Source: Halarcobacter sp. (lineage in GTDB: Bacteria; Campylobacterota; Campylobacteria; Campylobacterales; Arcobacteraceae). From it: a stretch of DNA of 64,000 nt. Position numbers and translations under genes: made by a program. The stretch spans positions 2,720,001 through 2,784,000 of the forward strand of contig OY781089.1 in assembly GCA_963676565.1 (NCBI GenBank), given 5' to 3'. Shown piece after piece: positions 1 to 64,000 of the stretch. Every line of letters begins with the position of its first letter. Position 1 is the stretch's first letter. A model generated the notes under the pieces. The model ran no database searches. It saw only the letters and a program-made list of their open reading frames with translations, and had not been told where the DNA came from.

Positions 1-534
1 TTAGTTTTAAAAATTCTAGAAGGAACTCAAGGTGTTGGTGTAGTTTTAGTTGATAGTGAAAAAGCAGCGAAATCTGTACTTGACGCTTTTTATGGGATGG
101 AAGTAAACTTACTTGTTCAAGAGTTTATTGAAGAAGCAGGAGGAGCTGACATAAGAGCTTTTGTTGTTGATGGAGAAGTTGTTGGAGCTATGAAAAGACA
201 GGGTGCAGAAGGTGATTTTAGATCAAATCTTCACCAAGGTGGAACTGCAAAATTACATAAATTAACGAGAAAAGAGAAATCAACTGCCCTTGCAGCTGCA
301 AAAGCTATGGGATTGGGTGTTTGTGGAGTTGATATGATTCCATCAAAAAGAGGTCCTTTGGTTATGGAAGTAAACTCTTCACCAGGATTAGAAGGGATAG
401 AAAAAGCAACTCAAATTGATATAGCAAGTAAAATCATGGATTATATTGAAAAAAATGTAACTACAAGAGATGAAAATAATGAACTTGTTAAAAAAACAAC
501 TAGAAAAGCAAAAAAAGATAATATTGGAGTATAA
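1..534 (+). CDS. rimK: RimK-family ATP-grasp alpha-L-glutamate ligase (5' truncated by window edge)
   Basis: Frame is open from base 1 ([16 protein letters not shown]). Contains [21 protein letters not shown] and [12 protein letters not shown] motifs. Confidence 0.92.
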
Positions 535-537
535 ATA

Positions 538-1584
538 TTGGATGATGTACTAATTATTGGTGGAGAAGAGATAAAAAAAGGTGAAAACAAAAATATAGAT
601 ATAGAACTACCTAGTTTGTACAATACTCCCTCTACTTTAAGAGTTAATGTCATTAGAGGAAGAAGAAGTGGTCCTACAGTTTTTGTAAGTGCTGCTATTC
701 ATGGGGATGAGATTAATGGAATAGAAATAATTAGAAGATTAAAAAAACTAAATATCCTAAAAAGATTAAAAGGAACATTGATATTAGTTCCTGTTGTAAA
801 TGTATATGGATTAGTAACCTTATCAAGATATCTTCCTGATAGAAGAGATTTAAATAGATCATTTCCAGGGAACGAAACAGGTTCACTAGCTGGAAGAATT
901 GCAAAAATATTTTTTAAAGAGATAGTATTGAATTCAGATTTAGGGATTGATTTACATACAGGAGCAATTCATAGATCTAACTTACCACAAGTTAGAACTG
1001 ATATAAAAAATGAATTTACTTATAATTTAGCAAAAGCCTTTGAAGCACCTGTTGTTTTACACTCAAGCCTAAGAGATGGATCTTTAAGATCTCAAGCAAT
1101 GGAAAAAGGCAAACCAATCTTGCTATATGAAGCAGGAGAGGCTCTAAGGTTTGATGAAACAAGTATAAGAATTGGTGTGAAAGGTATTGTGAATGTTCTT
1201 AGAAAAATGGAAATGCTTGCACCATCAAGTAAAAAAAGTAAAATAAGAATACCTGTAATTGCAAAAAAATCAACTTGGACAAGAGCAACTCAAAGTGGTT
1301 TATTACGTTCAGTAAAATCATTAGGCGATACAGTTGAAAAAGGTGAGATTATTGCATATATAAATGAACCTTTAGAGGATGAAGGAGATACAGTTATAGC
1401 TCCTTTTGATGGAATTATTATTGGAAGAAGTGAACTTCCACTTGTGCAAGAAGGTGATGCAACATTTCATATTGCACAGTTTGATGACCTTGAAAAAGCA
1501 GAAAACAAAATAGAGTATTTTAGTGAAGAGGTTATTGAAAGAAGTGAGTTTCAAGAATTAAATGAAGAACAAATGATTGAATAG
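538..1584 (+). CDS. Succinylglutamate desuccinylase/aspartoacylase family (M14-like) protein
   Basis: HGDE, DLNRSFPG, DLHTG and YEAGE motifs. Commonly neighbours rimK. Confidence 0.88.
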   Translation: MDDVLIIGGEEIKKGENKNIDIELPSLYNTPSTLRVNVIRGRRSGPTVFVSAAIHGDEINGIEIIRRLKKLNILKRLKGTLILVPVVNVYGLVTLSRYLPDRRDLNRSFPGNETGSLAGRIAKIFFKEIVLNSDLGIDLHTGAIHRSNLPQVRTDIKNEFTYNLAKAFEAPVVLHSSLRDGSLRSQAMEKGKPILLYEAGEALRFDETSIRIGVKGIVNVLRKMEMLAPSSKKSKIRIPVIAKKSTWTRATQSGLLRSVKSLGDTVEKGEIIAYINEPLEDEGDTVIAPFDGIIIGRSELPLVQEGDATFHIAQFDDLEKAENKIEYFSEEVIERSEFQELNEEQMIE

Positions 1585-1592
1585 GAAAATTA

Positions 1593-2636
1593 TTGACTCA
1601 ATTTTATGATATTTTAAAACAGCTACTTAGAGTTCCAAGTGTAGTTGGTGCAGAACACCCTTTTCTTATATATTTAAAAAGGGAATTGGAAGAACTAGAA
1701 TTAGAAGTTGAATTTTATGATGGTTTATTAGTTGCAAAAGGTTCAAATCCAGAATCTGGATATTTATCAGCCCATGCTGATAGACATGGACTTATTTGTA
1801 CAGGGAAAAATGAGTTCCAATATGCTGCATTTTTAGCTAAAAACCAAACAAATATAAAAGAACAATCGATACAAGCAGATGAATTATTAAAAAACTTTAC
1901 AAAAAGATTTGTGGATGAAAAAGTTCAAGCTTATGAACCATATAGTGGAAGTTACATGGGAATGGGAACTATTAAAGAAACTTACCTTTGTGAAAGAAGA
2001 GAAAATATCATCTTTAAAATAGATGGATTAAGTCATATTCATCCAGGAACTCCAATTGCCTTTATGGATAAACTATCTATTAAAGAAGATACTATTTATG
2101 CCCAATTAGATAATACAATTAGTGTTGCAAGTATATTATATCTTTACCAAAAAGGCTACCAAGGAACTGCATTTTTTACTGCAAGTGAAGAGGCAGGTAT
2201 GAGTTGGATTTATCTACTTGATTATTTTAAAAAATATGACTTAAGTACAAATGAACTATTAGTTTTAGATACAAGTCCATATAAAACAAAAGAGGAAATT
2301 GACCTTTTAGATATTGTATTAAGAAATAGAGATCAAAATGGATATTTCAAATCTCCATTAAAACAAAAAATTAAAAGAATAGCTATTGAAAGAGGGATAA
2401 AATACCATTATAAAGATGAGTATTTAAAAAGTTTACACAATCAAAATAACCCAAATAATACAAAAGCTAAACTTGGGATTACAGAGCTTGGAAGAATAAT
2501 AAAAGCCTCTAAAGGGAGTGTGCAAGGTACAACCTTACAAATTCCAACAATTGGTTATCATACTTCAAATGAAACAGCTAATAAAAAATCAATCAAACTA
2601 TTTATTGAAGTGCTAAAAAAGGTTTATAATTTATAA
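1593..2636 (+). CDS. M42/M20-like metallopeptidase
   Basis: PSVVGAE, SAHAD, QLDN, EEAG and C-terminal GYHT metal-ligand pattern. Confidence 0.75.
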   Translation: MTQFYDILKQLLRVPSVVGAEHPFLIYLKRELEELELEVEFYDGLLVAKGSNPESGYLSAHADRHGLICTGKNEFQYAAFLAKNQTNIKEQSIQADELLKNFTKRFVDEKVQAYEPYSGSYMGMGTIKETYLCERRENIIFKIDGLSHIHPGTPIAFMDKLSIKEDTIYAQLDNTISVASILYLYQKGYQGTAFFTASEEAGMSWIYLLDYFKKYDLSTNELLVLDTSPYKTKEEIDLLDIVLRNRDQNGYFKSPLKQKIKRIAIERGIKYHYKDEYLKSLHNQNNPNNTKAKLGITELGRIIKASKGSVQGTTLQIPTIGYHTSNETANKKSIKLFIEVLKKVYNL

Positions 2637-2653
2637 ACCTCTTTTAGGCTTTT

Positions 2654-2989
2654 TTATTTGAAGTCATTTTCATAAATAAATTCAGATATCTCTTCTAATG
2701 TGGTTTTATCAAAGGTTAGCTCTGGCATAAGCTCATATTTTTCTATAGCATCCATCATCAAAGAAGTATTTGCATCTGGTTTTAAAACCCAATTACTCAT
2801 ATACTCTACAAAATCTTCTTTTAGGGGAAAAGCTTCTATATATCTTTTTTTTACCTCTTGAATTGTGGGTGCTGATTTATTTAAGTTATCAACACTATGG
2901 CAAGTTACACAATTACCATTAAATAGCAATTCTTTATAATTACAAAAACTACTTGTAAAAATAAGTGATATTATAAAAAAATATTTCAT
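2654..2989 (-). CDS. Monohaem c-type cytochrome, exported
   Basis: Signal peptide, CVTCH haem motif, distal LMP methionine. Confidence 0.88.
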   Translation of the reverse strand: MKYFFIISLIFTSSFCNYKELLFNGNCVTCHSVDNLNKSAPTIQEVKKRYIEAFPLKEDFVEYMSNWVLKPDANTSLMMDAIEKYELMPELTFDKTTLEEISEFIYENDFK

Positions 2990-2990
2990 A

Positions 2991-4883
2991 TCAATCTAAA
3001 ACGTTAATCCACTCTTGAAAACTTGCATCACTTGGCATTCGCCAATCTGCTCTTGGGCTTAGACTAATAGTTCCAACCTTTACACCATCAGGCATTGCAT
3101 TTCTTTTAAACTGTTGAGTAAAAAATCTTTTTACAAAAATATCAAACCATTTTTTTATCTCTTCCTCTGAATACTCATCAAAAGCGTGAGAAGCTAAAAA
3201 CAATATTTTTGAAGGTTTAGCTCCATATCTAATAAAATGATATAAAAAGAAATCATGAAGTTCATATGGTCCAATTATACTTTCAGTCTCCTGTGAAATT
3301 TTATCACTATCATGGGGTAAAAGCTCAGGTGAAATTGGTGTATTCAAGATATCTATTAAAACATCTTTTATATCTTCCATATAAGTAAAATACTCAACCA
3401 AATATGAAATTAAAGTTTTTGGAATTCCACTATTAAGTGAGTACATACTCATATGATCACCATTATAAGTGCACCAACCAAGGGCTATCTCACTTAAATC
3501 GCCAGTTCCAATTACTATTGCACCCTCTTTGTTTGCTAAGTTCATAAGTATAGCGGTTCTAGCCCTTGCTTGAACATTTTCATAGGTTACATCATGGATA
3601 TTTTTATCATGCCCTATTGCTTCAAACTCTTTTAAACTAACATCACTAATTGGTATCTCTTTTATAGTTACACCTAAAGATTCACATAGTTTTATTGCAT
3701 TTGACTTTGTTCTACTTGTTGTTCCAAAGCCAGGCATAGTAATAGCGATAATACCTTTAACATCAAGATTTAATATCTCAAAAGCTTTATATGTAGCAAG
3801 TAGTGCTAAAGTTGAATCTAGTCCACCTGAAATACCAATTACCACTTTTTTGCAATTAATATGACTTAATCTTTTTATTAAACCATGGGCTTGAATATTT
3901 GTAATCTCTTCACAAACCTCTTTTTTAATCTTTTCATCACTTGGCACAAAAGGATGTTTATCTATAAATCTATTTAGTTTAGATATTCTAACTGTTGATT
4001 CAAATTTTATTATTCTAACATCACTTGGAATACTATCTCCAAAATAAGACTCATGGTTTCGTAACCAAATAAGTTTTTCTAAATCAACATCTGCTCTAAT
4101 TGTTTGATTTTCCAAACAAAATCTTTCACTTTTAGCTAAAATTGAACCATATTCACAAATTAGTGCATCCCCACTAAAAATAGTATCACTACTTGATTCC
4201 CCTACTCCACATGAGCTATAAATATATGCACAAACCAATCTTGCACTTTGGGTTTTTACTAACTCTTGTCTATATGAAGATTTTCCAACCAGTTCATTTG
4301 AAGCAGATAGATTAAAAATCATATTGGCACCATTTATTGCCATTTGATTACTTGGGGGTAAAATTGACCATAAATCTTCACATACTTCTATTCCAAAGGT
4401 AATATCATTTTCATCAGAAAATAATAAATCAACCCCAAAAGGAATCTCTTGAGAAAGTAATTTTAATGTCTTTAATTTTAGACGAAGACCCGATTGAAAA
4501 TATCTTTTTTCATAAAACTCATTTTTATTTGGAAGGTAACTTTTTGGAACTATTCCTAAGATTTTTCCATTTTGAATAACTGCCGCACAATTATATAATC
4601 TGTGTTCAAAAGAAACTACTATTCCCACAATTGCAATAGTTGAAATGCCAATAGATTTTTTTACTAATTTTTCTAAGGCATTATTTTGAGATTCAAGTAA
4701 GTTTTGATTTAAAAAAAGATCACCTACTGTATATCCTGTAATACATAGTTCAGGGAAAAGTACAATTGAAGTTTCATTTTCTGATTCTTGTTTAAAAATA
4801 TCAATAATCTCTTCAATATTTTTACTACTGTTTGCAATTTGAACTTTTGGGACACTAGCAGCGATTCTATAAAAACCATACAT
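2991..4883 (-). CDS. nadE: Glutamine-dependent NAD+ synthetase
   Basis: Nitrilase-type domain (FPEL, PKSYLPN..EFYEKR, CEDLW) fused to a synthetase domain (GISGGLDS, ENVQAR, QQFKR). Confidence 0.96.
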   Translation of the reverse strand: MYGFYRIAASVPKVQIANSSKNIEEIIDIFKQESENETSIVLFPELCITGYTVGDLFLNQNLLESQNNALEKLVKKSIGISTIAIVGIVVSFEHRLYNCAAVIQNGKILGIVPKSYLPNKNEFYEKRYFQSGLRLKLKTLKLLSQEIPFGVDLLFSDENDITFGIEVCEDLWSILPPSNQMAINGANMIFNLSASNELVGKSSYRQELVKTQSARLVCAYIYSSCGVGESSSDTIFSGDALICEYGSILAKSERFCLENQTIRADVDLEKLIWLRNHESYFGDSIPSDVRIIKFESTVRISKLNRFIDKHPFVPSDEKIKKEVCEEITNIQAHGLIKRLSHINCKKVVIGISGGLDSTLALLATYKAFEILNLDVKGIIAITMPGFGTTSRTKSNAIKLCESLGVTIKEIPISDVSLKEFEAIGHDKNIHDVTYENVQARARTAILMNLANKEGAIVIGTGDLSEIALGWCTYNGDHMSMYSLNSGIPKTLISYLVEYFTYMEDIKDVLIDILNTPISPELLPHDSDKISQETESIIGPYELHDFFLYHFIRYGAKPSKILFLASHAFDEYSEEEIKKWFDIFVKRFFTQQFKRNAMPDGVKVGTISLSPRADWRMPSDASFQEWINVLD

Positions 4884-4991
4884 ATTAATTACTCTTTTAT
4901 TTTATTTTGTAAATATGATTATAGCCTTTGTTATTTTAATTAACGTAAAAGCGTAGGTTTTAACTTTAAGATAGTGTTAATGTTTATTATA

Positions 4992-5017
4992 TATAATATT
5001 ATTCGAACAAATGTTCG
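4992..5017 (+). promoter_or_regulatory. -10 box TATAAT followed by palindromic operator CGAACAAATGTTCG
   Basis: TATAAT at 4992-4997, palindrome at 5004-5017. The same motif recurs at 9127, 30429, 38116, 38383 and 47479. Confidence 0.6.
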
Positions 5018-5167
5018 TATAAAGTTGGTGGAGATTATTTAACTAGTACTCCTTAAATTATATTTAGTATATTTCCCATTAACTTTTTATTTTAGGGTTG
5101 CTTTTTATAGTTTTCATATGGTTATCAAACTCTTTGCAATCCTAATTTTTAGTGTTTAAGGGTATAA

Positions 5168-6310
5168 ATGAATAACAATAAGTCTTATCTGATTATTATA
5201 TTATCAATACTATCAGCTATTGCACCTATTTCTATTGCCACATACCTTCCTTCTATGCCTACAATGGCGGAACACTACAAAGTTAATATATCTGACATAG
5301 AATTAAGTTTATCTATTTTTATGTTTGGATTTTCATTAGGACAGATTTTTGGAGGACCCTTTTCAGATGCAAAAGGAAGAAGATTCTCTTCACTTGTTGG
5401 TCTTTTAGGTTACTCATTTTTTAGTTTTTTAATTACATCTTCAACATCAGTTTATGAATTATGGATATATCGATTCCTAGAAGCATTTTTTGGTGGTTTG
5501 ATTATAGTTAATGCTGCTGCAATTATTAGAGATTTATACAAAGGTAAAGAAGCAGCTAAATATTTTTCTATTCTAGGAAGTTTGAGAACAATAGTTCCTA
5601 TGTTAGCCCCTGCTCTTGGGGCTTTAATTCTATTTTTCTTTACTTGGGAAAAGATATTTATCTTTTTAGGACTTTACTCTATGTTAGTTGCTTTTTTAAT
5701 ATTTAAAGATTTTGAAGAAACATATACTTACTCTAAAAAAAATATTATCCAATCATATTTAATTGTGTTATCCAATAAAAAAGCGATGATAATGATGTTT
5801 GTTCTTGCACTAGGATTTTCTGCTATGTTTTCTATTGTCACCAAATCTTCATTTATATACATCGAATATTTAGGCTTAAGTGTCAATCAATTTGCCTTTT
5901 TTCAAGGCCTTAATTTTGTATTTTTTATGTTAATTGCTGCACTAAATGTAAAATTTTTAAATTATTTTAAACCCAAAAAGATACTTCAATTTGCAATAGT
6001 CACACAAATTATACTTGCATTTCTATTTTTAGTGTTAAATGATTATATAGGATTTATTTTAGTGATATTTTTTATTGTAAGTTATATCTCAATGAATGGT
6101 TTGATTTATGGAAATGCAACAGCACTTATTATGGAAAACTTTCCACAAAATGCAGGTGTAGCTTCTGCTTTAATTGGAGTTTTACAATATGGAACTGCAT
6201 CAATTATCTCATCAATAATTGTTAGTTTTCATTCAAATAGCTTAATTTCTGTAGCACTTGGAATGTTATTTATTTCAAGTGGAGCATTTCTAGTACTAAA
6301 AAAATATTAA
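5168..6310 (+). CDS. Bcr/CflA-family MFS efflux transporter
   Basis: YLPSMP, GQIFGGPFSDAKGRR and NAGVASALIG motifs; about 12 hydrophobic segments. Confidence 0.88.
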   Translation: MNNNKSYLIIILSILSAIAPISIATYLPSMPTMAEHYKVNISDIELSLSIFMFGFSLGQIFGGPFSDAKGRRFSSLVGLLGYSFFSFLITSSTSVYELWIYRFLEAFFGGLIIVNAAAIIRDLYKGKEAAKYFSILGSLRTIVPMLAPALGALILFFFTWEKIFIFLGLYSMLVAFLIFKDFEETYTYSKKNIIQSYLIVLSNKKAMIMMFVLALGFSAMFSIVTKSSFIYIEYLGLSVNQFAFFQGLNFVFFMLIAALNVKFLNYFKPKKILQFAIVTQIILAFLFLVLNDYIGFILVIFFIVSYISMNGLIYGNATALIMENFPQNAGVASALIGVLQYGTASIISSIIVSFHSNSLISVALGMLFISSGAFLVLKKY

Positions 6311-6330
6311 ATTAAAGAAAGGATAAAAAA

Positions 6331-7350
6331 ATGGAATATAGATATATAGGAACAAGTGGACTTAGAGTTACTCCAATTTGTTTAGGAACAATGACATTTG
6401 GAAGAATGGCAACAAAAGAAGAAGCTTTTAAAATCATGGATAAAGCATATGATGCTGGTATCAATTTTTTTGATAATGCAGAGATGTATCCCGTACCTCC
6501 ACGGGCTGATTTAGTTGGTTTATCTGAAGAGATTATGGGTGAATGGATGAAAAGTAAACCAAGAGAATCTTTAATTGTAGCAACTAAGGTTGCAGGTGCA
6601 GCTAATGGAAGATTTGCAGCTCCTGTTAGACATGGATTAACTGCTATTGATAGATTTCATATTGAAAGAGGAATTGAGGGAACTTTAAAAAGACTAAAAA
6701 CTGATTATATTGACCTTTACCAAGTTCACTGGCCAGATACAGTTGTACCATTAGAAGAATCAATGGAGGCAATGGATAGATTAGTTCAAGCAGGAAAAGT
6801 AAGATACATAGGAACTAGTAATGACTCAGCATATGGATTAACAAAAGCAAATGAAATTTCTAAATACAATAAACTAGCTAGATTTCAATCTATTCAAAAT
6901 AACTTCTCACTAAATGAGCCTAGATTTTTTGATGAATTAGCCCATGTTTGTAGAAAAGAAAAAATTTCACTTCTTCCTTATTCACCACTTGCAGGGGGAG
7001 TTTTAACTGGAAAATATCAAGATAGAACTTTGCCTGAAGGTTCTAGATTTAATGAATACAAAGCTTTAAATCTTCCAAGATTGGAAGCAATGAGAAATAG
7101 ATTTATAAATGAAAAAACTTTAAGTACTACAGAAAAATATATGCAAATCGCAAAAGAACATGGTATGAATGTTACAACTTTAGCAGCTGCTTGGAGTAAA
7201 CAATGGGATTTTGTTGCAAGTACAATTATTGGGGTTAGAACTGCCGAACAATTAGATGATATCTTACCAGCTTTAGAACTTACACTAAGTGATGAAATAA
7301 TGGATGCTTGTAAAAAGGTACAACAAGAGATTTTATATCCTATGGGATAA
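6331..7350 (+). CDS. Aldo/keto reductase (Tas-like)
   Basis: CLGTMTFG, DNAEMY, LKTDYIDLYQVHWP and YSPLAGGVLTGKY motifs. Confidence 0.92.
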   Translation: MEYRYIGTSGLRVTPICLGTMTFGRMATKEEAFKIMDKAYDAGINFFDNAEMYPVPPRADLVGLSEEIMGEWMKSKPRESLIVATKVAGAANGRFAAPVRHGLTAIDRFHIERGIEGTLKRLKTDYIDLYQVHWPDTVVPLEESMEAMDRLVQAGKVRYIGTSNDSAYGLTKANEISKYNKLARFQSIQNNFSLNEPRFFDELAHVCRKEKISLLPYSPLAGGVLTGKYQDRTLPEGSRFNEYKALNLPRLEAMRNRFINEKTLSTTEKYMQIAKEHGMNVTTLAAAWSKQWDFVASTIIGVRTAEQLDDILPALELTLSDEIMDACKKVQQEILYPMG

Positions 7351-7352
7351 AT

Positions 7353-7384
7353 AAAAAAAGGATAGCATTAAGCTATCTTTTTTT
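7353..7384. terminator. Bidirectional intrinsic terminator
   Basis: A-tract, GATAGC-ATTAA-GCTATC, T-tract between convergent genes. Confidence 0.7.
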
Positions 7385-8177
7385 AATAGTGTTGAAGTAG
7401 TTTAATAGCTTCTGATGTTTCTTTTGCAGCTTCAATTAAAAGAGGTAATACTTTCTTCTTCAATGTTTCTGTATTTTTATAACTTAAATGGGAACCTATA
7501 TTCATAGCCCCTATCATCTTATTTTCTCTATTATAAATTGGTGCAGCAATTGAAAGAAGACCATCTTCAATCTCCTCTTCAACAATCTGATACCCTTGAT
7601 TTTTTTCATCTAATAACTTTTTATATAAAGTATCAGGGTCTTTTATACTTTTTGATGTGTACTCTTTATAAGGTAATTTCAAAAGATAATTATAAAGCTC
7701 TTTTTCATCCATATGAGACATAAATAATCTTCCTGTTGCAGTATATGCTGCTGGTAGTCTAGAACCAACATGGATACCCTCATTTAAAATTCTTGTTGCA
7801 GGTACTCTCATAATACAAATAACATTTTGTCCATCTAAAATTGAAATAGAACATGATAAGGTACACTCATCAACTACTCTTTTAATATTTTTATATGCAA
7901 TATCTGTCCATGGTAGAGAAGCAAAATAACTATATCCTAACTCTATTACTTTAGGAGTTAAAGAAAAAAAGTTATCATTGTGAGAAACATAACCTAAAGA
8001 TTCCAAAGTTAAAAGAAGTCTTCTAGCACTAGCTCTGGTTATATCAACTTTCTTTGCAACATCAGAAAGGGTCATATTCGTATTTTCGTGATCAAAAGCT
8101 TTTATTACACTAAGACCTTTAATAAAAGCTGTTACTATCTCTTTATTATCAATTTCATTTTCTACTTTTGAAGTCAT
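7383..8177 (-). CDS. IclR-family regulator, PcaR/PobR-like
   Basis: KGLSVIKAF, TRASARRLLLTLESLGYV, LTPKVIELGYSY and VGSRLPA..TATGR motifs. Start at ATG 8177 preferred over TTG 8201. Confidence 0.88.
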   Translation of the reverse strand: MTSKVENEIDNKEIVTAFIKGLSVIKAFDHENTNMTLSDVAKKVDITRASARRLLLTLESLGYVSHNDNFFSLTPKVIELGYSYFASLPWTDIAYKNIKRVVDECTLSCSISILDGQNVICIMRVPATRILNEGIHVGSRLPAAYTATGRLFMSHMDEKELYNYLLKLPYKEYTSKSIKDPDTLYKKLLDEKNQGYQIVEEEIEDGLLSIAAPIYNRENKMIGAMNIGSHLSYKNTETLKKKVLPLLIEAAKETSEAIKLLQHY

Positions 8178-8181
8178 AACT

Positions 8182-9066
8182 TTATTTTTTTTCCTTGGCA
8201 ATTAAAATTCCTCCTGAAATAATAGCTAAAATTCCTATGATTCCCAAATAGCTTGGGAAATCGTCACCTAAAATAAGTCCAATTATCAATGAAAATATGA
8301 TTACAGAATAACCTGTAGCTCCTACAATACCAGCTCGAGTAACTCCATATGCTTTAGTCATATATATCTGCCCTACTGATGCGGTAAATCCAATACCACC
8401 AATTAAAACCCACTCAAAAGTGTTTGGTAATACAAACTCTCCCATCATAAAATCAAAAAATTCACTGTGGTAATTTATTGATAATAACATAGAAGCCAAA
8501 GGAACAATTGAACCTATACCCATAAAACTTAAAACAATCACTCTAGTATCATAATATTTTCTAAGTTCTCTAATACTTGTAAAAGCTAAAGCAGCACATA
8601 CAGCATTTAAAATACCAAAGATATGTGCCTTTTCAAAAACCATTCCATCAGGATTCATAACCATAAACATACCACTAAATCCCAATAATATAGCAAGCCA
8701 ACCTTTGGGTCCAATTTTTTCTTTTAAAAACCACATGGCAAAGATTGCCGTAAAAAGAGGAGACATTCTAGAATATGTAACAGCATCAGCCAGTGAAATA
8801 TTTGCAATATTATAAAAGAAACTCAACATGGCAATAAGACCAATAGCAGCTCTAAAAAATAGTAAAAATGGCTTTCCCCCAGTTTGTTTTAAAGGTGATT
8901 TAAAAAATGTTAACAGTACAATACAAATACCAATAAAATTTCTAAAAAAAACTATCTCAATTGTGGGTAGACTTTCTGCTAAAACTTTAGCCATAGCACT
9001 CATTAAAGCTAAACAAATTGAAGATATCAACATAAATAATACACCTTGATTTATTTGTCTAAGCAC
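8182..9066 (-). CDS. DMT/EamA-family transporter
   Basis: EIVFFR and PLFTAIFA..FLKEK motifs; two-repeat 10-TM layout. Confidence 0.88.
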   Translation of the reverse strand: MLRQINQGVLFMLISSICLALMSAMAKVLAESLPTIEIVFFRNFIGICIVLLTFFKSPLKQTGGKPFLLFFRAAIGLIAMLSFFYNIANISLADAVTYSRMSPLFTAIFAMWFLKEKIGPKGWLAILLGFSGMFMVMNPDGMVFEKAHIFGILNAVCAALAFTSIRELRKYYDTRVIVLSFMGIGSIVPLASMLLSINYHSEFFDFMMGEFVLPNTFEWVLIGGIGFTASVGQIYMTKAYGVTRAGIVGATGYSVIIFSLIIGLILGDDFPSYLGIIGILAIISGGILIAKEKK

Positions 9067-9115
9067 TGAGAAACCTTTTATATTTTTAGGAATTATATTT
9101 GTTTTTTACTTAATA

Positions 9116-9140
9116 TGTTATTATTACGCACAAAAGTTCG
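9116..9140 (+). promoter_or_regulatory. Extended -10 (TGtTATTAT) plus operator CGCACAAAAGTTCG
   Basis: Operator at 9127-9140 lies just downstream of the -10, the same geometry as other promoters in the region. Confidence 0.5.
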
Positions 9141-9162
9141 TTTTTATATAAAAAGGTTACAA

Positions 9163-9594
9163 ATGGAAATATGGAAAAAAAATCTTACAGTGGATGAAAT
9201 AAATGAATTCAGTAAAAATACTGCTGCTGAAAGTTTAGGGATTATAATCACTAATTTGACAAAAAATAGTTTAGAAGGACAAATGCCAGTTAATGAGAAA
9301 ACTTGCCAACCTAGAGGTCTTTTACATGGAGGTGCATCAGCACTAATGATTGAGACTTTAGGAAGTCTAGCTGGATATTTAGCCGCACCCAAAGATGATG
9401 CGATTGTTGGCATGGAAATAAATGCAAACCATATTACAGGGGTAAAAAAAGGAAACTTTGTAAAAGGGATTGCAACGCCTTTACATATAGGTAAAACAAC
9501 TCATGTATGGGAAGTTAAGATTTATGAAAATGACACAAATAAACTTGCTTGTGCGGGAAGAATAACCCTTGCAGTGATAAAAGAAAAGATATAA
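9163..9594 (+). CDS. Hotdog-fold aryl-CoA thioesterase (MenI/EntH/PaaI-like)
   Basis: QPRGLLHGGAS...ETLGS, EINANH and H.GKTTHVW motifs. ATG 9163 follows an AAGG RBS. Confidence 0.88.
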   Translation: MEIWKKNLTVDEINEFSKNTAAESLGIIITNLTKNSLEGQMPVNEKTCQPRGLLHGGASALMIETLGSLAGYLAAPKDDAIVGMEINANHITGVKKGNFVKGIATPLHIGKTTHVWEVKIYENDTNKLACAGRITLAVIKEKI

Positions 9595-9601
9595 AGAAAA
9601 T

Positions 9602-10759
9602 CTAATTTTCTTTATATCTTCCTAATATTAAAAAAGAACTTAATGTTAAGACCAAAATACTTATTGCTAATATAAAAAAATCTTCACTTTTAAAACTTAA
9701 TACAATAGCAGAAACAAAAGATGCCATTCCAAATTGAAGAACACCTGCAACAGAAGAGGCAACACCTGCATTTTTAGAAAAAGAGTTCATAGCTAAAGCC
9801 AAAGAATTACCAAAAATAAATGCCATTAAACCAGTATAACTTATCAAGTAAACCATTGTTTCTATTAAAGTTATATCTTTATAATTTAATAAAAAAAGTA
9901 TACAAATAAAAGTTTGAATTAAAAGTGTTATTTTCATAATTTTTAAAATCTCAAAATGTTTTAATAATGTGATATTAAATTTTGTTAATAACATCAGTGC
10001 TACAAAATGAGAACTAAAATAAAAAGGAAAAAAATCTGTTGAAATACCAAAAGATTCTATATAAATAAAAGATGCCTTTGATATAAAAACAAAAATACCT
10101 GAAAAACTTAATCCCAATACAAACATAGAAATCATGGCTTTTTTGTTAGATAAAACTAAATAAAATGAATTCAAAATATTTTGTTTTTCATTGCTTTTTG
10201 TATTATCTAAATATTTTTGAACGATAAATAAAATGATAAGAGGATATATTGTTAAAAATATAAAAACTCCTTTCCATGGAAAGAAATGGATTATAAAAGC
10301 GCCAATAGCTGGTGCAATTAAAGGAGCTACACTTCTAACTGTACCTATTATTGAAAAAACTTTTGCTGCTTCATTCCCTTTAAACTTATCCCTTACAACG
10401 GCTGAAGAATTTACTAAAACAATACCACCAAAAAATGACTCAAAAAATCTATAAATCCAAATTTCATAAATTGAATGACTAAATATGATTAAGAGACTAA
10501 AAAAAGAGAATCCTATTAAACCATAAATAGAACTACTTCTTCTTCCATAATTATCTGAAATTACTCCACCAAAAATTTGTCCAACTGATAAGCCTATTAA
10601 GAAAATAGCTAAAGATAGTTCAACTTCTTCAAGTGACACACCATATGTGGAAGCAATATCTGGGATAGAAGGGATATATGTATCAATCCCCATTGGACCT
10701 AGTGAGGCTAAGAGTGCTAATAATATAGCTAAATTAACATGATTTGATAACTTAAACAA
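9602..10759 (-). CDS. Bcr/CflA-family MFS efflux transporter (paralog of 5168-6310)
   Basis: IDTYIPSIP, GQIFGGVISDNYGRR and NAGVASS motifs. Confidence 0.88.
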   Translation of the reverse strand: MFKLSNHVNLAILLALLASLGPMGIDTYIPSIPDIASTYGVSLEEVELSLAIFLIGLSVGQIFGGVISDNYGRRSSSIYGLIGFSFFSLLIIFSHSIYEIWIYRFFESFFGGIVLVNSSAVVRDKFKGNEAAKVFSIIGTVRSVAPLIAPAIGAFIIHFFPWKGVFIFLTIYPLIILFIVQKYLDNTKSNEKQNILNSFYLVLSNKKAMISMFVLGLSFSGIFVFISKASFIYIESFGISTDFFPFYFSSHFVALMLLTKFNITLLKHFEILKIMKITLLIQTFICILFLLNYKDITLIETMVYLISYTGLMAFIFGNSLALAMNSFSKNAGVASSVAGVLQFGMASFVSAIVLSFKSEDFFILAISILVLTLSSFLILGRYKEN

Positions 10760-10927
10760 GATTTACTGCTTTAAGGAAGTTAGCATTTTTATAAAAATAA
10801 TGCAATTACAATATTTAATAAAAATGCTTGAATATAACTTTTTTAGGAAATATATTAGCCTAAATAAAGCTAATAATTTCCGCCTATGTAATAACTCACT
10901 TCCACTCAAAAGATATTCCTATTTTAA

Positions 10928-13063
10928 TTAATCTAAAACAATTAATGCATCAAGAGCAAAAACACCTTTAGCTTTTGCAACTAAAGGATTAATCTCTACT
11001 TCAGAAATTCTTTCATTTGATACAATCAAATCAGCAATTTTAGTTACTGTTTTTGCAATTGCCTTGATATCTACAGCTTCAGTACCCCTTGCACCTTTCA
11101 ATAATGCTGCAGATTTTAAAGAAGAGATTTCATCAACGATTGCATCAACACCTAAGTCAGGAGTGATTAAACATACATCTTTTAAAACTTCTATCCAAAT
11201 ACCTCCAAGACCAACAAGAACTACTACACCCCATTGTTCATCTCTTCTAGCACCAATTACAATTTCAGCACCTAAATTAGCCATACCTTCAATTAAAATA
11301 CCATCTAATTTAATTCCAGTAGATTCAATACTTGTCATCATTTTATTAAAAGCAACTCTTAATTCATCATCACTTTTAATATTTAACACTACACCACCAG
11401 CATCAGTTTTATGTGCTAATTGTGCAGATTGAGCTTTTAAAACTACAGGATATGACAATTCATTTGCAATTTTGATAGCTTCATCTTCATCTTTTGCTAA
11501 AGCACCTTTTGGAATAGGAATATCAAGTTTTTCTAAAATCTCTTTTGACTTATACTCAGGTACATTTCCTGAATCAAGTTGCGAAATCATATCAATCTTA
11601 ATAATTTCATTTTCCCTTCTTTGTTTAGCTTTATTTCTACAAAGTTTATTAACATTTGATAAGGCTTTCACTGCACTTTCCATTGATTTACCTAATACTA
11701 CACCATTATCTCGAGCTAATGTCATAAACTCTGGCTCATAAACATTTGATTCATCTAAAGGTACATAAATAGCAGGTTTTTCAGGATGTTTTTTCATACT
11801 ATCAATGAAACCATTTAAAAATATACTTTTTGTACCAATATCTTGGTCAGTTGGTAAAACAACTAAGGTAGAACCAATCTTAGGTTCAGTTAATAAAAGA
11901 TCTAGCCCTTTACCAACAAGTTCAGGATCACGTGCAGCTTCAACACCTACATCAAATGGGTTTCTAGCAGGTAAATATTCAGGAATAATATCTTTTAGTT
12001 TTTCTTCAATATCACTTGATAATGCAGCCATAACTAAATTACAATCTTCAAATTGGTCAGTTGCAATTGCGCATACAGCCCCTGAATGTGTCAATAAACC
12101 AACTTCTCCACTTACTGGTTTTGGAAATCTAAGTAATAATTCACTTAAAGTAATTAATTCATCTAAAGAATTAACCATAGCAACACCAGCGTTAAGAAGT
12201 TTTGTTTCCATTAGAGTATAATCACCTGTTAAAGAACCAGTATGTGATTGAGTAATACTTCTTGAAGCTTCACTTCTTCCTGAATGCATTAAAATTACAT
12301 TTTTATTAACAGCGTTTGCTCTTTTAACAGCAGATAGTAAATTTTGTGGATTTTTAATCTCTTCAGCATATATTGCAATTGCTCCTGTATATTCATCTTC
12401 AACAAAGAAATCAATTAAATCAGATAATTCAATATCTGCTTGATTTCCAATTGTTACAGAATAACTTGTAGGAACTGCTCTTTTACCCAATGATTGACCA
12501 ATAAATAAACCAATTCCACCACTTTGAGTAATAATTGCAACTCCTTTTGAACCATTTTTATCAAATGGAACTTGCTTTGGCAAATCAATTAATACAAGAT
12601 GAAAATTGTCAACATAATTAAAATAACCAATACAATTTGGTCCAACTAATCTAATGTTGTTTTCATGGGCATATTTTCCAATTTTATCCTGTAAAGCGTG
12701 ACCTTCCTCACCTAATTCTGCAAAACCAGCACTCATACAAACAACCGTTTTAACATCAATAGTTTTCAAATCAACTATTGCATCATATACACTTGCTGCA
12801 GGGATTGCTAAAATTCCTAAATCAATACCTTTTGGTAAGTCATTAAGATCTGTCTTAATTTCAATACCATCAATATCTGCCTTGTTTCTACCAAGTAAAT
12901 TTATCTCACCTTCATAACCATTTAGTTTTAAAGTTTTGATAATATTTCTTGCACTAGAACTAGGTTTTGCAGAGGCTCCTAAGATTACAACTGATTTTGG
13001 ATTCAATAATGAAGAGATAGATTCAACTGTCTCTTCATTAGTTCTTTTTATTGCTTTATTCAA
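10928..13063 (-). CDS. ADP-forming acyl-CoA synthetase (acetate--CoA ligase family), probable hydroxycinnamate/feruloyl-CoA synthetase
   Basis: GPNCIG, QSGG, SHTGSL phospho-His motif and C-terminal ATP-grasp (HKTDAGGV, EINPL). Substrate inferred from co-location with HCHL. Confidence 0.82.
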   Translation of the reverse strand: MNKAIKRTNEETVESISSLLNPKSVVILGASAKPSSSARNIIKTLKLNGYEGEINLLGRNKADIDGIEIKTDLNDLPKGIDLGILAIPAASVYDAIVDLKTIDVKTVVCMSAGFAELGEEGHALQDKIGKYAHENNIRLVGPNCIGYFNYVDNFHLVLIDLPKQVPFDKNGSKGVAIITQSGGIGLFIGQSLGKRAVPTSYSVTIGNQADIELSDLIDFFVEDEYTGAIAIYAEEIKNPQNLLSAVKRANAVNKNVILMHSGRSEASRSITQSHTGSLTGDYTLMETKLLNAGVAMVNSLDELITLSELLLRFPKPVSGEVGLLTHSGAVCAIATDQFEDCNLVMAALSSDIEEKLKDIIPEYLPARNPFDVGVEAARDPELVGKGLDLLLTEPKIGSTLVVLPTDQDIGTKSIFLNGFIDSMKKHPEKPAIYVPLDESNVYEPEFMTLARDNGVVLGKSMESAVKALSNVNKLCRNKAKQRRENEIIKIDMISQLDSGNVPEYKSKEILEKLDIPIPKGALAKDEDEAIKIANELSYPVVLKAQSAQLAHKTDAGGVVLNIKSDDELRVAFNKMMTSIESTGIKLDGILIEGMANLGAEIVIGARRDEQWGVVVLVGLGGIWIEVLKDVCLITPDLGVDAIVDEISSLKSAALLKGARGTEAVDIKAIAKTVTKIADLIVSNERISEVEINPLVAKAKGVFALDALIVLD

Positions 13064-13084
13064 TTTAAAAACCTTGATTCTAAA

Positions 13085-14533
13085 TTAAAATGGATAATGG
13101 TGATTACCTAAAGCTTCAACAGTAACCCATTTAAGTTCAGTCATCTCTTCAATAGAGAAGTGCCCACCTTCTCTACCCATACCACTATCTTTAATTCCAC
13201 CAAATGGAATATGAGCCTCATCCATAATTGTAGGTCCATTAATATGAACCATACCAGCTTCAATCTCTTCAGATAATTTTAAAGCATTACCAATATCATT
13301 AGTTATAACAGCAGAACTTAATCCATAGTTTGTCATATTTGCAACTTCAACTGCTTCTTCAACAGTTTTTACTTTAATAAGTGCTGCAACAGGACCAAAT
13401 GCTTCATCATGATAAACTTTCATCTCTTCTGTAACATAAGAGATTACTGTTGGCTCATAAAAACAACCAGAGTGAGAATTACCACATAAAACTTTTGCAC
13501 CCTTAGAAACTGCATCATTTACTAATCCATCAATAAAACTACATTGTGCTTCTTCAATTAATGGACCAACAACAGTTGTAGGTAAACTAGGATCAGAAGC
13601 TTTAATTCCAGAAATTTTAGCTGCAAATTTTTCAGCAAATTTATCAAAAATCTCTTCTTGAACAATGATTTTAGAACCAGCCATACAAATTTGACCTTGG
13701 TGCATAAAAATAGAAAATGCAGCAGTATCAACAGCATAGTCAACATCTGCATCATTTAAGATAATCATAGGAGACTTTCCACCAAGTTCAACTGTAAATT
13801 TTGTAAGATTTGCAGCTGCACTTGAAGCAATTAATTTACCAGTTGAAGTTGAACCTGTAAATGTAATCATCTTAACTCTTTTATCAGTTTGAAAAGTTTC
13901 ACCTAAAACTGAACTTGAACAAGGAATTACATTAAATACTCCATCAGGAAGTCCCGCTTCTTTAAATATCTCACCAAATACTAAACCTGTAATTGCAGTA
14001 TTTGAAGATGGTTTTAGTACAAAAGTATTACCAGCAGCAATTGCAAATGCAAACTTTTTAGATGATAAAATCATAGGTGCATTAAATGGAGCAATACCAG
14101 CAATAACACCTAATGGTCTTCTAATACTATAAGATAACATACCAGTTTCATTTGTAGCATGTGTATATCCTGCTACTCTTCTACATTCACCAGCAGCAAC
14201 TCTAAAGATATCAGCAACTAATCCAATTTCAAACATTGATTTACCAAAAGCAGAACCTGTTTCAGTAATTAAAATCTCTCTAATCTCCTCAGTTCTACTT
14301 TCAAAAATATCAGCAGCTTTTAATAAAATTGCTTCCCTTTCCCTTGGAGTAGTATTTGCCCAAGATTTTGATGCTTTATGAGCTGCATCAATTGCAGACT
14401 CAATATCCTCTTTACTTGCCATATGAACCTTAGCAAAAGCCTTACCTGTTGAAGGAGAGATATCATCAACTATAGTATTTGATGATGAAGGAACATCTTG
14501 ACCATTAATAAATAATTTATATTCTTTTTTCAT
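13085..14533 (-). CDS. Aromatic aldehyde dehydrogenase (vanillin dehydrogenase-like)
   Basis: FTGS, ELGGK, HQGQICM and PFGGIKDSG motifs; lies in the HCHL operon. Confidence 0.85.
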   Translation of the reverse strand: MKKEYKLFINGQDVPSSSNTIVDDISPSTGKAFAKVHMASKEDIESAIDAAHKASKSWANTTPREREAILLKAADIFESRTEEIREILITETGSAFGKSMFEIGLVADIFRVAAGECRRVAGYTHATNETGMLSYSIRRPLGVIAGIAPFNAPMILSSKKFAFAIAAGNTFVLKPSSNTAITGLVFGEIFKEAGLPDGVFNVIPCSSSVLGETFQTDKRVKMITFTGSTSTGKLIASSAAANLTKFTVELGGKSPMIILNDADVDYAVDTAAFSIFMHQGQICMAGSKIIVQEEIFDKFAEKFAAKISGIKASDPSLPTTVVGPLIEEAQCSFIDGLVNDAVSKGAKVLCGNSHSGCFYEPTVISYVTEEMKVYHDEAFGPVAALIKVKTVEEAVEVANMTNYGLSSAVITNDIGNALKLSEEIEAGMVHINGPTIMDEAHIPFGGIKDSGMGREGGHFSIEEMTELKWVTVEALGNHHYPF

Positions 14534-14543
14534 TTTTAATACC

Positions 14544-15575
14544 TTATTGTTTTGCTATAGATTCTTTAACTGCATCTACAATTTTTTGTCCATCGATACC
14601 TTTACCCTTCATTTCAGAAACCCATTTTTGAACAGTTCTTTCACCTGCTGCATCAAATTTTGCTGTTTCTTCTTCGCTTAAAGTAACGATTTCTCCACCT
14701 GATTTAACTTGTAAAGCTTTTCCAATTGCTTCAAAATCATCTGCTAATTTTGCAAATTTAGCAATTTGTTTTTTTCCTGTTGTAGCAGCTAAAACATCTT
14801 TTAACTCTTGAGATAAGCTATTATATTTTTCTTTATTCATTAGTAGTAAAAGTACAGAACCACCAAATCCTCCACCACCTTTGATTTCAGTAGTGTATTT
14901 AGTTAATTGTTGAAACTTAAATGCTGGGAAAATTTCCATTGGTAAAGCTGCACCATCAACTGCACCTTTAGATAAAGCTTGAGGAGCCGCAGGTAAAGGC
15001 ATACCAACTGGTTCTGCACCTAACTCTTGAATATACCAAGCACCCGTTCTAGATGGAGATCTTAATTTTAATCCCTTAACTGCATCTATTGAATCAACTT
15101 TTTTGCTAACTGTACTTAATTGATAAGGCCCAGCCATTGCAATTACAAGTGGATGTACATCCGTATAGTCATCTTTTAATAAATCAAAATTTTCTTTTGC
15201 TGCTAGAGCTGTTTTTAAACTTGAGTTTGTATGTACAGTTGGCAGTTCTAAAACTTCAGTTCTAGGGAAAACACCTGGAGTATAACCTGCAACTGTGTAA
15301 ACTATGTCAGCGACACCATCTCTTGCTTGTTTATATAATTCATTTGGTTTACCACCCATACTCATAGATGGAAACATTTCAATTTTAATTTTACCTTTTG
15401 AAAGTTTTTCAACTTCAGCTGCCCATGGCTCTAAAAGCTTAGCATAAGGTGGTGCTTTTGGACTTAAAAATGTATGCATTGTAAGCACTACTTCTTTTTC
15501 TGCACCCCATAATGAGCTTACTAATAACATTGATCCAGCTAAACCTAGTGTTGCTTTTTTAACTAACTTATTCAT
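14544..15575 (-). CDS. dctP: TRAP transporter substrate-binding protein (orphan paralog 1)
   Basis: Signal peptide; FPSMSMGGKP.ELY, GYTPGVFPRTEV.ELP and KGLKLR motifs. Confidence 0.9.
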   Translation of the reverse strand: MNKLVKKATLGLAGSMLLVSSLWGAEKEVVLTMHTFLSPKAPPYAKLLEPWAAEVEKLSKGKIKIEMFPSMSMGGKPNELYKQARDGVADIVYTVAGYTPGVFPRTEVLELPTVHTNSSLKTALAAKENFDLLKDDYTDVHPLVIAMAGPYQLSTVSKKVDSIDAVKGLKLRSPSRTGAWYIQELGAEPVGMPLPAAPQALSKGAVDGAALPMEIFPAFKFQQLTKYTTEIKGGGGFGGSVLLLLMNKEKYNSLSQELKDVLAATTGKKQIAKFAKLADDFEAIGKALQVKSGGEIVTLSEEETAKFDAAGERTVQKWVSEMKGKGIDGQKIVDAVKESIAKQ

Positions 15576-15658
15576 AATTGTCTTTCCCTTTTGTAATATA
15601 TTTACCTACTGATTATAACGTCCCACCATAGCAAATAAATAACATCAATAACAATTTT

Positions 15659-16486
15659 TTATCTTTCGATATCTTTGTTATAAGCACCTAAACCTGGCTT
15701 ATAAGTTTTCTCATAAATAAATTGTTTAATTCCTTCTTTTCTACCTGTATCATCAAAGTAGTTTGCAGCTTCTTGAGCTTTTACTAAATACTCTTCAGCA
15801 TTTTGATATGTCATTTCAGAAACTTTTCTAACTGCTTGTTTAGTAGCATGTAAAGCAACAGGATTTTTCTCTTTTAATACATTACAAACTTCAATAACTC
15901 TGTCTTTTAGTTTATCTGCATCGCAAGCTTCATTTACTAATCCCCATTGAGCAGCTTTTTCACCATCTACATTTTCACCCATCATTGAATGGTACATAGC
16001 ATCTCTAAAACTTAATAATTCAACTGCAACTTTAGTAGCACCTCCACCTGGTAAAATTCCCCAGTTAATTTCAGATAATCCAAATTGTGCATCTTTAGAT
16101 GCAAATGCTAAATCACAAGCGAATAATGGTCCATAAGCACCACCAAAACACCATCCATTTACCATTGCAATTGTTGGTTTATAGAAATCTCTTAGTCTTT
16201 TCCACCATCCATAAGCTTCTCTTTGAGCTTGTCTAATTGCACCTAAACCTTTTGCTTCATTTTCAACAAAGTACTCTTTTAAGTCCATACCTGCACTAAA
16301 TGCTGTACCTTCACCTGTTAAAACAAGAACAGAAACATCTTCTCTATATTCTAATTCATCAAGAATCTCCATCATTCTTCTATTAACAGCTGGACTCATA
16401 CAATTTCTTTTTTCTGGTCTATTATAAGAAACCCATGCAATTCCATCTACTACTTCGTACTTTACAACATCTTTTTCACTACTCAT
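15659..16486 (-). CDS. ech: p-Hydroxycinnamoyl-CoA hydratase/lyase (HCHL, Ech/FerB)
   Basis: RPEKRN.MSP, FSAGMDLKEYF, KPTIAMVNGWCFGG, GLSEINWGI.PG and KTYKPGL motifs are characteristic of HCHL. Confidence 0.93.
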   Translation of the reverse strand: MSSEKDVVKYEVVDGIAWVSYNRPEKRNCMSPAVNRRMMEILDELEYREDVSVLVLTGEGTAFSAGMDLKEYFVENEAKGLGAIRQAQREAYGWWKRLRDFYKPTIAMVNGWCFGGAYGPLFACDLAFASKDAQFGLSEINWGILPGGGATKVAVELLSFRDAMYHSMMGENVDGEKAAQWGLVNEACDADKLKDRVIEVCNVLKEKNPVALHATKQAVRKVSEMTYQNAEEYLVKAQEAANYFDDTGRKEGIKQFIYEKTYKPGLGAYNKDIER

Positions 16487-16517
16487 CTATTTTTCCTTTT
16501 ATTAATTTGTTTTTTAT

Positions 16518-18539
16518 TTATTTGATTTGCCAATCATGTGCAAATGGTTCTGGTTTAACATCTTTAATTAAAGAACTATTACCATTTTGTGCATCATCAC
16601 CTACCTCTTTAAGAAATTTTCTTAAATTTTCAGTAGAAGATAAACCTTTTAATACCTGAATACCCTCAATTTCAACTTTTAGTATTTCAGAATATAAAGC
16701 TGCAATTGATTGTTGAGACTTATCAAGTTTTGATGCATGTGCACAAAGAGCAAGCATCGCAACAAGAAGTTCAATTTTTTTACCCAATCTATGGATTGGA
16801 ACCTGTGCACCAGTTTGTTCTAGTTGATAGTACAAACTCATACCTAGGTAAAGCCATTTACATTTTCGTAGATTTCTTTCTGCATATTGAACATATGGTT
16901 TTAAATCTGCTGGGATTTCGTCATATCTTGCTTTCATTTCTACAGGAACTAATCTTCCTAATAAATGAGGAATCTCTTTTAAACCATTTCCTATAATCCA
17001 AGATATTAATTTATAAAACCCTGGTTTAGTAAGTAGTTTTAAAGTTGCAGTTGTACATCTTCCTGGATATTTCATGAAAGTTTTTAAATCAATTTTTAAA
17101 ATTCTCTCTTCTTTTGCAACTGGTTCTCCATTAATCATGTTTGCTTCTTGTAAAACACTTAACATACTTGCAACATTTTCAGATGTAAATTTTGAAGTTA
17201 TATCTTTAATCATACCCATCAAAATCAAATCATTTTCACCCTCAACAATTCCAAATACATGAATATTTGCTCTAGCTTCTGTAACTCTTGAACTTCTATC
17301 AAAACTTCTTCCACCAATAACTCTTTCACAAGAGATTAATGATTCTAAAGCTGAACTTGCTGCAAAAGATTTTGAGATATCTCTTAAACCAGCTAAATCC
17401 ACTCCATTTTTATCTTGGTTCAAAGAAAGGTGAGATAAAGCTTGAGAGGTTAATGCTCCACCTAGCATTTTTCCAATTCGTAGACGTGGTAATTCATGTT
17501 TGATAATAGGCCCACCAACACCTAATCTTTTAATTGCATAATTAACAGAATCTGATGCCATCATTCTTTGATAACCTGCACACATTGCAGTTAGCATACA
17601 TCTACCCATTCTAAGGCAATAAAATAAAACCTCTACTCCATCAGCTTTGATTTCATTTTCTACTGGAATTGGGAAGTTTGAGAAAGTAATTCTTGTGTTA
17701 TAAATTGATTTAAAGGCATCAGAATTTGAAGAAACAATATTAAAACTATATTCATCATTTTTGATATCATCTTCAGGAAGTTCGATGATAAATAAACCAA
17801 TTTTTTTACCACCTTTTCCAATTCTTGCAGCAATTGCCATAATACCACCATAAATAGCACTAGTGATATAATGTTTATTTGCAGCTCCTTCAGCAAATAA
17901 TCTGTAACAATTATTCTCTTCATCCTTTTCAACGTAAGCTTGGATTTTTTTAGCATTTACTCCAACACCTACTTCTGTTAATGCAAAAGAAGTGATTCTT
18001 CCACTAGAAATCATTGGTAAAAATATAGATTTTTGTCTATCATCTCCATATCCAAGTAATGAACTTGAACCAATTGTAAGTTGTCCAGAAATTTCAACTG
18101 CTAATGCCCCTATACCATTTGCAGCTAGTGACTCTTCCATAATTGCTAATTGATTGTAGTTTAAACCTAAACCATTGTATTCAGCTGGAACAGTAAAACC
18201 ATAGGCATTTTTCTTAGATACTTCTTCCCTTAAAGTATTTGATAACTTTCCATCTGCTTCGAAAGCTTGTCCACTTTCTAATAAATTTAATGCTGTTTCT
18301 AAAATCTCATCTGCTTCTTTTGTTTTTGCATTTTGCATTGCAACTGAACCTGCTGAGATTTCAGATAAATCTGGTTGTGGACCATAAATTAATCTTTCAA
18401 CTAAACTTGATTTTGTAATATTTAATTTTTTCATCGCATCTGACATTGCTGAATCTAAAGCACCAACATCTTGAGCTTGTACATGATCACCTGCAGCAGC
18501 TAATGCTTCCGTTGCAGCTGATTGACCATTTTTCCCCAT
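16518..18539 (-). CDS. Long (673 aa) acyl-CoA dehydrogenase family protein
   Basis: VPAEYNGLG, FALTE..VG and K.YITSA motifs; catalytic Glu in IVEGEND; long C-terminal extension. Confidence 0.82.
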   Translation of the reverse strand: MGKNGQSAATEALAAAGDHVQAQDVGALDSAMSDAMKKLNITKSSLVERLIYGPQPDLSEISAGSVAMQNAKTKEADEILETALNLLESGQAFEADGKLSNTLREEVSKKNAYGFTVPAEYNGLGLNYNQLAIMEESLAANGIGALAVEISGQLTIGSSSLLGYGDDRQKSIFLPMISSGRITSFALTEVGVGVNAKKIQAYVEKDEENNCYRLFAEGAANKHYITSAIYGGIMAIAARIGKGGKKIGLFIIELPEDDIKNDEYSFNIVSSNSDAFKSIYNTRITFSNFPIPVENEIKADGVEVLFYCLRMGRCMLTAMCAGYQRMMASDSVNYAIKRLGVGGPIIKHELPRLRIGKMLGGALTSQALSHLSLNQDKNGVDLAGLRDISKSFAASSALESLISCERVIGGRSFDRSSRVTEARANIHVFGIVEGENDLILMGMIKDITSKFTSENVASMLSVLQEANMINGEPVAKEERILKIDLKTFMKYPGRCTTATLKLLTKPGFYKLISWIIGNGLKEIPHLLGRLVPVEMKARYDEIPADLKPYVQYAERNLRKCKWLYLGMSLYYQLEQTGAQVPIHRLGKKIELLVAMLALCAHASKLDKSQQSIAALYSEILKVEIEGIQVLKGLSSTENLRKFLKEVGDDAQNGNSSLIKDVKPEPFAHDWQIK

Positions 18540-18603
18540 TCCTCGTCCTTTTTTTCACATTTCATTTTATATATTGTCAGTTTAACAACAAAAAACTTAA
18601 ATT

Positions 18604-18621
18604 TATCTTACTAGTAAAGTA
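18604..18621. promoter_or_regulatory. Candidate MarR operator TATCTT-ACTAGT-AAAGTA
   Basis: Imperfect palindrome with a perfect core TTACTAGTAA (18608-18617) in the divergent intergenic region. Confidence 0.5.
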
Positions 18622-18702
18622 CTTTTAAATGAATTGTAAAATATTTTTAAGATACTTATATTTTTTATAGAAGATTAATTTAAGTTTCGCTACTCTTTTG
18701 CT

Positions 18703-19188
18703 ATGGATAAAAAAGAATTAGAATTAAGAATAGAACGGGTTAAAGAAAAGAAACCCGAAATTTACAATGATGTTTTGACTATTGTAGTCCCTTTTTATAT
18801 GTTTCACAATGATTTAAGGGAAGGTATTACAAAAATACAAGAAACTAAATATAATATTACAAATAGTGAAATTGATGTGATGAGATGTTTATATTTATCA
18901 AAAAATGATGATAATACATTAAGTCCAACAAAAATATACAATAAACTAATGTTTACATCTGGTGCTATTACTAAAGTATTAAAAAAACTTGAAGATAGAG
19001 GTTATGTTGTTAGACTTGAAAACAAATTTGATAAAAGAAGTAAACTTGTAAAGTTAACAGAAGAAGGTGCAAAGGTTTGCAAAGCCTGTTTTTCAGATAT
19101 GCTTGCATATGAAGAAAAAAGATTCTCAAAACTAACAGAAGAAGAAAAAAAGATTTATACAGAATTAACTCAAAAACTTTTACATTAA
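18703..19188 (+). CDS. MarR-family regulator divergent from the hydroxycinnamate operon
   Basis: LSPT.IY..LMFTSGAITKVLKKLE and DKRSKLVKLTEEG winged-helix motifs. Confidence 0.9.
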   Translation: MDKKELELRIERVKEKKPEIYNDVLTIVVPFYMFHNDLREGITKIQETKYNITNSEIDVMRCLYLSKNDDNTLSPTKIYNKLMFTSGAITKVLKKLEDRGYVVRLENKFDKRSKLVKLTEEGAKVCKACFSDMLAYEEKRFSKLTEEEKKIYTELTQKLLH

Positions 19189-19221
19189 TACTTCTTGAGA
19201 AGTTTTAATGTATCTGTTATT

Positions 19222-19827
19222 TTAAAATATTTTTCTAGATAAAATTAATTCTATACCTTTCCCACTTACATATACAGTTATTAAACTATATAAAGTAATT
19301 TCAATATTTTTAAAAACAAAACCTGCAACTATAATAATAACTGCATCAAAAAATATCAAAATATGTTGTTCTTTAAAATTAGTTTTATGAGATATTAATT
19401 TAGAAACAACTGCTGGTCCTCCTGCTGCAGCATTACCTTTAATAATAAAACCAAGTGCAACACCTACAACTATACCACCATATATACTTGCAAGTATAGG
19501 GTCAATTACAAAACCCTCAAATTGTAAAAATTCTCTAAAAAAATCTACTGTAAAAGATGTAATTAGGATTGTAATAACAGTTCTTATTCCATATTTTTTA
19601 TTTATAAATTTTATACTTAATAGAATTAGGGGGATATTAATCATTAACATTAATACCCCAAGTGGTAAGCCAATTACTTTATTTAAAATCATAGCAATTC
19701 CAGGTGAGCCACCTGGAAATATATAGTTAGGTGCTAAAAAAGTTACTACAGACAGTGATAATAAAATACCTCCAGTAAAAATATAAAGATAGTTTTTTAA
19801 CTCAACTTTTTTATTAATGTTTTTCAC
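19222..19827 (-). CDS. YitT-family membrane protein
   Basis: PGG..GIA, INIPL, YGGIVVGVALG and GG...V motifs; no C-terminal soluble domain. Confidence 0.8.
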   Translation of the reverse strand: MKNINKKVELKNYLYIFTGGILLSLSVVTFLAPNYIFPGGSPGIAMILNKVIGLPLGVLMLMINIPLILLSIKFINKKYGIRTVITILITSFTVDFFREFLQFEGFVIDPILASIYGGIVVGVALGFIIKGNAAAGGPAVVSKLISHKTNFKEQHILIFFDAVIIIVAGFVFKNIEITLYSLITVYVSGKGIELILSRKIF

Positions 19828-19830
19828 TAT

Positions 19831-20613
19831 TTATGTATTCCAAGATGGATCTAGTTTTGATATAAGTCTATAATAAGCTGGCCATTCAGGGAACCTAACC
19901 TCAGCTCCTGCTTGTGCAGCTCCCCCTTCAAACTGTTCTCTTGTTCTTAAAATTGCATCTTCACTTGCTTGAATTAACTTTTCCCCTGTAGACATTGCTT
20001 TTATTTGAACTTTACAACCTTGTATTAATTGGAACATTCTATGAAAAGCCCATACTACACTATCTCCAGTTGTAATAACTCCATGATTATGTAACATAAT
20101 TGAGTGTTTATCCTCACCCATTGCTAATACTAATCTTTCTTGCTCACTTTCATCTAAAACTATTCCTTCAAATTTATGATATCCAAGTCTTTCATGGAAT
20201 TGATATGATTCTTGCATCAAAGGAATAAATCCACACTCTAAAGCACTAACTGCTTGTGTATCTGGATTATGAGTATGTAGAACACAACTTATATCTGGTC
20301 TTGCTTTGTGAATAGCAGAATGAATTACAAATCCTGCTTTATTTACTGGATAGGGACTATCATCTATCTTTTCACCATCTAAATTTATTTTTACTAAATT
20401 TGATGGTTTAATCTCACCATATAATAAACCAAATGGATTTATTAATACCTCTTCTGTTCCTGGAATCCTATATGAAATATGATTATAAACTTGTGTAGTC
20501 CAACCATAATAATCAACCATTCTATAACATAAAGCCAAATCAACTCTAGCTTGCCATTCAACTTCACTATAACCTTTTGGTGTTTGTTGTGTTTTAAAAA
20601 TATCTTTCATCAT
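19831..20613 (-). CDS. Class II aldolase/adducin-fold protein (NovR/CloR-like)
   Basis: RVDLA..YR, NHIS.R, INPFGLLY.EI, AGFVIHSAIH, HTH and NHG metal-binding motifs. Confidence 0.88.
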   Translation of the reverse strand: MMKDIFKTQQTPKGYSEVEWQARVDLALCYRMVDYYGWTTQVYNHISYRIPGTEEVLINPFGLLYGEIKPSNLVKINLDGEKIDDSPYPVNKAGFVIHSAIHKARPDISCVLHTHNPDTQAVSALECGFIPLMQESYQFHERLGYHKFEGIVLDESEQERLVLAMGEDKHSIMLHNHGVITTGDSVVWAFHRMFQLIQGCKVQIKAMSTGEKLIQASEDAILRTREQFEGGAAQAGAEVRFPEWPAYYRLISKLDPSWNT

Positions 20614-20619
20614 ATTACC

Positions 20620-21534
20620 CTATTGTGGTCTTTCACCCATTATTGTTGTTCTATACATCTCTCTTCTAAATCCTTCATAATCATTAAAAGCTTGATGTAA
20701 ACAGATTCTATTGTCCCACATGATAAATGTTTTTGAATACCATTTTAATCTACAACAAAAAGCCTCTTGTGTTGCAAAGTCTGCTAAAAAATTGATTAAA
20801 GGCATCGATTCAGCCTCAGTCATACCTTCAATTCCACAAGCATAAGTTTTATCTACAAAAAGTGCCTTTTCACCTGTAACTGGGTGAGTTCTAACTATAG
20901 GATGATATGAACCTTTAATCATATTCTGAGTGTTAACATCAAACTCCATATTTCCAAAGTTTTTGATTTCACCTTTGTTATTTTGTTCTGAATAGATTTG
21001 CTCAACTACTCTTTTTCCACTCATCCAAACTTTTAGTGGAGCAATCATCTCTTTCATAGCATCACTTAAACTATTATATGCAAGTACATTGTTTGCATAT
21101 AATGTATCTCCACCATAAGGTGGCATATCCTTTCCATAATTAAAGGCAACGGCAGGTGGTTTTTCTAAAAATGCAGAATCCGTATGCCAACCACTTCCAA
21201 ATACCATCTCAGTTTTTGTACTAGCTTCTTTAATAACTGGTTGAATATTTTCATGACCTTCTACACCTTTTGTGTATGCATCAGTTCCAAACTCACCAAA
21301 TCTAAGTGTAATATTTTCATGATCAGTAAATGAAATATCTTGATCTCTAAAAATGATTAGTTTATGTCTGTATAAAGCATCTTCAATTTCATTTTTAGTC
21401 TCATCATCAAAATTACTTAAATCAACACCACTAATCTCAGCACCCATTGCTGCTGCAATTGGTTTAACTTTAATATTTTTGTACTCTTTTGCACTATTAT
21501 CAAATAATCCTATTGGATGAACAATACTTCCCAT
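20620..21534 (-). CDS. TauD/TfdA-family Fe(II)/2-oxoglutarate dioxygenase (RdpA-like)
   Basis: GAEISGVDL, WHTD facial-triad motif, GGDT, HPIVRTHP and WDNR..LH...R motifs. Confidence 0.9.
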   Translation of the reverse strand: MGSIVHPIGLFDNSAKEYKNIKVKPIAAAMGAEISGVDLSNFDDETKNEIEDALYRHKLIIFRDQDISFTDHENITLRFGEFGTDAYTKGVEGHENIQPVIKEASTKTEMVFGSGWHTDSAFLEKPPAVAFNYGKDMPPYGGDTLYANNVLAYNSLSDAMKEMIAPLKVWMSGKRVVEQIYSEQNNKGEIKNFGNMEFDVNTQNMIKGSYHPIVRTHPVTGEKALFVDKTYACGIEGMTEAESMPLINFLADFATQEAFCCRLKWYSKTFIMWDNRICLHQAFNDYEGFRREMYRTTIMGERPQ

Positions 21535-21542
21535 AATAAATC

Positions 21543-22574
21543 CTATTCGTTTTCTTTTATTGCACGTCTAGCTTCATCTACAAGTTTTTGACCATCAAGT
21601 CCTTTTGCATTAACTTCATTAATCCATCTTGTAACAACTCTTTGTCCGGCTTCATTAAATTTTTTCATTTGTTCAGCGTTTAACTTTACAACCTCTCCAC
21701 CCTTTGATTCATTTTGTAATTTAATACCTGGTTTTTCAACATCCATCCAAAGTTGACCTAACTCTTTTGTTTTTTCTAAACCAGTATTATTTTCAATAAC
21801 TTGTTGTAGCTCTTTTGGTAATTTGTTAAATTTATCTTTATTCATTAAAAATAAAAATACTGATGTTCCAAATCTATCACCATTTTCACCTTCAGCCGAA
21901 TATTGTGTAATTTGGTGGAATTTAAATGGAGCAAATACTTCAAATGGGAATATTGCCCCATCAATAGCTTTTTTAGATAATGCTTGTGGAACTGCAGGAA
22001 GTGGCATTCCAACTGGCTCAGCCCCATACTCTTCAATCAACCATGCACCCGTTCTAGAAGGTGATCTTAATTTAAGCCCTTTTAAATCAGAAACATCTGT
22101 AACTTTTTTATCAACCATATGAAGTGCATTTCCAGCGGCAACATATACAACTAAAGGTTTAACATCTTTATAATCTTCTTTAATCATGTCGAAGTTTTTT
22201 TCAATTGCTACTGATGTTGCAACGGCATTCCCTTTGTGTACTGTTGGTAGTTCGTACACTTCAGTTCTTTGAAACACTCCAGGGGTATACCCTGCAACTG
22301 TCCAAACAATATCAGTTGAACCATCTCTAACTTGTTTATATAATTCATTTGGTTTTCCACCCATACTCATTGATGGAAAGATTTCTATTTTCAACTTTCC
22401 ATTTGATTCTTTTTCAATTTTTTTTGCCCATGGCACAAAAAACTTTGTATGTGCTGGTGATTTAGAACTTAAAAAGTGATGTAGTGTTAATGTAGTAGTT
22501 TCAGCATACAATGAACTACTTAATAATAATGCTCCTAAAGCACTTAATCTCTTACTTTTAGTTGTTAAATTCAT
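21543..22574 (-). CDS. dctP: TRAP transporter substrate-binding protein (orphan paralog 2)
   Basis: Same motifs as the other DctP copies. Start at ATG 22574 after an AAGGG RBS. Confidence 0.9.
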   Translation of the reverse strand: MNLTTKSKRLSALGALLLSSSLYAETTTLTLHHFLSSKSPAHTKFFVPWAKKIEKESNGKLKIEIFPSMSMGGKPNELYKQVRDGSTDIVWTVAGYTPGVFQRTEVYELPTVHKGNAVATSVAIEKNFDMIKEDYKDVKPLVVYVAAGNALHMVDKKVTDVSDLKGLKLRSPSRTGAWLIEEYGAEPVGMPLPAVPQALSKKAIDGAIFPFEVFAPFKFHQITQYSAEGENGDRFGTSVFLFLMNKDKFNKLPKELQQVIENNTGLEKTKELGQLWMDVEKPGIKLQNESKGGEVVKLNAEQMKKFNEAGQRVVTRWINEVNAKGLDGQKLVDEARRAIKENE

Positions 22575-22660
22575 TCTTTTCCCTTTTAATAAATTTAATT
22601 CAGTATAACGATTAAAAACAGAAAATAGAAGGCAAATTTTTAACAATTCCTGATACTATT

Positions 22661-23512
22661 TTAACATTTTGATAAATATTCTTTTGGAGTTAATTTCTCA
22701 TATTTTTTAAAAAATTTTGCAAAATATGAAGGGTTTTCAAAACCTAACTCATAGGCAATAGTTTGGATTGTTTTGTTTCTTGTTACAATCTCTCTTTTGG
22801 CTTCTAAAATTAATCTTTGGTGTATCATTTGAGTAATTGTAGAACCTGATATTTTTTTAACAATTTCATTTAATCTTTTTGTAGATAAATCCATCTTTCT
22901 TGAATAAAAATCTGCATTTTTCTTCTCTTTGTAGTTTTCTTCAATTAGATTTTTTAAAGTGATTAGTTTTTGAAAATTAGAATCAAGTTTTTGTTGTGAT
23001 TCTGGTTTTAACTCTTCCATATAGTAAAGTAGTGTTTCAAGCAATGATCTTAGAATTGAATTATTTTGATTTTCTTTGTGATACTCTTTTTTTAAAACAT
23101 CCATTATTGGAAAGAGTGTAGAGAATTTATCTGGATCAAAAGTAAGATATGGTTCACAATCAGGATTGAATAGTTTATGTAAAATCTTTTTTATGTTATT
23201 ACTATTTTCTAGTAAAAATGGTTCATTAAAGTTTATGATATATCCATCATATTCATTATTGTATTTTTTTATATTCCATTTATGAGTCTGATTTGGATAG
23301 ATAAAGTATATTCGTCCTTTTTTTAAAGGGTATTCTTCAAAATCTATATCATGGGTTTGATTATCATCTTTTGATTCAGTAATAATAACTATTTCATAAT
23401 ATCTATGTCTATGAATAGGAATAGTCCTATTCATACACCTTTGTTTTATAATAGAAATTCTAAGTTGTTTTTCGTATGTTATTTCATAACTTGGAATTTC
23501 TTTTATATTCAT
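22661..23512 (-). CDS. AraC-family regulator with cupin sensor domain (PobR/HpaA-like position)
   Basis: HRHRYYEI cupin motif; C-terminal IAYELGFENPSYFAKFFKK. Confidence 0.9.
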   Translation of the reverse strand: MNIKEIPSYEITYEKQLRISIIKQRCMNRTIPIHRHRYYEIVIITESKDDNQTHDIDFEEYPLKKGRIYFIYPNQTHKWNIKKYNNEYDGYIINFNEPFLLENSNNIKKILHKLFNPDCEPYLTFDPDKFSTLFPIMDVLKKEYHKENQNNSILRSLLETLLYYMEELKPESQQKLDSNFQKLITLKNLIEENYKEKKNADFYSRKMDLSTKRLNEIVKKISGSTITQMIHQRLILEAKREIVTRNKTIQTIAYELGFENPSYFAKFFKKYEKLTPKEYLSKC

Positions 23513-23522
23513 CTTTTAACTT

Positions 23523-24737
<1,215 letters not shown>

Positions 24738-24739
24738 TC

Positions 24740-24793
24740 ATTATAAAAGCTTTTTGTTCCATATAAAATACTAATGTTCCTCTATATGGGACA
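24740..24793 (-). promoter_or_regulatory. pobA promoter with candidate IclR sites
   Basis: Minus-strand TATAAT at 24740-24745. GTTCC repeated 20 bp apart (24756, 24776). Inverted repeat TGTTCC-N7-GGGACA at 24775-24793. Confidence 0.5.
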
Positions 24794-24858
24794 AAAAAGC
24801 AAATTTTTCGGGAATTTAGTATAAAATATAGAAAATTTATGAATTTTGGAGTATTTAT

Positions 24859-25623
24859 ATGAACAAAAGTTCGAATCTATCTTCAGTTGAAAATGCACTG
24901 AAAATATTAGAATGTTTTACAATTGATGATACAGAAAAAAGAGTAACTGAGATTTCAAATGAACTTGGATTGGCAAAAAGTACGGTGAGTCGTCTTTTAA
25001 AAACTTTACTAAACCAAGGTTATGTAAAAAAGAATCCTACTAATCAAAAATACTCTTTAGGAAATAAAGTATTAACTTTATATAGCTCACTAATGTCTAA
25101 TATGGAAATAGTAAAAGAGGCTCATCCATATCTAGAAGAATTAGCAAAAGAAACTTCTGAGTCTGTACAACTTGCAGAACTGGATAATAAAAAAGTTATC
25201 TATATGGAACAAATCAAATCTAGTTTTCCTATACAGATTTTTGCTCATATTGGAAGAGTTAATCCCGTTCATTGTACAAGTTCAGGAAAACTATTACTTG
25301 CCTACCAAGATTTTCAAACTATTGAAAATATTTTGAGTAATGGATTAGAAAAATTTACTCCATATACAATCACAGATGAAAATAAATTAAAAAAAGAACT
25401 TTTAGAAATAAGAGACTTAGGTTACTGCTATATAGAAAATGAATTTATAGATGGTATTGTTTCAATAGCTGCTCCAATACGAGATTATAATAAAAATGTA
25501 GTAGCAGCAGTTTCGCTTGTGGGACCTATTCAAAGAATAAATGGAGTTAAAGCTCAAAAATATATAAATAGAGTAGTTCAGACTGCAAAAGATATATCTT
25601 ATAGTATGGGGTATATGTATTAG
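24859..25623 (+). CDS. IclR-family regulator divergent from pobA
   Basis: SVENALKILE, LGLAKSTVSRLL, HCTSSGK and SIAAPIRD motifs. Confidence 0.92.
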   Translation: MNKSSNLSSVENALKILECFTIDDTEKRVTEISNELGLAKSTVSRLLKTLLNQGYVKKNPTNQKYSLGNKVLTLYSSLMSNMEIVKEAHPYLEELAKETSESVQLAELDNKKVIYMEQIKSSFPIQIFAHIGRVNPVHCTSSGKLLLAYQDFQTIENILSNGLEKFTPYTITDENKLKKELLEIRDLGYCYIENEFIDGIVSIAAPIRDYNKNVVAAVSLVGPIQRINGVKAQKYINRVVQTAKDISYSMGYMY

Positions 25624-25666
25624 TGAAATTGGTTGGCATTACATTTTTCAACGTAATGTATAAAGC

Positions 25667-27646
25667 TTATCTTAAATCTAAAAAATCCTGAATATCTTTG
25701 CATGATTCTTCATATCCTTCTTTATCTTTTAATATTTTATATGCTTTTTCTAAATATTCGAATGATTGATTTTCAAAACCTATAGATGCATAGCAAATAC
25801 CTAATAAAGTATTATCTTCAAGTTCTCCTAAATCTTTAAGTTCTTCTAGATTATCTTTAGCTTCATCAAAGTTTTTATCATAAAAATATATTTCTGCTAA
25901 TGTTTCACAACAAATTTTAATATTAGGGATATCCTTCTGTGGCTGTAATTTCATTTTATTCTTTGCATCTTTTAAATTCTTTATTGCTTCTTCTTTATTT
26001 CCTTTGTATTTATAAATTAATCCAAAATTCAATAATGAAGTTAAAACAGAATGATAATTTTCTCCAAATTTATCTAGATATATTTGATAACCTTCATTAA
26101 GATTTAATAATGCTTCATCATAATTTTCTGCTCTCATATATATTCCCGCTAAATTACAATATGTAGCTGCTATATCTGTATGATTGTTATCTAAAACTTT
26201 TTTTCTAATAATTAAAGCTTTTTTTAAATAGTCGATTGCTGTTTGATAATCTCTTTTGATAGAATATGCTGCACCTAAATAAGTATAGTTTGATGCAATA
26301 TAATTATTATCTTTAGTATAAATTTTTTTATTAATATCAAGAGATTTTTTTATATATTTTATTGCCTCATCTGCATTATATAATTGAACATTATAATAAC
26401 CAATATTATGATAACACATTGAAAGGTCTAAAGGAGATTTTATCTTTTGATTATCATAAATCTTTAGTGCATCAAGAGAAATATTAATTGCTTCTTTGTT
26501 ATTTCCCTGCCATGATATAATTCTAGCTAAGCTAACAAGTGTCATTGCAACTGCAATTGAATCGTTACCAAAAACTTTTTTTCTTATATCTAATGCACTA
26601 CTTGTTAATTCTTTTGATTCTTTAAAAAGACCTAACATAGAATAACAATCTGATTTTTGACTATATGAGTCAGCTAAAGAATATAAGTCTTCTTTGAAAT
26701 AGTTAGTTTGAATATTTATAGCAGTATTTATATGTGAAAGGGAAGTTTTATAGTCACCATTTAAGTAATATGCTCTTGACAGATCTCTATAAATCATTAG
26801 TTCAAATATTGGATCAGATAAATTATATTTTTTATATAGTTCTATTGCCTTTTCTAAATGTTTTATTGCTTTTTTATCATCTGATATTTGATTATAAGTA
26901 GCCCCTAAATATCCTTCCAAATAATGAGTCATATTAGAATCATTATTTTCATTTAGTAATTCATTCAAAATATTGATTTTATAATCATATTTATGGATTC
27001 TTCCATACAATTCTGCAAGTTGAACTTGATAATATACATTTTTATCTAATTCTAAACCTTTAATATAATAATTAATTGCATTAGAGTAATCATTTCTTAA
27101 ACTAGAAATATCACCTAAAGTGAAATAAGTTTGTGCAGTATTTTTATTTTCATTATCTAATCTATTCAGCAATAATTCTTCAGCCTTTTCAAATTCTGCA
27201 TTAGCAATAAATGAATTAATCTGTGTATCTTTTTTATCTTTTGAGGTATTTTTCATAACCTTTTCATAAGTGTCTTTTAAAGCATTAAATTCTTTATTTT
27301 TTTCTTCTAAACTTTTATCTTTTTCTTCTAATTCTTTTAATAATCTAGTAATTACTTTTTCTGAAGGATTAATTTTTTCAGAAATTTTATTAATAGAATC
27401 TTCTGATAAATCAACTTTTGAATATCTTGAAATTAATTCAGGTATTAAAATTGAAATAATGATTCCTATGATTAAAATACCTAGAATTGTTGAACTAAAT
27501 ATTTTATTAAGTGGAAGATTAGGATCTAACAATAAATTAATAAAAATAGTAATAGGTGAATAATAGTAATACAATATCAAAAGAACAAATAGAATTGCAG
27601 CAAATGTATAAAATATATATTTTGGATTTTTCATAAATATCTTCAA
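25667..27646 (-). CDS. Membrane-anchored tetratricopeptide-repeat protein
   Basis: Two N-terminal hydrophobic segments, a coiled coil, then many ~42-aa TPR repeats (A..Y..LG..Y.......A......AL.I). Confidence 0.8.
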   Translation of the reverse strand: MKIFMKNPKYIFYTFAAILFVLLILYYYYSPITIFINLLLDPNLPLNKIFSSTILGILIIGIIISILIPELISRYSKVDLSEDSINKISEKINPSEKVITRLLKELEEKDKSLEEKNKEFNALKDTYEKVMKNTSKDKKDTQINSFIANAEFEKAEELLLNRLDNENKNTAQTYFTLGDISSLRNDYSNAINYYIKGLELDKNVYYQVQLAELYGRIHKYDYKINILNELLNENNDSNMTHYLEGYLGATYNQISDDKKAIKHLEKAIELYKKYNLSDPIFELMIYRDLSRAYYLNGDYKTSLSHINTAINIQTNYFKEDLYSLADSYSQKSDCYSMLGLFKESKELTSSALDIRKKVFGNDSIAVAMTLVSLARIISWQGNNKEAINISLDALKIYDNQKIKSPLDLSMCYHNIGYYNVQLYNADEAIKYIKKSLDINKKIYTKDNNYIASNYTYLGAAYSIKRDYQTAIDYLKKALIIRKKVLDNNHTDIAATYCNLAGIYMRAENYDEALLNLNEGYQIYLDKFGENYHSVLTSLLNFGLIYKYKGNKEEAIKNLKDAKNKMKLQPQKDIPNIKICCETLAEIYFYDKNFDEAKDNLEELKDLGELEDNTLLGICYASIGFENQSFEYLEKAYKILKDKEGYEESCKDIQDFLDLR

Positions 27647-27801
27647 TTTCTGCTTATTTTAACAAATATATATAAAAATACGTCTTAAAATTATTATATT
27701 GAAACTACACCCCTGAAACTTAACCTGAGGTTGAATCTCTACTTTTTATTAAGAAACGCTTCTCATGCATGATTAAGGACACTTAAAGAAATAATATACA
27801 T

Positions 27802-27816
27802 CATTTTGCTAAAATG
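27802..27816 (+). promoter_or_regulatory. Toxin-antitoxin promoter: extended -10 TGCTAAAAT within palindrome CATTTT-GCT-AAAATG
   Basis: A palindrome overlapping the -10 upstream of the antitoxin fits TA autoregulation. Confidence 0.45.
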
Positions 27817-27844
27817 GTTTATATTTTAAAGATTGGAGTAAATT

Positions 27845-28024
27845 ATGACTGCGCCAAAACAAGAAGCAAAAAAGATTATTGATTCATTGCCTGAAGATGC
27901 ATCTTATGATGAAATAATAAAAGAATTAGCTTTTGATAGAATGATTCAAAGAGGACTAAAAGACTCAAAAGAAAATAAAACTATTTCAAACAAAGAGATG
28001 AAAAACAGAATCAAACAATGGTAG
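27845..28024 (+). CDS. Putative type II antitoxin (59 aa, absent from ORF track)
   Basis: GGAG RBS. Translates to MTAPKQEAKKIIDSLPEDASYDEIIKELAFDRMIQRGLKDSKENKTISNKEMKNRIKQW*. Overlaps the toxin start by 7 nt. Confidence 0.85.
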   Translation: MTAPKQEAKKIIDSLPEDASYDEIIKELAFDRMIQRGLKDSKENKTISNKEMKNRIKQW

Positions 28025-28311
28025 AGATACATTGGACAAATGAAGCAGAACTTTGGCTTAAAGATATACACGATTATATCGCTTTAGATAAAAAATCAAT
28101 TGCCAAAAAAGTTGTAACTGAAATATATAATAAAGTTCAAATACTACAATCTTATCCACGAATCGGTTATGAGTATGAAAATGATGAGAATAAAGAGATA
28201 AGAGTACTACTTTATGGTCATTATAGAATTGCATATTTAATTAAAGATGAAAATACAATTGATATATTGGGTGTATTTCATGGAGCATTAGATATCGAAA
28301 GATATTTGTAA
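28018..28311 (+). CDS. Type II toxin, RelE/ParE family
   Basis: I.WT..A...L.DI..YIA.D, YPRIG, YRIAY and GVFHG pattern. Confidence 0.9.
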   Translation: MVEIHWTNEAELWLKDIHDYIALDKKSIAKKVVTEIYNKVQILQSYPRIGYEYENDENKEIRVLLYGHYRIAYLIKDENTIDILGVFHGALDIERYL

Positions 28312-28367
28312 GATATAAAAAAATTACTCTAAAATATTTCTCAACTCAAACCTTATCCCAACAAACC

Positions 28368-28400
28368 AAATAAAATAGACTAAAAAAGTCTATTTTATTT
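28368..28400. terminator. Bidirectional terminator hairpin
   Basis: AAATAAAATAGACT-N5-AGTCTATTTTATTT between convergent genes. Confidence 0.7.
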
Positions 28401-28909
28401 TAGTGTGTTAATTTAGCTAACTGAATAATCATATTATTAGCTGTATCTTCATTTAATGGTTTTTCATATGTTGTAAGAAGTTCTCTTGCTATAATATTTG
28501 CACCTAAATGTTGAAACATCATTCTCATAGCTTGAAGCCCTTTAGCTCCACCTCCACCACTGTGAGTTGCTACTGCTACAACTTTTTCATTAAAAGCATC
28601 TCTCCAGTTATCAGTTGCCCTTGAAGTCCATGCCATAGCATTGTTAAGTACTGGTGGCATAACTCCATTGTATTCAGGAGCAACCACAATAAAAGCCTTC
28701 AAATCTAAAATTCTCTCTGCCAAATATTTTGCAATCTCAGGCACACCATTTTTTTCTTCCTCTTTAGTACTATATAAAGGTAAATCTAAATCAACTAAAT
28801 TGATAAGTTCAACTTGACACCCCTGCTCTATTGCTAACTCTTCAAGTTTTAATGCTAATTTTTGATTATTCCCTGAGCTTGCAACTAATATTCCTATTTT
28901 AAACATCAT
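28400..28909 (-). CDS. NAD(P)H-dependent FMN reductase (flavodoxin-like)
   Basis: LDLPLY and PEYNG..P..L.NA..W.SR motifs; directly follows the monooxygenase. Confidence 0.88.
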   Translation of the reverse strand: MMFKIGILVASSGNNQKLALKLEELAIEQGCQVELINLVDLDLPLYSTKEEEKNGVPEIAKYLAERILDLKAFIVVAPEYNGVMPPVLNNAMAWTSRATDNWRDAFNEKVVAVATHSGGGGAKGLQAMRMMFQHLGANIIARELLTTYEKPLNEDTANNMIIQLAKLTH

Positions 28910-28911
28910 AA

Positions 28912-30372
28912 TTATCCTTCTTTTATACCTGAGTTAATCATAAACTCTTCAACTTGATTCCATGTAAAATTCTTTTGTGCATTTACATGTCCAAACATTT
29001 GATTTCTTTGTTGTGAAGTTAAATAATATCTTTCATATAATTCAACTCTTCCCCCAAGTGCAGAGCCTGCAAAATCCCAAGCGATTCTAAATATTTGTGC
29101 TCTTTCTTGTGCACCTTCATCATTTGCACTTGGCATATATTTATTTAATAAATCTTTCATCTCAGGATTTTTATAAGAATTAATTGTAGGAGTTGCAAGT
29201 AAATTATGACTTCCAATTGTTTTGATAATATCATTTACTCTTATCATCCAAGCAGGCATATTAGCTATTAACGCTCTCATTGGACTTTCATCAAAGAAAA
29301 ACGCACCATTACCCCAGTCATGAGCTCCTTCCATTCCAGCTTTTATTGATGACCTTGTCAATTGTGAGTAAGACCAAATCTCACCTAACATCATAATAAC
29401 TTCAGGTCTTTTATCTGTTTTGATAATTTTTGCCATTCTATGGCATAAATCATATGCAAACTCCAATTTAACCGCTGCTCTAATTCCTGTTTGTTGAGTG
29501 ATATTTCCATATCTTCCTAATTGATCAATTACAGTTTTATTATAAAATGCCAAATCACCATCCATAAATACTCTATTTAATGGAATCTCAACTTTATCAA
29601 AAATCACATAAGCATCTTGCTCATCAAATCTAGAAGAAAATGGTGCATCTTGAATTGAAGCATTTACTTCATAATGGTCTCTACAAACCATTATTACACC
29701 CTTTGTATTTACAGGAATAGAAAACATTAAAGCATGGTCAGCACTTCCATTACTAGTAATTGGTGCAGAAGGATAAACAAAAAGTTCATCTGCAAATGGC
29801 CCAAGGGTTGCTAAGATTTTTGCACCACTTACAACTATACAATCATCTCTTCTTTCAACTACTTTAAATGCTACTTCACCATTTATCCCATCTAAATCTG
29901 GCTGACTTTTATCAGGTTGTGGTTGAATAATTGTATGGGTTAAAGATAAATCTTTTTCAAGAACTTCTCTATAAAAAGCTTCTAAATTATCCGCCCACTT
30001 GTGATGACCAGCTGCTCTAAAAGCATCAGTTCTACTTACATAACCTGTTAGTGCAACATTACAATAATCAGGTGTTCTTCCTAACATTCCATTTGAATAT
30101 TTTGCAAGTCGTTCAAAACATTTTGCTCTTGCTTCTAAATCTTCTTTGTTTTTAGGCAAAATTAAACTAGCTGTCATTAACTCACCTGTAACTTCATCAG
30201 TAACTAAACAATCATCAGCATATTTTTGTTGCCAATCAAAATACCCTGCCATACCTTGCAAAGAACCTTTAAAAGATGGATGTTCAAATAGATTGACTTT
30301 TTTACCATCAATCCAAATCTCTCTTTCATCTTTTAAACCATCTAAGTATTGTTTTCCGTTTCTTGCTGCCAT
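28912..30372 (-). CDS. 4-Hydroxyphenylacetate 3-hydroxylase (HpaB)-family flavin-dependent monooxygenase, oxygenase component
   Basis: RNGKQYLDGL, GMLGRTPDY, SGAKILATL, SSRFDEQDA..IFD.V.IP and R.ELYERYY motifs. Confidence 0.88.
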   Translation of the reverse strand: MAARNGKQYLDGLKDEREIWIDGKKVNLFEHPSFKGSLQGMAGYFDWQQKYADDCLVTDEVTGELMTASLILPKNKEDLEARAKCFERLAKYSNGMLGRTPDYCNVALTGYVSRTDAFRAAGHHKWADNLEAFYREVLEKDLSLTHTIIQPQPDKSQPDLDGINGEVAFKVVERRDDCIVVSGAKILATLGPFADELFVYPSAPITSNGSADHALMFSIPVNTKGVIMVCRDHYEVNASIQDAPFSSRFDEQDAYVIFDKVEIPLNRVFMDGDLAFYNKTVIDQLGRYGNITQQTGIRAAVKLEFAYDLCHRMAKIIKTDKRPEVIMMLGEIWSYSQLTRSSIKAGMEGAHDWGNGAFFFDESPMRALIANMPAWMIRVNDIIKTIGSHNLLATPTINSYKNPEMKDLLNKYMPSANDEGAQERAQIFRIAWDFAGSALGGRVELYERYYLTSQQRNQMFGHVNAQKNFTWNQVEEFMINSGIKEG

Positions 30373-30379
30373 ATCTTCT

Positions 30380-30408
30380 CCTTAAAATTGTCCCAATTTT
30401 GAAGGGAC
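30380..30408 (-). promoter_or_regulatory. 5'-leader SD-occluding hairpin with GGA loop (copy 1)
   Basis: RNA CCUU-C-AAAAUUG-GGA-CAAUUUU-AAGG pairs into the SD. Same fold at 36028-36059. Confidence 0.55.
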
Positions 30409-30425
30409 TTTTAGTTTTTTTAAAA

Positions 30426-30522
30426 TTTAGAACATTTGTTCTAAAACTATAACTACATAAATTTTAAAGTTCGCTTAACGCACATTAGTTACAAATAAGC
30501 TTAGAATAGCATTAAAATAGCA
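30426..30522 (-). promoter_or_regulatory. Modular promoter copy 1 (HpaB-family operon)
   Basis: Palindrome TTTAGAACATTTGTTCTAAA 30426-30445; -10 TATAGT 30446-30451; box GTTCGCTTAACGCAC 30469-30483; TAGCA-N6-TAGCA 30507-30522. Confidence 0.75.
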
Positions 30523-30631
30523 TTTTTTTAAGAAGTATAGATATCTAGGTAGTTTACTGGTAAGATAAATTTTTAAGTCAAAATTTATGCAAAAAAGAAA
30601 TTTTAAAATTTTTTAAAAATTTATGAAAATA

Positions 30632-31288
30632 TTAGCTATTTGTTAGATTTTTGATTTTTTTTTGAACTAAATCAATAGAACTAATCAATGAAGATTTTTC
30701 CAAACCTTTTTGTGTGTGATAAGGTTTTAGTGTATATAAAAGATTTAATATTCCATGAAGTTTTCTAAGGTTTTCATCCTCAACTTTTGTAAATATCCAG
30801 TAAAGTTCCCATTGTGAACCAATTACCCAAGTATTTGAACAAACAAATTGAAGCTCCTCTTCATTTAAACTTATCATATATCCATATTTTGCTTGATGTA
30901 AAAATAGATCTTTTAACTCTTTGGCTTTTTCTAAAACTCTTTTCTCTATTGTTTCTTTTACTTTTGGATATGTTTTATATAAGTTACTAATCTCTAATCT
31001 TAAAAAGGCACATTTTTTTTCCAATTCCATTTGTGTTGAAAAAAGTGCGTAATAATCAAAGGGTAAATCAATGTCATCTTTAATAGAAGTTAAATGACTA
31101 CTAATAGATTCCATATAATTTTCATAAATGGCAATAATAATCTCTTCTTTATTTTTGAAATAGTAATACAAATTCCCAACACTAATACCTAAATCATCAG
31201 CTATATGTCTAGTTGAACTATTCATACAACCTTTTTCATTAAATAGTTTTGTTGCAGTTTTTAATATATCATCTCTTCTAGTTGACAA
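30632..31288 (-). CDS. TetR/AcrR-family regulator
   Basis: A.KLFNEKG..NSSTRHIADDLGISVGNLYYYFKNKEEI HTH motif. Confidence 0.92.
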   Translation of the reverse strand: MSTRRDDILKTATKLFNEKGCMNSSTRHIADDLGISVGNLYYYFKNKEEIIIAIYENYMESISSHLTSIKDDIDLPFDYYALFSTQMELEKKCAFLRLEISNLYKTYPKVKETIEKRVLEKAKELKDLFLHQAKYGYMISLNEEELQFVCSNTWVIGSQWELYWIFTKVEDENLRKLHGILNLLYTLKPYHTQKGLEKSSLISSIDLVQKKIKNLTNS

Positions 31289-31344
31289 TTTTTACCTTAA
31301 AATGAGAATTATTGGATTTTAGCTAGATGAAGGATAAAAGAAGA

Positions 31345-32370
31345 TTAATCTTCTTCTTTTATCATTTGTTTTAATACTCTTCTTGCAAGTTTTCCACCTG
31401 CATCAATGTCTAAACTTATCAGACTTCTATTTGGGAATTTCTCTAGATTTTTTTGTTGAAATTCTAAAACTTCCAAATCCTCTTCAAAAATACCACCCTG
31501 ACCTTTTAAAATATCTTGAGTTAATTGATCGTCTTCTGGCTTAAAACTTCTAGCCATCCCCCAAAAATACCACATAGAAGTTTCACTTTGTGGAGTCATA
31601 AAATCTACAACTGTACATCTAACTTTATCTTCTTTTGGTGCATCTTTACCACCTTTATCTTTTAAAGCTACTCCCACATCAATTAAAACTGCCCCTGGTG
31701 GTACAAATTTTGATTTTTGCCATCTATCAACTTTTTTTGTAGGGTCAAGTTTATTATGTTTCATACACATTTGCCAAAAAGGAGGTGCTTCAATGTCATT
31801 CATATATCTACTTGTTACCACAAAGCCATCTTCATAATCAGTAGTTACCGGACTTTCATCTATCTCTTCTTGACCGATGCTTGAACCATGAACATATTTT
31901 TCATGGGTTAAATCCATTAGATTATCAATCATAAATCTATAATCACATTTTATATCAAAAACTCCACCTGCATATGCCCACTCAGGATTATCATGCCATT
32001 CTAAATGTGGTATCAAAGATTCATCAGCTTTTTCTTTTTTACCTGGCCAAATCCAAATAAATCCATATTTTTCAACAACTGGAAAATATCCTAAACATGG
32101 TATCTTTTTAGGGTCTTGTCCAGGCATTTCAATAATTTTTCCCTTGCACCCAGCTTTTAAACCATGATATCCACAAACAAGGTCGCCATTTTCTATATAA
32201 CCTAAAGACATTGCCGCACCTCTATGGGTACAAAAATCTTCTAAGGCTACAACTTTACCCTCATTATTTCTATAAAAAACTATGTTGGAAAGACATACCT
32301 CTCTTGCAAAAGGTTTATCTTGAATCTCTTCTGATGTAGCTGCTACATACCATGCATTTTTTGGAAACAT
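31345..32370 (-). CDS. vanA: Rieske O-demethylase oxygenase subunit (vanillate monooxygenase-like)
   Basis: MFPKNAWYVA N-terminus, CTHRG...CGYHG Rieske ligands, DNLMDLTHE.YVH Fe site, WYFWGMAR and IDAGG. Start at ATG 32370. Confidence 0.9.
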   Translation of the reverse strand: MFPKNAWYVAATSEEIQDKPFAREVCLSNIVFYRNNEGKVVALEDFCTHRGAAMSLGYIENGDLVCGYHGLKAGCKGKIIEMPGQDPKKIPCLGYFPVVEKYGFIWIWPGKKEKADESLIPHLEWHDNPEWAYAGGVFDIKCDYRFMIDNLMDLTHEKYVHGSSIGQEEIDESPVTTDYEDGFVVTSRYMNDIEAPPFWQMCMKHNKLDPTKKVDRWQKSKFVPPGAVLIDVGVALKDKGGKDAPKEDKVRCTVVDFMTPQSETSMWYFWGMARSFKPEDDQLTQDILKGQGGIFEEDLEVLEFQQKNLEKFPNRSLISLDIDAGGKLARRVLKQMIKEED

Positions 32371-32372
32371 AT

Positions 32373-33086
32373 TTATCCTTTCAAATTTTTTTGATACCAT
32401 GAACTTATAGCTTTTGCAACAAGTTTAGGTTGTTCACATGGAGCCATATGACTCGCATTTTCAATTACTACTAAATCACTTTCGTTTAGATACTCTTGCA
32501 TCTTTTCATGTTGAGAAATGGGACTCCATTTATCTTCTGTAGCACTTAAAAGTAGAACAGGAACTTCTACATTAGGTAAAACTTCCCTAGCATCAGGTCT
32601 ATTTAGAAGTGCATTTATTTGTTTGCTAAACTCTTCTTTGTTATAAGTTCTAACCATACTTTCAAGTTTAGACATCAATTCTTTATTTGATAATCCTTGA
32701 TTACCCATCATTGGTGGAAGCCATTGTTTTAAAACTGAATCAATCCCTTCTTTATCAGCAAGATCAAGAAGCTTTTGTCTTCCAGGAACTTCTGCATCAC
32801 TTTTTGGATTAACACCTGTATTAAATAGTCCTAAACCTTTTACTCTTTTTGGGTCTTTATTATAAACCTCAAGGGCAACTCTTCCACCCATAGAGTGTCC
32901 TATTAAAATAAAGTTTTCAGGTGATCCAGCTAAAACCTTTTTTGCCATAGATTCAATAGAGTCATACCCTTTAAATGAAATCATAGTAATATCAAAACTA
33001 TCTTCTAACTCTTTTTGGATATCTTCCCAAACTGTTTTATCACATAAAAGTCCTGATAGAAATACAATTGAATCTTTAGATTTCAT
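32373..33086 (-). CDS. Alpha/beta-fold hydrolase
   Basis: GLLCD, nucleophile GHSMGG, ED and HMAPCEQP motifs. ATG 33086 follows an AGGA RBS. Confidence 0.88.
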   Translation of the reverse strand: MKSKDSIVFLSGLLCDKTVWEDIQKELEDSFDITMISFKGYDSIESMAKKVLAGSPENFILIGHSMGGRVALEVYNKDPKRVKGLGLFNTGVNPKSDAEVPGRQKLLDLADKEGIDSVLKQWLPPMMGNQGLSNKELMSKLESMVRTYNKEEFSKQINALLNRPDAREVLPNVEVPVLLLSATEDKWSPISQHEKMQEYLNESDLVVIENASHMAPCEQPKLVAKAISSWYQKNLKG

Positions 33087-33095
33087 AATCAAATC

Positions 33096-34136
33096 CTATT
33101 TTGTATTTGCATTAATAGCTTTTCTTGCTTCTTTTACAAGTTTTTCACCATCAATGCCTTTTTCTTTAACTTCATTAATCCACTTTTGAACAACTCTTTG
33201 ACCAGCTTGGTCAAACTCTTTCATCGATTCTTCACTTAATGCAGTAACATCTGAATCTTTTGAAGATTTTTGTTTTTCAATTCCTGGTTTTTCAAAATCC
33301 ATCCATAATTGACCAGCTTTTTTAACCATTTCCATATCTAAACTTTTTTCAACTATATCTTGTAAGTCTTTTGGCATAGAATTAAATTTATCTTTATTCA
33401 TTAGCATGATAAATACTGATGTTCCAAATCTAGAATCATTTGGTCCAACAATTGAATGTTTAGTTAAGTTATGAATTTTAAATGCAGGGAAAATCTCAAA
33501 AGGAACCAATGCTCCATCAACTGCATTTTTTGATAAAGCTTGAGGTAGTGTTGGTAATGGCATACCAACTGGTTCTGCACCAAACTCTTCAATTAACCAA
33601 CCTCCAGTTCTTGATGGAGTTCTTAGTTTTAATCCTTTTAAATCTTCAAGTGATTTAACCTCTTTTTGTGTTGTATGAATTGCATTACCAGCATGCACAT
33701 AAACTAACAAAGGTTTTACATCTTTATAATCATCTTTGATTAGATCAAACTTCTCTTTTATTGCAATTGATGTAGCTAAAGATGAACCTTGATGAACAGT
33801 TGGAAGTTCAAAAACCTCAGTTCTAGGAAAAACTCCTGGTGTATAACCAGCTAATGTCCAAATTATATCAACTGACCCATCTCTTGCTTGCTTGTAAAGT
33901 TCAGTGGGTTTTCCTCCAAGTGTCATTGAAGGGAATACTTCAACTTTAATTCTTCCATTAGACATCTCTTCAACTTTTTTAGCCCAAGGCATAAGTAACT
34001 TTGTATGAGTTGGAGCTTTTGGACTATGTAAATGATGTAAAATCAACTTAATAGGTTTTTCATTTGCATATAAACTACTTGCAAATACTGCAATCCCCAT
34101 AACCGTTCCTAAAATCTTCATCTTTATATTTGTCAT
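33096..34136 (-). CDS. dctP: TRAP transporter substrate-binding protein (orphan paralog 3)
   Basis: Same conserved DctP motifs; signal peptide. Confidence 0.9.
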   Translation of the reverse strand: MTNIKMKILGTVMGIAVFASSLYANEKPIKLILHHLHSPKAPTHTKLLMPWAKKVEEMSNGRIKVEVFPSMTLGGKPTELYKQARDGSVDIIWTLAGYTPGVFPRTEVFELPTVHQGSSLATSIAIKEKFDLIKDDYKDVKPLLVYVHAGNAIHTTQKEVKSLEDLKGLKLRTPSRTGGWLIEEFGAEPVGMPLPTLPQALSKNAVDGALVPFEIFPAFKIHNLTKHSIVGPNDSRFGTSVFIMLMNKDKFNSMPKDLQDIVEKSLDMEMVKKAGQLWMDFEKPGIEKQKSSKDSDVTALSEESMKEFDQAGQRVVQKWINEVKEKGIDGEKLVKEARKAINANTK

Positions 34137-34151
34137 CTTTTATCCTTTATT

Positions 34152-36020
34152 TTATAAGAATATATTTTTAAAATAATTCTCTAAATCATTAGTTGCATCT
34201 AATGGCAAGATATCTGCTATATGTTGGTCTGGTCTAACTATTAATATGCACCCTTTATCTTTGTCAACACCCCTTAAATCGAAAATATTCTCTCCTTCTT
34301 TATAATTTGGACAATATGCTTTTTCATAATCTTTTAATCCATATACACCAATAGCAGGTCTTAAAAGTGATGGAATCTCTTCAAACTCAATCTCTTGATG
34401 AACTTGTTGGAAGATTCCATATGTATCAATAACTGAATCTAAAGCATCACCTTTTTTAGTATGTTTTAAAATTGGTGAATTCGGATTATTTTCTAGATAA
34501 TCACAAAGTTTATAAACTGCTGAATTTTTATCGTTTGGATTTGATCTATCATTAAAAATATATAATTTAAATCTAGTATCAATTTTAATAGTCTCTAAAA
34601 GTTCTATCTTTTTGGCATCTGCTAATCTTATAACTGGTGCACTATGTAATCTTTCCCCTACTTCAAAACCACTTGCTAATATTTGATGAGTTCCTTTTCC
34701 TGTTAAAATTGATGGCTGATATTTAACTGTTAAACCAGCAGTGAATCTTCCACCTTCAATAAAGTGACTTTTTACATTTACTGCTTTGTTATCAATAGGA
34801 GCACTCATAACTCTTGCCCATTTATGGTCATAATCAATTAAACCTTGTGCAGCTAATTGTCTTTCATCTGAATATGTATGTAATAATGAAGCATCACATT
34901 TACCTAATAAAACAGAAGCTAGTTTCCATCCTAAGTTAAATGTATCACCCATAGAAACATTCATACCTTGACCTGCCTTTGCACTATGAGTGTGGCAAGC
35001 ATCTCCTGCAATAAAAACATGGGGATTAGAATCACCTGTTAAATTTGCTTCAACATCATCAAATCTATCTGTTACACTATGACCAACTTCATATACAGAC
35101 CACCATGCAGTTTCTTGAACATCAAAAGAATAAGGAGCAAAAATTTCACTTGCAGCTTCTTTTAATCTATCTAAAGTGATTTTTTTACTATCTCCTCTAT
35201 TTTCTAATTTATCAAGTTCAACATATATTCTTGTTAGTTGTCCACCTTCTCTTGGAATTAAAAGAATATTTCCTTTCGAAGATTTGATAATATTTTTAAA
35301 TCTTAAATCAGGAAAATTGGTTTTAACTAAAACATCCATAACTCCCCATGCTTGACCTTCTCTATCCCCATGAAGTTCTCCACCAATTGCACTTCTTACT
35401 ATACTTCTTGCACCATCACAACCAGCTAGGTATTTAGTTTTTACAGTTTTTTCTTCCCCCTTACAATCAATAGTAACAACTACTGGATACTCTCTATCGC
35501 TTTTATCAAAATCAACAGAAACTAAAGAATGAGAATAATCTACTTCTAATCTTGTTGGAGAGTTTTTCATAACTTCCATGTATAAATCATGGATTCGACC
35601 TTGGTTAAGTACGGTATGAGGCATGTAAGAGATACCATCTTTTACATCTTGCACCTTAGCATCTCTAATAATTTTATTAGAGTTACTTGAATCAGGTTTC
35701 CAAAAATGAGTCTCATTTACCCAATATGCTTCTTTTAAAACTTTTTCGGCAAATCCAAATGCTTCAAACATCTCCATAGACCTACAAGATACACCATCAG
35801 CTTGACCTAGATACATAGGTTCATCTTTTCGCTCAACTAATCTAGTTTTAATCTCTGGAAACTGAGCTAACTGTGCAGCTAAAGTTAATCCCGCAGGACC
35901 TGAACCAATTATTAAAACATCCAATTTTTCTGGAAGTTCACCTTGCTCTCCTTCAAACCCTTTTGCTACTTTTTGAATCTCTGGATTTCCTCTATGAAAA
36001 CCGTTTACATGAAATTGCAT
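34152..36020 (-). CDS. mobA: 3-Hydroxybenzoate 4-monooxygenase (phenol 2-monooxygenase family)
   Basis: MQFHVNGF..GNP N-terminus as recalled for Comamonas MobA; GQADG, GCDGARS, AGDACHTHS.KAGQGMN and C-terminal VRPDQH. Start 36020. Confidence 0.88.
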   Translation of the reverse strand: MQFHVNGFHRGNPEIQKVAKGFEGEQGELPEKLDVLIIGSGPAGLTLAAQLAQFPEIKTRLVERKDEPMYLGQADGVSCRSMEMFEAFGFAEKVLKEAYWVNETHFWKPDSSNSNKIIRDAKVQDVKDGISYMPHTVLNQGRIHDLYMEVMKNSPTRLEVDYSHSLVSVDFDKSDREYPVVVTIDCKGEEKTVKTKYLAGCDGARSIVRSAIGGELHGDREGQAWGVMDVLVKTNFPDLRFKNIIKSSKGNILLIPREGGQLTRIYVELDKLENRGDSKKITLDRLKEAASEIFAPYSFDVQETAWWSVYEVGHSVTDRFDDVEANLTGDSNPHVFIAGDACHTHSAKAGQGMNVSMGDTFNLGWKLASVLLGKCDASLLHTYSDERQLAAQGLIDYDHKWARVMSAPIDNKAVNVKSHFIEGGRFTAGLTVKYQPSILTGKGTHQILASGFEVGERLHSAPVIRLADAKKIELLETIKIDTRFKLYIFNDRSNPNDKNSAVYKLCDYLENNPNSPILKHTKKGDALDSVIDTYGIFQQVHQEIEFEEIPSLLRPAIGVYGLKDYEKAYCPNYKEGENIFDLRGVDKDKGCILIVRPDQHIADILPLDATNDLENYFKNIFL

Positions 36021-36027
36021 TATCTTC

Positions 36028-36145
36028 TCCCTTTTAAAATGTCCCATGTTAAAAGGGACTCTACTTTTTTAACTACTTTTATCCGATTGAGTAAATCAAT
36101 CGTAAAGTAGCAAACCCTAAAGAAGGCAACGAGTTACCTTTCTTT
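36028..36145 (-). promoter_or_regulatory. Structured 5' leader of mobA, including SD-occluding GGA-loop hairpin (copy 2)
   Basis: Stems at 36119-36145, 36073-36110 (CGATTGA/TCAATCG) and 36028-36058 (TCCCTTTTAA/TTAAAAGGGA). Confidence 0.55.
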
Positions 36146-36147
36146 TT

Positions 36148-36249
36148 TGTTGTATATACAACACGTTATGAAAATACTAACATCTTAAATTTTAAAGTAC
36201 GCTTAACGAACATAAGTTCTTTTTAAGGAAAAATAGCATCAACATAGCA
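36148..36249 (-). promoter_or_regulatory. Modular promoter copy 2 (mobA operon) with MarR-type operator
   Basis: Perfect palindrome TGTTGTATATACAACA 36148-36163; extended -10 TGtTAGTAT 36174-36182; box GTACGCTTAACGAAC 36197-36211; TAGCA-N6-TAGCA 36234-36249. Confidence 0.75.
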
Positions 36250-36325
36250 TTTTTAGAATTAAACAAAGAACTTTAATTTCTTTTAAGAATGTATATGTAA
36301 AAGTTTCGTTTTTAAAAGGATTTTA

Positions 36326-36748
36326 ATGACATCAAAATTAGGCAAATCTGTTGGTATTGTTGTAACAAATACTGCAGTTTTATTAAATAGTTCTATAAAC
36401 AAAAAACTTCAACCATTTGGTATAGCAATAGAACAAAGAGCAATACTAGAGATAATTATGAATAAAGGTAGTTTAAAACAATCAGAATTGACAACTATTT
36501 TATGTAGAGATAGAACGACAATATCTAGGACACTTAAAACTTTAGAAAACAAAGACTATATAAAAAAAGAAAAAATAGATAATAAAGTGTTTATTATTAG
36601 ATTAAGTGAAAAAGGTATTGATGTTATGGAAAAAACTCAAGATATAGTAAATGAATTTAGAAGTAAAATTTTATCAAATTTCACAGAAGAAGAGATTGAG
36701 AATTTATACACATATTTAGAAAAGATTCAAGATATTGTAAAAGAATAA
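36326..36748 (+). CDS. MarR-family regulator divergent from mobA (MobR-like position)
   Basis: LQPFGIAIEQ..IL, QSEL...L.RDRTTISRTLKTLE and LSEKG motifs. Confidence 0.88.
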   Translation: MTSKLGKSVGIVVTNTAVLLNSSINKKLQPFGIAIEQRAILEIIMNKGSLKQSELTTILCRDRTTISRTLKTLENKDYIKKEKIDNKVFIIRLSEKGIDVMEKTQDIVNEFRSKILSNFTEEEIENLYTYLEKIQDIVKE

Positions 36749-36775
36749 AGACAAGAAGACTTGTCCTATTCTTTT
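36739..36775. terminator. Bidirectional terminator
   Basis: AAAAGAATA..GACAAG-AAGA-CTTGTC.TATTCTTTT between convergent genes. Confidence 0.65.
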
Positions 36776-36783
36776 ATTAGATA

Positions 36784-38091
36784 CTAAAATTTATAAGTTA
36801 AATATAGTTTAGCTATATCCATAGTATCATCATCATTTGCTGGTAAATCTAAATCAACATGAGCTAATTGTAATCTTGCAGATAAACCATCTAATGCACC
36901 TTTAAATTTATATCTTAAATCAGCTTGGATTTCAGATGCTCCATCCATATTAGTCCCAGATACTATTTGTCCCTTTTCACTTTGAGAATATGAAGAGAAT
37001 GCAAATAATGTAAATACATTAGGAATAATTTTTGGAATAACCATTAAAGAAGTTGAAGTCATACCTGCATAAATGTTATCTGTAAACATTTGTCCACCAT
37101 TATATTTAAAGAAATGTGGAACATGTCCTAAGGCACCTAAGAAAGAGTTATCATCAGATACTTTTGTATATGCAATTTTAAATGCTGTATCAAATACTTT
37201 ACCACCTAGTTTTACTCCATACAATGTTGTTTCACCTTTTCCACCATTTGTTGTTTCATTTGTTGCTCCAATTGCTACATCACCATCATAATCTGTTCCT
37301 GCATAATATGCTCCAATTGATAAAGGCATATCTACTGGTAATTTATAATCACCTTGTACAAAATATGTAGAATATGAATCATTAGTTGCTCTTGGTGCAT
37401 CTAAAGGATTTCCAATATCATCATTTACTGCTAAATATTGACCTTCTAAAGTCAAATTTGGAATTGATGTATTTTTTACATATAAAGATAATGTTGGATC
37501 ACTAAAATGTGTTTTTCTTGCATCATTAGTTGTATTATATCTTTCAATCCAATCTTTAATTACATATGCTCTAATCTCTGTATTTCCAATATCTTTAGAA
37601 ACTACAGATAAAGCATGAAATGTATCTTTTAATGGATTTGAGTTTGATACTGCAATTAAAGGAGTAACAATACCTTGTCTACCAACTTTTACTTCAGTTT
37701 GTGCAAAATTATATTGTAAGTTTGCAATATATAACATTGATCCTTCTTGAGTAATTCTTCCTTCACCCTCTTGATTCCATGGAGCACCTGTTCCTTCTGC
37801 ACCTGATTGCTCTATTTCTAAGCTTCTTGCATGTTGAAAACCAACATTTGCTTTAAACCCATAAAAATCACCTGTAGTGTAGTTTAATTGTAAAGCTACT
37901 GCTGAAGAGTTAGCATTTCTGTATGGTCCTACTAAAGTTGAATTAACATCAGAAGCCATAACTGTCATATTTCTAATCTCACCAGAAACTTTTCCCCCTG
38001 ATAATGCTTCTACTAAAGAACCTGCGTTTGCACTTATCCCTAATGCACTAACTGCTGCTAATGCTAAACTTACTTTTTTAACGTTGAACAT
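36784..38091 (-). CDS. Outer membrane porin (OprD/Campylobacterota MOMP-like)
   Basis: Signal peptide; SLVEAL..GKVSGEIR and KVGRQ.I.TP motifs; C-terminal YLTYKF. Start at ATG 38091. Confidence 0.82.
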   Translation of the reverse strand: MFNVKKVSLALAAVSALGISANAGSLVEALSGGKVSGEIRNMTVMASDVNSTLVGPYRNANSSAVALQLNYTTGDFYGFKANVGFQHARSLEIEQSGAEGTGAPWNQEGEGRITQEGSMLYIANLQYNFAQTEVKVGRQGIVTPLIAVSNSNPLKDTFHALSVVSKDIGNTEIRAYVIKDWIERYNTTNDARKTHFSDPTLSLYVKNTSIPNLTLEGQYLAVNDDIGNPLDAPRATNDSYSTYFVQGDYKLPVDMPLSIGAYYAGTDYDGDVAIGATNETTNGGKGETTLYGVKLGGKVFDTAFKIAYTKVSDDNSFLGALGHVPHFFKYNGGQMFTDNIYAGMTSTSLMVIPKIIPNVFTLFAFSSYSQSEKGQIVSGTNMDGASEIQADLRYKFKGALDGLSARLQLAHVDLDLPANDDDTMDIAKLYLTYKF

Positions 38092-38115
38092 AAAATTTCC
38101 CCTTGTTTTATTTTT

Positions 38116-38208
38116 TGAACACTTGTTCGATAACTTTAACAATAGTTTTTTTAAAGTTCGCTTAACGGACATAAGTTCTTTTTAAGTAAACATAGCATTT
38201 ACGTAGCA
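38116..38208 (-). promoter_or_regulatory. Modular promoter copy 3 (porin)
   Basis: TGAACACTTGTTCG 38116-38129; -10 TAAAGT 38133-38138 with upstream TG; box GTTCGCTTAACGGAC 38156-38170; TAGCA-N6-TAGCA 38193-38208. Confidence 0.75.
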
Positions 38209-38468
38209 TTTTAAATAAAATGATATTATTTACTATTTTTTCAATAATTTAGTAATTCAAAAAACAGCATAAAAGCCCATATTTTAGGGTATTATAAATA
38301 GAGTTGATTGAAAAAAAATGTTAGTTTTTATTTTTTTAATTTTTGATTTTTTTTGATAAATTTAAAGATTTTTTTGGAAAAACAAACAAGTGTTCGTTTT
38401 ATTTTTGAAGTTTTTTTATAATAATACTTAATATTAGTATTATTTTATCTCATTTTTGTTTATTATTT

Positions 38469-38500
38469 ACAGTATAAGTTTAAACATAAACTTATACTGT
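38469..38500 (-). terminator. Hairpin downstream of dctM
   Basis: Perfect 14-bp stem ACAGTATAAGTTTA-AACA-TAAACTTATACTGT. Confidence 0.6.
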
Positions 38501-38509
38501 TCTAAATAT

Positions 38510-39907
38510 CTATCCAGCTAAAAAATGTGGCATGAATAATACTATCATAGGTAATAGCAATAAAACTCCAATTCTCACTATTTCTGCTAGTAAAAATGGA
38601 ATAACTCCAATAAATGTCTCATTCATTGGTACATTTTTTGCTACTTTTGAAATAATGAATACATTTAAACCAACAGGAGGTGTAATAAGACCTAATTCAA
38701 CGGATATGAGGGCAAGAATCCCAAACCATATTTTTAAATCTTCATTGTCCATTCCAAAACCAGCAGTTGATGCTGTTACGTACTCCCCACCATTTAGTGT
38801 GATTAATACAGGCCATATAAATGGAATAACGACAAGAATCATTGCCATTGAATCCATGAAAAATCCAAGAATCAAAAATATTAATAAGATCAATATTAAT
38901 ATAAGCCAAACATTCATATCAAGTGTTGATGTCCACTCTGCGATTCCTTGAGGAAGACCAGATCTTGTAAAAAAACCTTTTAAAACTTCTGCTCCAAACA
39001 AAATGAAATAAATCATTGCACTTGTAACACCAGTTTCTAAAATACTCGTTTTTAATCTTGAAATAGTTAAGCCTTCACCTTTACCCTTTTTAATTCTTAA
39101 ATATACTCCATACATTGCAATAATAAAAACACCAGCAGCAGCTGCTGGAGTAGGAGTAAATAATCCTAAGCCAAGACCTAGAATAATTGAACCAAAGGTT
39201 AAAACAACGGGAACTAATCCCCTTAGTGCTTTATTTCTTTCCTCTTTACTTAATGGTTTTGAAAGAGGTGCTAATTCAGGTTTTAATCTAACTTGAATAA
39301 CAATTACCATAATAAAAAACAATACTGCTAATAAACCTGGCAAGATTGCTGCTTGGAACATCTCAATAATTGAAGCCTCAACTACAATTGAATATAAAAT
39401 TAAAGCAATTGATGGTGGAATTAATATTCCAAGTGTTCCACCTGCTGCTAATGTTCCAGTTGCAAGTCTAGGAGAATAATTAAGTTTCTCTAATTCTGGT
39501 AATGCAATTTTTCCCATTGTAGATGCTGTTGCTAATGATGAACCAGAAACTGCTCCAAAACCTGCACAAGCTCCAATTGATGTGATTGCAACTCCACCTT
39601 TAAATCTACCAAGTATTGCGTTCATTCCTGCAAATAAATCTTTTGCAAGCCCAGTATAGTTTGCTAGATATCCCATTAGGATAAATAAAGGGATAACAGA
39701 TAGATTATAATTTGCTAAATTTTCCCATAATAAACTTTTGTATTGCATAATATATGGTTCAAATCTAATATAAGAAATATTTACTGATAATACGTAAGTT
39801 CCTATAATACCAGTAAAAGCCATGGCAAAAGCAACTCTAGCTTTTAATATTAAAAGTAAGAAAAATAAGGCTAAGCCTAATAAACCAATTAATTCTTTCT
39901 CAGCCAT
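38510..39907 (-). CDS. dctM: TRAP transporter large permease
   Basis: IPLFILMG, GAVSGSSLATA, GGTLGILIPPS and GLITPPVGLNVF motifs. Confidence 0.95.
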   Translation of the reverse strand: MAEKELIGLLGLALFFLLLILKARVAFAMAFTGIIGTYVLSVNISYIRFEPYIMQYKSLLWENLANYNLSVIPLFILMGYLANYTGLAKDLFAGMNAILGRFKGGVAITSIGACAGFGAVSGSSLATASTMGKIALPELEKLNYSPRLATGTLAAGGTLGILIPPSIALILYSIVVEASIIEMFQAAILPGLLAVLFFIMVIVIQVRLKPELAPLSKPLSKEERNKALRGLVPVVLTFGSIILGLGLGLFTPTPAAAAGVFIIAMYGVYLRIKKGKGEGLTISRLKTSILETGVTSAMIYFILFGAEVLKGFFTRSGLPQGIAEWTSTLDMNVWLILILILLIFLILGFFMDSMAMILVVIPFIWPVLITLNGGEYVTASTAGFGMDNEDLKIWFGILALISVELGLITPPVGLNVFIISKVAKNVPMNETFIGVIPFLLAEIVRIGVLLLLPMIVLFMPHFLAG

Positions 39908-40430
39908 CTATTTTTCCTCCTTTATGTAAAAATATTTGGAATGCTAAAACAACTGCCCATAAAGCAAGTGAAATAATCCCTGGTGCATAAAATGGCCATT
40001 CTGGCCAACCTAATGTAACTGAAACTGCACCATCATCATATGATTCAATCATTCCCATAAACATTAGAATTGTTAAAAAAATCACAAAAACTAAAGTACA
40101 AGTTAACCACAACATATCAAAATATTGTTGCACTTTTGGTGAGAATTTATTTGCAAAAAAGTCTACAGCTACATGTCCCCTTTGAGCTTGTGCCCAAGGG
40201 AAAAACATTAAAGCAATACAACTTGTCAATAATCTAACCAAATCCTCATAACCAGAAAGTGCTGATACATTAGAATCAAAAATTCTAGCCACTTTATCTA
40301 AACCAAATGCTGCTATATTAACCACTGTAGTTGTTACTACAATAAAAAGTAAAATACCAGCTAAATAAACCCACCAAAGGCATATTCTTTTTAGCTTCCC
40401 CTCAAAATATAATCTTAATCTAGCTTGCAT
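39900..40430 (-). CDS. dctQ: TRAP transporter small permease
   Basis: Four TM segments, RGHVAVD motif; lies between dctP and dctM. Confidence 0.9.
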   Translation of the reverse strand: MQARLRLYFEGKLKRICLWWVYLAGILLFIVVTTTVVNIAAFGLDKVARIFDSNVSALSGYEDLVRLLTSCIALMFFPWAQAQRGHVAVDFFANKFSPKVQQYFDMLWLTCTLVFVIFLTILMFMGMIESYDDGAVSVTLGWPEWPFYAPGIISLALWAVVLAFQIFLHKGGKIDG

Positions 40431-40443
40431 TATAAAACCTTAT

Positions 40444-41472
40444 TTATTTGCTATTTTTAGCAATAGCCTTTCTAGCTTCATCTACTAGTTTTTGTCCATC
40501 AATACCTTTTGAAGTTGCTTCTTCAATCCATTTTTGAACTACTTGCTCACCTATTTTGTTAAATTTAGCCATCTCTTCGTTGCTTAATTTGTGAACTTTT
40601 CCACCTTTTGATTCATTTTGCATCTTCTTCCCTGGTTCTTCAACATCCATCCAAATTTGCCCAACTTTTTTAACCATATCCATATCTACACTATCAATTA
40701 AGATTTTTTGTAAATCTTTATCTAATGATTTAAATCTATCTTCATTCATAAGTAACATAAATACTGAAGTACCAAATCTTTCCCCATTTGGTCCCTCAAC
40801 TGAATGTTTAGTTAAATTATGAAACTTAAGAGGAGGAAACACTTCAAAAGGGATAAACCCTCCATCAACAACACCTTTTGATAAAGCTTGAGGAAGTGCA
40901 GGTAAAGGCATACCTACTGGCTCTGCACCCAATGCAGATATATACCATCCTGCAGTTCTTGATGGAGCTCTAAGTTTTAAACCTTTTAAATCTTCAACAC
41001 TAGTTACCTCTTTTTCAGTTGTATGAATTGCATTACCGGCAGCTGTATAAACCATTAAAGGTTTAATTTTGTCAAAATCATCTTTAATCAAATCCATATT
41101 TTCTTTAATTGCTATTGCAGTAGCAAGTGAATCACCAATATGTACAGTTGGTAACTCAAAAACTTCAGTTCTTGGGAATACACCAGGAGTATATCCAGGA
41201 AGTGTCCAAACGATATCTGCAACACCATCTCTAACTTGTTTATATAACTCAGGTGGTTTCCCTCCCATAGTCATCGATGGGAAAATTTCAATTTTTAATT
41301 TTCCTTTAGATGCTTCTTCTATTTTTTTAGCCCATGGCTCTAAAAATTTAGTTTGAAGAGGAGCTTTTGGACTTAAGAAGTGATGAACTGTCAATGTCTC
41401 CGCTGCATAAGCTGAACCTGCTAATAACAATGTACTAACAAGAATGCTTCCCTTTTTAATTAGATTTTTCAT
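40444..41472 (-). CDS. dctP: TRAP transporter substrate-binding protein (cognate with dctQM)
   Basis: DctP motifs; in operon with dctQM downstream of the lig genes. Confidence 0.92.
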   Translation of the reverse strand: MKNLIKKGSILVSTLLLAGSAYAAETLTVHHFLSPKAPLQTKFLEPWAKKIEEASKGKLKIEIFPSMTMGGKPPELYKQVRDGVADIVWTLPGYTPGVFPRTEVFELPTVHIGDSLATAIAIKENMDLIKDDFDKIKPLMVYTAAGNAIHTTEKEVTSVEDLKGLKLRAPSRTAGWYISALGAEPVGMPLPALPQALSKGVVDGGFIPFEVFPPLKFHNLTKHSVEGPNGERFGTSVFMLLMNEDRFKSLDKDLQKILIDSVDMDMVKKVGQIWMDVEEPGKKMQNESKGGKVHKLSNEEMAKFNKIGEQVVQKWIEEATSKGIDGQKLVDEARKAIAKNSK

Positions 41473-41501
41473 GTCTTTTCCCTTTTTTCACTAATCTTTT
41501 A

Positions 41502-42440
41502 TTATTTCATTGCTTTTTCTAAAGCATCTAGAACTTTCATTGCCGATAATGCTTGTTGTACACTTGCATTTGGTTCACGTCCATCTTTAATTGCTGAGAT
41601 AAACTCTCTATCTTGTAACTCAATTCCATTCATAGAGACTGCAACATTTGAAACATCAATTTGCTCTTCTTTTCCCGTAAATAAATCATCATATCTAGCT
41701 ATATAAGTTCCATTATCACAGATATATCTAAAGAAAGTTCCTAATGGCCCATCATTATTAAAAGATAATGATAATGTACAAATTGCTCCTGAAGCAGTTT
41801 TAAGTCCAATACTCATATCCATTGCAATACCAAGTTCAGGATGAATTGGTCCTTGCATTGCTTGAACATCAACAATCTCCTCACCTGTTTGGTAAGCAAA
41901 TAAATCAACTGTATGACAAGCATGGTGCCATAATAAGTGGTCAACCCATGATCTTGGCTCACCTAAGGCATTTGTATTTGTTCTTCTGAAGAAATAAGTT
42001 TGAACATCCATTTGTTGAATTCTTAACTCACCAGCAGTAATTTTATTGTGAACATATTGATGAGATGGATTAAATCTTCTTGTATGTCCAGCCATAGCAA
42101 TAAGTCCTGTCTCTTTTTGTTTATCAACAATTGCTTGTGCATCTGCTAATGAATCTGCCATTGGAATTTCAATCATTACATGTTTTCCTGCATCCATTAA
42201 AGCGATTGCTTGTTGTGCATGAATTTGAGTTGGACTAGTAATAATTGCTGCATCAAAATCATATTTTAAAGCATCTTCTAAAGTAAGTACATAATTTGGA
42301 ACATTAAACTGTTCAGCTACTTTTTTTGTACCCTCTTCTCTTCTTCCAACTAAGCAAACAACCTCAGCATCCTCAATATTTGATAGAGCATCTAAATGTT
42401 TTTTTCCAAAAGCTCCATTTCCTACAACACAAATTTTCAT
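41502..42440 (-). CDS. ligC: 4-Carboxy-2-hydroxymuconate-6-semialdehyde dehydrogenase
   Basis: GAFGKKHLD, GHTRRFNPSHQ, RSW.DHLLWHHA.HTVDLF and SMNGIELQDREF motifs. Confidence 0.95.
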   Translation of the reverse strand: MKICVVGNGAFGKKHLDALSNIEDAEVVCLVGRREEGTKKVAEQFNVPNYVLTLEDALKYDFDAAIITSPTQIHAQQAIALMDAGKHVMIEIPMADSLADAQAIVDKQKETGLIAMAGHTRRFNPSHQYVHNKITAGELRIQQMDVQTYFFRRTNTNALGEPRSWVDHLLWHHACHTVDLFAYQTGEEIVDVQAMQGPIHPELGIAMDMSIGLKTASGAICTLSLSFNNDGPLGTFFRYICDNGTYIARYDDLFTGKEEQIDVSNVAVSMNGIELQDREFISAIKDGREPNASVQQALSAMKVLDALEKAMK

Positions 42441-43289
42441 TTAGTCCTCCTTATTTTCTAAAATTGTTAATGAATAATTAGTATTTGAAATTGGTACATG
42501 CATAAATCTATAAACTTCATTTACCTCTTTAGTTAATGCACCTCTCATAGTTAACCACATAATTGCTTCTGCACCTTCACTACCTGTTTCTCTAATTAAT
42601 TCAGTTACTGAGATGTCTTTTATTGATTCTGGATCTTTTACCAAATTATCTAACCACCAAGTATCGTATTCGACATTAATTAAACCTGCTCTTGGTCCTT
42701 GTAATTGATGTGATAATCCACCTGTTCCCATAATTGCAACATTGATATCTTCAGGGTAAGACTCAACAGCTTCTCTAATAGCTTTTCCTAAGTTGTAACA
42801 TCTATTTCCCTTTGGTTGAGGATATTGAACAACACCAACATACAATGGAATAAACTTACAAGGCCACTCTTCTAAATCTTCACCAAATGCTAAAGAAGCA
42901 GGAACAGAAAAACCATGGTCTACATCTAATTCAAATGACATCGCAACATCAAACTCTTTTTCATTGAAGTGTTCTGCTATATGACAAGATAAAGCAGAGT
43001 CCCCTTTAAAAGTTGGAACTTTTCTTCTTCCATATCCTTCATCAGCTGGTAAATACTCATCAGCAATACCAAGTCCAAAAGGGATAACATTTTTTAATGA
43101 GAAGTTAGAACCATGGTCATTATAAACAATAATACAAACATCAGGTTTTTTCTCTTTCATCCATGCTCTTAAAGGTTTAATCCCTTCATTAAAAGGTTCC
43201 CAATATGGACCAGTCATCTCTTTATTGTCCATTTTAAGCATGATTGTTGGTATGTGTGAAGTACCTATTCCTCCGATTATCTTAGCCAT
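42441..43289 (-). CDS. ligB: Protocatechuate 4,5-dioxygenase beta subunit
   Basis: TSH.P, VYNDH, PADEGYG, DVDHG, GTGGLSHQLQGPRAGLIN and GSEG.E motifs. Start 43289. Confidence 0.92.
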   Translation of the reverse strand: MAKIIGGIGTSHIPTIMLKMDNKEMTGPYWEPFNEGIKPLRAWMKEKKPDVCIIVYNDHGSNFSLKNVIPFGLGIADEYLPADEGYGRRKVPTFKGDSALSCHIAEHFNEKEFDVAMSFELDVDHGFSVPASLAFGEDLEEWPCKFIPLYVGVVQYPQPKGNRCYNLGKAIREAVESYPEDINVAIMGTGGLSHQLQGPRAGLINVEYDTWWLDNLVKDPESIKDISVTELIRETGSEGAEAIMWLTMRGALTKEVNEVYRFMHVPISNTNYSLTILENKED

Positions 43290-43707
43290 TTTTCTTCTCC
43301 TCATTCTCTTTTATACTTCTATTTCCCTCAATTGGTCTTCCACCATTAATCATCATTTGTTGGAACTCTTCAGTTGTCATTTTATTTGGTTCTTCAGACA
43401 TCATAGCTCCGGCTTGTTGCATATGTAAACCTAGAGTTGCAGCAATCTTCCATAAATAATAGATATTCCCACCTAATTCAAGAAGGTAATTTAAATCTTT
43501 TCTTCTAATACCATCTTTCATCTCTTCTGTTAATTTAGGGAATCTACTCATATATTCTTCTTCATCAGCTAAAAAAGCTTCCCTTGCATCAGGTTTATTT
43601 AAAGTGTCACAAAATTTATTTAATTCATAACCTTTTACACAAGTTTGTAAGTCAAATACAATTGTTCCAGGTATATCTTTATAGTCTCTTTCTTCATAAC
43701 TTCCCAT
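43282..43707 (-). CDS. ligA: Protocatechuate 4,5-dioxygenase alpha subunit
   Basis: DIPGT.VF, KGY.LN.FC, GGNIY and MM..GGR..EGNRS motifs. Confidence 0.92.
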   Translation of the reverse strand: MGSYEERDYKDIPGTIVFDLQTCVKGYELNKFCDTLNKPDAREAFLADEEEYMSRFPKLTEEMKDGIRRKDLNYLLELGGNIYYLWKIAATLGLHMQQAGAMMSEEPNKMTTEEFQQMMINGGRPIEGNRSIKENEEKKNG

Positions 43708-43726
43708 AATTTAATCCCTTTCTTTT

Positions 43727-44761
43727 TTAATTAAAATGTTTTTCAATATGTTGATTAATTCTAGGATAAACATTTCTAATATTATCTTCGAATATCATCT
43801 TTTTCTTTTCATCACTAATCTTAGCAGCATCGATGTATCGTTTTGTATCATCAAAATAATGACCTGTTAATGGGTCAATTCCTCTAACTGCTCCAATCAT
43901 TTCAGACGCAAATAAAATATTTTCTGTAGGAACTAAATCTAATAATAAATCAATACCTTCTTGGTGATATACACAAGTATCAAAATAGATATTATTTTCA
44001 ATAATGTTATTTAAATTATCTAATTCTAACATATCACAAAGACCTCTAAATCTTCCCCAATGATAAGGCACTGCTCCACCACCATGTGGGATAACAAATT
44101 TTAACTCTGGAAAGTCTTTAAATAGTGTTTTACTCATCATAAGTTGAGTAAAAGCAGTTGTATCTGCACCTAAATAGTGTGATGATGTTGCATGAAATAC
44201 TGGGTTACAACACCCACTTACATGAATCATTGCTGGAACACCATATTCAACCATCTTTTCATATAATGGATACCAATATTTATCATCTAGCTTTGGAGCA
44301 TCATTCCAATATCCCCCAGATGGATCTGGATTTAAATTACATCCAATAAATCCATACTCTTTTACAACTCTTTCAAGTTCAGCTGCACTTGCAGTCATAT
44401 CTGAACCTGGAGATTGTGGAAGTTGTGCAACACCCACAAAGTTTTTAGGAAAAATATCAACTATTCTTGCAATAAGTTCATTACAATGTTCAGTCCAATT
44501 TTTACTAGTACTTTGATTTCCTATGTGGTGTCCCATCCAAGATGCTCTTGGAGAGAAAATAGTTAAGTCAGTACCTCTTTCTTGTTGTAATTTCAACTGA
44601 TTTTTTTCAACACTTTCTCGCAAAGCCTCATCAGTAATATTAATAACACCCTTTGCATGTTGTACTAAAGGATCAAAACTTAACTCTTTTTTTTGTTGTT
44701 CTCTATAATCACCTAACTCTTTAGGTCCTGTTGTATAATGTCCATGACAATCAATAATCAT
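43727..44761 (-). CDS. ligJ: 4-Oxalomesaconate hydratase
   Basis: MIIDCHGHYTT, FSPRAS.M.HH, NPDPSGG, PHGGGAVPYHWGRFRG and FASEMIGAVRGIDP motifs. Confidence 0.95.
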   Translation of the reverse strand: MIIDCHGHYTTGPKELGDYREQQKKELSFDPLVQHAKGVINITDEALRESVEKNQLKLQQERGTDLTIFSPRASWMGHHIGNQSTSKNWTEHCNELIARIVDIFPKNFVGVAQLPQSPGSDMTASAAELERVVKEYGFIGCNLNPDPSGGYWNDAPKLDDKYWYPLYEKMVEYGVPAMIHVSGCCNPVFHATSSHYLGADTTAFTQLMMSKTLFKDFPELKFVIPHGGGAVPYHWGRFRGLCDMLELDNLNNIIENNIYFDTCVYHQEGIDLLLDLVPTENILFASEMIGAVRGIDPLTGHYFDDTKRYIDAAKISDEKKKMIFEDNIRNVYPRINQHIEKHFN

Positions 44762-44762
44762 A

Positions 44763-45482
44763 TTAAGATTCTCCTTTCAATTGAGCTTCATCATCATAAT
44801 ATTTAAATCCTGCTGCTTCTAAACCTGGTCTCATTTTGTATAAATCAAGTCCTAAAACACCAGCTTCAAACTTCTCTCTTTTTTCACCTTCAAAATCTTC
44901 TCTTTTTTGAGCTGCATCTGCAACTATTTTTGCATCTTCTTGTGCAACAATACAAATCCCATCATCATCAGCAACTACAACATCACCAGGATTTACAATT
45001 TGTCCTGCACAAACAATAGGAATATTCACTGAACCTAATGTATTTTTTACTGTACCTCTAATACTAACTGCTTTTGACCATACTGGAAAATCCATTTCTT
45101 CTAAATCTTTAGTATCTCTAACTCCACCATCAATCACAAGTCCTTTAACACCTTGTGCAATAGCAGAAGTTGCTAATAAATCTCCAAAGAAACCATCAGT
45201 ATTTGGTGTTGTACAAGCAGCAATTATAATATCACCTGGTTGTGCTAACTCCATAGCTACATGAAGCATCCAGTTGTCACCTGGCTGAAGTAATACTGTA
45301 ATTGCACTTCCAGCTATTCTTTTCCCTTTAAGTACAGGTCTAAGTTCAGGATGTAATTCCCCTACTCTTTTTTGTGCTTCATGAACTGTTGCACTTCCAA
45401 ACTTTTCTAATCTTTCAATCTCTTCTTTTGGCGCTCTATTTATATTTTTTACAGCTACACCTAAATGTGGTTTTCTAATCAT
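44763..45482 (-). CDS. ligK: 4-Carboxy-4-hydroxy-2-oxoadipate aldolase
   Basis: [35 protein letters not shown] and LGLD.Y.MR motifs. Start 45482. Confidence 0.95.
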
Positions 45483-45483
45483 C

Positions 45484-46356
45484 TTAATCCTCCCATCCAT
45501 ATAATCTAGCTGGATTATCAACTAAAATTTTCTTTTGTAAAGCCGGGTCTGGAACCATTAATGGAAATAAATCCATTAAGTCTCCATCATTTGGCATATA
45601 TTTTTTAATATTTGGGTGAGGACAATCTGTTCCCCAAAGGATTCTATCTGGTGCAATTGCCACTAACTTTTGCGCATATGGAATCGCATCATAAAATGGT
45701 GGCTCTGGTGAAATTCTTTCAGCACAAGAGATTTTAACCCACCAATTTTCCCTTTCCATAAATTTACATAAAATTTTAAATGCTTCTTGCTCAACACCCT
45801 CTTTTGTTGGGACTCTACCCATATGGTCAACTACAATTGTAATGTCAAATTTTGCAAAGAAATCTTCATATTTAATTATATCTTCTGCATTTACATGAAT
45901 AACTAAATGCCAACCCAATGGAATTACTTTATTTATAACTCTTTCCATCATCTCTAAATCTGGCGCTCCACCTAAATGTGTAACAAAATTAAACCTAACA
46001 CCTTTAACACCATTTTCATCTAAATATTTAAAATCTTCATCTGTAAAAGTGTCATCTGCCATACAAACACCTTTATATCTTTTAGGATCATTTTTTATAG
46101 CATCTAACATTGCTGTATTATCTTTACCATGGCAAGAAGCTTGAACTAAAACAGCTCTAGAGATTCCAATAGTATCATGCATCTTTCTTAAAAGTGCCTC
46201 TGGTGTATCAGGTGGCCAGTATGTTGCCTTTTGTGAATAAGGAAACACTTCATGTGGTCCAAATACATGACAATGGGCATCACAAGCATTTTCCATAGCT
46301 TTAAATACTGGCGTCTTAGTATTTCTATCTGGCGCCATACAAGTTTTCTTTTCCAA
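45484..46356 (-). CDS. ligI: 2-Pyrone-4,6-dicarboxylate lactonase
   Basis: [37 protein letters not shown] and LVDNP.RLY motifs. Confidence 0.92.
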
Positions 46357-46373
46357 ATTAAACTCCTTCTTTT

Positions 46374-47456
46374 TTAATTTAAATCATCTGGATGTGGATA
46401 AGCCACACCTTTACTTAATAATCTTGCTGTTCTTAATAAGCCAGCTTTTTTAATACTTAATTCGTCATTTATTTTTTCACTTGTTAATTCGACTGTAAAC
46501 TCACCACTTGGATGTTCAATAGTTAAATTAGCAATTGGCATATTTTTTACTTTTATAATATCACTAGTAACACACTCATCATATAAACAAGCACTTGCAA
46601 CAGAAACTGCTCCAAGTACTCCAATTGCTGCATGACAATTGTGAGGTATAAATGTTCGTGTGTTTATGCTTCCACCATTTTTAGGAGCTGAAACAATTGT
46701 CATTTTTGGTACAACTTTTTTTGATACTTCCCCAAGATTCATCATTGGACCAACTTCTAATCTTAATTCTTCTAATGTTTTTCTTAATTCAGAATTTTTG
46801 CTTAACTCTTCACAACTTTCATATCCTGTAATTCCTAATTGATTTGCATTAATCAAAACTACAGGCATACCATTATCAATACATGTAATATCAATATCAT
46901 TTACAATATCTTTTTTATTGCCCGTTGGAAAAAGTGAACCACAAACAGATCCTGCAACATCAAGATAATTACAAATAATTGGTGCTGATGTTCCAGGAAC
47001 TCCATCAATTCTTGCATCACCATCAAATTTTAATTTTTTGTTTGGTGTTTGCATTACAAGTTCACAAATATTGTTACTATTAATCATATTGACTTTTATC
47101 GTTGTCATATCTTCTGTTGGTAATACCATCTTATTTTCAATAGCAAAAACACCAACACCTGATAATATATTTCCACAATTAGGAGAACTGTCAACTCTAT
47201 TTTCACCAACAACTACTTGTACAAAAAGAAAATCTATATCACAATTTTCTTTTTCTGATTTACTTACAATAGCAACCTTACTAGTAAGGGGATTCGCGCC
47301 TCCCAAACCATCAATTTGTCTAGAGTCACGACCAACAATACTTAATATGATTTCATCTCTAAGGTTTTCATCCTGAGGTAAATCATTTTTATCAAAATAA
47401 ATACCCTTTGAACTACCACCTCTTATTTGCATATATGGTATTGATTCATAACTCAT
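46374..47456 (-). CDS. ligU: 4-Oxalomesaconate tautomerase/isomerase (PrpF family)
   Basis: RGGSSKG, RQIDGLGGA..LTSKVA, NCGNIL, DNGMP, FIPH.CH.AIG, EHPSG and RTAR motifs. Confidence 0.93.
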   Translation of the reverse strand: MSYESIPYMQIRGGSSKGIYFDKNDLPQDENLRDEIILSIVGRDSRQIDGLGGANPLTSKVAIVSKSEKENCDIDFLFVQVVVGENRVDSSPNCGNILSGVGVFAIENKMVLPTEDMTTIKVNMINSNNICELVMQTPNKKLKFDGDARIDGVPGTSAPIICNYLDVAGSVCGSLFPTGNKKDIVNDIDITCIDNGMPVVLINANQLGITGYESCEELSKNSELRKTLEELRLEVGPMMNLGEVSKKVVPKMTIVSAPKNGGSINTRTFIPHNCHAAIGVLGAVSVASACLYDECVTSDIIKVKNMPIANLTIEHPSGEFTVELTSEKINDELSIKKAGLLRTARLLSKGVAYPHPDDLN

Positions 47457-47478
47457 TTTTAACCTTTAATTTAATTTT

Positions 47479-47571
47479 CGAACATTTGTACAGAAACTAT
47501 AGCATTGGAAAATTTAAAGTACGCTTAACGGACATAAGTTCATTTTAAGTTAAGATAGCAATAGCATAGCA
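47479..47571 (-). promoter_or_regulatory. Modular promoter copy 4 (lig operon)
   Basis: CGAACATTTGTACA 47479-47492; extended -10 TGcTATAGT 47496-47504; box GTACGCTTAACGGAC 47519-47533; TAGCA-N6-TAGCA 47556-47571. Confidence 0.75.
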
Positions 47572-47744
47572 TTATAAAATTAGTTTATGAGAAAAAGAAA
47601 ATTAAGTTATTAATATAGATTTATTTAGAAGATATTAATATTTAAAAAATCACTTATGAGATACTATTTTATGGTCTTTAATTAGAAATTTAAAAATACT
47701 TTTTGTGTTTATTTAGTTTATAACTACTTTTATAAAAAGATATG

Positions 47745-47787
47745 AAAAAAAGAGAAATTAAAACTTTTTTAAATTTCTCTTTTTTTT
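47745..47787 (-). terminator. Terminator downstream of djlA
   Basis: AAAAAAAGAGAAATT...AATTTCTCTTTTTTT inverted repeat. Confidence 0.55.
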
Positions 47788-47814
47788 CTAAAAGTACACA
47801 CTTTATATTTAATT

Positions 47815-48618
47815 TTATTTTTTTATATCTTTAATAACCTGATAGGCTTGGTTTATTTGTTGAGTTTTTGCAGTTGCTTCTTCCATATAAGATTCATCTT
47901 TATCTTGAGAGCTAATAATATCAGGATGATATTTTCTAATTAAGTTTCTATAAGCTTTTTTAATTGTATCCATATCATCAGTTTCTTTCACACCTAAAAT
48001 TTCATAGGCTTCTTTTGCACTCATAGTTTGATTATTGTTTTTCATTTTATTTTCAAAATTATTAATGAATTGTTTATATTGTTCTTCTGAAATATTTAAT
48101 TCACCTACAATAACTCTTAAGACTTTGTCTTCTTCCTCTCCAATTCCACTATCAATAAAAGCTAATTGGATTAAAAAACCAACAAATTGTCTTCTTTTTA
48201 AAATACTTTTCCCAATAAGATTATTTAGCTCACTTGCAATTTGCTGAGTATTACCACTTTTTTGTTTCTCTTCATTAAAAATTTCTTTCATGATATCTCT
48301 AGCTTTTTGCTTTTCATCAAACACTTTTGTTATATCATCAAACATCATTTTAATAAGCTGTGCTTCAAGTTCTTGAACTCTTCCATCTGCTTTAGCAACT
48401 TTAGCAACAAGCGCTATAAAAAGTCCTAATTCACTTTTGGCAAAGTCCTCTTTTGAGTTTATTAATTTATTGAGTTTTCTTCTTTGATAATATTTATATA
48501 GTTTAAAAGCAACAATTAGTCCAAAGATAATTGATAAGGTTAAAAATGTATTTACTATAAATGTATAATACAAAACAACAAGGAGAATTGCTATAAAAAT
48601 CCATTTTTTTAATTTCAT
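47815..48618 (-). CDS. djlA: DjlA-like co-chaperone (TM, TerB-like domain, C-terminal J domain)
   Basis: AKVAKADGRV; C-terminal AYEILGV...IKKAYR.L..KYHPD. Confidence 0.85.
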   Translation of the reverse strand: MKLKKWIFIAILLVVLYYTFIVNTFLTLSIIFGLIVAFKLYKYYQRRKLNKLINSKEDFAKSELGLFIALVAKVAKADGRVQELEAQLIKMMFDDITKVFDEKQKARDIMKEIFNEEKQKSGNTQQIASELNNLIGKSILKRRQFVGFLIQLAFIDSGIGEEEDKVLRVIVGELNISEEQYKQFINNFENKMKNNNQTMSAKEAYEILGVKETDDMDTIKKAYRNLIRKYHPDIISSQDKDESYMEEATAKTQQINQAYQVIKDIKK

Positions 48619-48682
48619 TATTTAATCCATTTTTTGGTAATTTAAATGACAATTATATCTATTTAACCTTATATGATATAAT

Positions 48683-49150
48683 GTGGAATTATATTTCAAA
48701 GGATTTATTATCAAAGTTTTTAAATATCTATTACTATTTACTTTTCTTCTTAGTTTGAATCTTTTTGCAGGTTCACAAAGATTACAAAAAGAGATGAATT
48801 ATGAAGTTTCATATGAAAAAGCTTTAGAAAAGGCTCTAAAACAGAATAAACCAATTATGATGATGATAGGACAAACAGAGTGTCCTTATTGTAATAAGTT
48901 TGAAGTAAAAACACTTACAAGGAAAAATATTAATATAAAAGTTCAAAAAGATTTTATACCTCTAAGTCTTCTAAGGGATAAAGATAAATTTCCAAAACAA
49001 TTTGAAGCAAAAGGTGTTCCAACTGTAATTTTTATTGACCCAAAACAGCAAAAAGCTTTTTATAAATCATTTGGTTATAAGAGTAAAAGAGATTATAAAG
49101 TAGAGTTAGAAAAAGCTTTAGAAATTTATAATAAAGAATATAAAAACTAA
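48683..49150 (+). CDS. Exported thioredoxin-fold protein
   Basis: Signal-like N-terminus, CPYC and GVPT motifs. Confidence 0.8.
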   Translation: MELYFKGFIIKVFKYLLLFTFLLSLNLFAGSQRLQKEMNYEVSYEKALEKALKQNKPIMMMIGQTECPYCNKFEVKTLTRKNINIKVQKDFIPLSLLRDKDKFPKQFEAKGVPTVIFIDPKQQKAFYKSFGYKSKRDYKVELEKALEIYNKEYKN

Positions 49151-49153
49151 GAG

Positions 49154-49179
49154 GAAGTATTAAATTTACATAATACTTC
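49154..49179. terminator. Hairpin between convergent genes
   Basis: GAAGTATTA-N8-TAATACTTC followed by a T-tract. Confidence 0.5.
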
Positions 49180-49190
49180 TTTTAATATAT

Positions 49191-50036
49191 TTAGCCAACT
49201 AATTTCTCATAAAAATCTCTTAGTTTATTCTCCCCTGTTTTTGAAGCAATCATATCAACTCCCATCATAGTTAGAAAAAATTCAATAGGCCCATAAGTTT
49301 TAGATGAAACAAAATAAGGTAAAGTTTTTAAAGTAAGTTTTCTAATAAAATCTGGCAAATATGTAATCTTTGGCTTTTTATCTAAAACTTCAAAAGCTAA
49401 ATTAGCTAATTGTGTATGGGTAAATAATTCAGGTCCACCAATTTCAAGCTCTTTATTTTTTAAATCTATAGAATCCAAACAAAACTTAGCTAAATCTTTT
49501 CCATCTATAGGATTCAACTTTTTATCACCTTTTCCAAAAAGATATATCCTCCCACTTTTAGCCATATCTAAAAAATCTTTCATATCTGAATAAAAACCAT
49601 TAGGTCTAATAATAAGATATTCCAAACCTGATTTTGTTAACTCATCAACAAACTTTTCTTTTGCTTCACATATCTTTAAATTTTTGAACTTATTAGCGTT
49701 TAAAGCGGATACATATATAAACTTCTTTACTCCACTCTTTTTAGCTTCATTTAAAATATTTAAATTAGCTTGATAATCCACATCCATATATGTTAAATTA
49801 TCCTTTTGCCTTGTAATTCCTAATGTTGAAATAACAACATCAACTCCATCAAGTTTATTTAGTAAAGAGTGTTTATTTGTAAAATCTACTTTATAAACTT
49901 CTTTTGTATTTATATTACTACTAAAACTATAATCCCATCTTCTTGTTAAAACAATAGGATACATATTCCTATTATTCAGTTCTTTTAAAATATGAGTACC
50001 TAAATATCCAGTAGCTCCAATTAAACATATATTCAT
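49191..50036 (-). CDS. Atypical SDR / NAD(P)H-binding oxidoreductase
   Basis: GATGYLG, DVDYQAN, IRPNGF and NPIDG.DLA motifs. Confidence 0.85.
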   Translation of the reverse strand: MNICLIGATGYLGTHILKELNNRNMYPIVLTRRWDYSFSSNINTKEVYKVDFTNKHSLLNKLDGVDVVISTLGITRQKDNLTYMDVDYQANLNILNEAKKSGVKKFIYVSALNANKFKNLKICEAKEKFVDELTKSGLEYLIIRPNGFYSDMKDFLDMAKSGRIYLFGKGDKKLNPIDGKDLAKFCLDSIDLKNKELEIGGPELFTHTQLANLAFEVLDKKPKITYLPDFIRKLTLKTLPYFVSSKTYGPIEFFLTMMGVDMIASKTGENKLRDFYEKLVG

Positions 50037-50061
50037 ATTAAAATTTTCCCATTTAATTTTA

Positions 50062-50565
50062 TTAGAATTTGTAAACTAGTCCAAATGAAGCACTATTTAT
50101 ATGAATGTCTTCATTTTTTCCATCTAATTTATATTCTAAATCATAACCTTTATAACCAAATTGTAAATCATAAGATGTAGAAAGTGAGTAATTAACTAAA
50201 AGACCATAATTAATCCCGCCAGCACTTACATCTTTGTTAGAACTATTTTTAAGTCCTGTTCCCATTCCAGTTAAGCCAATAACACCATATAAAGTTGTAT
50301 TAGAAAATATCTCTTTCCCTAATTTTGCATTAAAAGAAATTGCATCACCTGTATCATTAGAACCATCTGCACTAGTAACATTTACACCTAATGCAAATTT
50401 ACACTCCTCTCCCCATTCATATGAATAACCAACATTTACTCCAAAGTCTGAATTTATATCACCTGAATATGTATCAATTCCAACATTTAACTGATGTCCT
50501 GAAGTTTGGGCATTTAATAAGTTTATAAATAACCCAACTGATAATATTGTTATTTTTATTTTCAT
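50062..50565 (-). CDS. Small outer membrane beta-barrel protein
   Basis: Signal peptide, alternating beta strands, C-terminal GLVYKF. Confidence 0.75.
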   Translation of the reverse strand: MKIKITILSVGLFINLLNAQTSGHQLNVGIDTYSGDINSDFGVNVGYSYEWGEECKFALGVNVTSADGSNDTGDAISFNAKLGKEIFSNTTLYGVIGLTGMGTGLKNSSNKDVSAGGINYGLLVNYSLSTSYDLQFGYKGYDLEYKLDGKNEDIHINSASFGLVYKF

Positions 50566-50643
50566 TGTTTCTCCTTTATTTTTAAAATTATATAGATAAA
50601 ATAGATTTAATACTTTTCCATTTTTGCTAACTAGGAGAATTTA

Positions 50644-51489
50644 ATGGATTACTATAATAGTTCAATAAAAAAAGCTATTAAATATATAGAAGAAAATCTA
50701 AATGAACAACTTGATTTAAATAATATCTCAAAAGCAGCTTCATATAGCCCATACCATTTTTCAAGAGTTTTCAAACAAGCAACAGGGGAGAACATAAACA
50801 ATATGATAAAAAGACTTCGTCTTGCGCAAAGTACTCATGAACTACTTTTTCAAAACTCTTCAATTACAGAAATTGGACTAAATATTGGTTATGAAACACC
50901 AAGTAGTTTTAACAAAGCTTTTAAAAAACTATTTAATATGAGTCCTAGAGAATATAAAAAACAAACAGAAGAAAACCTAAAAAACCATTTTCAAGAACTA
51001 AAAATAAAACCTGAAATTATAGATATAAAAGAAGATATCTATACTTTATTTTATAGGTCATTAGGGGAATACAATGATGCCGCAATTGAAGCTTGGAATA
51101 AATTAATTTCAAAAGAAGAACATTTAAAAGAGATAAATTATGAATTTTTAGGGAAAAGATATTTTGGTCTTTGCTATGATAATCCTAACATTACAGAATA
51201 TGACTATATGAGATATGAAGCTTGTGTCTTATTAGACAATGAAGAGTTACCTAAGATTTATACAAAATACATAAGGGTTTTACCTAAAGGGAAATATGCA
51301 GTTTTAAAATATACTGGTGGATATGATGAACTTTACGATATTTGGTTTCAGTTTTATGGATGGATTTATAATCAAAACTTGCAATTATCAAACTTCCCTC
51401 CCATAGAAGAATATCTTGATAATCCAGAGGATATATTAAATGGAATTATCAAATATAATACAACTAATTTGATGTTGAAACTAGATTAA
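50644..51489 (+). CDS. AraC-family regulator with GyrI-like effector domain
   Basis: N-terminal SPYHFSRVFK / GYETPSSF.KAFKK; C-terminal YDNP..T, G.YAV.KY.G.Y and EEYLD.P motifs. Confidence 0.92.
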   Translation: MDYYNSSIKKAIKYIEENLNEQLDLNNISKAASYSPYHFSRVFKQATGENINNMIKRLRLAQSTHELLFQNSSITEIGLNIGYETPSSFNKAFKKLFNMSPREYKKQTEENLKNHFQELKIKPEIIDIKEDIYTLFYRSLGEYNDAAIEAWNKLISKEEHLKEINYEFLGKRYFGLCYDNPNITEYDYMRYEACVLLDNEELPKIYTKYIRVLPKGKYAVLKYTGGYDELYDIWFQFYGWIYNQNLQLSNFPPIEEYLDNPEDILNGIIKYNTTNLMLKLD

Positions 51490-51515
51490 AAGATTCAAGT
51501 AGATAAAATCATTCC

Positions 51516-52010
51516 ATGAATAAAAAAATAAAAAAATATATAAAAGAGATTGTTAAATACTCAATCATTTTAATTATTGTATTAAATGTAGTAAGCTTTT
51601 ATAAATCACAAGATTTAAATAAAGAAGATTTTCCATACAAAACCTTTGAACTAATTGATGGTTCAAGCTATTCTTTAGATGAAAATAAACCTTTATTAAT
51701 TTATTTTTGGGCTACGTGGTGTCCTATTTGTAAGTTTCAATCACCAAATATTGAAGAACTTTCAAAAGAATATCAAGTAATAACATTTGCTAGTCAATCT
51801 GGTTCAAAAAAGGAAATTGAAGATTATCTAAAAAAACATGAATTAACTTTTAAAGTCGTTGATGATATTTACAATGACTTTGCGTATAGATTTAACATAA
51901 AAGCATATCCTACAACTCTGATTTATGATAAAGATGGCAATCTAAAATTTAGTGATGTGGGATTTACATCAAGTTTTAGCTTGAAATTAAAGTTGTGGTG
52001 GAGTAAATAA
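51516..52010 (+). CDS. Membrane-anchored redoxin/TlpA-like thioredoxin
   Basis: YFWATWCPIC and YPTT motifs; N-terminal TM. Confidence 0.88.
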   Translation: MNKKIKKYIKEIVKYSIILIIVLNVVSFYKSQDLNKEDFPYKTFELIDGSSYSLDENKPLLIYFWATWCPICKFQSPNIEELSKEYQVITFASQSGSKKEIEDYLKKHELTFKVVDDIYNDFAYRFNIKAYPTTLIYDKDGNLKFSDVGFTSSFSLKLKLWWSK

Positions 52011-52088
52011 AAATTTATTTATACTTAATAAAACTTTTTAAATACTAATTTTTTTATCTATTTTAACTTGTTATGTTAAAACTACAAA

Positions 52089-53765
52089 ATGAAAAATAAC
52101 ACAATAAAAAATATAAATACAATTGATGAACTAGCAAAATTTGCTGATTATTCTTTTTTAAATACACTTGTTTGTGATCCATTGGCAAATAAAGATGGAC
52201 AAAACCATAATCCAAGAGAAGTTTTTAATGGACACTATGTGCCAGTAACTCCAACAGCTATAAAAAACCCAATATATATTACTCACAGTAAAACTTTTTT
52301 TAAAGAATTAGGATTAGATGATTCTTTAGCAAAAGATGAAGAGTTTATTAAAATGTTTTCAGGGGACACTTCAAATATAAAAAAACCTTTAAAAAACATA
52401 GGTTGGGCAACGGGATATGCCCTATCAATTTATGGGACTGAATACTATATGCAATGCCCTTTTCAAACGGGAAATGGATATGGAGATGGTAGAGCAATTT
52501 CAATTTTAGAAGCAGTAATAAATAACAAAAGATGGGAGTTTCAACTAAAAGGAGCAGGAAGAACACCCTATTGTAGAGGAGCAGATGGACGTGCAGTTTT
52601 AAGATCAAGCATTAGAGAATTTTTAGCACAAGAACATATGTTTGCCCTTGGTGTTCCAACATCAAGGTCACTAAGCTTATACACTTCAAAAACTGAAACT
52701 GTAACTAGACCTTGGTTTAACGAAAACTCTTATTCAAGGGATCCTGAACGAATGATTGAAGAGAATGTTGCAATATCCACAAGAGTTGCTCCATCATTTA
52801 TAAGAGTTGGTCAATTTGAACTATTTGGAAGACGAGCAAGAAAAAAAGAGCATCCAAAAGCATTAGAAGAGCTTGAGCAACTAGTTCTTCATACAATAAA
52901 AAGGGAATATCAAGATGAAATAGAAGAAAACTCTAGTATTGAAGAAAAAGTAATATTATTAGCCCTAAAATTTAGAGAACGACTTACTTCATTAGTTGCT
53001 AATTGGATAAGAGTTGGATATTGTCAAGGTAATTTCAACAGCGATAACACTTCTGTTGGAGGATTTACTTTAGATTTTGGACCCTTTGGATTTATAGATA
53101 TCTTTGACCCTGAATATCAACCTTGGACAGGTGGAGGATTGCACTTTTCATTCTTTAATCAAACAGAAGCTGCTAGAAAAAACTTTAATAGTTTTTGTAG
53201 TGCTTTAATGCCACTACTTGAGACAAATCAAAATGCTTTGGAAAACCTTGCAGGCATTAGAAGTGGTTTTGCAAAAGAGATGAATGAAAAAATGGAAAAG
53301 ATGTGGGCTTCAAAATTAGGCTTAGAAAAATATGATGACAAACTGTTTAATGAACTAATGCACCTAATGTTAAAAAGTGAAGCTGACTATACAATACTTT
53401 TCCGTGAACTTTCATCAATTCCAAAAGATGTTTCAGATCTTGAAATTAGTTTTTATAGAAAAATAAATGATAAAGATTTACAAAATAGATGGAACAAATG
53501 GTTAGAAAATTGGAAAAGTAAACTTAGTGTTTCAAGTGAAGAATTAAAAACTATAAACCCTAAATATAGCCTAAAGGAGTGGTTTTTGGTTGAGGCTTAT
53601 GAAAAGGCAAATGATGGGGACTATAGTTTAATTCTTGAATTACAAGAAGTGATGACTAATCCTTACCTAGAACAATCAAAACAAATAGAAGAAAAATATT
53701 ATGTAAAAAAACCAATTAACTATTTTGGCGTAGCAGGTATTTCTCATATTACATGTTCATCATAA
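52089..53765 (+). CDS. selO: Protein adenylyltransferase SelO/YdiU family
   Basis: [38 protein letters not shown] and DFGPFGF motifs; C-terminal CSS. Confidence 0.92.
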
Positions 53766-53792
53766 AAAAAGTCAAAAAAAGACTTTTTTTAT
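53762..53792 (+). terminator. Intrinsic terminator after selO
   Basis: ATAAAAAAAGTC-N7-GACTTTTTTTAT. Confidence 0.55.
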
Positions 53793-53859
53793 AGTTTTCA
53801 CTACTTTATAGCCACTTTTTTGTTGTATTATTTTACGGAAAAACATATAGGAAAAAATT

Positions 53860-54075
53860 ATGATTGGAAGTAAATATAAAGCAACAACACAAGATAACAA
53901 TGTTGTAGTAAAATTTAGTGATAAGGTAATTTCTTACGAGGTTGATAGTAAAGAAATGGCATCAAAAGTTTCTAAGTTATTTAATGAAATAGGTGTATTA
54001 GAACTATCAGAAATCTGGGATACAATTTTCAAAGCTATAAATCAATATAAAAAACAAATCAATAGCGCATTTTAA
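53860..54075 (+). CDS. Hypothetical protein
   Basis: 71-aa ORF with AGGA RBS; no recognised motif. Confidence 0.55.
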   Translation: MIGSKYKATTQDNNVVVKFSDKVISYEVDSKEMASKVSKLFNEIGVLELSEIWDTIFKAINQYKKQINSAF

Positions 54076-54464
54076 AGATCACCAAAACTAGCAAAGGCAC
54101 TTTCTATACTTGGAATTGTTTTATAACTAGTTTTTGTGAGCCTTACATTTTTCGTATTTAAATTGCATATGGCAATCTTAAAGTTTGCGCCCATATGTGG
54201 TTCAACAACGCAGATAATCTTATCATCAATTTGCCTTGTTGCATGAATAATGCCTTGCAAAGAATTGAAAAAATACTTTGGATAAGTTAAAGGTGTTATT
54301 TCAACAATATCAATAGTTTCTTCATTTTCTAATGTTTGTACTATATCCATAGCATCTTCATAACTATCAAATTGGATACACCAATCATCAAAGTTTTTAT
54401 TAAAGTGTACCATGTCCTCATCTAAAAAGCCACCAGCTAATGATTGTAATGCATATATCGACAA
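54072..54464 (-). CDS. Hypothetical protein
   Basis: 130-aa ORF, TTG start after AAGGGG RBS, protein-like composition. Confidence 0.65.
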   Translation of the reverse strand: MSIYALQSLAGGFLDEDMVHFNKNFDDWCIQFDSYEDAMDIVQTLENEETIDIVEITPLTYPKYFFNSLQGIIHATRQIDDKIICVVEPHMGANFKIAICNLNTKNVRLTKTSYKTIPSIESAFASFGDL

Positions 54465-54573
54465 ACAATCCCCTTTTTTATAAAAAATTTTCCAAGAGAT
54501 AATTTTAACATATTATTTTTTATCTTTTATAAAGATTACTTGTATAAACTTCTATACTAGAAAAAGGATACAT

Positions 54574-54774
54574 ATGGAAATAATGGTATATGTTATAGTA
54601 TTTTTTATAATTGGATATGCAATTACAAAAATACTAAAAGAGAATAATAAAATCATACTAGCAATTTTAGGCATAGCAATATTTTGGGGATTTTACTATC
54701 ATCCTATGTGGGGATTAGTAAGTTTAGGTGAAATGGCCATGGGATACTTTGTTGTTAGGTTTAATGAAAATTAA
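54574..54774 (+). CDS. Small membrane protein
   Basis: AAGGA RBS; 66 aa, hydrophobic. Confidence 0.6.
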   Translation: MEIMVYVIVFFIIGYAITKILKENNKIILAILGIAIFWGFYYHPMWGLVSLGEMAMGYFVVRFNEN

Positions 54775-54877
54775 TCATTTTTGTTAAGATTTAAAAATGG
54801 ATATAAAAAAAACATTATAAAGTAAAAATTCCTATTAAAAAAAGATAATATTAGTTTTATTTTAAGAGGATTATAAA

Positions 54878-56497
54878 ATGTCAACAAAAAAGTTTGAAAA
54901 TATTATTAGATCAATAGAAGAAATACCCAATGAATTTAGATTTGATGGTGAGATAATTCAAAGTGAATATTTAATAGATGGCGAGATTAGAAATTGGAAA
55001 GGGGAACAACAGGATGTTTATTCCCCAATTTGTTTAAAAGAGAATGAGAATAAACAATTTAAACTAGGAACTTATCCCATGTTAACTCAAATAGAAGCAA
55101 ACCAAGCTTTAGAGTCTGCTTCAAATGCATATAATATGGGAATGGGAGAATGGCCTCAAATGAGTGTAGGTCAAAGAATTAAACATATTGAAAAATTCAC
55201 TTTTAAAATGATTGAAAAAAGAGATGAAGTTGTAAAACTTCTAATGTGGGAAATTGGAAAATCATATAAAGATTCCCAAAAAGAGTTTGATAGAACAGTT
55301 GATTATATTAAAGATACTATTGATGCTTTAAAAGAGTTAGATAGAAAAAATTCAAAACTTGAGATTAATTCAGGAATATTAGCACAAATAAAAAGATCTC
55401 CTATTGGGATTACATTGTGTATTGGGCCTTTTAATTATCCATTAAATGAAACCTTTACAACATTAATTCCTGCACTTATTATGGGGAATGTAGTAATCTT
55501 TAAACCCCCAAAATTTGGAGTACTATTACACAAACCATTACTTGAAGCTTTTAAAGACTCTTTTCCTAAAGGTGTAGTAAATACTCTTTATGGTTCAGGG
55601 GCAAAACTCTTAACACCATTAATGAAAAGTGGAAAAATTGATGTTTTAGCATTTATAGGTAGTTCAAATGTTGCAAGCCAATTAAAACATAATCACCCAA
55701 AACCAAATAGATTAAAAGCAATATTAGGTCTTGAAGCAAAAAATGCAGGAATAATAATGCCCGATGCGAATTTGGAAGTTGCAGTAAATGAATGTGTTTC
55801 AGGTAGCTTATCTTTTAATGGTCAAAGATGTACAGCTTTAAAAATATTGTTTGTGCATGAAAATATTGTTGGAAGTTTTTTAGAACAATTTAATGCAAAA
55901 ATTGATGATATCAAATGTGGATTGCCATGGGATGAAGATGTTCAAATAACACCTCTTCCTGAGTATAAAAAAACAGAATATCTAAAAGAATTAATTGATG
56001 ATGCACTTAAAAATGGAGCAAATATTGTAAATAAAAATGGTGGGACTATTAAAAATACCTTTATGTTTCCTGCTGTATTGTATCCAGTAAATAAAAATAT
56101 GAAAATTTATCATGTGGAGCAATTTGGCCCAATAGTTCCAATACTTACATACAAAGATATAAAAGAACCTCTACTTTATATGATGGAATCAAACTATGGA
56201 CAACAAGTTAGTATTTTTGGGAAAAATTCAGATGAGATTGCAAAACTAGTTGATGGCTTAGTAAATCAAGTAAGTCGTGTAAATATAAATTCTCAATGTC
56301 AAAGAGGACCAGATATTTTCCCATTCACAGGGAGAAAAGATTCAGCACAAAGTACATTATCTGTTAGTGATGCATTAAGAGCTTTTAGTATTAGATCAAT
56401 GGTTGCTATGAAAAATGACGCAGATAATAAAGAACTAGTCACATCAATACTTAGAAACCATAAATCTAATTTCTTATCAACTGATTTTATTCTTTAA
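54878..56497 (+). CDS. gapN: Non-phosphorylating NADP-dependent glyceraldehyde-3-phosphate dehydrogenase-like ALDH
   Basis: GPFNYPLNE, FKPP, FIGSS, GLEAKN, GQRCTA, EQFGP and QRGPD.FPF.GRKDS motifs. Confidence 0.8.
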   Translation: MSTKKFENIIRSIEEIPNEFRFDGEIIQSEYLIDGEIRNWKGEQQDVYSPICLKENENKQFKLGTYPMLTQIEANQALESASNAYNMGMGEWPQMSVGQRIKHIEKFTFKMIEKRDEVVKLLMWEIGKSYKDSQKEFDRTVDYIKDTIDALKELDRKNSKLEINSGILAQIKRSPIGITLCIGPFNYPLNETFTTLIPALIMGNVVIFKPPKFGVLLHKPLLEAFKDSFPKGVVNTLYGSGAKLLTPLMKSGKIDVLAFIGSSNVASQLKHNHPKPNRLKAILGLEAKNAGIIMPDANLEVAVNECVSGSLSFNGQRCTALKILFVHENIVGSFLEQFNAKIDDIKCGLPWDEDVQITPLPEYKKTEYLKELIDDALKNGANIVNKNGGTIKNTFMFPAVLYPVNKNMKIYHVEQFGPIVPILTYKDIKEPLLYMMESNYGQQVSIFGKNSDEIAKLVDGLVNQVSRVNINSQCQRGPDIFPFTGRKDSAQSTLSVSDALRAFSIRSMVAMKNDADNKELVTSILRNHKSNFLSTDFIL

Positions 56498-56585
56498 TAG
56501 AATTTTCAAATTTAGTAGTTTTTATATTATTTATAAGATATTTAAACTACTAAATATAATTCGAACGATATTTTAGATGTTCAAT

Positions 56586-56789
56586 CTATTTTTTTAAACA
56601 ATGAAAACTTTCCTTAGTCCATCTTCTAAATAAGCAGTTATAACAAGAATTAAATTTACTAGAGGTTACTAGTTCATCTTCATCTGCATCTAAATAAAAA
56701 TTTTTACATGAGTTAGCACTTTCTTTTGCCTTTTCATAGTTTTCTCTTCCAAATTTAAATACAAATTTGTCATCTATTTTTTCAAACAT
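56586..56789 (-). CDS. Small Cys-rich protein (C...CYNC.FRRW....F.C)
   Basis: 67 aa with four Cys; starts 1 nt after the previous stop, last gene of the uptake operon. Confidence 0.7.
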   Translation of the reverse strand: MFEKIDDKFVFKFGRENYEKAKESANSCKNFYLDADEDELVTSSKFNSCYNCLFRRWTKESFHCLKK

Positions 56790-56790
56790 T

Positions 56791-57528
56791 TTAGTATTTC
56801 CTTAATTCTTCTGTTGTCAATAATAAATATTCATCAAGTACTTTTTTAATAAGTACAACTGATTTGTGATTAAGCATAACTCTTTTTAATTTGTCATTTA
56901 TTTTTATGTTTATATCACTATTTGCAATTTGACCATTAGGAAATTGCACCTCATCAATACTTCCATGTTCTAATAACTCTTTCACACTTATGTATTCTCT
57001 TAATACTTTTAGATTTCCTTTTACCCTTCCATCACTTCCATATAATCTCAATGCAACTCCTGCTAAAGCTCCAATAACACCTTGTCCATTGTTTTTATGT
57101 TCGCTTAAATGTAGATTTTGAATTTTAGCCATTTCATATGCTTCATCTTTTGTTAACACTTTTTGTTTAGCATCAAATCCATATTGAATTAAATTTTGAG
57201 TATCAGTAAAATCTTTTTCAAAACCTATACAAATCCCTGGCTGTGAGGTTGGTGCTGAATATTTTTCTATATATTCTATTACAAACTTTGTAATCTCTTC
57301 TTTTTCTTCATATGTCAAATATGTTGTAAAACACATTGAACTATTGTGGGAAGTATAAGGAATATCTTCATGAATGAATAACTGATGCCTTGTAATTAAA
57401 GAACACGTTTTATCATATTTCTCTTCAATATGATTTTGAATCTCTTCACTTAATTGTCCAGTTGATTTTTCATAACCTATCTCATCTGTATCATCGATAC
57501 AAATATATGTTTTATAACTACTCATCAT
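56791..57528 (-). CDS. Standalone TiaS N-terminal/DUF1743-like protein
   Basis: ICIDDTD, RHQL...IPYTSHNS and GQGVIGALA resemble the DDTD / IP.K..GN / G.IGALA motifs of TiaS-type domains. Confidence 0.6.
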   Translation of the reverse strand: MMSSYKTYICIDDTDEIGYEKSTGQLSEEIQNHIEEKYDKTCSLITRHQLFIHEDIPYTSHNSSMCFTTYLTYEEKEEITKFVIEYIEKYSAPTSQPGICIGFEKDFTDTQNLIQYGFDAKQKVLTKDEAYEMAKIQNLHLSEHKNNGQGVIGALAGVALRLYGSDGRVKGNLKVLREYISVKELLEHGSIDEVQFPNGQIANSDINIKINDKLKRVMLNHKSVVLIKKVLDEYLLLTTEELRKY

Positions 57529-58420
57529 AACTCCTGTTTAAAAACAATTGATAAAATTCTTCTTTCTTCTTATCAAAATTATTTGGAAAATATTTAGGAT
57601 AAACTTTTGAACCTAACCAATAAGCACCCAATGTTTTAAAAAAAGATGGTGGATTATCTATCCAGTTTATTGGCTTTTGTGGTATTAAAAATACTTTTTT
57701 ATCTTTTACTGCTTTTAGATATCTATATTTATTGTTTGAAAATACATCTTTATAAAAATTTTTTTTATTTGTAATTATTACATCTGGATTTATTAAAAAT
57801 AGTTGTTCTAGATTAATTGTAATTCTCATATTTTTTAAATCATTACACTTTATTGGATTTTTTGCATTTATTAAGTTTATTGCTTCTGAATGGATAGAAT
57901 CTTCACATTCTGTTACTAAACCATCATCACTTTTTGCATAATATACATTTAGTAAATCATTATTAGGAATCTTTTTTGTTAATAGATTAATATTTGCTAA
58001 TTCTTTTTGAATATACTTAGATAAACTATTTCCCCTATCCTCTTTTCCCATAACTTTTCCCAAAGTTTTATACCCTTGGATATAACTTTCAATAGTTGTT
58101 AAATCAATTGAACAAGAATCAATTCCTACTTTTTCTAACTTATTGGCTAATTTTGAGTAATTACCTTTTGAATTCCAAAGAACAACTAAATCAACTTTTT
58201 TATTTAATAAATCTTCAACTGATTCTAGTTTTTTAAAGGGATCTACTTTATTTGATATTTTATCTGGAAACTTCAACTCATATACAGATTGAATCATCAT
58301 ATTAACTGGCCGAGACTTACCAACAACATTTTTTGCAACTTTTCCATATTCGCTACATTGTTTAATCTGTGATGAGAATAAAGAACTTAATAAAATAAAA
58401 AACAAAAATACTATTTTCAT
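57518..58420 (-). CDS. Type II ABC (BtuF/MolA-like) periplasmic binding protein
   Basis: Signal peptide; E.L...NPDVI, AVK.KKV..IP..P..W.D.PPS and WL...YP motifs. Start 58420. Confidence 0.85.
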   Translation of the reverse strand: MKIVFLFFILLSSLFSSQIKQCSEYGKVAKNVVGKSRPVNMMIQSVYELKFPDKISNKVDPFKKLESVEDLLNKKVDLVVLWNSKGNYSKLANKLEKVGIDSCSIDLTTIESYIQGYKTLGKVMGKEDRGNSLSKYIQKELANINLLTKKIPNNDLLNVYYAKSDDGLVTECEDSIHSEAINLINAKNPIKCNDLKNMRITINLEQLFLINPDVIITNKKNFYKDVFSNNKYRYLKAVKDKKVFLIPQKPINWIDNPPSFFKTLGAYWLGSKVYPKYFPNNFDKKKEEFYQLFLNRSYDE

Positions 58421-58431
58421 AAAATCTTTCC

Positions 58432-59199
58432 TTAGGCAAATTTGGGTATACAAAAGCTATGTTTATATAAATCTGTGATTTCGACATCTATTCCATATAA
58501 CTGTTTAATACTATTTTCATTTATCACTTCAGAGGTAACTCCATCATCTAAAACTTTTCCATCTTTAATAAGGATAGATTTGTTTGAGACTAAAAATGCA
58601 TGGTCAGGATAATGTGTCGATTTAATAAAGGTATACCCTTTTTGTGATAATTTTTTAATATGTTCTAAAAGTCTTAATTGATTACCATAATCTAATCCAC
58701 TAACTGGTTCATCCATAATAAATATTTTTGCTTCTTGTGCTAATGCCCTAGCAATTAAAACTAACCTTTTTTGTCCACCACTTAATTCATTATAAGCTTT
58801 TTTATAAAGATTAGATAAACCAACAACTTCTAGACTATTAAGTGCAATCTCTTTATCTTTTTTATTATAAGAAGAAAAAATACTTTGATAAGCAATCCTT
58901 CCCATCATCACAACTTCTAAAACACTAAAAGAAAAAGGTAAAAAGCTATTTTGAGGGACATATGCAATTTTTTTAGCTAAATCTTTTTGTTTATATTTAG
59001 AAACATCTTTATCTTCTAAATATATTTTTCCCGTGCTTGGAGGTAAAAGTCCTAGAATCAATTTTATCAAAGTTGTTTTTCCTGCTCCGTTTGCACCTAA
59101 TAAAGAGATAACATCACCATCTTGTATATTTAAACTAATACCATCTAATACATTTTTATTTGAATATCTATAACTAACATCACATATTTTTATCATCAA
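58432..59199 (-). CDS. ABC transporter ATP-binding protein
   Basis: GANGAGKT, LSGGQ, MDEP and STH.P motifs. Confidence 0.95.
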   Translation of the reverse strand: MMIKICDVSYRYSNKNVLDGISLNIQDGDVISLLGANGAGKTTLIKLILGLLPPSTGKIYLEDKDVSKYKQKDLAKKIAYVPQNSFLPFSFSVLEVVMMGRIAYQSIFSSYNKKDKEIALNSLEVVGLSNLYKKAYNELSGGQKRLVLIARALAQEAKIFIMDEPVSGLDYGNQLRLLEHIKKLSQKGYTFIKSTHYPDHAFLVSNKSILIKDGKVLDDGVTSEVINENSIKQLYGIDVEITDLYKHSFCIPKFA

Positions 59200-60209
59200 C
59201 TCAATCCTTTTCTTGAATTTTTTAAAGCAATAATAAACATTGGAATTCCAACAATAGAAGTTAAAATACCTATTGGAATTTCAATACTTAAAAGTAGTCT
59301 TGAAAAATTGTCTACTAAAACTAAAAAGATTGCTCCCATTAGTGCAACAGTTGGGATTAAAACAATATTATTTGATCCAACTATCAGCCTTGCAAAATGG
59401 GGAATAATCAATCCTATCCACCCTATCATACCTCCAATTGAAACACTTAATGCACTTATTAATGTTGCACATAAAATCACTATAAATCTGATTAACTTTA
59501 TATTTACACCTAAACTTTTTGCTTCATCATCTCCAAAACTTAAGATATTTAAATATTTGGACATAATTATTAAAGAAAAAATCCCTAATAACATTGGAAT
59601 AGAATATAAGCATATTTCATTTAATTCAACAGAAGCTAAACTGCCCATAAGCCAATAAACAATTGATGGTAATTTATCATAAGGATCTGCTGTATATTTA
59701 ACTATTGAAAGTAAAGTTGAAAAGAATGATCCACTAATAATCCCACCTAAAATAAGTATTAAAGTTGAACTATTTCTTTCTTTATAAATATATGTAATAA
59801 ATATTGCAAAAACTACAGCTATTACACCAAATATAAAAGAGAAAATTTGAGTTAAAAACCAACTATTAAAAAATGCAAGTGACAATGTTGCACCAAAAGC
59901 TGAGCCTGAAAGAACACCCAAAATACCTGGTGAAACAAGTGGGTTCATAAACATTGATTGAAAAGATGCCCCTGCAACGGCGTAAGATGCACCAATTAAT
60001 ATTGCAGCTAATATTCTAGGTAATCTTATATCAAAAATTATATTTTCTAAAAGTTGGAACTTTTCTATAGCAGAAGGTTCTATTCCAAGAAAGAAGTATT
60101 TCATCACCTCCATAAACTCTGATATAGATATTTTGTAATGTCCTAAAAATAAAGAACAAATAGAAAGACTTAAAAGTATAGCTACTAATAAAAAGTAAGT
60201 TTTTTTCAT
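59196..60209 (-). CDS. FecCD/BtuC-family ABC permease
   Basis: IRLPRI, NPLVSP.ILGV, GDDEAKSLGVN and IGWIGLIIPH motifs. Confidence 0.95.
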   Translation of the reverse strand: MKKTYFLLVAILLSLSICSLFLGHYKISISEFMEVMKYFFLGIEPSAIEKFQLLENIIFDIRLPRILAAILIGASYAVAGASFQSMFMNPLVSPGILGVLSGSAFGATLSLAFFNSWFLTQIFSFIFGVIAVVFAIFITYIYKERNSSTLILILGGIISGSFFSTLLSIVKYTADPYDKLPSIVYWLMGSLASVELNEICLYSIPMLLGIFSLIIMSKYLNILSFGDDEAKSLGVNIKLIRFIVILCATLISALSVSIGGMIGWIGLIIPHFARLIVGSNNIVLIPTVALMGAIFLVLVDNFSRLLLSIEIPIGILTSIVGIPMFIIALKNSRKGLS

Positions 60210-60229
60210 CTAAGTCTTCCTATTTTTAA

Positions 60230-62170
60230 TTAGAATTTATATGTTAATTTTACGTAGTATTCTCTACCTGGCTCAGGATAACCTAAATCTAACTCATAGT
60301 TTTCATCAGTTAAGTTTGTTACACCTGCACTAAATAAAACATCTTTTGAAATTTTATAGTCTGCATTAACACCAATAACTTTTATATTCGATACATTTAC
60401 ATAGTTACTATTAGCATCTTCTAGAATCAAATCTTTTTTAAAAGTCATGTTTGCAGTAAGTTTTAAATCTTTTGTTGGAGTATAATCTGCAAAAAAGTAA
60501 GCACTATGTTTAGGAACATCTGTTACAACAATAGAACCATCATCTTTTTCAATATTTATGTAAGTATAATTAAAACCTAAAGTGTATAAGTCTTGTTTAT
60601 ATTTTAAAGAGGTTTCAAACCCTTTGTACTGTTCTTTTCCTGTGTTTTGTTCTTGACTTTTAGAACCAGAAACATTGTCAACTATTCTAATAGGGTCTTT
60701 TACATTAATTAAAAATAATGCTGTATCAAATTCAAGATTATCAAAATTGATTTTATGTCCTAATTCATAGTGTGTTGCTTTTTCAGGTACTAAATCAGGA
60801 TTAATCAATGCTTTACCTTTTTTATCTGAAAATCTTTCTTTTAAAGTTGGTAAATGTGTTTTTTTAGCAATTGTAAATCTAGTAGTTTGATTTTCTTTAA
60901 AATCATAAAAGAAACCTACTTGCCCATTGTATGCATCATTTGATTTTGTTTCAACAATTGTATCATATGTAATTGCTTCCGTAGGATTTGCATAATCATA
61001 ACTAAGTGAAGTGATAATTTTAAATCTTTCATTTGGTTCATAAATATCTTCTGCTGCAAGTGAATATACTTTTTCAACAAATTTATCATCTAATCCACTT
61101 TCACTTCCTGCAGCCCTGTTGATTTCATGGTTATCTTTTTTTACATTTAAAGCAAATTTTATAGTATGTTCATCTGACCATCCATATTCTGTATACTCTA
61201 AACCACTTCCAATACTATAAGCATCTGTATATTCTAATTTATTTAAATTTACCCAACCATTTTTATACTCTTCGTATGTATTTTTATAACTTGTTCTATA
61301 TAATTTAAATTTGATATCTGCTGTATCATATTTTTTATTAGTAATAAAATATAATGAATTGCTATCCCAAGTTGGCCAATCAATATATTTTTCTTTTCCA
61401 TCATCTTTATCTACTACTGTTGGTTGAGATTTTTCAGAGTTTAAATAATTCATTCCTAATACATATTCAGTATTGTTATCAGGAGTATAACCTGCTTTTA
61501 AATTAAATGATTTTGAATCTGAATCACTATGGTCTCTTTCCCCTTCACTTTGCAATGCTGTTGATACATAATCATCCGAAAGACTCCAATGATCTCTATT
61601 TTTTAATGTTCCATTGAATTGTAGATAATACTTATCTTGCTTTGTTCCTAAACTTAAAGTATTTAACCATTGAGATTGATTGAAATCATTATCAAAATTT
61701 ATTTGAGAAGAGATACTACCTTCAAACTCCTTTGTAGGTTTTTTTGTTACGAAATTCACAACTCCACTCATTGTATTTGGCCCAAACATTGTTGAACTAA
61801 AACCTTTTGCTATATTTACACTATCTAAATCAGTAGATAAAATTCTTGAATAATCAAAATTTCCATCATAAGGTACATAAATTGGTATACCATCAATAAA
61901 TATACCTGTTCTTGTAGCTTCAAGACCTCTAATCATTAAAGAACTTTCTTCCCTACCACCTTTATGCTCAATTGTAATTCCAGATTGAGTATCCAAGACT
62001 TTTGCAATATCTTTTTCTGGATTAGATATCAATTCTTCATTTGAAACCTTTTTTACATCTAGTATCTGTTGCTGTTTTGCTGAGATAGAAATCTCACCTA
62101 ATGTAAATGTATCTTCTGCAATTAATAAAGTAGAAGATAACAATAATAAACATGAAAAACTTATTTTCAT
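60230..62170 (-). CDS. TonB-dependent outer membrane receptor
   Basis: TonB-box-like TLGEISIS, plug IRG...IDGIP, NPDL.PE, NLTDENY and GR.YY..LTYKF motifs. Confidence 0.93.
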   Translation of the reverse strand: MKISFSCLLLLSSTLLIAEDTFTLGEISISAKQQQILDVKKVSNEELISNPEKDIAKVLDTQSGITIEHKGGREESSLMIRGLEATRTGIFIDGIPIYVPYDGNFDYSRILSTDLDSVNIAKGFSSTMFGPNTMSGVVNFVTKKPTKEFEGSISSQINFDNDFNQSQWLNTLSLGTKQDKYYLQFNGTLKNRDHWSLSDDYVSTALQSEGERDHSDSDSKSFNLKAGYTPDNNTEYVLGMNYLNSEKSQPTVVDKDDGKEKYIDWPTWDSNSLYFITNKKYDTADIKFKLYRTSYKNTYEEYKNGWVNLNKLEYTDAYSIGSGLEYTEYGWSDEHTIKFALNVKKDNHEINRAAGSESGLDDKFVEKVYSLAAEDIYEPNERFKIITSLSYDYANPTEAITYDTIVETKSNDAYNGQVGFFYDFKENQTTRFTIAKKTHLPTLKERFSDKKGKALINPDLVPEKATHYELGHKINFDNLEFDTALFLINVKDPIRIVDNVSGSKSQEQNTGKEQYKGFETSLKYKQDLYTLGFNYTYINIEKDDGSIVVTDVPKHSAYFFADYTPTKDLKLTANMTFKKDLILEDANSNYVNVSNIKVIGVNADYKISKDVLFSAGVTNLTDENYELDLGYPEPGREYYVKLTYKF

Positions 62171-62487
62171 TTATATTCCTTGTAAAAAAATATTTACCAT
62201 AAATTAATTTTTTATGTATTCTTAGCTTGAAAGTATAAATATGCTAATTGAGCATATTTATATTCTTAAAAAAAAGCCCTAAAAAACAATGAAAATTTAA
62301 TTTTATAAAATTTTATAAGACTTTTTATAGACAAGCTTTAAAAGTAAATTTTATTTTACTATTTTATTCCATAATTTTACTTTAGAATTAAATAAAAAAT
62401 TAATATTTATAATTAAGAATAGTTATAGATAAATAAAATGGTTTTGGAATATATTATTTTAAGATTTCAAGAGAGTGGGGATAAGTT

Positions 62488-64000
62488 TTAAAAACTTTCC
62501 CACTCATCGTCATTGTTATTGTTTGCAACAATCTCTTTTGTCTCAGTATTCTTTTCATTTTTCATTTTTCTAATTTTATTTTCACTAGCTCTTCTATCTT
62601 TTTTAGCATCAAAGTTTAAATCTAATTGGCTTTCTCTTCTATCAACAACCATATCTTTTCCTTTAAACTCTTTTTCATTAACTTTTTTAACAATATTTTC
62701 AGATATATGAGAAGTATGCACTGCTATCTCTTGTGTTTGGTTAGCGGCACTTGCTATTTTTTGAGTTTGTTGGTCTTGAATTGTTACAGCATCATTTATT
62801 TGTTCAATTCCTGATTGTTGTTCTTTTGAAGCTGCTTCTACATTGTTTATAAGCTCAATTGTTTTTCTAATATTTTCATTTAAATCAGAATAACCATGAA
62901 TCATTTTATCAGCAATTATTTTCCCATCATTTGCTTTAGTAGTTGCATTTTCAACTAAATCTTTAATCTCTTTAGCTGCTTCTGCACTTCTTGCAGCAAG
63001 GTTTCTAACCTCTTGGGCTACAACTGCAAACCCTTTTCCTGCTTCTCCTGCTGTTGCTGCTTCTACAGCTGCATTTAGTGAAAGAATATTTGTTTGGAAG
63101 GCTATTTGGTCAATTACAGTAATTGCTTCATTAATAGCTGTTACTTGTTGATTTATCTCATCCATAGATGATGTAGTTTGATTAGCTAAATCATTACCTT
63201 CTTCAACTGATTTAGTTACTTTATGTGCAAAGTCAGCCATATCAATTACATTTTGAGTATTACTTGTAATTGTTCCAGTCATTTGTTCTAATGCTGCTGC
63301 AGTTTCTTCTAATGAAGCGGCTGCTTCATTTGAAACATCATTTAAGACAGTTACATTTTTAAGTAAGGTTTCTGAAGAGTTTTGAAGAGTTAATCCAACT
63401 CTTTTTTCATTAGATAGCATTTCAGTGATTGAAGAACCTAAACTATTTACACCTTGAGATAATTTTAAAAGATGATGTTTTACATTTGATGTTTGCACTT
63501 CATTGATATAGTTGTAATTTGTATATTGCTCTAATACATCTAAAACTTCATTTATATTTTCTTCTAAATGTTCACCCATAGAGTTAAGAACTTTTTTTAA
63601 GTCCATTAATGCAGGGTTATCAACATCTGATGTAATTCTTTGGCACAAGTCTCCTTGTTCAAACTCAGAAAGAATTTTTACTGTATCATCAATAAATCTT
63701 CTATCCTCTTCTACACCTTTTTTTGTGATTTCTATATTTTCATTTACAACTTTTGCCATTATTCCAATTTCATTTTTTCTACTATCATCTAGCCTTTCTA
63801 CACTACTTGATTCTCTATTTAAATATTTGAAGAAACCTAGTAAGCCTTCTTGGAATTTTTCAATTTCAGAACTAATCTCCCTTGAGATTATAAAGGCTGA
63901 TAAAAGAACTAAAGAAAGAACTACAATTGCAATAATTATTGATGTTTTTAGTATGTTGTCATTTAAATCTGCAACTTCAGGACCAATTATACCTTGGTCT
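62488..64000 (-). CDS. Methyl-accepting chemotaxis protein (5' part beyond window)
   Basis: Frame is open to the window end with TM and HAMP segments. [34 protein letters not shown] signalling tip; C-terminal EWESF. Confidence 0.95.

Follow-up and report, generated by a model that had tools for sequence, protein, structure and literature searches.

Genomic setting of the island

The window, the 64-kb stretch of DNA analysed here, lies in a host genome (G000) consisting of one contig of 3,340,668 bases (3.34 Mb), 99.97% complete and with 1.12% contamination. Positions 5168–47456 hold a plant-phenolic catabolic island, a block of ~43 kb flanked by nadE (2991–4883) and djlA (47815–48618). Genes were assigned with Pfam domains, with NCBIfam models at their curated cut-offs, and with the best matches among the solved structures of the PDB. 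All the genes that an earlier sequence-only reading had named between nadE and djlA are present where it placed them, and its view of the host as one of the Arcobacter family of Campylobacterota was correct: the host is a marine Halarcobacter-type bacterium of the Arcobacteraceae, and relatives whose LigB is 83–92% identical are recorded as Halarcobacter, Arcobacter or Aliarcobacter. That the contig is chimeric is very unlikely, the assembly being complete and in one piece.

The genes are AT-rich like their surroundings, as had been supposed, with a GC content of 0.305 in the island and 0.284 in the genome. The 5-kb windows of the island range from the 31st to the 97.6th percentile of the genome GC windows, the lig segment being the GC-richest part. 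The reported absence of mobility genes also holds: no integrase, transposase or tRNA was found in the 64-kb window, and no integrases at the island borders. The island encodes exactly six regulators (two IclR, two MarR, one AraC and one TetR) and a TRAP set of four DctP, one DctQ and one DctM, a single DctQM being common to the four DctPs.

Organization of the gene modules

The right end of the island (38510–47456, minus strand) is a predicted protocatechuate 4,5-cleavage operon with the full LigU-I-K-J-A-B-C set and a TRAP transporter. LigU (46374–47456; NF033377, 489.7 against a cut-off of 440), LigI (45484–46356; 4d8l, E 1.1e-64), LigK (44763–45521; TIGR02798, 360.8 against 304.5), LigJ (43727–44761; 6dxq, E 7.7e-145), LigA (43282–43707; TIGR02792, 114.1 against 108.6), LigB (42441–43304; NF009903, 343.7 against 317) and LigC (41502–42440; PmdC 9azo, E 1.3e-141) are followed by DctP4 (40444–41472), DctQ (39900–40430) and DctM (38510–39907), all on the minus strand. 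LigB matches Sphingobium LigB (1b4u_B, E 9.5e-90) and carries identical residues at His12, His61, His195 and Glu242, which we take to be the iron ligands and the catalytic base.

The left arm comprises an MFS transporter (5168–6310, +), an aldo-keto reductase (6331–7350, +), an EamA transporter (8182–9066, −), a hotdog thioesterase (9115–9594, +) and a second MFS transporter (9602–10759, −), all assigned by Pfam, together with IclR1 (7383–8201, −), a regulator of the PcaR/PcaU/PobR subfamily (TIGR02431, 261.5 bits, below the cut-off of 284.75). The palindrome GAACAAATGTTC is located upstream of the first MFS gene, at 5005–5016.

The hydroxycinnamate side-chain module (10928–18539, minus strand) consists of an ADP-forming, ATP-grasp acyl-CoA synthetase (10928–13063; CoA_binding_2, Succ_CoA_lig and ATP-grasp_5 domains), an aldehyde dehydrogenase (13085–14533; Aldedh, 541.8 bits), the TRAP binding protein DctP1 (14544–15575), HCHL (15659–16486; NF006588, 430.9 bits against a cut-off of 276) and a 673-aa acyl-CoA-dehydrogenase-like protein (16518–18539), with MarR1 (18703–19188, +) divergent from the module. 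No NCBIfam equivalog cut-off is reached by the aldehyde dehydrogenase or the CoA ligase, nor by the HpaB-like enzyme described below; their likely substrates are read from gene context alone.

The middle of the island contains, on the minus strand, a YitT membrane protein (19222–19827; Pfam), a class II aldolase/adducin-like protein (19831–20613; best PDB match 3ocr, NovR decarboxylase at E 3e-18), an alpha-ketoglutarate dioxygenase (20620–21534), DctP2 (21543–22646), an AraC regulator resembling HpaA (22661–23512) and PobA, a 4-hydroxybenzoate 3-monooxygenase (23523–24716; TIGR02360, 613.9 bits against 538.7). The dioxygenase is closest to the aryloxyalkanoate (phenoxypropionate) dioxygenases, with 6d1o, an (R)-phenoxypropionate/alpha-ketoglutarate dioxygenase, as its best PDB match (E 5.2e-63; TauD, E 2.3e-43). 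IclR2 (24859–25623, +) is divergent from PobA. The next segment, 25667–28311, is a strain-specific insert made up of a 659-aa TPR-family protein (25667–27646, −) and a toxin-antitoxin pair, in which a small ORF (27845–28024, +) precedes a ParE-family toxin ORF (28018–28311, +; ParE_toxin, 52.3 bits). The GC content is 0.234 at 26001–28000, and no counterpart of the TPR protein was found in the corresponding regions of 12 relatives. Beyond the insert, an FMN reductase (28400–28909, −; FMN_red, 100.3 bits) accompanies an HpaB-family two-component flavin monooxygenase (28912–30372, −; HpaB_N 264.4 and HpaB 123.8 bits); the latter reaches 294.2 against TIGR02309, under the cut-off of 480.2, and therefore received no substrate assignment.

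The MobA operon (30632–36047, minus strand) has intergenic gaps of 15, 3, −28 and 56 nt. It runs from MobA, 3-hydroxybenzoate 4-hydroxylase-like (34152–36047; NF006144, 891.5 bits against 560; best solved structure the 3-hydroxybenzoate hydroxylase 2dkh, E 1.3e-205, full length), through DctP3 (33096–34136), an alpha/beta hydrolase (32373–33092) and a VanA-family Rieske oxygenase (31345–32400; VanA_C 155.2 and Rieske 69.3 bits) to a TetR regulator (30632–31288), and MarR2 (36326–36748, +) is divergent from MobA. Between MarR2 and the lig-TRAP operon lies an OprD-family porin (36784–38091, −; OprD 40.7 bits, Opr porin NF033923 62.9 bits). Its listed ORF start at 38172 falls within a promoter element (copy 3 below); the true start is likely the ATG at 38091, where the translation opens with a signal-peptide-like sequence.

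The promoter element and predicted regulation

Four operons are preceded by copies of one 105-nt element, all on the minus strand: copy 1 upstream of the HpaB-like gene (30425–30530; nhmmer E 2.3e-22), copy 2 between MobA and MarR2 (36154–36258; E 2.6e-23), copy 3 upstream of the porin (38112–38216; E 1.6e-25) and copy 4 upstream of LigU (47474–47579; E 2.1e-26). These are the only strong copies in the genome (E 2e-22 to 2e-26, next match 6e-4), all within the island, in agreement with the shared custom promoters proposed earlier. The copies vary little among themselves.

In copy 4, TGCTAT repeats are followed by a PcaR-like box (47519–47533), a TG-extended -10 hexamer TATAGT (47496–47501) and a palindrome (47480–47491), and the element ends 18 nt upstream of the LigU ATG. 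The box, GTGCGTTAAGCGAAC in copy 1 (30469–30483), recurs at 36197–36211 in copy 2 and 38156–38170 in copy 3, and the palindrome at 30430–30441 in copy 1 and 38117–38128 in copy 3. In the window, the box has 4 matches (0.47 expected) and the palindrome 5 (0.75 expected). The box is identical at 12 of 15 positions to the Pseudomonas PcaR operator, a known IclR-family operator, as given in an excerpt of its source (PMC12455658).

This layout suggests one promoter design for the lig-TRAP, porin, MobA and HpaB operons, in which the PcaR-operator-like box would lie over the -35 region, followed by the TG-extended -10, with the GAAC-N4-GTTC palindrome at the predicted start site. The -10 and start-site positions are predictions made by reading the sequence, as is the regulation of expression; the likeliest binder of the box would be the island's own PcaR-family regulator, IclR1.

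A non-coding sequence of ~100 nt that is conserved across genera and contains inverted repeats could also be a structured RNA leader, such as a ligand-sensing 5' UTR, instead of a DNA-level promoter/operator module. We consider this very improbable. No Rfam family scores above its gathering threshold in the window, and the core resembles the operator described above. The -10 is internal to the element, ~40 nt before the start codon, and in the ten relatives and G000 the element stops 11–19 nt short of the start codon of LigU (19–115 nt for the other downstream genes), so that most of it would be untranscribed. In three reduced islands the element is matched only in its 3' part, from model position 22–42 onward, a modular pattern that fits protein-binding sites. 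The promoter/operator module, which is the preferred reading, precedes LigU in all ten relatives, and MobA, HpaB and the porin wherever those genes exist.

Distribution and origin of the island

Among the 184 species genomes of the Arcobacteraceae, 11, from 5 of 22 genera, carry LigB, as do 3 of 401 genomes in a sample of the phylum, only one of these three being among the 377 sampled from outside the family. Each of the 10 other LigB-positive members of the family repeats the island gene order, as does G254, a genome from a different family of Campylobacterales in which the island has a reduced form. All ten keep ligU-I-K-J-A-B-C with DctPQM, PobA and IclR1 (lig order conserved also in G254), and nine keep EamA. 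In six (G086, G093, G101, G034, G043 and G051) the porin, MobA, hydrolase, VanA-like, HCHL, acyl-CoA-dehydrogenase-like and aldehyde dehydrogenase genes are retained as well, in unchanged order; the gene order of the side-chain module is preserved in the five other than G101, and G101 lacks the ligase. In 6 of the 10, the three reduced islands among these, PobA has the dioxygenase and the aldolase-like gene close by. The nadE and djlA flanks are common to only two relatives, the chromosomal context differing in the other eight, and an IS3-type transposase adjoins the island in G108. The island is thus an accessory, syntenic unit, patchily distributed and located at different chromosomal sites.

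Relative to G000, the ten relatives show 79–99% identity for GyrB, 70–99% for LigB and 80–98% for LigC; because the divergence of the island within the family is similar to that of GyrB, the island is old within the Arcobacteraceae. In a LigB tree (quick search, midpoint-rooted, rows mostly unnamed metagenome proteins) all Campylobacterota sequences fall in one 46-row clade (SH-aLRT 100), one member of which bears no label beyond 'Proteobacteria bacterium'. Of the named LigBs from outside Campylobacterota, those of the Vibrionaceae Parasalinivibrio, Vibrio and Enterovibrio come closest, at 61–65% identity. The island would thus descend from a single Campylobacterota-specific LigB lineage, with marine Vibrionaceae as its nearest named relatives.

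A recent proteobacterial import, or an artefact of assembly or contamination, in either case foreign to Arcobacteraceae biology, would account for a chemistry typical of Proteobacteria, for the rarity of LigB in the family and for the GC peak of the lig segment. This reading is disfavoured and extremely unlikely, given the single contig with little contamination, the near-genomic GC content, the distance of the closest named outside LigBs and the single Campylobacterota clade. It is further opposed by the occurrence of the island in ten other Arcobacteraceae genomes of 5 genera, three of them single-contig or chromosome-level, with the island-specific promoter element conserved across them.

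Strictly vertical descent from the family ancestor, with patchiness due to repeated loss only, agrees with the GyrB-like divergence and the integrase-free borders in G000, but it is unlikely. It would need losses in 173 of the 183 other species, and it fits poorly with the differing flanks and the transposase abutting the G108 island. The identity ranks of GyrB and LigB also disagree (90 and 79% in G101, 84 and 86% in G034, 79 and 86% in G108); the conflict between G101 and G034 indicates that inheritance was not simply vertical. In G254, GyrB is only 69% identical, yet LigB reaches 73% and LigC 83%. Of the earlier description as an old, integrated regulon, the age holds up, but the island is an accessory one.

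Proposed pathway and substrates

From the gene identities and synteny we infer, with high confidence, a functional accessory island for the import of plant-type phenolic acids, their convergence on protocatechuate and canonical 4,5-(meta)-cleavage, on which the host could grow. Substrates would enter through the OprD-type porin and reach the one DctQM permease via four TRAP binding proteins, presumably differing in specificity. The CoA ligase would activate hydroxycinnamates, HCHL would cleave them to a benzaldehyde and acetyl-CoA, and the adjacent aldehyde dehydrogenase would oxidise the aldehyde; p-coumarate would thus yield 4-hydroxybenzoate, and caffeate protocatechuate directly. PobA and MobA would convert 4- and 3-hydroxybenzoate to protocatechuate, the HpaB-like enzyme and FMN reductase probably perform the ortho-hydroxylation of a 4-hydroxyphenyl acid, and LigAB, LigC, LigI, LigU, LigJ and LigK would lead from protocatechuate to pyruvate and oxaloacetate.

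O-demethylation of vanillate or of a similar methoxy-benzoate is a possible role for the VanA-like oxygenase, which would draw on an electron donor other than the canonical VanB. The vanA assignment made earlier holds at family level, by the Rieske and VanA_C domains; the best solved relative is the dicamba demethylase DdmC (E 2.8e-44), not a vanillate enzyme. The complete genome has no match to PF00970 (FAD_binding_6) or PF00175 (NAD_binding_1), and the oxygenase consequently lacks a canonical VanB-type reductase partner. The proposed ferulate/vanillate funnel therefore stands as to its HCHL and VanA-like genes but not as to a recognisable reductase; vanillate demethylation is unproven, and ferulate or vanillate use may fail.

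It is accordingly possible, though we hold it only tentatively, that the island serves H-type, non-methoxylated phenolics only (p-coumarate, caffeate, 4-/3-hydroxybenzoate and protocatechuate), ferulate and vanillate not being mineralised and the VanA-like oxygenase, co-transcribed with the hydrolase behind MobA, being idle or acting on another substrate. The missing reductase domains and the DdmC relationship favour this, as do the lack of any NCBIfam vanillate-demethylase equivalog match and the constant company of the overlapping hydrolase (6/6 relatives having the VanA-like gene). On the other side, VanA_C scores well and the Rieske domain is intact, and the gene, 77–96% conserved across genera, must therefore be selected for. 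Enzymes of the DdmC type rely on a separate ferredoxin, and small 2Fe-2S ferredoxin frames are present in the genome; ferulate is usually also served by HCHL pathways. Ferulate and vanillate are the main guaiacyl lignin monomers; the restricted range would change the 'lignin monomer' label and leave the core pathway unaffected.

The locus places well-known oxygen-dependent ring-cleavage chemistry in an unusual lineage. The contrast with a largely microaerophilic group is weaker than first suggested, because arcobacters tolerate air and the genome encodes two haem-copper oxidase catalytic subunits. The accompanying statement that the group has no characterised pathway of this kind agrees with the literature searched, in which none was found for the group, but the idea is not wholly new: as far as its excerpted text goes, a coastal lignin-enrichment study (PMC10469889) reports Arcobacter enriched on spruce lignin and already assigns lignin-aromatic and protocatechuate ring-cleavage genes of a coastal metagenome to Arcobacter.

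Gene content and the protocatechuate 4,5-cleavage core

The catabolic gene block (the island, window 5168–47456), flanked by nadE (2991–4883) and djlA (47815–48618), encodes a canonical pathway in an unusual lineage, on a conserved, old and accessory island with its own regulatory design. The window contains 66 open reading frames (ORFs) of at least 100 amino acids, 59 of which were scanned with Pfam, and the NCBIfam scan covered the 40 ORFs between 5168 and 48618. The gene list of the sequence-only reading is correct. Six proteins (hydroxycinnamoyl-CoA hydratase/lyase (HCHL), PobA, LigK, LigU, LigA and LigB) exceed curated NCBIfam cut-offs, and five (MobA, LigI, LigJ, LigC and LigB) match solved, characterised enzymes.

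The ring-cleavage enzyme has, by sequence, both parts of a two-subunit class III extradiol dioxygenase: LigA (TIGR02792, 114.1 bits, cut-off 108.6) and LigB (NF009903, 343.7 bits, cut-off 317; structure match 1b4u_B, E 9.5e-90). In the alignment of LigB to 1b4u_B the His/His/His/Glu residues at positions 12, 61, 195 and 242 are conserved, which we take to be the iron ligands and the catalytic base. The subsequent steps are represented by LigC, the CHMS dehydrogenase (PmdC, 9azo, E 1.3e-141), and LigI, the 2-pyrone-4,6-dicarboxylate (PDC) hydrolase (4d8l, E 1.1e-64), together with LigU, the OMA tautomerase (NF033377, 489.7 bits, cut-off 440), LigJ, the OMA hydratase (6dxq, E 7.7e-145), and LigK, the CHA aldolase (TIGR02798, 360.8 bits, cut-off 304.5). 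By these two groups of proteins, LigC/PmdC with LigI and LigU with LigJ and LigK, the island belongs to the lig/pmd systems. All seven enzymes of the lig (Sphingobium sp. SYK-6) and pmd (Comamonas) pathways are thus present as strong matches to solved or curated proteins; the established pathway leads to pyruvate and oxaloacetate, and the same end products would be expected here. The island differs from these systems in its campylobacterotal host, in the arrangement as a single operon, ligU-I-K-J-A-B-C, fused to a TRAP transporter (DctP/DctQ/DctM), and in having no LysR regulator by Pfam, with an IclR-type box in the promoter instead. The LysR regulators of the lig/pmd systems are of the LigR/PmdR type.

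Six enzymes of the island require O2, namely PobA, MobA, the HpaB-like protein, the VanA-like protein, LigAB and an alpha-ketoglutarate dioxygenase, and the genome encodes two haem-copper oxidase catalytic subunits. A homoprotocatechuate route for the HpaB-like enzyme was rejected, the second LigB-family match of the genome (locus L002, G000:C1:797359-798054) being YgiD-like, below cut-off and in an unrelated context. This locus, unrelated to the island, resembles the YgiD-type 4,5-DOPA extradiol dioxygenases (170.7 bits, cut-off 233); its neighbours encode a MarR regulator and a YceI-family protein.

Peripheral branches, uptake and regulators

PobA, the 4-hydroxybenzoate 3-monooxygenase, is identified at equivalog level (TIGR02360, 613.9 bits, cut-off 538.7). 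Residues 10–628 of MobA match the 3-hydroxybenzoate hydroxylase of Comamonas (2dkh, E 1.3e-205) far better than the phenol hydroxylases (E 9.4e-106), a score that is silent on 4- versus 6-hydroxylation.

In the hydroxycinnamate branch, HCHL is above its cut-off (NF006588, 430.9 bits against 276). The adjacent CoA ligase has the ADP-forming, ATP-grasp architecture in Pfam and lies next to an Aldedh protein; neither of the two reaches an NCBIfam equivalog cut-off. Among the HCHL-bearing relatives, the aldehyde dehydrogenase is kept in 6 of 6 and the CoA ligase in 5 of 6. The combination of HCHL with an adjacent ligase and aldehyde dehydrogenase would correspond to Fcs/Ech/Vdh of Pseudomonas and to FerA/FerB of SYK-6, and an acyl-CoA-dehydrogenase-like gene stands beside the hydroxycinnamate genes, as in Pseudomonas putida. 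The ligase is ADP-forming, unlike the AMP-forming Fcs of Pseudomonas; we take this to be the FerA type of Sphingobium SYK-6, an ADP-forming ligase reportedly described by Masai and co-workers in 2002. In contrast to both known systems, the hydroxycinnamate operon of the island includes the gene of a TRAP binding protein.

The TRAP genes comprise four DctP, one DctQ and one DctM, and four binding proteins with one DctQM pair would imply shared membrane components. TarPQM of Rhodopseudomonas palustris is a TRAP transporter for lignin-derived aromatic acids. The island is similar in that its DctP-family binding proteins adjoin the hydroxycinnamate and hydroxybenzoate genes, but differs in having four DctP and only one DctQM. 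An OprD-family porin is also encoded. Its mechanical ORF (36784–38172) starts, at 38172, inside a promoter element; translation from 38091 would yield a typical signal peptide, and this predicted start fits better. The regulators, according to Pfam, are two IclR (IclR1, 7383–8201, minus strand; IclR2, 24859–25623, plus strand), two MarR, one AraC and one TetR. The demethylation-free branches, from p-coumarate or caffeate, 4-hydroxybenzoate and 3-hydroxybenzoate, are complete on paper.

The VanA-like oxygenase and the dioxygenase/aldolase-like pair

The methoxylated branch is different. The VanA-like protein contains both the Rieske domain (69.3 bits) and the VanA_C catalytic domain (155.2 bits) in Pfam, as in VanAB vanillate O-demethylase. 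The partner reductase would have FNR-like FAD/FMN, NAD and 2Fe-2S domains, and this combination is absent from the source genome: PF00175 (NAD_binding_1) and PF00970 (FAD_binding_6) gave 0 matches each in the 99.97%-complete assembly, so that no VanB is encoded, while the same searches were positive in 11 and 9 of 14 control genomes, respectively. The 2Fe-2S domain (Fer2) occurs only in free-standing ferredoxin frames. The gene follows MobA in one operon and overlaps an alpha/beta hydrolase gene, and the best solved relative of its product is the oxygenase of the three-component dicamba demethylase. With the missing VanB-type reductase, the overlapping hydrolase gene and the dicamba demethylase as nearest solved structure, the gene departs from VanAB, and this class was rejected for it for want of VanB. 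Vanillate demethylation, and hence ferulate mineralisation, by the island is unproven.

A conserved pair of genes, at 19831–21534, has PobA and an HpaA-like AraC regulator as neighbours. The alpha-ketoglutarate dioxygenase is nearest to the phenoxypropionate (aryloxyalkanoate) dioxygenases (E 5.2e-63, versus 2.3e-43 for TauD), and its class-II-aldolase-like partner has a distant similarity to the NovR decarboxylase. The pair is retained even in three reduced islands of relatives. One idea is that the two proteins might convert a 4-hydroxyphenyl acid to 4-hydroxybenzoate by alpha-hydroxylation and oxidative decarboxylation.

Host genome and distribution of the island

The most similar LigB records (83–92%) are labelled Halarcobacter, Arcobacter or Aliarcobacter, which places the host in the Arcobacteraceae, in a Halarcobacter-type genus. 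The window covers bases 2,720,001–2,784,000 of a single contig of 3,340,668 bases; the completeness of the genome is 99.97% and its contamination 1.12%. The GC content is 0.284 for the genome and 0.305 for the island; within the island it is highest in the lig segment, whose value of 0.33 corresponds to the 97.6th percentile of 5-kb windows. Integrase and transposase Pfam families are absent from the 59 window ORFs, and no tRNA is found in the 64-kb window. The island has the variable presence among relatives of a mobile island and no integrase, transposase or tRNA target; a ParE-type toxin-antitoxin pair is all that it contains of this kind. It is very unlikely that the window is chimeric or that the island was imported recently from a foreign source.

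LigB is found in 11 of 184 Arcobacteraceae species genomes, distributed over 5 of 22 genera. Across the phylum, sampled evenly, 3 of 401 genomes contain it, including only 1 of the 377 from outside the family. Synteny was followed over 27.6–60 kb around LigB in the 10 other carriers of the family by tblastn with 51 window proteins. The genes ligU-I-K-J-A-B-C-DctPQM, PobA and IclR1 are kept in 10 of 10. In six of these genomes (G086, G093, G101, G034, G043 and G051) the porin, MobA, DctP, hydrolase, VanA-like, HCHL, acyl-CoA-dehydrogenase-like and aldehyde dehydrogenase genes follow in the same order; three (G108, G164 and G065) have a reduced island of 14 kb, and G106 is intermediate. The conserved island measures 35–43 kb. 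The sole sampled carrier outside the family, G254 from another Campylobacterales family, has the reduced form in a context of 38.8% GC and without the promoter element described below.

The sequence-only reading had proposed to compare the nadE–djlA synteny in relatives. These flanks are common to only G086 and G106 (GyrB 99% and 98%), and the other eight carriers have different neighbours, among them a catalase-ankyrin pair, an MCP with HSP90, arsenic resistance genes and two-component systems. A clean empty insertion site between nadE and djlA was rejected as well, none being definable: in two congeners without LigB (G104 and G105) djlA and nadE lie 4.9 and 4.7 kb apart, in reversed order, with a GDSL lipase and an ABC/FtsX transporter between them and no island genes.

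Several local differences were observed. In G108 the LigU end of the reduced island directly adjoins an IS3-type transposase (rve, HTH_Tnp_1; L033:10874-12058); no other island border showed a mobility gene. In G034, G043 and G106, which represent two genera, a catalase gene and, after it, a gene for a 160-aa ankyrin-repeat protein are located close to the LigU end (L034:6302-8213, L039:12049-13960 and L025:3963-5874). The shorter island of G106 has a FAD_binding_4/FAD-oxidase_C flavoprotein (L026:5640-7193), absent from the source genome; this pair of domains is known from enzymes of the vanillyl-alcohol-oxidase and p-cresol-methylhydroxylase type. At 25667–28311, midway in the island of the source genome, a 659-aa TPR protein, a small ORF and a ParE-family toxin ORF are found (GC 0.234 in 26001–28000). 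The TPR protein and the ParE-type pair have no counterpart in the region of any relative, the equivalent spot in G086 being occupied by a DUF4062 protein, and this position appears to be a variable site for genes of defence or addiction.

Age and origin

The identities of GyrB and LigB to those of the source genome are 99 and 99% for G086, 98 and 92% for G106, 90 and 79% for G101, 88 and 89% for G093, 84 and 86% for G034, 84 and 85% for G043, about 85 and 83% for G051, 84 and 71% for G164, 84 and 70% for G065, and 79 and 86% for G108. The divergence of the island is about that of the genomes, and the island is therefore old; the ranks of GyrB and LigB do not agree for G101 and G108, so that the inheritance was not purely vertical. 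In the case of G254 the identities (69% for GyrB, 73% for LigB and 83% for LigC) suggest transfer of the island between families.

The LigB protein search listed 120 relatives. Among the matches listed, those that carry a name and exceed 66% identity come from a Sulfurospirillum and from MAGs labelled 'Campylobacteraceae' and 'Proteobacteria' (one each), followed by Parasalinivibrio, Vibrio and Enterovibrio (61–65%) and then by Marinomonas and Pseudomonas (60%); the identity of 61–65% to the nearest named gammaproteobacterial relatives listed is a further difference from the lig/pmd systems. In a quick maximum-likelihood tree (135 rows, midpoint root, most rows being unnamed proteins) all Campylobacterota sequences fall into one 46-row clade with SH-aLRT 100, and the Vibrionaceae are on the neighbouring side. 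This Campylobacterota-specific clade has many metagenomic members.

The shared promoter element

Four intergenic regions of the island have a 105-nt element in common, with copies at 30425–30530, 36154–36258, 38112–38216 and 47474–47579, and the genes downstream are, in the same order, the HpaB-like gene, MobA, the porin and LigU. A profile built from these four intergenic copies finds exactly four copies in the whole source genome (E 2e-22 to 2e-26), the next match being at E 6e-4. In the islands of the relatives it finds 22 copies at E ≤ 1e-5, with one upstream of LigU in 10 of 10. In the direction of the gene, the element contains TGCTAT-N5-TGCTAT, GAAC-N4-GTTCGTTAAGCGAAC, a putative TG-extended -10 (TGTTATAGT) and a GAACAAATGTTC-type palindrome. 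The distance from the end of the element to the start codon of LigU is 11–19 nt in the source genome and in all 10 relatives, and 19–115 nt for the other downstream genes. The palindrome has 5 matches in the window (0.75 expected), one of them at the left edge of the island.

The 15-nt box GTTCGTTAAGCGAAC has 4 matches in the window (0.47 expected), and each of the four element copies contains it. Of its 15 positions, 12 agree with the PcaR operator of Pseudomonas putida, GTTCGATAATCGCAC (PMC12455658). IclR1, found in the islands of 10 of 10 relatives, comes closest to TIGR02431, the model for PcaR/PcaU/PobR, which it matches at 261.5 bits against a cut-off of 284.75, and is a candidate binder of the box. 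MarR2 (36326–36748, plus strand) was rejected as a general binder of the shared element or of the TGCTAT repeats: G101, G034, G043 and G051 keep the element and have no MarR2. The likeness to PcaR/PcaU/PobR would lie both in the regulator and in its presumed operator. The differences are that IclR1 stays under the model cut-off, that the box would control a 4,5-cleavage regulon and not the beta-ketoadipate pathway, and that the promoters of the island add the TGCTAT-N5-TGCTAT repeats and a second palindrome. We infer this whole regulatory reading from the sequence of the promoters and of IclR1. No Rfam family exceeds its gathering score in the 64-kb window.

Relation to published work and significance

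The oxygenase-based breakdown of lignin-type aromatics is established from work on Proteobacteria and Actinobacteria, and the Campylobacterota are usually described as oxidisers of sulfur, hydrogen and organic acids. In the literature searched, no characterised PCA or lignin-monomer pathway was found for Arcobacter, Halarcobacter or the Arcobacteraceae. In metagenomes of coastal lignocellulose enrichments, Arcobacter was enriched on spruce lignin, and genes of aerobic G-, H- and S-type pathways and of PCA ring cleavage were assigned to it (PMC10469889). For whole communities the general idea is thus already published; the literature searched contains no account of the island, of its distribution or of its promoter design. 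A study of diesel-amended marsh sediment treats Arcobacteraceae only as presumed consumers of organic acids (PMC10512730) and was set aside as not relevant.

It is rather unlikely that the following hold jointly: an ancient PCA 4,5-cleavage regulon owned by the Arcobacteraceae, O2-dependent consumption of plant phenolics in coastal and salt-marsh sediments, and two undescribed biochemistries. In the first of these, the VanA-family Rieske O-demethylase would receive its electrons from a non-FNR donor, such as the campylobacterotal pool of flavodoxin or ferredoxin or the FMN reductase of the island. In the second, the alpha-ketoglutarate dioxygenase and its NovR/CloR-like partner would produce 4-hydroxybenzoate from a 4-hydroxyphenyl acid or from an aryl-ether acid.

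The island leaves the known chemistry unchanged. Together with its promoter design and the LigB clade, it points to a different role for the group: where oxic and anoxic zones meet, as in salt marshes and coastal sediments, some Arcobacteraceae may contribute directly to the turnover of plant phenolics. Relatives are in culture, so that growth, induction and PDC detection would allow a direct test of this claim. Compact parts may also be obtained from the island, namely a lig pathway held in one operon together with a TRAP importer, genes of low GC content and an IclR-type switch. As a habitat lead only, the run index lists 20 public runs from 9 studies that contain part of the lig-TRAP stretch (window 38000–47900); a run labelled salt marsh metagenome contains 0.77 of the sampled words, and several other runs are filed under coded organism names.

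Follow-up and report, generated by a model that had tools for sequence, protein, structure and literature searches.

A pair of adjoining genes in a Halarcobacter sp. genome, encoding an RdpA-like Fe(II)/2-oxoglutarate dioxygenase (TauDl) and a class II aldolase-fold metalloprotein (AldoII), probably forms an iron-enzyme pair for side-chain shortening of an aromatic acid that the cell takes up. We consider it likely (probability about 0.8) that these genes are a funnel into 4-hydroxybenzoate or protocatechuate; a more tentative proposal, made by analogy with characterised enzymes, is that 4-hydroxyphenylacetate could be hydroxylated to 4-hydroxymandelate, which could then undergo oxidative decarboxylation to 4-hydroxybenzoate. 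The presence of TauDl-AldoII beside pobA in two unrelated marine groups makes the pair a candidate, open to testing, for a new route into aromatic breakdown, and no published description of it was found in literature searches.

The window is the whole stretch of 64,000 nucleotides (contig OY781089.1, positions 2,720,001 to 2,784,000), and families were assigned by Pfam and NCBIfam profile searches of its translated ORFs. The relevant features are:

19222..19827, minus strand: YitT-family membrane protein, 5-TM domain only (PF02588, 159.9 bits)
19831..20613, minus strand: AldoII, class II aldolase-fold metalloprotein of the PRK07044 subfamily (PF00596, 150.3 bits)
20620..21534, minus strand: TauDl, RdpA-like Fe(II)/2-oxoglutarate dioxygenase of the TauD/TfdA family (PF02668, 175.3 bits)
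21543..22646, minus strand: DctP2, orphan TRAP solute-binding protein of the TarP (aromatic-acid) type (PF03480, 142.5 bits)
22661..23512, minus strand: AraC-family regulator (HTH_18, 67.9 bits, and AraC_binding domains)
23523..24716, minus strand: pobA, 4-hydroxybenzoate 3-monooxygenase (TIGR02360, 613.9 bits, NCBIfam cut-off 538.7)
24859..25623, plus strand: IclR-family regulator, PcaR/PobR-like, divergent from pobA (TIGR02431, 174 bits, below the cut-off of 284.75)
38510..40430, minus strand: dctQ-dctM, sole TRAP membrane unit of the window (PF06808, 279.4 bits; PF04290, 67.3 bits)
41502..47456, minus strand: protocatechuate 4,5-cleavage genes ligC, ligB, ligA, two amidohydrolases, RraA-like aldolase and prpF (Pfam families OxRdtase_C, LigB, LigA, Amidohydro_2 twice, RraA-like, PrpF)

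As the initial annotation had described, the genes at 19222-23512 are tightly packed and co-oriented behind pobA-araC, all on the minus strand. The run begins with pobA and ends with YitT, with gaps of 10 (pobA/AraC), 14 (AraC/DctP), 8 (DctP/TauDl), 6 (TauDl/AldoII) and 3 nt (AldoII/YitT). A promoter-like site lies by pobA (24767-24740), such sites being no commoner here than in shuffled sequences. YitT had also been counted as a member of the module, but a tblastn search with the window's YitT gave no match in any of 160 related loci (80 + 80); it is window-specific and stands outside the conserved module.

The dioxygenase and the aldolase-fold protein

TauDl is present in one copy in this genome, and its translation contains all three motifs previously quoted for it (GWHTDSAFLEKPP, GIEGMTEAESMPLINFL and NDYEGFRREMYRTTIMGERP). 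Its best solved relatives are the (R)-phenoxypropionate/2OG dioxygenases (RdpA; 216 bits, E 5e-63), with lower scores for TauD (152 bits), AtsK (100) and TfdA (79); judged by sequence, TauDl is nearer to RdpA than to TauD, as the initial annotation had it. RdpA, TfdA and TauD all attack the carbon adjoining the anionic group of their substrate, and RdpA in particular acts on an aromatic carboxylate, hydroxylating the carbon next to the carboxylate. We propose that TauDl is an alpha-carbon hydroxylase of an aromatic carboxylate. Residues H117/D119/H280, T144 and R291 of TauDl align with TauD H99/D101/H255, T126 and R266, and the fold and the metal and 2OG ligands are also those of RdpA/AAD-1 (PDB 5bk9, 6d1o). 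RdpA differs in cleaving herbicide aryl ethers as part of chlorophenoxy-acid degradation, whereas TauDl belongs to a separate clade (SH-aLRT support 100) and is linked with AldoII, pobA and the genes for protocatechuate. Counting against the proposed chemistry, the closest characterised relative of TauDl is thus an aryl-ether cleaver, with no arylacetate hydroxylation.

AldoII matches NCBIfam model NF005451 with 298.4 bits (cut-off 207), and its H113/H115/H177 align with the metal ligands of FucA. The catalytic Glu73 of FucA is replaced by K92, with Glu absent from this alignment column in all 23 homologues, and the phosphate-binding Ser71, Ser72 and Thr43 are replaced by Val, Asn and Phe. By fold, AldoII is closest to 3OCR (Z 32.5), NovR (28.0), adducin (27.9) and TqaM (27.6), with true aldolases at 22.7 or below, Z differences under about 1-2 being weak. 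Among folds with a named function, three iron oxygenases come nearest (NovR, TqaM and pyruvic oxime dioxygenase), each ahead of the true aldolases. Against an oxidative reaction count the non-oxidative decarboxylase 2z7b, in a similar range (Z 25.4), and a match to the NCBIfam PhtC model NF053537 (E 2.4e-10).

The NovR/CloR assignment of the initial annotation holds at the level of fold, a class II aldolase fold with C-terminal extension (PDB 9ryg, 237 residues aligned), and does not extend to close kinship. AldoII and NovR share just 24% identity across the aligned fold (sequence E 3e-18); AldoII is far closer to 3OCR, a PRK07044-type 'aldolase II superfamily protein' from Pseudomonas syringae that is its nearest solved relative by sequence (E 6.7e-55) and fold, and to the PRK07044-type adducin head domains (E 3e-48), both without known catalysis; these observations count against the proposed chemistry. 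Since the 3OCR and adducin entries name no catalytic function in either title or molecule name, no function can be transferred from them to AldoII. PMC13111500 describes CloR/NovR as having a 3-His iron site, matched by the three His of AldoII, and converting a 4-hydroxymandelate to a 4-hydroxybenzoate with O2, and also describes an Fe(IV)=O model that turns 4-hydroxyphenylacetate into 4-hydroxymandelate. CloR/NovR are bifunctional biosynthetic (aminocoumarin) enzymes of actinomycetes that begin at the 2-oxo acid of a prenylated substrate, whereas AldoII occurs in catabolic clusters downstream of a 2OG dioxygenase. We propose that AldoII is an O2-dependent decarboxylase yielding 4-hydroxybenzoate.

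Conservation and genomic context

The conserved core is TauDl-AldoII. In the clade defined by at least 68% identity (18 loci from Arcobacteraceae and Psychrobacter), AldoII comes next after TauDl, in the same orientation, in 16 loci, about 6-20 nt separating the two genes, the two exceptions being L022 (contig end) and L024; the same order is seen in G003, G020 and G028. In 13 of the 18 loci pobA lies within 10 kb. Counting against the proposal, TauDl homologues at 50-61% identity are mostly solitary and in unrelated contexts: of 62 loci of this kind, 2 have AldoII, and for 27 of the 62 a Pfam analysis covering 127 neighbours gave no shared theme.

Three gene layouts were observed. Arcobacteraceae have lig genes-dctPQM-TauDl-AldoII-pobA, within clusters for protocatechuate 4,5-cleavage, and Psychrobacter has iclR-dctP-TauDl-AldoII-pcaF-pcaDC-pcaHG-pobA-pcaIJ, within beta-ketoadipate clusters; in L118, pobA-AldoII is convergent with TauDl-MFS. 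The only aromatic metabolites common to both cleavage routes are 4-hydroxybenzoate and protocatechuate. Homologous pairs that never co-occur with aromatic catabolic genes had been named as an argument against the upper pathway of the initial annotation; the pairs co-occur with such genes strongly. The idea of an uncharacterised funnel module that supplies PobA and, after it, the cleavage of protocatechuate is supported.

Moreover, the presence of the genes is nested. TauDl was found in 4 of 61 Arcobacteraceae genomes, AldoII in the same 4 and PobA in 7; of 71 Psychrobacter genomes, 6 have TauDl, 8 have AldoII (orthologues with at least 80% identity) and 12 have PobA, the TauDl genomes all being among those with AldoII, and these all among those with PobA. 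All 10 TauDl-bearing genomes of the two samples have an AldoII orthologue and pobA, a pairing that exceeds chance, these counts covering related genomes and thus being non-independent. AldoII is found with DctP inside a pca-pobA cluster in G102 and G133, and with DctPQM and PobA in L107 and L114, in each case without TauDl. Such orthologues near pobA and a TRAP binding protein suggest that AldoII acts between TauDl and PobA, and the nesting as a whole suggests that TauDl converts the substrate to an intermediate, AldoII the intermediate to 4-hydroxybenzoate, and PobA the latter to protocatechuate. Module proteins of Arcobacteraceae and Psychrobacter are 68-76% identical, so horizontal block transfer accounts for part of the co-occurrence.

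In L105, L107 and L115 the gene immediately upstream of AldoII is of the ketopantoate-reductase family; in L035 such a gene lies two genes off. According to PMC4230899, this family takes in D-mandelate dehydrogenases acting on benzoylformate, and these neighbours are a hint of 2-hydroxy or 2-oxo acids, against which counts the window itself, where no such gene adjoins AldoII.

DctP2 is one of four DctP paralogues in the window (53-68% identical), and its true start is likely the ATG at 22574, giving a signal peptide. Its best PDB matches are 5iga and 5i5p (E 2.4e-75). The structure model (pLDDT 89.1) gives Z 45.9 for 'marine metagenome TRAP solute binding protein specific for aromatic acid ligands' (41-42% identity), Z 44 for TarP holding coumarate, caffeate or ferulate, and Z 39.2 for TarP_Rhp holding 4-hydroxyphenylacetate; for the TarP-type and marine metagenome proteins 7nsw, 7nr2, 7nqg, 5i5p and 5izz the range is Z 43-46 with 35-42% identity. 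TarP-type proteins bind aromatic carboxylates, and by sequence match and model DctP2 is of this type. Unlike them, it is an orphan without its own DctQM, and we infer that dctQ-dctM at 38510..40430 serves all four DctP proteins of the window, orphan or linked, including DctP2 (genome-wide there are 13 DctP and 9 DctM matches). In the minimal clusters dctPQM is directly upstream of TauDl. The TRAP binding protein earlier ascribed to the module is indeed dedicated and of the aromatic-acid type, but the dedicated DctP varies among loci.

Among named NCBIfam models, the AraC protein best matches that of the 4-hydroxyphenylacetate regulator HpaA (E 6e-30; next model, E 7e-16), the score of 104.5 bits being far under the cut-off of 274.65, which counts against this indication of an arylacetate. 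AraC orthologues (67-68% identity) are directly upstream of TauDl in L012, L018 and L031, and the regulator travels with TauDl-AldoII; an IclR orthologue (75% identical) adjoins AldoII and pobA in L031. The HpaA-like AraC protein and the TarP-like DctP2, with one TarP structure holding 4-hydroxyphenylacetate, are hints of an arylacetate substrate.

Proposed pathway and alternative readings

In the proposed pathway a TarP-type TRAP system would import an aromatic carboxylate, DctP2 handing it to the shared DctQM, and TauDl and AldoII would form a two-step upper pathway to 4-hydroxybenzoate, or to protocatechuate from 3,4-dihydroxy substrates. With Fe(II), 2-oxoglutarate and O2, TauDl would hydroxylate 4-hydroxyphenylacetate beside its carboxylate, giving 4-hydroxymandelate. 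The 3-His metal site of AldoII would hold this 2-hydroxy acid, and O2-driven oxidative decarboxylation, modelled on the second half-reaction of CloR/NovR, would give 4-hydroxybenzoate and CO2. The HpaA-like AraC protein would be the likely sensor; PobA, the proposed consumer of the product, and then the protocatechuate cleavage genes at 41502..47456, its proposed sink, would degrade it.

The classical routes (HpaBC with HpaD meta-cleavage, homogentisate, and Pseudomonas 4-hydroxymandelate oxidase) share the proposed substrate or intermediate and likewise end at 4-hydroxybenzoate or ring cleavage, while their enzyme families differ from TauDl and AldoII. The genome has an HpaB-like hydroxylase; of the ring-cleavage enzymes HpaD and HmgA, sought in the genome, neither was found, a further hint of an arylacetate substrate. 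The Pseudomonas 4-hydroxymandelate oxidase is flavin-dependent, and its route runs via the aldehyde. This route is mentioned in PMC13111500.

The initial annotation offered aryl-ether cleavage or side-chain shortening, of which shortening via the mandelate fits best and ether cleavage is the weaker reading. The latter would imply two independent side-by-side funnels, with TauDl, in line with its RdpA similarity, a true aryloxyalkanoate-type dioxygenase that splits natural carboxyphenoxy acids into 4-hydroxybenzoate or vanillate and glyoxylate or pyruvate, and AldoII acting on another imported substrate. AldoII does occur without TauDl, TauDl with two DctP genes sits 330 kb from AldoII in G099 (L024), and a VanA-like gene adjoins araC-TauDl in L031; still, such independence is unlikely given that none of the 10 TauDl-bearing genomes lacks an AldoII orthologue and that the genes adjoin in 16 of 18 clade loci. 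To our knowledge, no natural pool of carboxyphenoxy acids is available to marine or animal-associated bacteria. It is rather improbable that AldoII is a non-oxidative decarboxylase, like those of 3,4-dihydroxyphthalate or the vitamin-B6 pathway, turning an ortho-hydroxylated aromatic di-acid made by TauDl into 4-hydroxybenzoate or protocatechuate: a TauD/TfdA-type sp3 C-H hydroxylase has no obvious part in hydroxyphthalate formation, and the ketopantoate-reductase-family neighbours suggest 2-hydroxy or 2-oxo acids. The PhtC match, the two-gene DctP-AldoII modules within pca clusters and the fold similarity to the Mesorhizobium 3-hydroxy-2-methylpyridine-4,5-dicarboxylate decarboxylase (Z 25.4) favour it, the iron oxygenases being slightly ahead (Z 28.0 and 27.6), with gaps under about 1-2 weak.

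A genuine aldolase, with TauDl acting as side-chain hydroxylase on 3-(4-hydroxyphenyl)propionate or 4-hydroxyphenyllactate and AldoII releasing 4-hydroxybenzaldehyde, would agree with the fold, the intact metal triad and the aldehyde dehydrogenase at 13085-14533 in the larger island of the window. The FucA catalytic and phosphate-binding residues are replaced, as described above, and this dehydrogenase has no match within the minimal-cluster loci L013, L019, L023, L100 and G028, leaving no enzyme there to convert the aldehyde to 4-hydroxybenzoate; we regard this reaction as quite improbable. Sulfur scavenging, with TauDl a sulfonate or sulfate-ester dioxygenase in an incidental position, is highly improbable. 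TauDl does belong to the TauD Pfam family and matches the NCBIfam taurine dioxygenase model (E 2.9e-58), but its 197.3 bits fall short of the cut-off of 313. In the alignment Asp85, Thr88, Gly113 and Val176 stand opposite TauD His70, Tyr73, Asn95 and Ser158, which we take to have functional roles in TauD. No tauABC or ssu genes adjoin TauDl, and in all three layouts its neighbours are genes of aromatic catabolism.

The pobA-araC gene run and its island

Six genes lie on the minus strand from 24716 down to 19222, separated by gaps of 10, 14, 8, 6 and 3 nt, in a window with G+C content of approximately 29% from a complete, single-contig genome of 3.34 Mb. The binding protein, the dioxygenase and the YitT protein were assigned by Pfam and NCBIfam.

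23523-24716 (-): pobA, 4-hydroxybenzoate 3-monooxygenase (TIGR02360 equivalog, 613.9 bits, cut-off 538.7)
22661-23512 (-): AraC-family regulator; best named model HpaA, the 4-hydroxyphenylacetate regulator (E 6e-30, well under cut-off)
21543-22646 (-): DctP2, orphan DctP-type TRAP binding protein
20620-21534 (-): TauDl, TauD/TfdA-family dioxygenase
19831-20613 (-): AldoII, class II aldolase-fold protein, PRK07044 subfamily (NF005451, 298.4 bits, cut-off 207)
19222-19827 (-): YitT membrane protein

The gene run behind pobA, as described in the initial annotation, is thereby confirmed, and the three motifs quoted there are present in the translation. Counts of promoter-like (37, compared to 40.9 in shuffles) and terminator-like sites (4, compared to 2.1) in 18400-25700 are uninformative on operon limits. 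Four RNA runs from a host organism, prepared with oligo-dT, gave 0 reads in 18500-25700 and are no test of expression.

The run is surrounded by an aromatic catabolic island (Pfam and NCBIfam) comprised of a hydroxycinnamate module, HpaB-like and phenol-hydroxylase-like monooxygenases, a VanA-like oxygenase, protocatechuate 4,5-cleavage genes, and four DctP paralogues with one DctQM only. The whole island (about 10900-47500) is accessory in the family: pobA is present in 7 of 61 genomes (own and relatives), all seven from the same family. In the hydroxycinnamate module (10928-18539), an acyl-CoA ligase (ADP-forming), an aldehyde dehydrogenase and a DctP are encoded together with a p-hydroxycinnamoyl-CoA hydratase/lyase (430.9 bits, cut-off 276). 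The module also encodes a 673-aa protein of unusual type that resembles acyl-CoA dehydrogenases and is kept with 81-85% identity in three related loci (L012, L018, L031). A TPR protein of 659 aa, with a membrane segment at its N-terminus, is encoded at 25667-27646, in the interval that separates pobA/iclR from the hpaB-like module; its gene sits in the segment of the lowest G+C content of the window (26001-28000, 0.234) and resembles an insertion within the island. The TetR-HpaB-like-FMN reductase module itself (28400-31288) is 4-5 kb from the TauDl-AldoII pair; the same module, with its own DctP, is found about 1.5 kb downstream of AldoII in L018 (13196-17190).

Properties of the encoded proteins

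TauDl is single-copy in the genome and matches PF02668 in residues 23-297 (175.3 bits, cut-off 27). In the alignment with E. coli TauD (taken from the K-12 record), residues H117, D119 and H280 correspond to H99, D101 and H255, the iron triad, and T144 and R291 correspond to T126 and R266, which hold 2-oxoglutarate; columns of the HxD...H triad and of the 2-oxoglutarate Thr/Arg are invariant in all seven aligned sequences. The taurine-binding positions His70, Tyr73, Asn95 and Ser158 of TauD are occupied by Asp85, Thr88, Gly113 and Val176 (the Ser158 column is in a loop, where the alignment is less sure), and Arg270 is retained as R295. As the taurine-binding positions are changed and the score of the taurine dioxygenase equivalog NF007104 (197.3 bits) is under the curated cut-off of 313, TauDl was rejected as a taurine dioxygenase. 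Comparison with solved structures yields 197-216 bits for RdpA variants, 152 for TauD, 100 for AtsK and 79 for TfdA; the closest characterised relative by sequence is RdpA, the (R)-phenoxypropionate/2-oxoglutarate dioxygenase, from the aryloxyalkanoate (RdpA/SdpA/TfdA) ether-cleaving group. This agrees with the initial annotation, where the protein was considered RdpA-like rather than TauD.

AldoII, also single-copy, matches PF00596 (150.3 bits versus 22.2). Its closest sequence neighbours are the uncharacterised solved Pseudomonas syringae protein 3OCR (E 6.7e-55) and adducin; the kinship with NovR is distant (E 3e-18). The structure model (pLDDT 88.6) is most similar to 3OCR (Z 32.5), followed by NovR, a 'bifunctional non-haem iron oxygenase' (Z 28.0, 24% identity), which is tied with adducin (Z 27.9), 4xxf, titled L-fuculose 1-phosphate aldolase from Glaciozyma antarctica (Z 27.6), and TqaM (Z 27.6). 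Lower matches are pyruvic oxime dioxygenase (Z 25.6-26.0), a pyridine-dicarboxylate decarboxylase (Z 25.4), and the remaining sugar-phosphate aldolases and epimerases (Z at most 22.7). The 'NovR/CloR-fold' of the initial annotation thus stands at the level of fold, but not as close kinship. Database source names are generic for both the TauDl and AldoII families, with only generic aldolase/adducin names among ESM Atlas relatives of AldoII and only generic names in 4949 clusters of AldoII-type proteins at E ≤1e-30.

In E. coli FucA, Glu73 is catalytic, and Asn29, Thr43, Ser71 and Ser72 bind phosphate; titles of PDB entries among the fold matches name the FucA mutants E73Q/S, N29Q and S71Q. The respective residues of AldoII are K92, H45, F61, V90 and N91, none of the 23 AldoII homologues has Glu in the E73 column, and FucA-type models score far under their cut-offs, hence AldoII was rejected as a FucA/AraD/RhaD sugar-phosphate aldolase/epimerase. 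Residues H113, H115 and H177, aligned with H92, H94 and H155 of FucA, are conserved without exception in the 23 homologues. In this three-His metal site AldoII fits the CloR/NovR-type oxygenases, for which such a site is described in PMC13111500.

The DctP2 model (pLDDT 89.1) is most similar to the 'aromatic acid' TRAP binding proteins 5i5p and 5izz (Z 45.9, 41-42% identity, rmsd 1.4-1.5 over 316-318 residues); Z is 43-44 for TarP_Csal and TarP_Sse, and 39.2 for a TarP structure holding 4-hydroxyphenylacetate. Judging by this fold similarity to ligand-bound proteins, DctP2 is predicted to be a TarP-type aromatic-acid TRAP binding protein. The window contains four TarP-like DctP genes (14544-15575, 21543-22646, 33096-34136 and 40444-41472; 53-68% mutual identity), each adjoining a different catabolic module, and a sole DctQM at 38510-40430. 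The genome has 13 DctP and 9 DctM matches. One membrane unit may thus serve more than one of the binding proteins.

Conservation and nested distribution of the TauDl-AldoII pair

The scan with the TauDl alignment, one genome per species, produced 80 loci. Eighteen of them, belonging to Arcobacteraceae and Psychrobacter, group with the window in a single clade of a quick maximum-likelihood tree (SH-aLRT 100), their TauDl proteins being 68-89% identical to that of the window. Sixteen of these loci have AldoII as the next gene after TauDl, in the same orientation, the exceptions being L022 (contig edge) and L024 (TauDl and AldoII lie apart); pobA is within 10 kb in 13 of the 18. In the remaining 62 loci (50-61% identity) AldoII is found in two and pobA in none, and Pfam analysis of 127 neighbours from 27 of the 62 loci revealed no shared context; functional inference is therefore limited to the 18-locus clade. 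Other members of the run are less conserved: the AraC gene accompanies TauDl in the window, L012, L018 and L031, the dedicated DctP is variable, and no related locus has a YitT counterpart. Among 401 wider Gammaproteobacteria genomes, AldoII at E ≤1e-70 is present in three, including the centre genome (G061), and is 48% identical in the other two. The search for TauD-aldolase fusions among longer proteins gave two proteins, neither containing PF00596 (weak evidence).

AldoII is duplicated in tandem in the locus with the closest TauDl (L012, uncultured Aliarcobacter, 89% identity). The two copies share 76% and 70% identity with the AldoII of the window and are followed by DctP (10922-12502); they could be specialised for different substrates or enantiomers.

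The smallest Arcobacteraceae clusters have the order prpF-lig genes-dctPQM-TauDl-AldoII-pobA, as does the metagenome locus L100. In Psychrobacter, the pair is inside the beta-ketoadipate cluster (iclR-dctP-TauDl-AldoII-pcaF-pcaDC-pcaH-pcaG-pobA-pcaIJ), flanked on one side by pcaB and another DctP gene. Since 4-hydroxybenzoate and protocatechuate are the only aromatic metabolites common to both ring-cleavage routes, the pair is placed upstream of them.

The scan of metagenomes with the AldoII alignment added more distant loci (52-57% identity). Among these, L107 contains dctPQM, a ketopantoate-reductase-family gene, AldoII, a MetE-like gene and pobA, L114 contains pobA, an extradiol dioxygenase gene, AldoII and dctPQM, and in L118 pobA-AldoII is convergent with TauDl-MFS; the PobA proteins of all three pass the TIGR02360 cut-off. 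Aromatic oxygenase genes adjoin AldoII in four more loci (L106, L115, L117, L119). Overall, pobA is found in 4 of 22 metagenome AldoII loci with at least 52% identity, 7 of the 22 contigs being shorter than 4 kb.

The 61 genomes (own and relatives) contain TauDl in four cases, AldoII in the same four and PobA in seven. The respective numbers for 71 Psychrobacter genomes are 6, 8 (orthologues at least 80% identical; a 41-45% identical AldoII paralogue is located elsewhere) and 12, and in both samples each gene set contains the preceding one. Two genomes (G102, G133) have AldoII and DctP inside the pca-pobA cluster and no TauDl at E ≤1e-60, and in G099 TauDl is 330 kb from AldoII. The simplest reading of this nesting is a linear chain, in which TauDl converts a substrate to an intermediate, AldoII converts the intermediate to 4-hydroxybenzoate, and PobA yields protocatechuate; the intermediate would also be obtainable from outside the cell. 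Block proteins of the two marine lineages are 68-76% identical, thus a part of the co-occurrence is due to block transfer, and related genomes are not independent.

Proposed chemistry and its alternatives

On this circumstantial evidence, the pair probably acts as a funnel into 4-hydroxybenzoate or protocatechuate. Arylacetate-mandelate chemistry, equally circumstantial, is a tentative assignment with somewhat less than even chances. TauDl would hydroxylate 4-hydroxyphenylacetate to 4-hydroxymandelate, and AldoII, acting like CloR/NovR, would convert the latter to 4-hydroxybenzoate with O2. The two would then be the first genes of a bacterial route of this kind, encoding a 2-oxoglutarate-dependent arylacetate alpha-hydroxylase of the RdpA branch and a catabolic CloR-like iron oxygenase; we assign to this reading a probability of roughly one in three.

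Enzymes of the TauD/TfdA group (TauD, TfdA, RdpA) hydroxylate the carbon adjoining an anionic group. Both conversions, of 4-hydroxyphenylacetate to 4-hydroxymandelate by an Fe(IV)=O model complex and of a 4-hydroxymandelate to a 4-hydroxybenzoate with O2 by CloR/NovR, which have a three-His iron site, are described in PMC13111500; the fold of CloR/NovR is the same as that of AldoII. In L105, L107 and L115 the gene immediately upstream of AldoII belongs to the ketopantoate-reductase family, and L035 has a member of this family nearby. D-mandelate dehydrogenases, active on benzoylformate, are assigned to the family in PMC4230899 and bioRxiv 10.1101/2024.01.05.573888. The best PDB match of the L107 protein is 3wfi, probably such a mandelate dehydrogenase. 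The similarity of DctP2 to aromatic-acid binding proteins, one of them with 4-hydroxyphenylacetate, is a further hint. The genome was also searched for HpaD, with a best match of 24 bits for one type and no match for the other, and for HmgA, which was not found, hence the classical fates of hydroxyphenylacetates are missing. The product of its HpaB-like hydroxylase may therefore also be processed by TauDl and AldoII, or enter the cinnamate route.

Several observations count against the proposal, among them the block transfer and the non-independence of genomes noted above. The HpaA match of the AraC-family protein is weak. RdpA, the nearest characterised relative of TauDl, cleaves ethers, which favours independent funnels, ether-cleaving (TauDl) and decarboxylating; we consider such an arrangement unlikely. 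AldoII is distant from NovR in sequence, its fold is shared equally by non-catalytic adducin heads and a non-oxidative decarboxylase, and the latter makes a hydroxyphthalate-type decarboxylase conceivable, with slightly lower chances than the independent funnels. Hydroxylation with subsequent retro-aldol cleavage is disfavoured by the loss of Glu73 in AldoII and by the lack of aldehyde dehydrogenase in minimal clusters, and seems a little less probable again, while sulfur scavenging is highly improbable.

In the full-text literature searched, which leaves most subscription journals outside its scope, we found no description of the TauDl-AldoII pair, no 2-oxoglutarate-dependent arylacetate alpha-hydroxylase, and no function for the PRK07044 subfamily; the superfamilies are familiar, and it is their catabolic pairing that is not described within this literature. 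If the arylacetate reading is true, the large PRK07044/3OCR/adducin-head subfamily would gain its first enzymatic function, and the RdpA branch, known mainly from herbicide degradation, would obtain a natural role. Upper pathways decide which aromatics a bacterium feeds into few central ring-cleavage routes, and a pair that shortens arylacetates to benzoates, with neither CoA esters nor free aldehydes on the way, would extend the known funnels by a compact one that depends on oxygen. Its two genes, with one binding protein, could then be moved into strains engineered for aromatics conversion. The nested distribution provides a natural experiment, as strains with PobA only, with AldoII and PobA, or with all three should differ predictably in growth substrates.

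The gammaproteobacterial MAG locus L035 (3621-16703) has TauDl (59% identity) back to back with AldoII (55%), surrounded by non-aromatic genes (class III aminotransferase, BKACE, GNAT, DctP, DctM, a ketopantoate-reductase-like gene and homocysteine methyltransferase), where the pair may have a different substrate. A TPP enzyme encoded beside the iclR of the pca-pobA cluster in L094 (16713-18377, minus strand), from a Psychrobacter genome with AldoII and without TauDl, was rejected as a benzoylformate decarboxylase, being indolepyruvate/arylpyruvate-decarboxylase-like (TIGR03393, 595 bits, cut-off 946); it might supply arylacetaldehydes.

The same pair could also take dopamine- or tyrosine-derived acids (DOPAC, homovanillate and their mandelates) to protocatechuate or vanillate, and such substrates would come from animal or algal hosts. 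Among the sequencing runs in which this stretch occurs are metagenomes from salt marsh and wastewater, and samples labelled as host-derived.

Follow-up and report, generated by a model that had tools for sequence, protein, structure and literature searches.

The closest described relatives of the promoters analyzed here are those governed by PcaR in Pseudomonas putida and by PcaU and PobR in Acinetobacter baylyi. According to PMC8222616 and 10.1101/2023.07.27.550818, these carry a GTNCG-N5-CGNAC palindrome overlapping the −35 region and a second site near the start, with negative autoregulation and targets in the protocatechuate funnel. The preprint also describes PcaR and PcaU as dual regulators and calls the positions required for IclR activation unknown. 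The survey by Suvorova and Gelfand (2021, PMC8222616) describes three-box IclR sites with alternating half-sites, in which one pair of half-sites belongs to group 1 (TGT-11-ACA) and an overlapping pair is everted (group 2), and it proposes that some IclR proteins dimerize in two modes. The survey's table gives 0% for the TGT-11-ACA subgroup in the Delta-Epsilonproteobacteria, and the word "Arcobacter" is absent from its five supplementary files. Two further systems are relevant to host control: the CrbS/R (MxtR/ErdR) two-component system of Gammaproteobacteria, whose acetate regulon includes actP and acetate activation (PMC5715377), and SulR, an OmpR/PhoB-type regulator of Campylobacterota that binds pentamer direct repeats (PMC12936845).

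Within the window, as we call the whole 64,000-nucleotide stretch that was analyzed, four promoters of an aromatic-acid breakdown island appear, from their sequences, to share one precisely spaced two-regulator control module. The module is a new combination of known kinds of parts, namely, a PcaR-like operator, an OmpR-type repeat, and a MarR palindrome. Its features and target units are as follows.

30507-30522, minus strand: TGCTA-N6-TGCTA repeat of the hpaB-like promoter, about −83 to −68; putative global response regulator site
30468-30492, minus strand: three-box IclR site of the hpaB-like promoter; core palindrome 30469-30483, about −44 to −30
30446-30451, minus strand: −10-like hexamer TATAGT of the hpaB-like promoter
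30429-30442, minus strand: everted IclR half-site pair over the predicted start of the hpaB-like promoter, about −3 to +11
28400-30372, minus strand: target unit 1, HpaB-like monooxygenase (28912-30372) and FMN reductase (28400-28909)
36234-36249, minus strand: TGCTA-N6-TGCTA repeat of the mobA promoter
36196-36220, minus strand: three-box IclR site of the mobA promoter; core 36197-36211
36174-36179, minus strand: extended −10-like hexamer TAGTAT of the mobA promoter
36148-36163, no strand: perfect 16-bp palindrome just past the predicted mobA start, in place of the IclR +1 pair
36326-36748, plus strand: MarR-family regulator gene, divergent from mobA
30632-36020, minus strand: target unit 2, MobA-like 3-hydroxybenzoate hydroxylase (probable start 36020), DctP, alpha/beta hydrolase, VanA-like Rieske oxygenase, TetR
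38193-38208, minus strand: TGCTA-N6-TGCTA repeat of the porin promoter
38155-38179, minus strand: three-box IclR site of the porin promoter; core 38156-38170
38133-38138, minus strand: extended −10-like hexamer TAAAGT of the porin promoter
38116-38129, minus strand: everted IclR half-site pair over the predicted porin start (12/12)
36784-38091, minus strand: target unit 3, OprD-family porin, probable start 38091, signal-peptide-like N terminus
47556-47571, minus strand: TGCTA-N6-TGCTA repeat of the ligU promoter
47518-47542, minus strand: three-box IclR site of the ligU promoter; core 47519-47533
47496-47501, minus strand: extended −10-like hexamer TATAGT of the ligU promoter
47479-47492, minus strand: everted IclR half-site pair over the predicted ligU start (11/12)
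38510-47456, minus strand: target unit 4, protocatechuate 4,5-cleavage operon ligU-I-K-J-A-B-C and dctPQM

Rereading the sequence confirmed the architecture given by the first-pass annotation. The boxes start at 30469, 36197, 38156, and 47519; TAGCA-N6-TAGCA begins 38, 37, 37, and 37 nt past these starts, respectively; and at exactly 17 nt from each box stands a minus-strand hexamer (TATAGT, TAGTAT, TAAAGT, and TATAGT, respectively), with an extended TG in three of the four. The 3.34-Mb genome contains exactly four copies of the 15-nt box, each with this 17-nt spacing, and their matrix scores of 25.5 to 27.5 stand against 15.8 for the next best genomic site. When each site was left out in turn, two to four sites genome-wide matched or exceeded its score; together with the matrix scores, these tests indicate that the shared box is real and not due to chance. 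The claim that the box occupies the −35 position holds for its geometry, but among 230 crude promoter candidates in this genome there was no TTGACA-like −35 consensus. No Rfam match was found across the island when known RNAs were looked for. RNA runs holding the stretch did so in small shares only.

A motif search over the genome and its relatives found the box restricted to the four sites here and brought the total to 23 sites in 10 genomes; sequences resembling the box in G144, and a third match in G002, lay inside ORFs and were excluded. Among 151 genomes searched, all 10 with a LigU orthologue carry the box upstream of ligU. Across the 23 sites, TAnnnT lies 17 nt from the box in 20, extended TG is present in 17, and the exact repeat lies 22 to 23 nt upstream of the box in 16. 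The promoter elements are kept at 65 to 78% LigU identity, where the flanks have diverged. Spacer identity between copies is 0.63 to 0.72, versus 0.41 upstream, and copying of one block could be a partial cause of the fixed spacing.

The box had been read as a PcaR/PcaU/PobR-type operator, and this reading gained support: the four boxes match 15 or 16 of the 17 positions of the consensus TGTYCRYW3RYGRACA (taken from PMC8222616), and the 23 sites match 13 to 16. Each box also carries a third half-site, everted with respect to the palindrome, that scores at least 10/12 in 20 of the 23 sites and at least 8/12 in all 23, the hpaB-like promoter having a weak one (8/12). The box is part of a three-box IclR site, with one pair of half-sites fitting group 1 (TGT-11-ACA) and the overlapping pair in the everted arrangement of group 2. 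The IclR protein proposed to read it, and three further elements of interest, are encoded elsewhere in the window.

7383-8201, minus strand: PcaR-like IclR, the probable box regulator; downstream of eamA (8182-9066)
9127-9140, no strand: everted IclR pair before eamA-iclR; probable autoregulatory site
5004-5017, no strand: everted IclR pair between nadE and an MFS exporter gene; possible further target
24755-25623, plus strand: second IclR (24859-25623) and tandem GTTCC-N7-GGRAC-type sites (24755-24793) before pobA

Co-occurrence supports the 7383-8201 protein as the putative regulator of the box, since orthologues (58 to 100% identity) are found in all 10 box-bearing, LigU-bearing genomes, in 4 of them as the last gene of the lig operon. 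The protein has both HTH_IclR and IclR_C domains, and TIGR02431 is its best family match, at 261.5 bits, under the 284.75 cutoff. Its closest solved structures are 2IA2 and PcaR (8EJU). Recognition-helix residues R56, R60, and R61 are invariant in all 10 aligned proteins and align with PcaR 8EJU; the PobR arginine numbering comes from the available part of PMC8222616 and was matched by pattern rather than by direct alignment. In the alignment with PcaR, the dicarboxylate pocket residues Y151, S178, S240, N257, and S259 correspond to C129, A155, S217, N234, and G236, so two of five are kept. Protocatechuate or 4-hydroxybenzoate (4-HB) may be the effector, and the IclR may activate. Beyond its pocket and a host without a −35 consensus, the island differs from the PcaR/PcaU/PobR systems in its targets, which are genes of 4,5-(meta) cleavage and not of the beta-ketoadipate (ortho) pathway; the intradiol dioxygenase domain PF00775 had no match in the 99.97% complete genome.

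The second site sets the island apart from these systems as well: in place of another palindrome over the −10 element, the island has an everted pair at a distance of about 40 bp. The first-pass annotation had taken the element at +1 for a local operator providing a third input. This did not stand for hpaB, porin, and ligU, where the element consists of half-sites of the same IclR in everted arrangement; it stood for mobA only, which has a distinct palindrome. The pair scores at least 9/12 in 17 of the 23 sites, is absent in G128 and at G010 vdh, and is retained in three genomes where the IclR is the sole regulator gene of the lig cluster as fetched. It recurs before the IclR's own operon: an everted pair precedes eamA-iclR in the window, in L039, and in five of nine relatives, exactly those with eamA outside the lig operon, and we consider it a probable autoregulatory site. 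In the three-box sites described in PMC8222616, the everted pair overlaps the palindrome, whereas here it is additionally found by itself, at +1 and ahead of the operon of the regulator.

A LexA reading of GAAC-N4-GTTC, the Cheo-box motif, was rejected because both its 12 intergenic matches and its conserved ones group around the island and the operon of the IclR. At mobA, the 16-bp palindrome is probably the operator of the divergent MarR, whose linkage with the palindrome was checked. The gene arrangement is like that of the MobR-mobA system of Comamonas testosteroni, in which the MarR gene and a 3-hydroxybenzoate hydroxylase gene diverge and a palindrome lies at the promoter. Unlike that system, the island mobA is embedded in the IclR and response regulator module. 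Our literature search found no MobR-mobA paper.

The TGCTA repeat is present at all four promoters, as claimed, but on its own it is not confined to the island: the genome holds 19 exact copies of TGCTA-N6-TGCTA, 16 of them outside crude ORF calls, versus 2 to 20 copies, with 0 or 1 intergenic, for spacers of 4, 5, 7, and 8. Repeat-marked genes include actP (twice), pta-ackA, acnB, a porin, and SSF, TRAP, Tct, amino-acid ABC, and lactate permease genes for organic-acid and amino-acid uptake, and core members recur in two other genera. GCTA-N7-GCTA lies 11 nt before TAnnnT 11 times, versus 0 to 7 times at other spacings; sites at about this distance from the −10 element resemble pho boxes. The island repeats have the same orientation as those at simple promoters and sit 43 to 44 nt further out, ending 13 to 14 nt from the third IclR half-site. 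Their 54- to 55-nt distance from the −10 element shows no genome-wide enrichment beyond these promoters (4 and 3 versus 0 to 5 for other spacings). A sigma54 reading was rejected by inspection because the repeat has GC-N9-GC rather than GG-N10-GC and a sigma70-type −10 element downstream. BumR was considered as a binder, and the available part of the BumR literature yielded no binding site; the available parts of PMC6449761 and PMC9927503 likewise yielded no regulator for these elements. No earlier description of the repeat regulon in Arcobacteraceae was found in the open-access literature.

The suggestion that a global OmpR-type factor reads the 11-bp-period repeat is supported by motif tracking, with G000:C1:1348492-1349154 as the candidate. 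This regulator has receiver and Trans_reg_C domains, and its gene adjoins actP clusters and the gene for an sCache_2 kinase, its cognate kinase. Direct repeats with a 10- to 11-bp period in promoter regions track it: with N5 spacing as the control (a reversed-pattern control was composition biased and was replaced), N6 and N5 matches numbered 892 and 171 in the 67 family genomes with a regulator orthologue and 170 and 156 in the 24 without one, related genomes not being independent. There was no clear excess in 9 of the 67 and an excess in 3 of the 24. In all 12 genomes with sites listed, an exact repeat lies 14 to 92 nt past the regulator gene. Alignment of the kinase sensor with 4K08 gave Y103, Y116, Y156, and K169 against the reference sCache_2 carboxylate contacts Tyr90, His103, Tyr143, and Lys156 (PscD, Adeh_3718), so that three of four contacts are kept and a Tyr stands at PscD's His position, a His called critical.

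On the Lig-protein tree, the six genomes whose ligU promoter carries the repeat group together in a single clade with a bootstrap of 100, and the repeat appears to have been gained once, with the module then spreading to different promoters. A scan of genome collections identified no donor among 13 loci (6 analyzed), all titled Campylobacterota or unassigned.

The motifs, spacing, conservation, and co-occurrence seen here make it probable, in our judgment, that the island is run by a two-regulator sigma70 module combining the IclR with an OmpR-type host input and derived from an ancestral IclR-only promoter. This scheme predicts binding, start sites, signs of control, and ligands as follows. 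The pathway input would be the 7383-8201 IclR, bound to the three-box site at about −53 to −30 and to the everted pair over the start. Without inducer, it would hold both sites, about four helical turns apart, and block initiation; on binding an aromatic or ring-cleavage intermediate, it would leave the +1 pair, and the dimer at −44 to −30 would aid polymerase at a promoter lacking a −35 consensus. The everted pair alone would repress the IclR's own operon, and at mobA the MarR operator would replace the +1 pair and add a 3-hydroxybenzoate-type check. The host input would be the OmpR-type regulator on TGCTA-N6-TGCTA at about −82 to −67, most likely coactivating. Historically, the IclR-only promoter would have come first, the host site would have been added once, and the module would then have come to head different units as the island grew.

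The sign of the host input could be the opposite, with a response regulator activated by acetate or preferred acids binding at −82 to −67 and hindering the IclR, so that the repeat would be a catabolite repression site. In Acinetobacter, acetate or succinate represses aromatic catabolism; the repeat ends close to the third half-site; and acetate uptake and pta-ackA form the regulon core. Several regulon sites are reversed or near start codons, so that the regulator may act both ways. Against this, the orientation and helical phase agree with the activator-like sites 11 nt before −10, L039 has retained the 55-nt distance between repeat and −10 although its box has decayed (one case), and the regulon includes many uptake systems for alternative substrates. 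We regard repression as unlikely and coactivation as the more likely sign.

We are more doubtful still that the repeat is read, alone or jointly with the actP-linked protein, by the paralogous OmpR-type regulator of an alcohol/aldehyde cluster (G000:C1:100921-101583, with a FIST-domain kinase). This paralogue of the same genome has 52% identity and a near-identical recognition helix, GCTA repeats cluster around its gene, and in G039 it and its kinase are encoded directly upstream of ligU. However, that ligU promoter has no repeat, and N6 matches still outnumber N5 matches (102 versus 45, hand-summed) in the 12 family genomes where the actP-linked regulator is present and a second match is not; 4 of the 12 have an exact site beside the actP-linked gene. 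It is similarly improbable that the IclR is a repressor only, covering the −35 region and the start while the response regulator supplies all activation. Both IclR sites do overlap polymerase space, and a promoter in L039 has kept its repeat, −10, and +1 pair but has lost the upstream box. Yet four ligU promoters have a box and −10 element but no repeat, with the 17-nt spacer intact in three; the spacer is free of indels in 20 of 23 sites while flanking distances vary; and PcaR and PcaU are dual regulators (10.1101/2023.07.27.550818). Control of the boxes by another island regulator (the 24859-25623 IclR, TetR, AraC, or MarR), several of which lie nearer than the 7383 IclR, or mere recent duplication, suggested by the alike spacers, is very improbable and largely refuted already by co-occurrence, on which the second IclR, TetR, and AraC were rejected. 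Of the 10 genomes with the box, just 6 contain the second IclR, whose own sites lie before pobA. Among these candidates, the 7383 orthologue alone is present in the 20 kb fetched for the compact clusters of G020, G028, G039, and G128, and the elements outlast the divergence of their flanks.

Returning to the two-regulator module, we compared its putative host arm with the described systems. The CrbS/R system pairs an SLC5-STAC hybrid kinase (CrbS) with a LuxR-type regulator (CrbR) that binds an inverted repeat (PMC5715377), whereas here there is an sCache_2 kinase, an OmpR-type regulator, a direct repeat, and a broader regulon. The pentamer is TGCTA here and TTACA for SulR (PMC12936845), the targets differ, and the site here is also predicted to work four turns further upstream, beside a second regulator. 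A joint reading, which we offer only tentatively, is that the actP-linked system serves Arcobacteraceae as a global carbon regulator not described before, in the role of CRP or Crc elsewhere; that the island came under it by a single site gain four helical turns upstream of the usual position, after which the whole module spread; and that one IclR uses two dimer geometries, activating from the palindrome at −35 and repressing from the everted pair at +1.

Because the four promoters hold both IclR arrangements at fixed places, the questions of dimerization mode and of the positions needed for activation become testable with a few point mutants. The relatives preserve the steps of the wiring, from IclR-only promoters through gain of the host site to two to four copies before different genes. 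A borrowed pathway seems to have been joined to the carbon control of the host. The module also exposes an Arcobacteraceae-wide organic-acid and amino-acid uptake regulon and names a candidate regulator for it, the conserved, actP-linked OmpR-type system that would be the reader of the repeat throughout the family.

Four promoters of the aromatic-acid island share a module made up of a direct repeat (TGCTA-N6-TGCTA), a box with a 15-nt palindromic core and a −10-like hexamer. The boxes start at window positions 30469, 36197, 38156 and 47519, upstream of an hpaB-like gene, mobA, a porin gene and ligU, respectively, and the positions and sequences of box, repeat and hexamer reported by the first-pass annotation were confirmed at all four. 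The island spans ~7 to 47.5 kb of the window in G000, a complete genome of 3.34 Mb and 28% GC. It carries ferulate-type genes, pobA, an HpaB-like and a VanA-like oxygenase, a MobA-like hydroxylase, an OprD porin, TRAP transporters and a protocatechuate 4,5-cleavage operon, together with two IclR, two MarR, one AraC and one TetR regulator (mobA, vanA, ligU and the like are labels given from family matches). Between the second IclR gene (24859-25623) and an FMN reductase gene, the segment 25667-28311 contains a gene for a TPR-repeat protein plus two small ORFs and is probably a recent insertion; the related genome G014 has only one ORF, a different one, at the equivalent place.

The box matrix found only four high-scoring sites in G000 (25.5 to 27.5, with nothing above 15.8 elsewhere), and in leave-one-out models each omitted site ranked within the top 2 to 4 of the genome. 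With the hexamer set at −12 to −7, the palindrome is predicted to lie at −44 to −30 and the repeat at −82/−83 to −67/−68. A TTGACA signal at −35 was absent from 230 crude promoter candidates of G000, in which the sole peaks were T-rich ones around −17, −27 and −38; the module's TTTAAA (−29 to −24) coincides with one of these peaks. This pattern is in line with the title of a 2003 report by Petersen et al.

The ATWAGTT tail of the box as first described is a third half-site, such that the element is larger. Across 23 sites in 10 genomes, 13 to 16 of the 17 positions of TGTYCRYW3RYGRACA were matched by the core. The everted pair upstream (two IclR half-sites in everted order) matched at least 10 of 12 positions at 20 of these sites. 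Box and third half-site together correspond to the three-box IclR arrangement described in PMC8222616, whose five supplements do not contain the word "Arcobacter".

A local operator at +1 had been proposed as a third input. An element is indeed present there, but it is not a distinct operator, since it is the same everted IclR pair (at least 9 of 12 positions in 17 of the 23 sites, ~40 bp from the palindrome centre); mobA alone has another palindrome. The +1 pair is kept in G020, G028 and G039 and missing from the four mobA promoters, from G128 and from the vdh promoter of G010. At its place before mobA, a 16-bp palindrome occurs in the four genomes with the adjacent MarR gene. The link to MarR is slightly weakened because mobA of G002 is preceded by a copy with one mismatch although the closest MarR homologue in that genome is just 40% identical. 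Without a box, the everted pair is found upstream of eamA-iclR in the window, in locus L039 and in those 5 of the 9 relatives that have eamA outside the lig operon. By comparison, PcaR acts as a repressor at its own promoter from −20 to +4 (10.1101/2023.07.27.550818). Another solitary pair, at 5004-5017, occupies the interval from nadE to an operon for a Bcr/CflA-type exporter, and this exporter may also be controlled by the IclR encoded at 7383-8201 (7383 IclR); the equivalent place in L039 has two pairs. In G010 (L003:12074-12088), the porin gene is absent after dctM and a decayed box and +1 pair are still there, resembling a relic of the porin promoter.

The proposal that 7383 IclR regulates the box is favored by co-occurrence. 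A LigU orthologue (at least 65% identity) was found in 10 of 151 genomes, all of which have a 7383 IclR orthologue (58 to 100% identity), versus just 6 with the second IclR; outside these, the best that one more genome offers is a 64% homologue that belongs to a different cluster. The box lies upstream of ligU in all 10 (nine with 0 or 1 mismatch, G128 by a relaxed pattern). In G020, G028, G039 and G128 the orthologue is the last gene of the lig operon, and no other island regulator was seen within the 20 kb examined. The closest solved structures are 2IA2 and PcaR, and R56, R60 and R61 are invariant among the aligned orthologues. 7383 IclR scores below the TIGR02431 cut-off and keeps 2 of 5 PcaR ligand contacts, and no intradiol dioxygenase domain was found in G000. 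It would thus act like PcaR yet fall outside PcaR by family cut-off, and beta-ketoadipate is an unlikely inducer. A 64%-identical paralogue of 7383 IclR (L044:10936, L045:10936, L018:10696 and L019:10578), located before a different operon that encodes a LigK-like aldolase, is itself preceded by a related palindrome of its own. Tandem GTTCC-N7-GGRAC-type sites at 24755-24793, between pobA and the second IclR gene, are probably the second IclR's operator; similar sites are present in four relatives in which pobA and iclR are divergently oriented.

The exact repeat occurs 19 times in G000, 16 of them outside crude ORF calls, versus 0 or 1 intergenic copies for other spacers. Its neighbors include two DUF485-actP units, pta-ackA, genes for TRAP, Tct and amino acid ABC binding proteins, an OprD porin, an aldehyde dehydrogenase and acnB, and sites with one mismatch are present at a DUF4212-SSF gene. 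In two other genera, the repeat again precedes orthologues of both actP copies, pta, DUF4212-SSF and others, as well as lactate permease and genes with no relation to these (hydrogenase, nosZ and moeA, for example). Searches of an open-access library gave no description of this regulon or of the island's control, and the family-wide regulon is apparently undescribed. One copy (G000:C1:141286-141301), with TATAAT 11 nt downstream, is directed into the 3′-terminal part of an oppositely oriented Na/H exchanger gene and may be an orphan promoter or antisense RNA driver; the equivalent site in G047 heads an AraC gene.

For the global OmpR-type factor expected at the repeat, a candidate can be named: a receiver and Trans_reg_C regulator encoded, with an sCache_2 kinase, beside actP clusters. 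Orthologues (66 to 100% identity) occur in 67 of 91 genomes of the family (Arcobacteraceae), and the repeat excess tracks them: N6 and control N5 counts are 892 and 171 in these 67 and 170 and 156 in the other 24, counted over related, not independent, genomes. As exceptions, a clear excess is lacking in 9 of the 67 and present in 3 of the 24. An exact repeat lies 14 to 92 nt downstream of the regulator gene in all 12 genomes with listed sites. Of the 4 residues with which PscD contacts carboxylates (PMC5062169), 3 are retained in the sensor, and the system is analogous, not homologous, to CrbS/R (PMC5715377). The alcohol cluster of G000 encodes a 52%-identical paralogue of the regulator, which may cross-bind the repeat.

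In G000, GCTA-N7-GCTA sits 11 nt before TAnnnT 11 times (0 to 7 times at other spacings), and this is an activator-like position by comparison with PhoB. The island repeats have the same orientation and lie 54 to 55 nt from the hexamer, ~four turns further out, a spacing not enriched elsewhere in G000 and retained in L039 although the box has decayed. On these positions, repression by the repeat-binding factor would be rather unlikely, and co-activation is the reading toward which we lean, at slightly better than even chances.

Other elements lie near these promoters. A GTCCC-N7..10-GGGAC hairpin is found in the hpaB and mobA leaders (30390-30408 and 36041-36059), 17 to 20 nt before the start codon and directly 5′ of the ribosome-binding site. 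It recurs at 14 further places in G000 (e.g., C1:169143, 283923, 723153, 841606 and 1290573), including before unrelated genes (FBPase, ferredoxin, cyanase, accD, argJ and RNase HII), giving 16 copies versus 1 to 6 for control patterns, often with AAAAG(T/A)AG further upstream. When the island loci of the relatives are compared, G014 alone carries the hairpin in these leaders, and it is possibly a small mobile or translational element. In several relatives, an A/T-rich element (core TACT(A/G)GTAAGATA; 18560-18660 in the window) precedes the MarR gene at 18703 and the acyl-CoA dehydrogenase operon. A similar stretch immediately upstream of the hpaB module (30534-30565) may provide a fourth input, from this MarR.

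A tree was built from the concatenated sequences of six Lig proteins of the 10 genomes, with G128 assumed as the root. All six genomes that carry the repeat at ligU group in a single clade (bootstrap 100); G020, G028 and G039 have the regulator (83 to 91%) and a ligU without the repeat. Because one genome of another genus falls inside the clade and one of the same genus as G000 outside, transfer within the family is suggested. The clade genomes carry 4, 4, 2, 2, 2 and 2 full modules, heading varying combinations of ligU, hpaB, mobA, porin and dctP. Spacers are more alike between copies (identity, 0.63 to 0.72) than the upstream flank (0.41), and therefore copying contributed. The shared module is real and well supported, and it is assembled from parts of known kinds.
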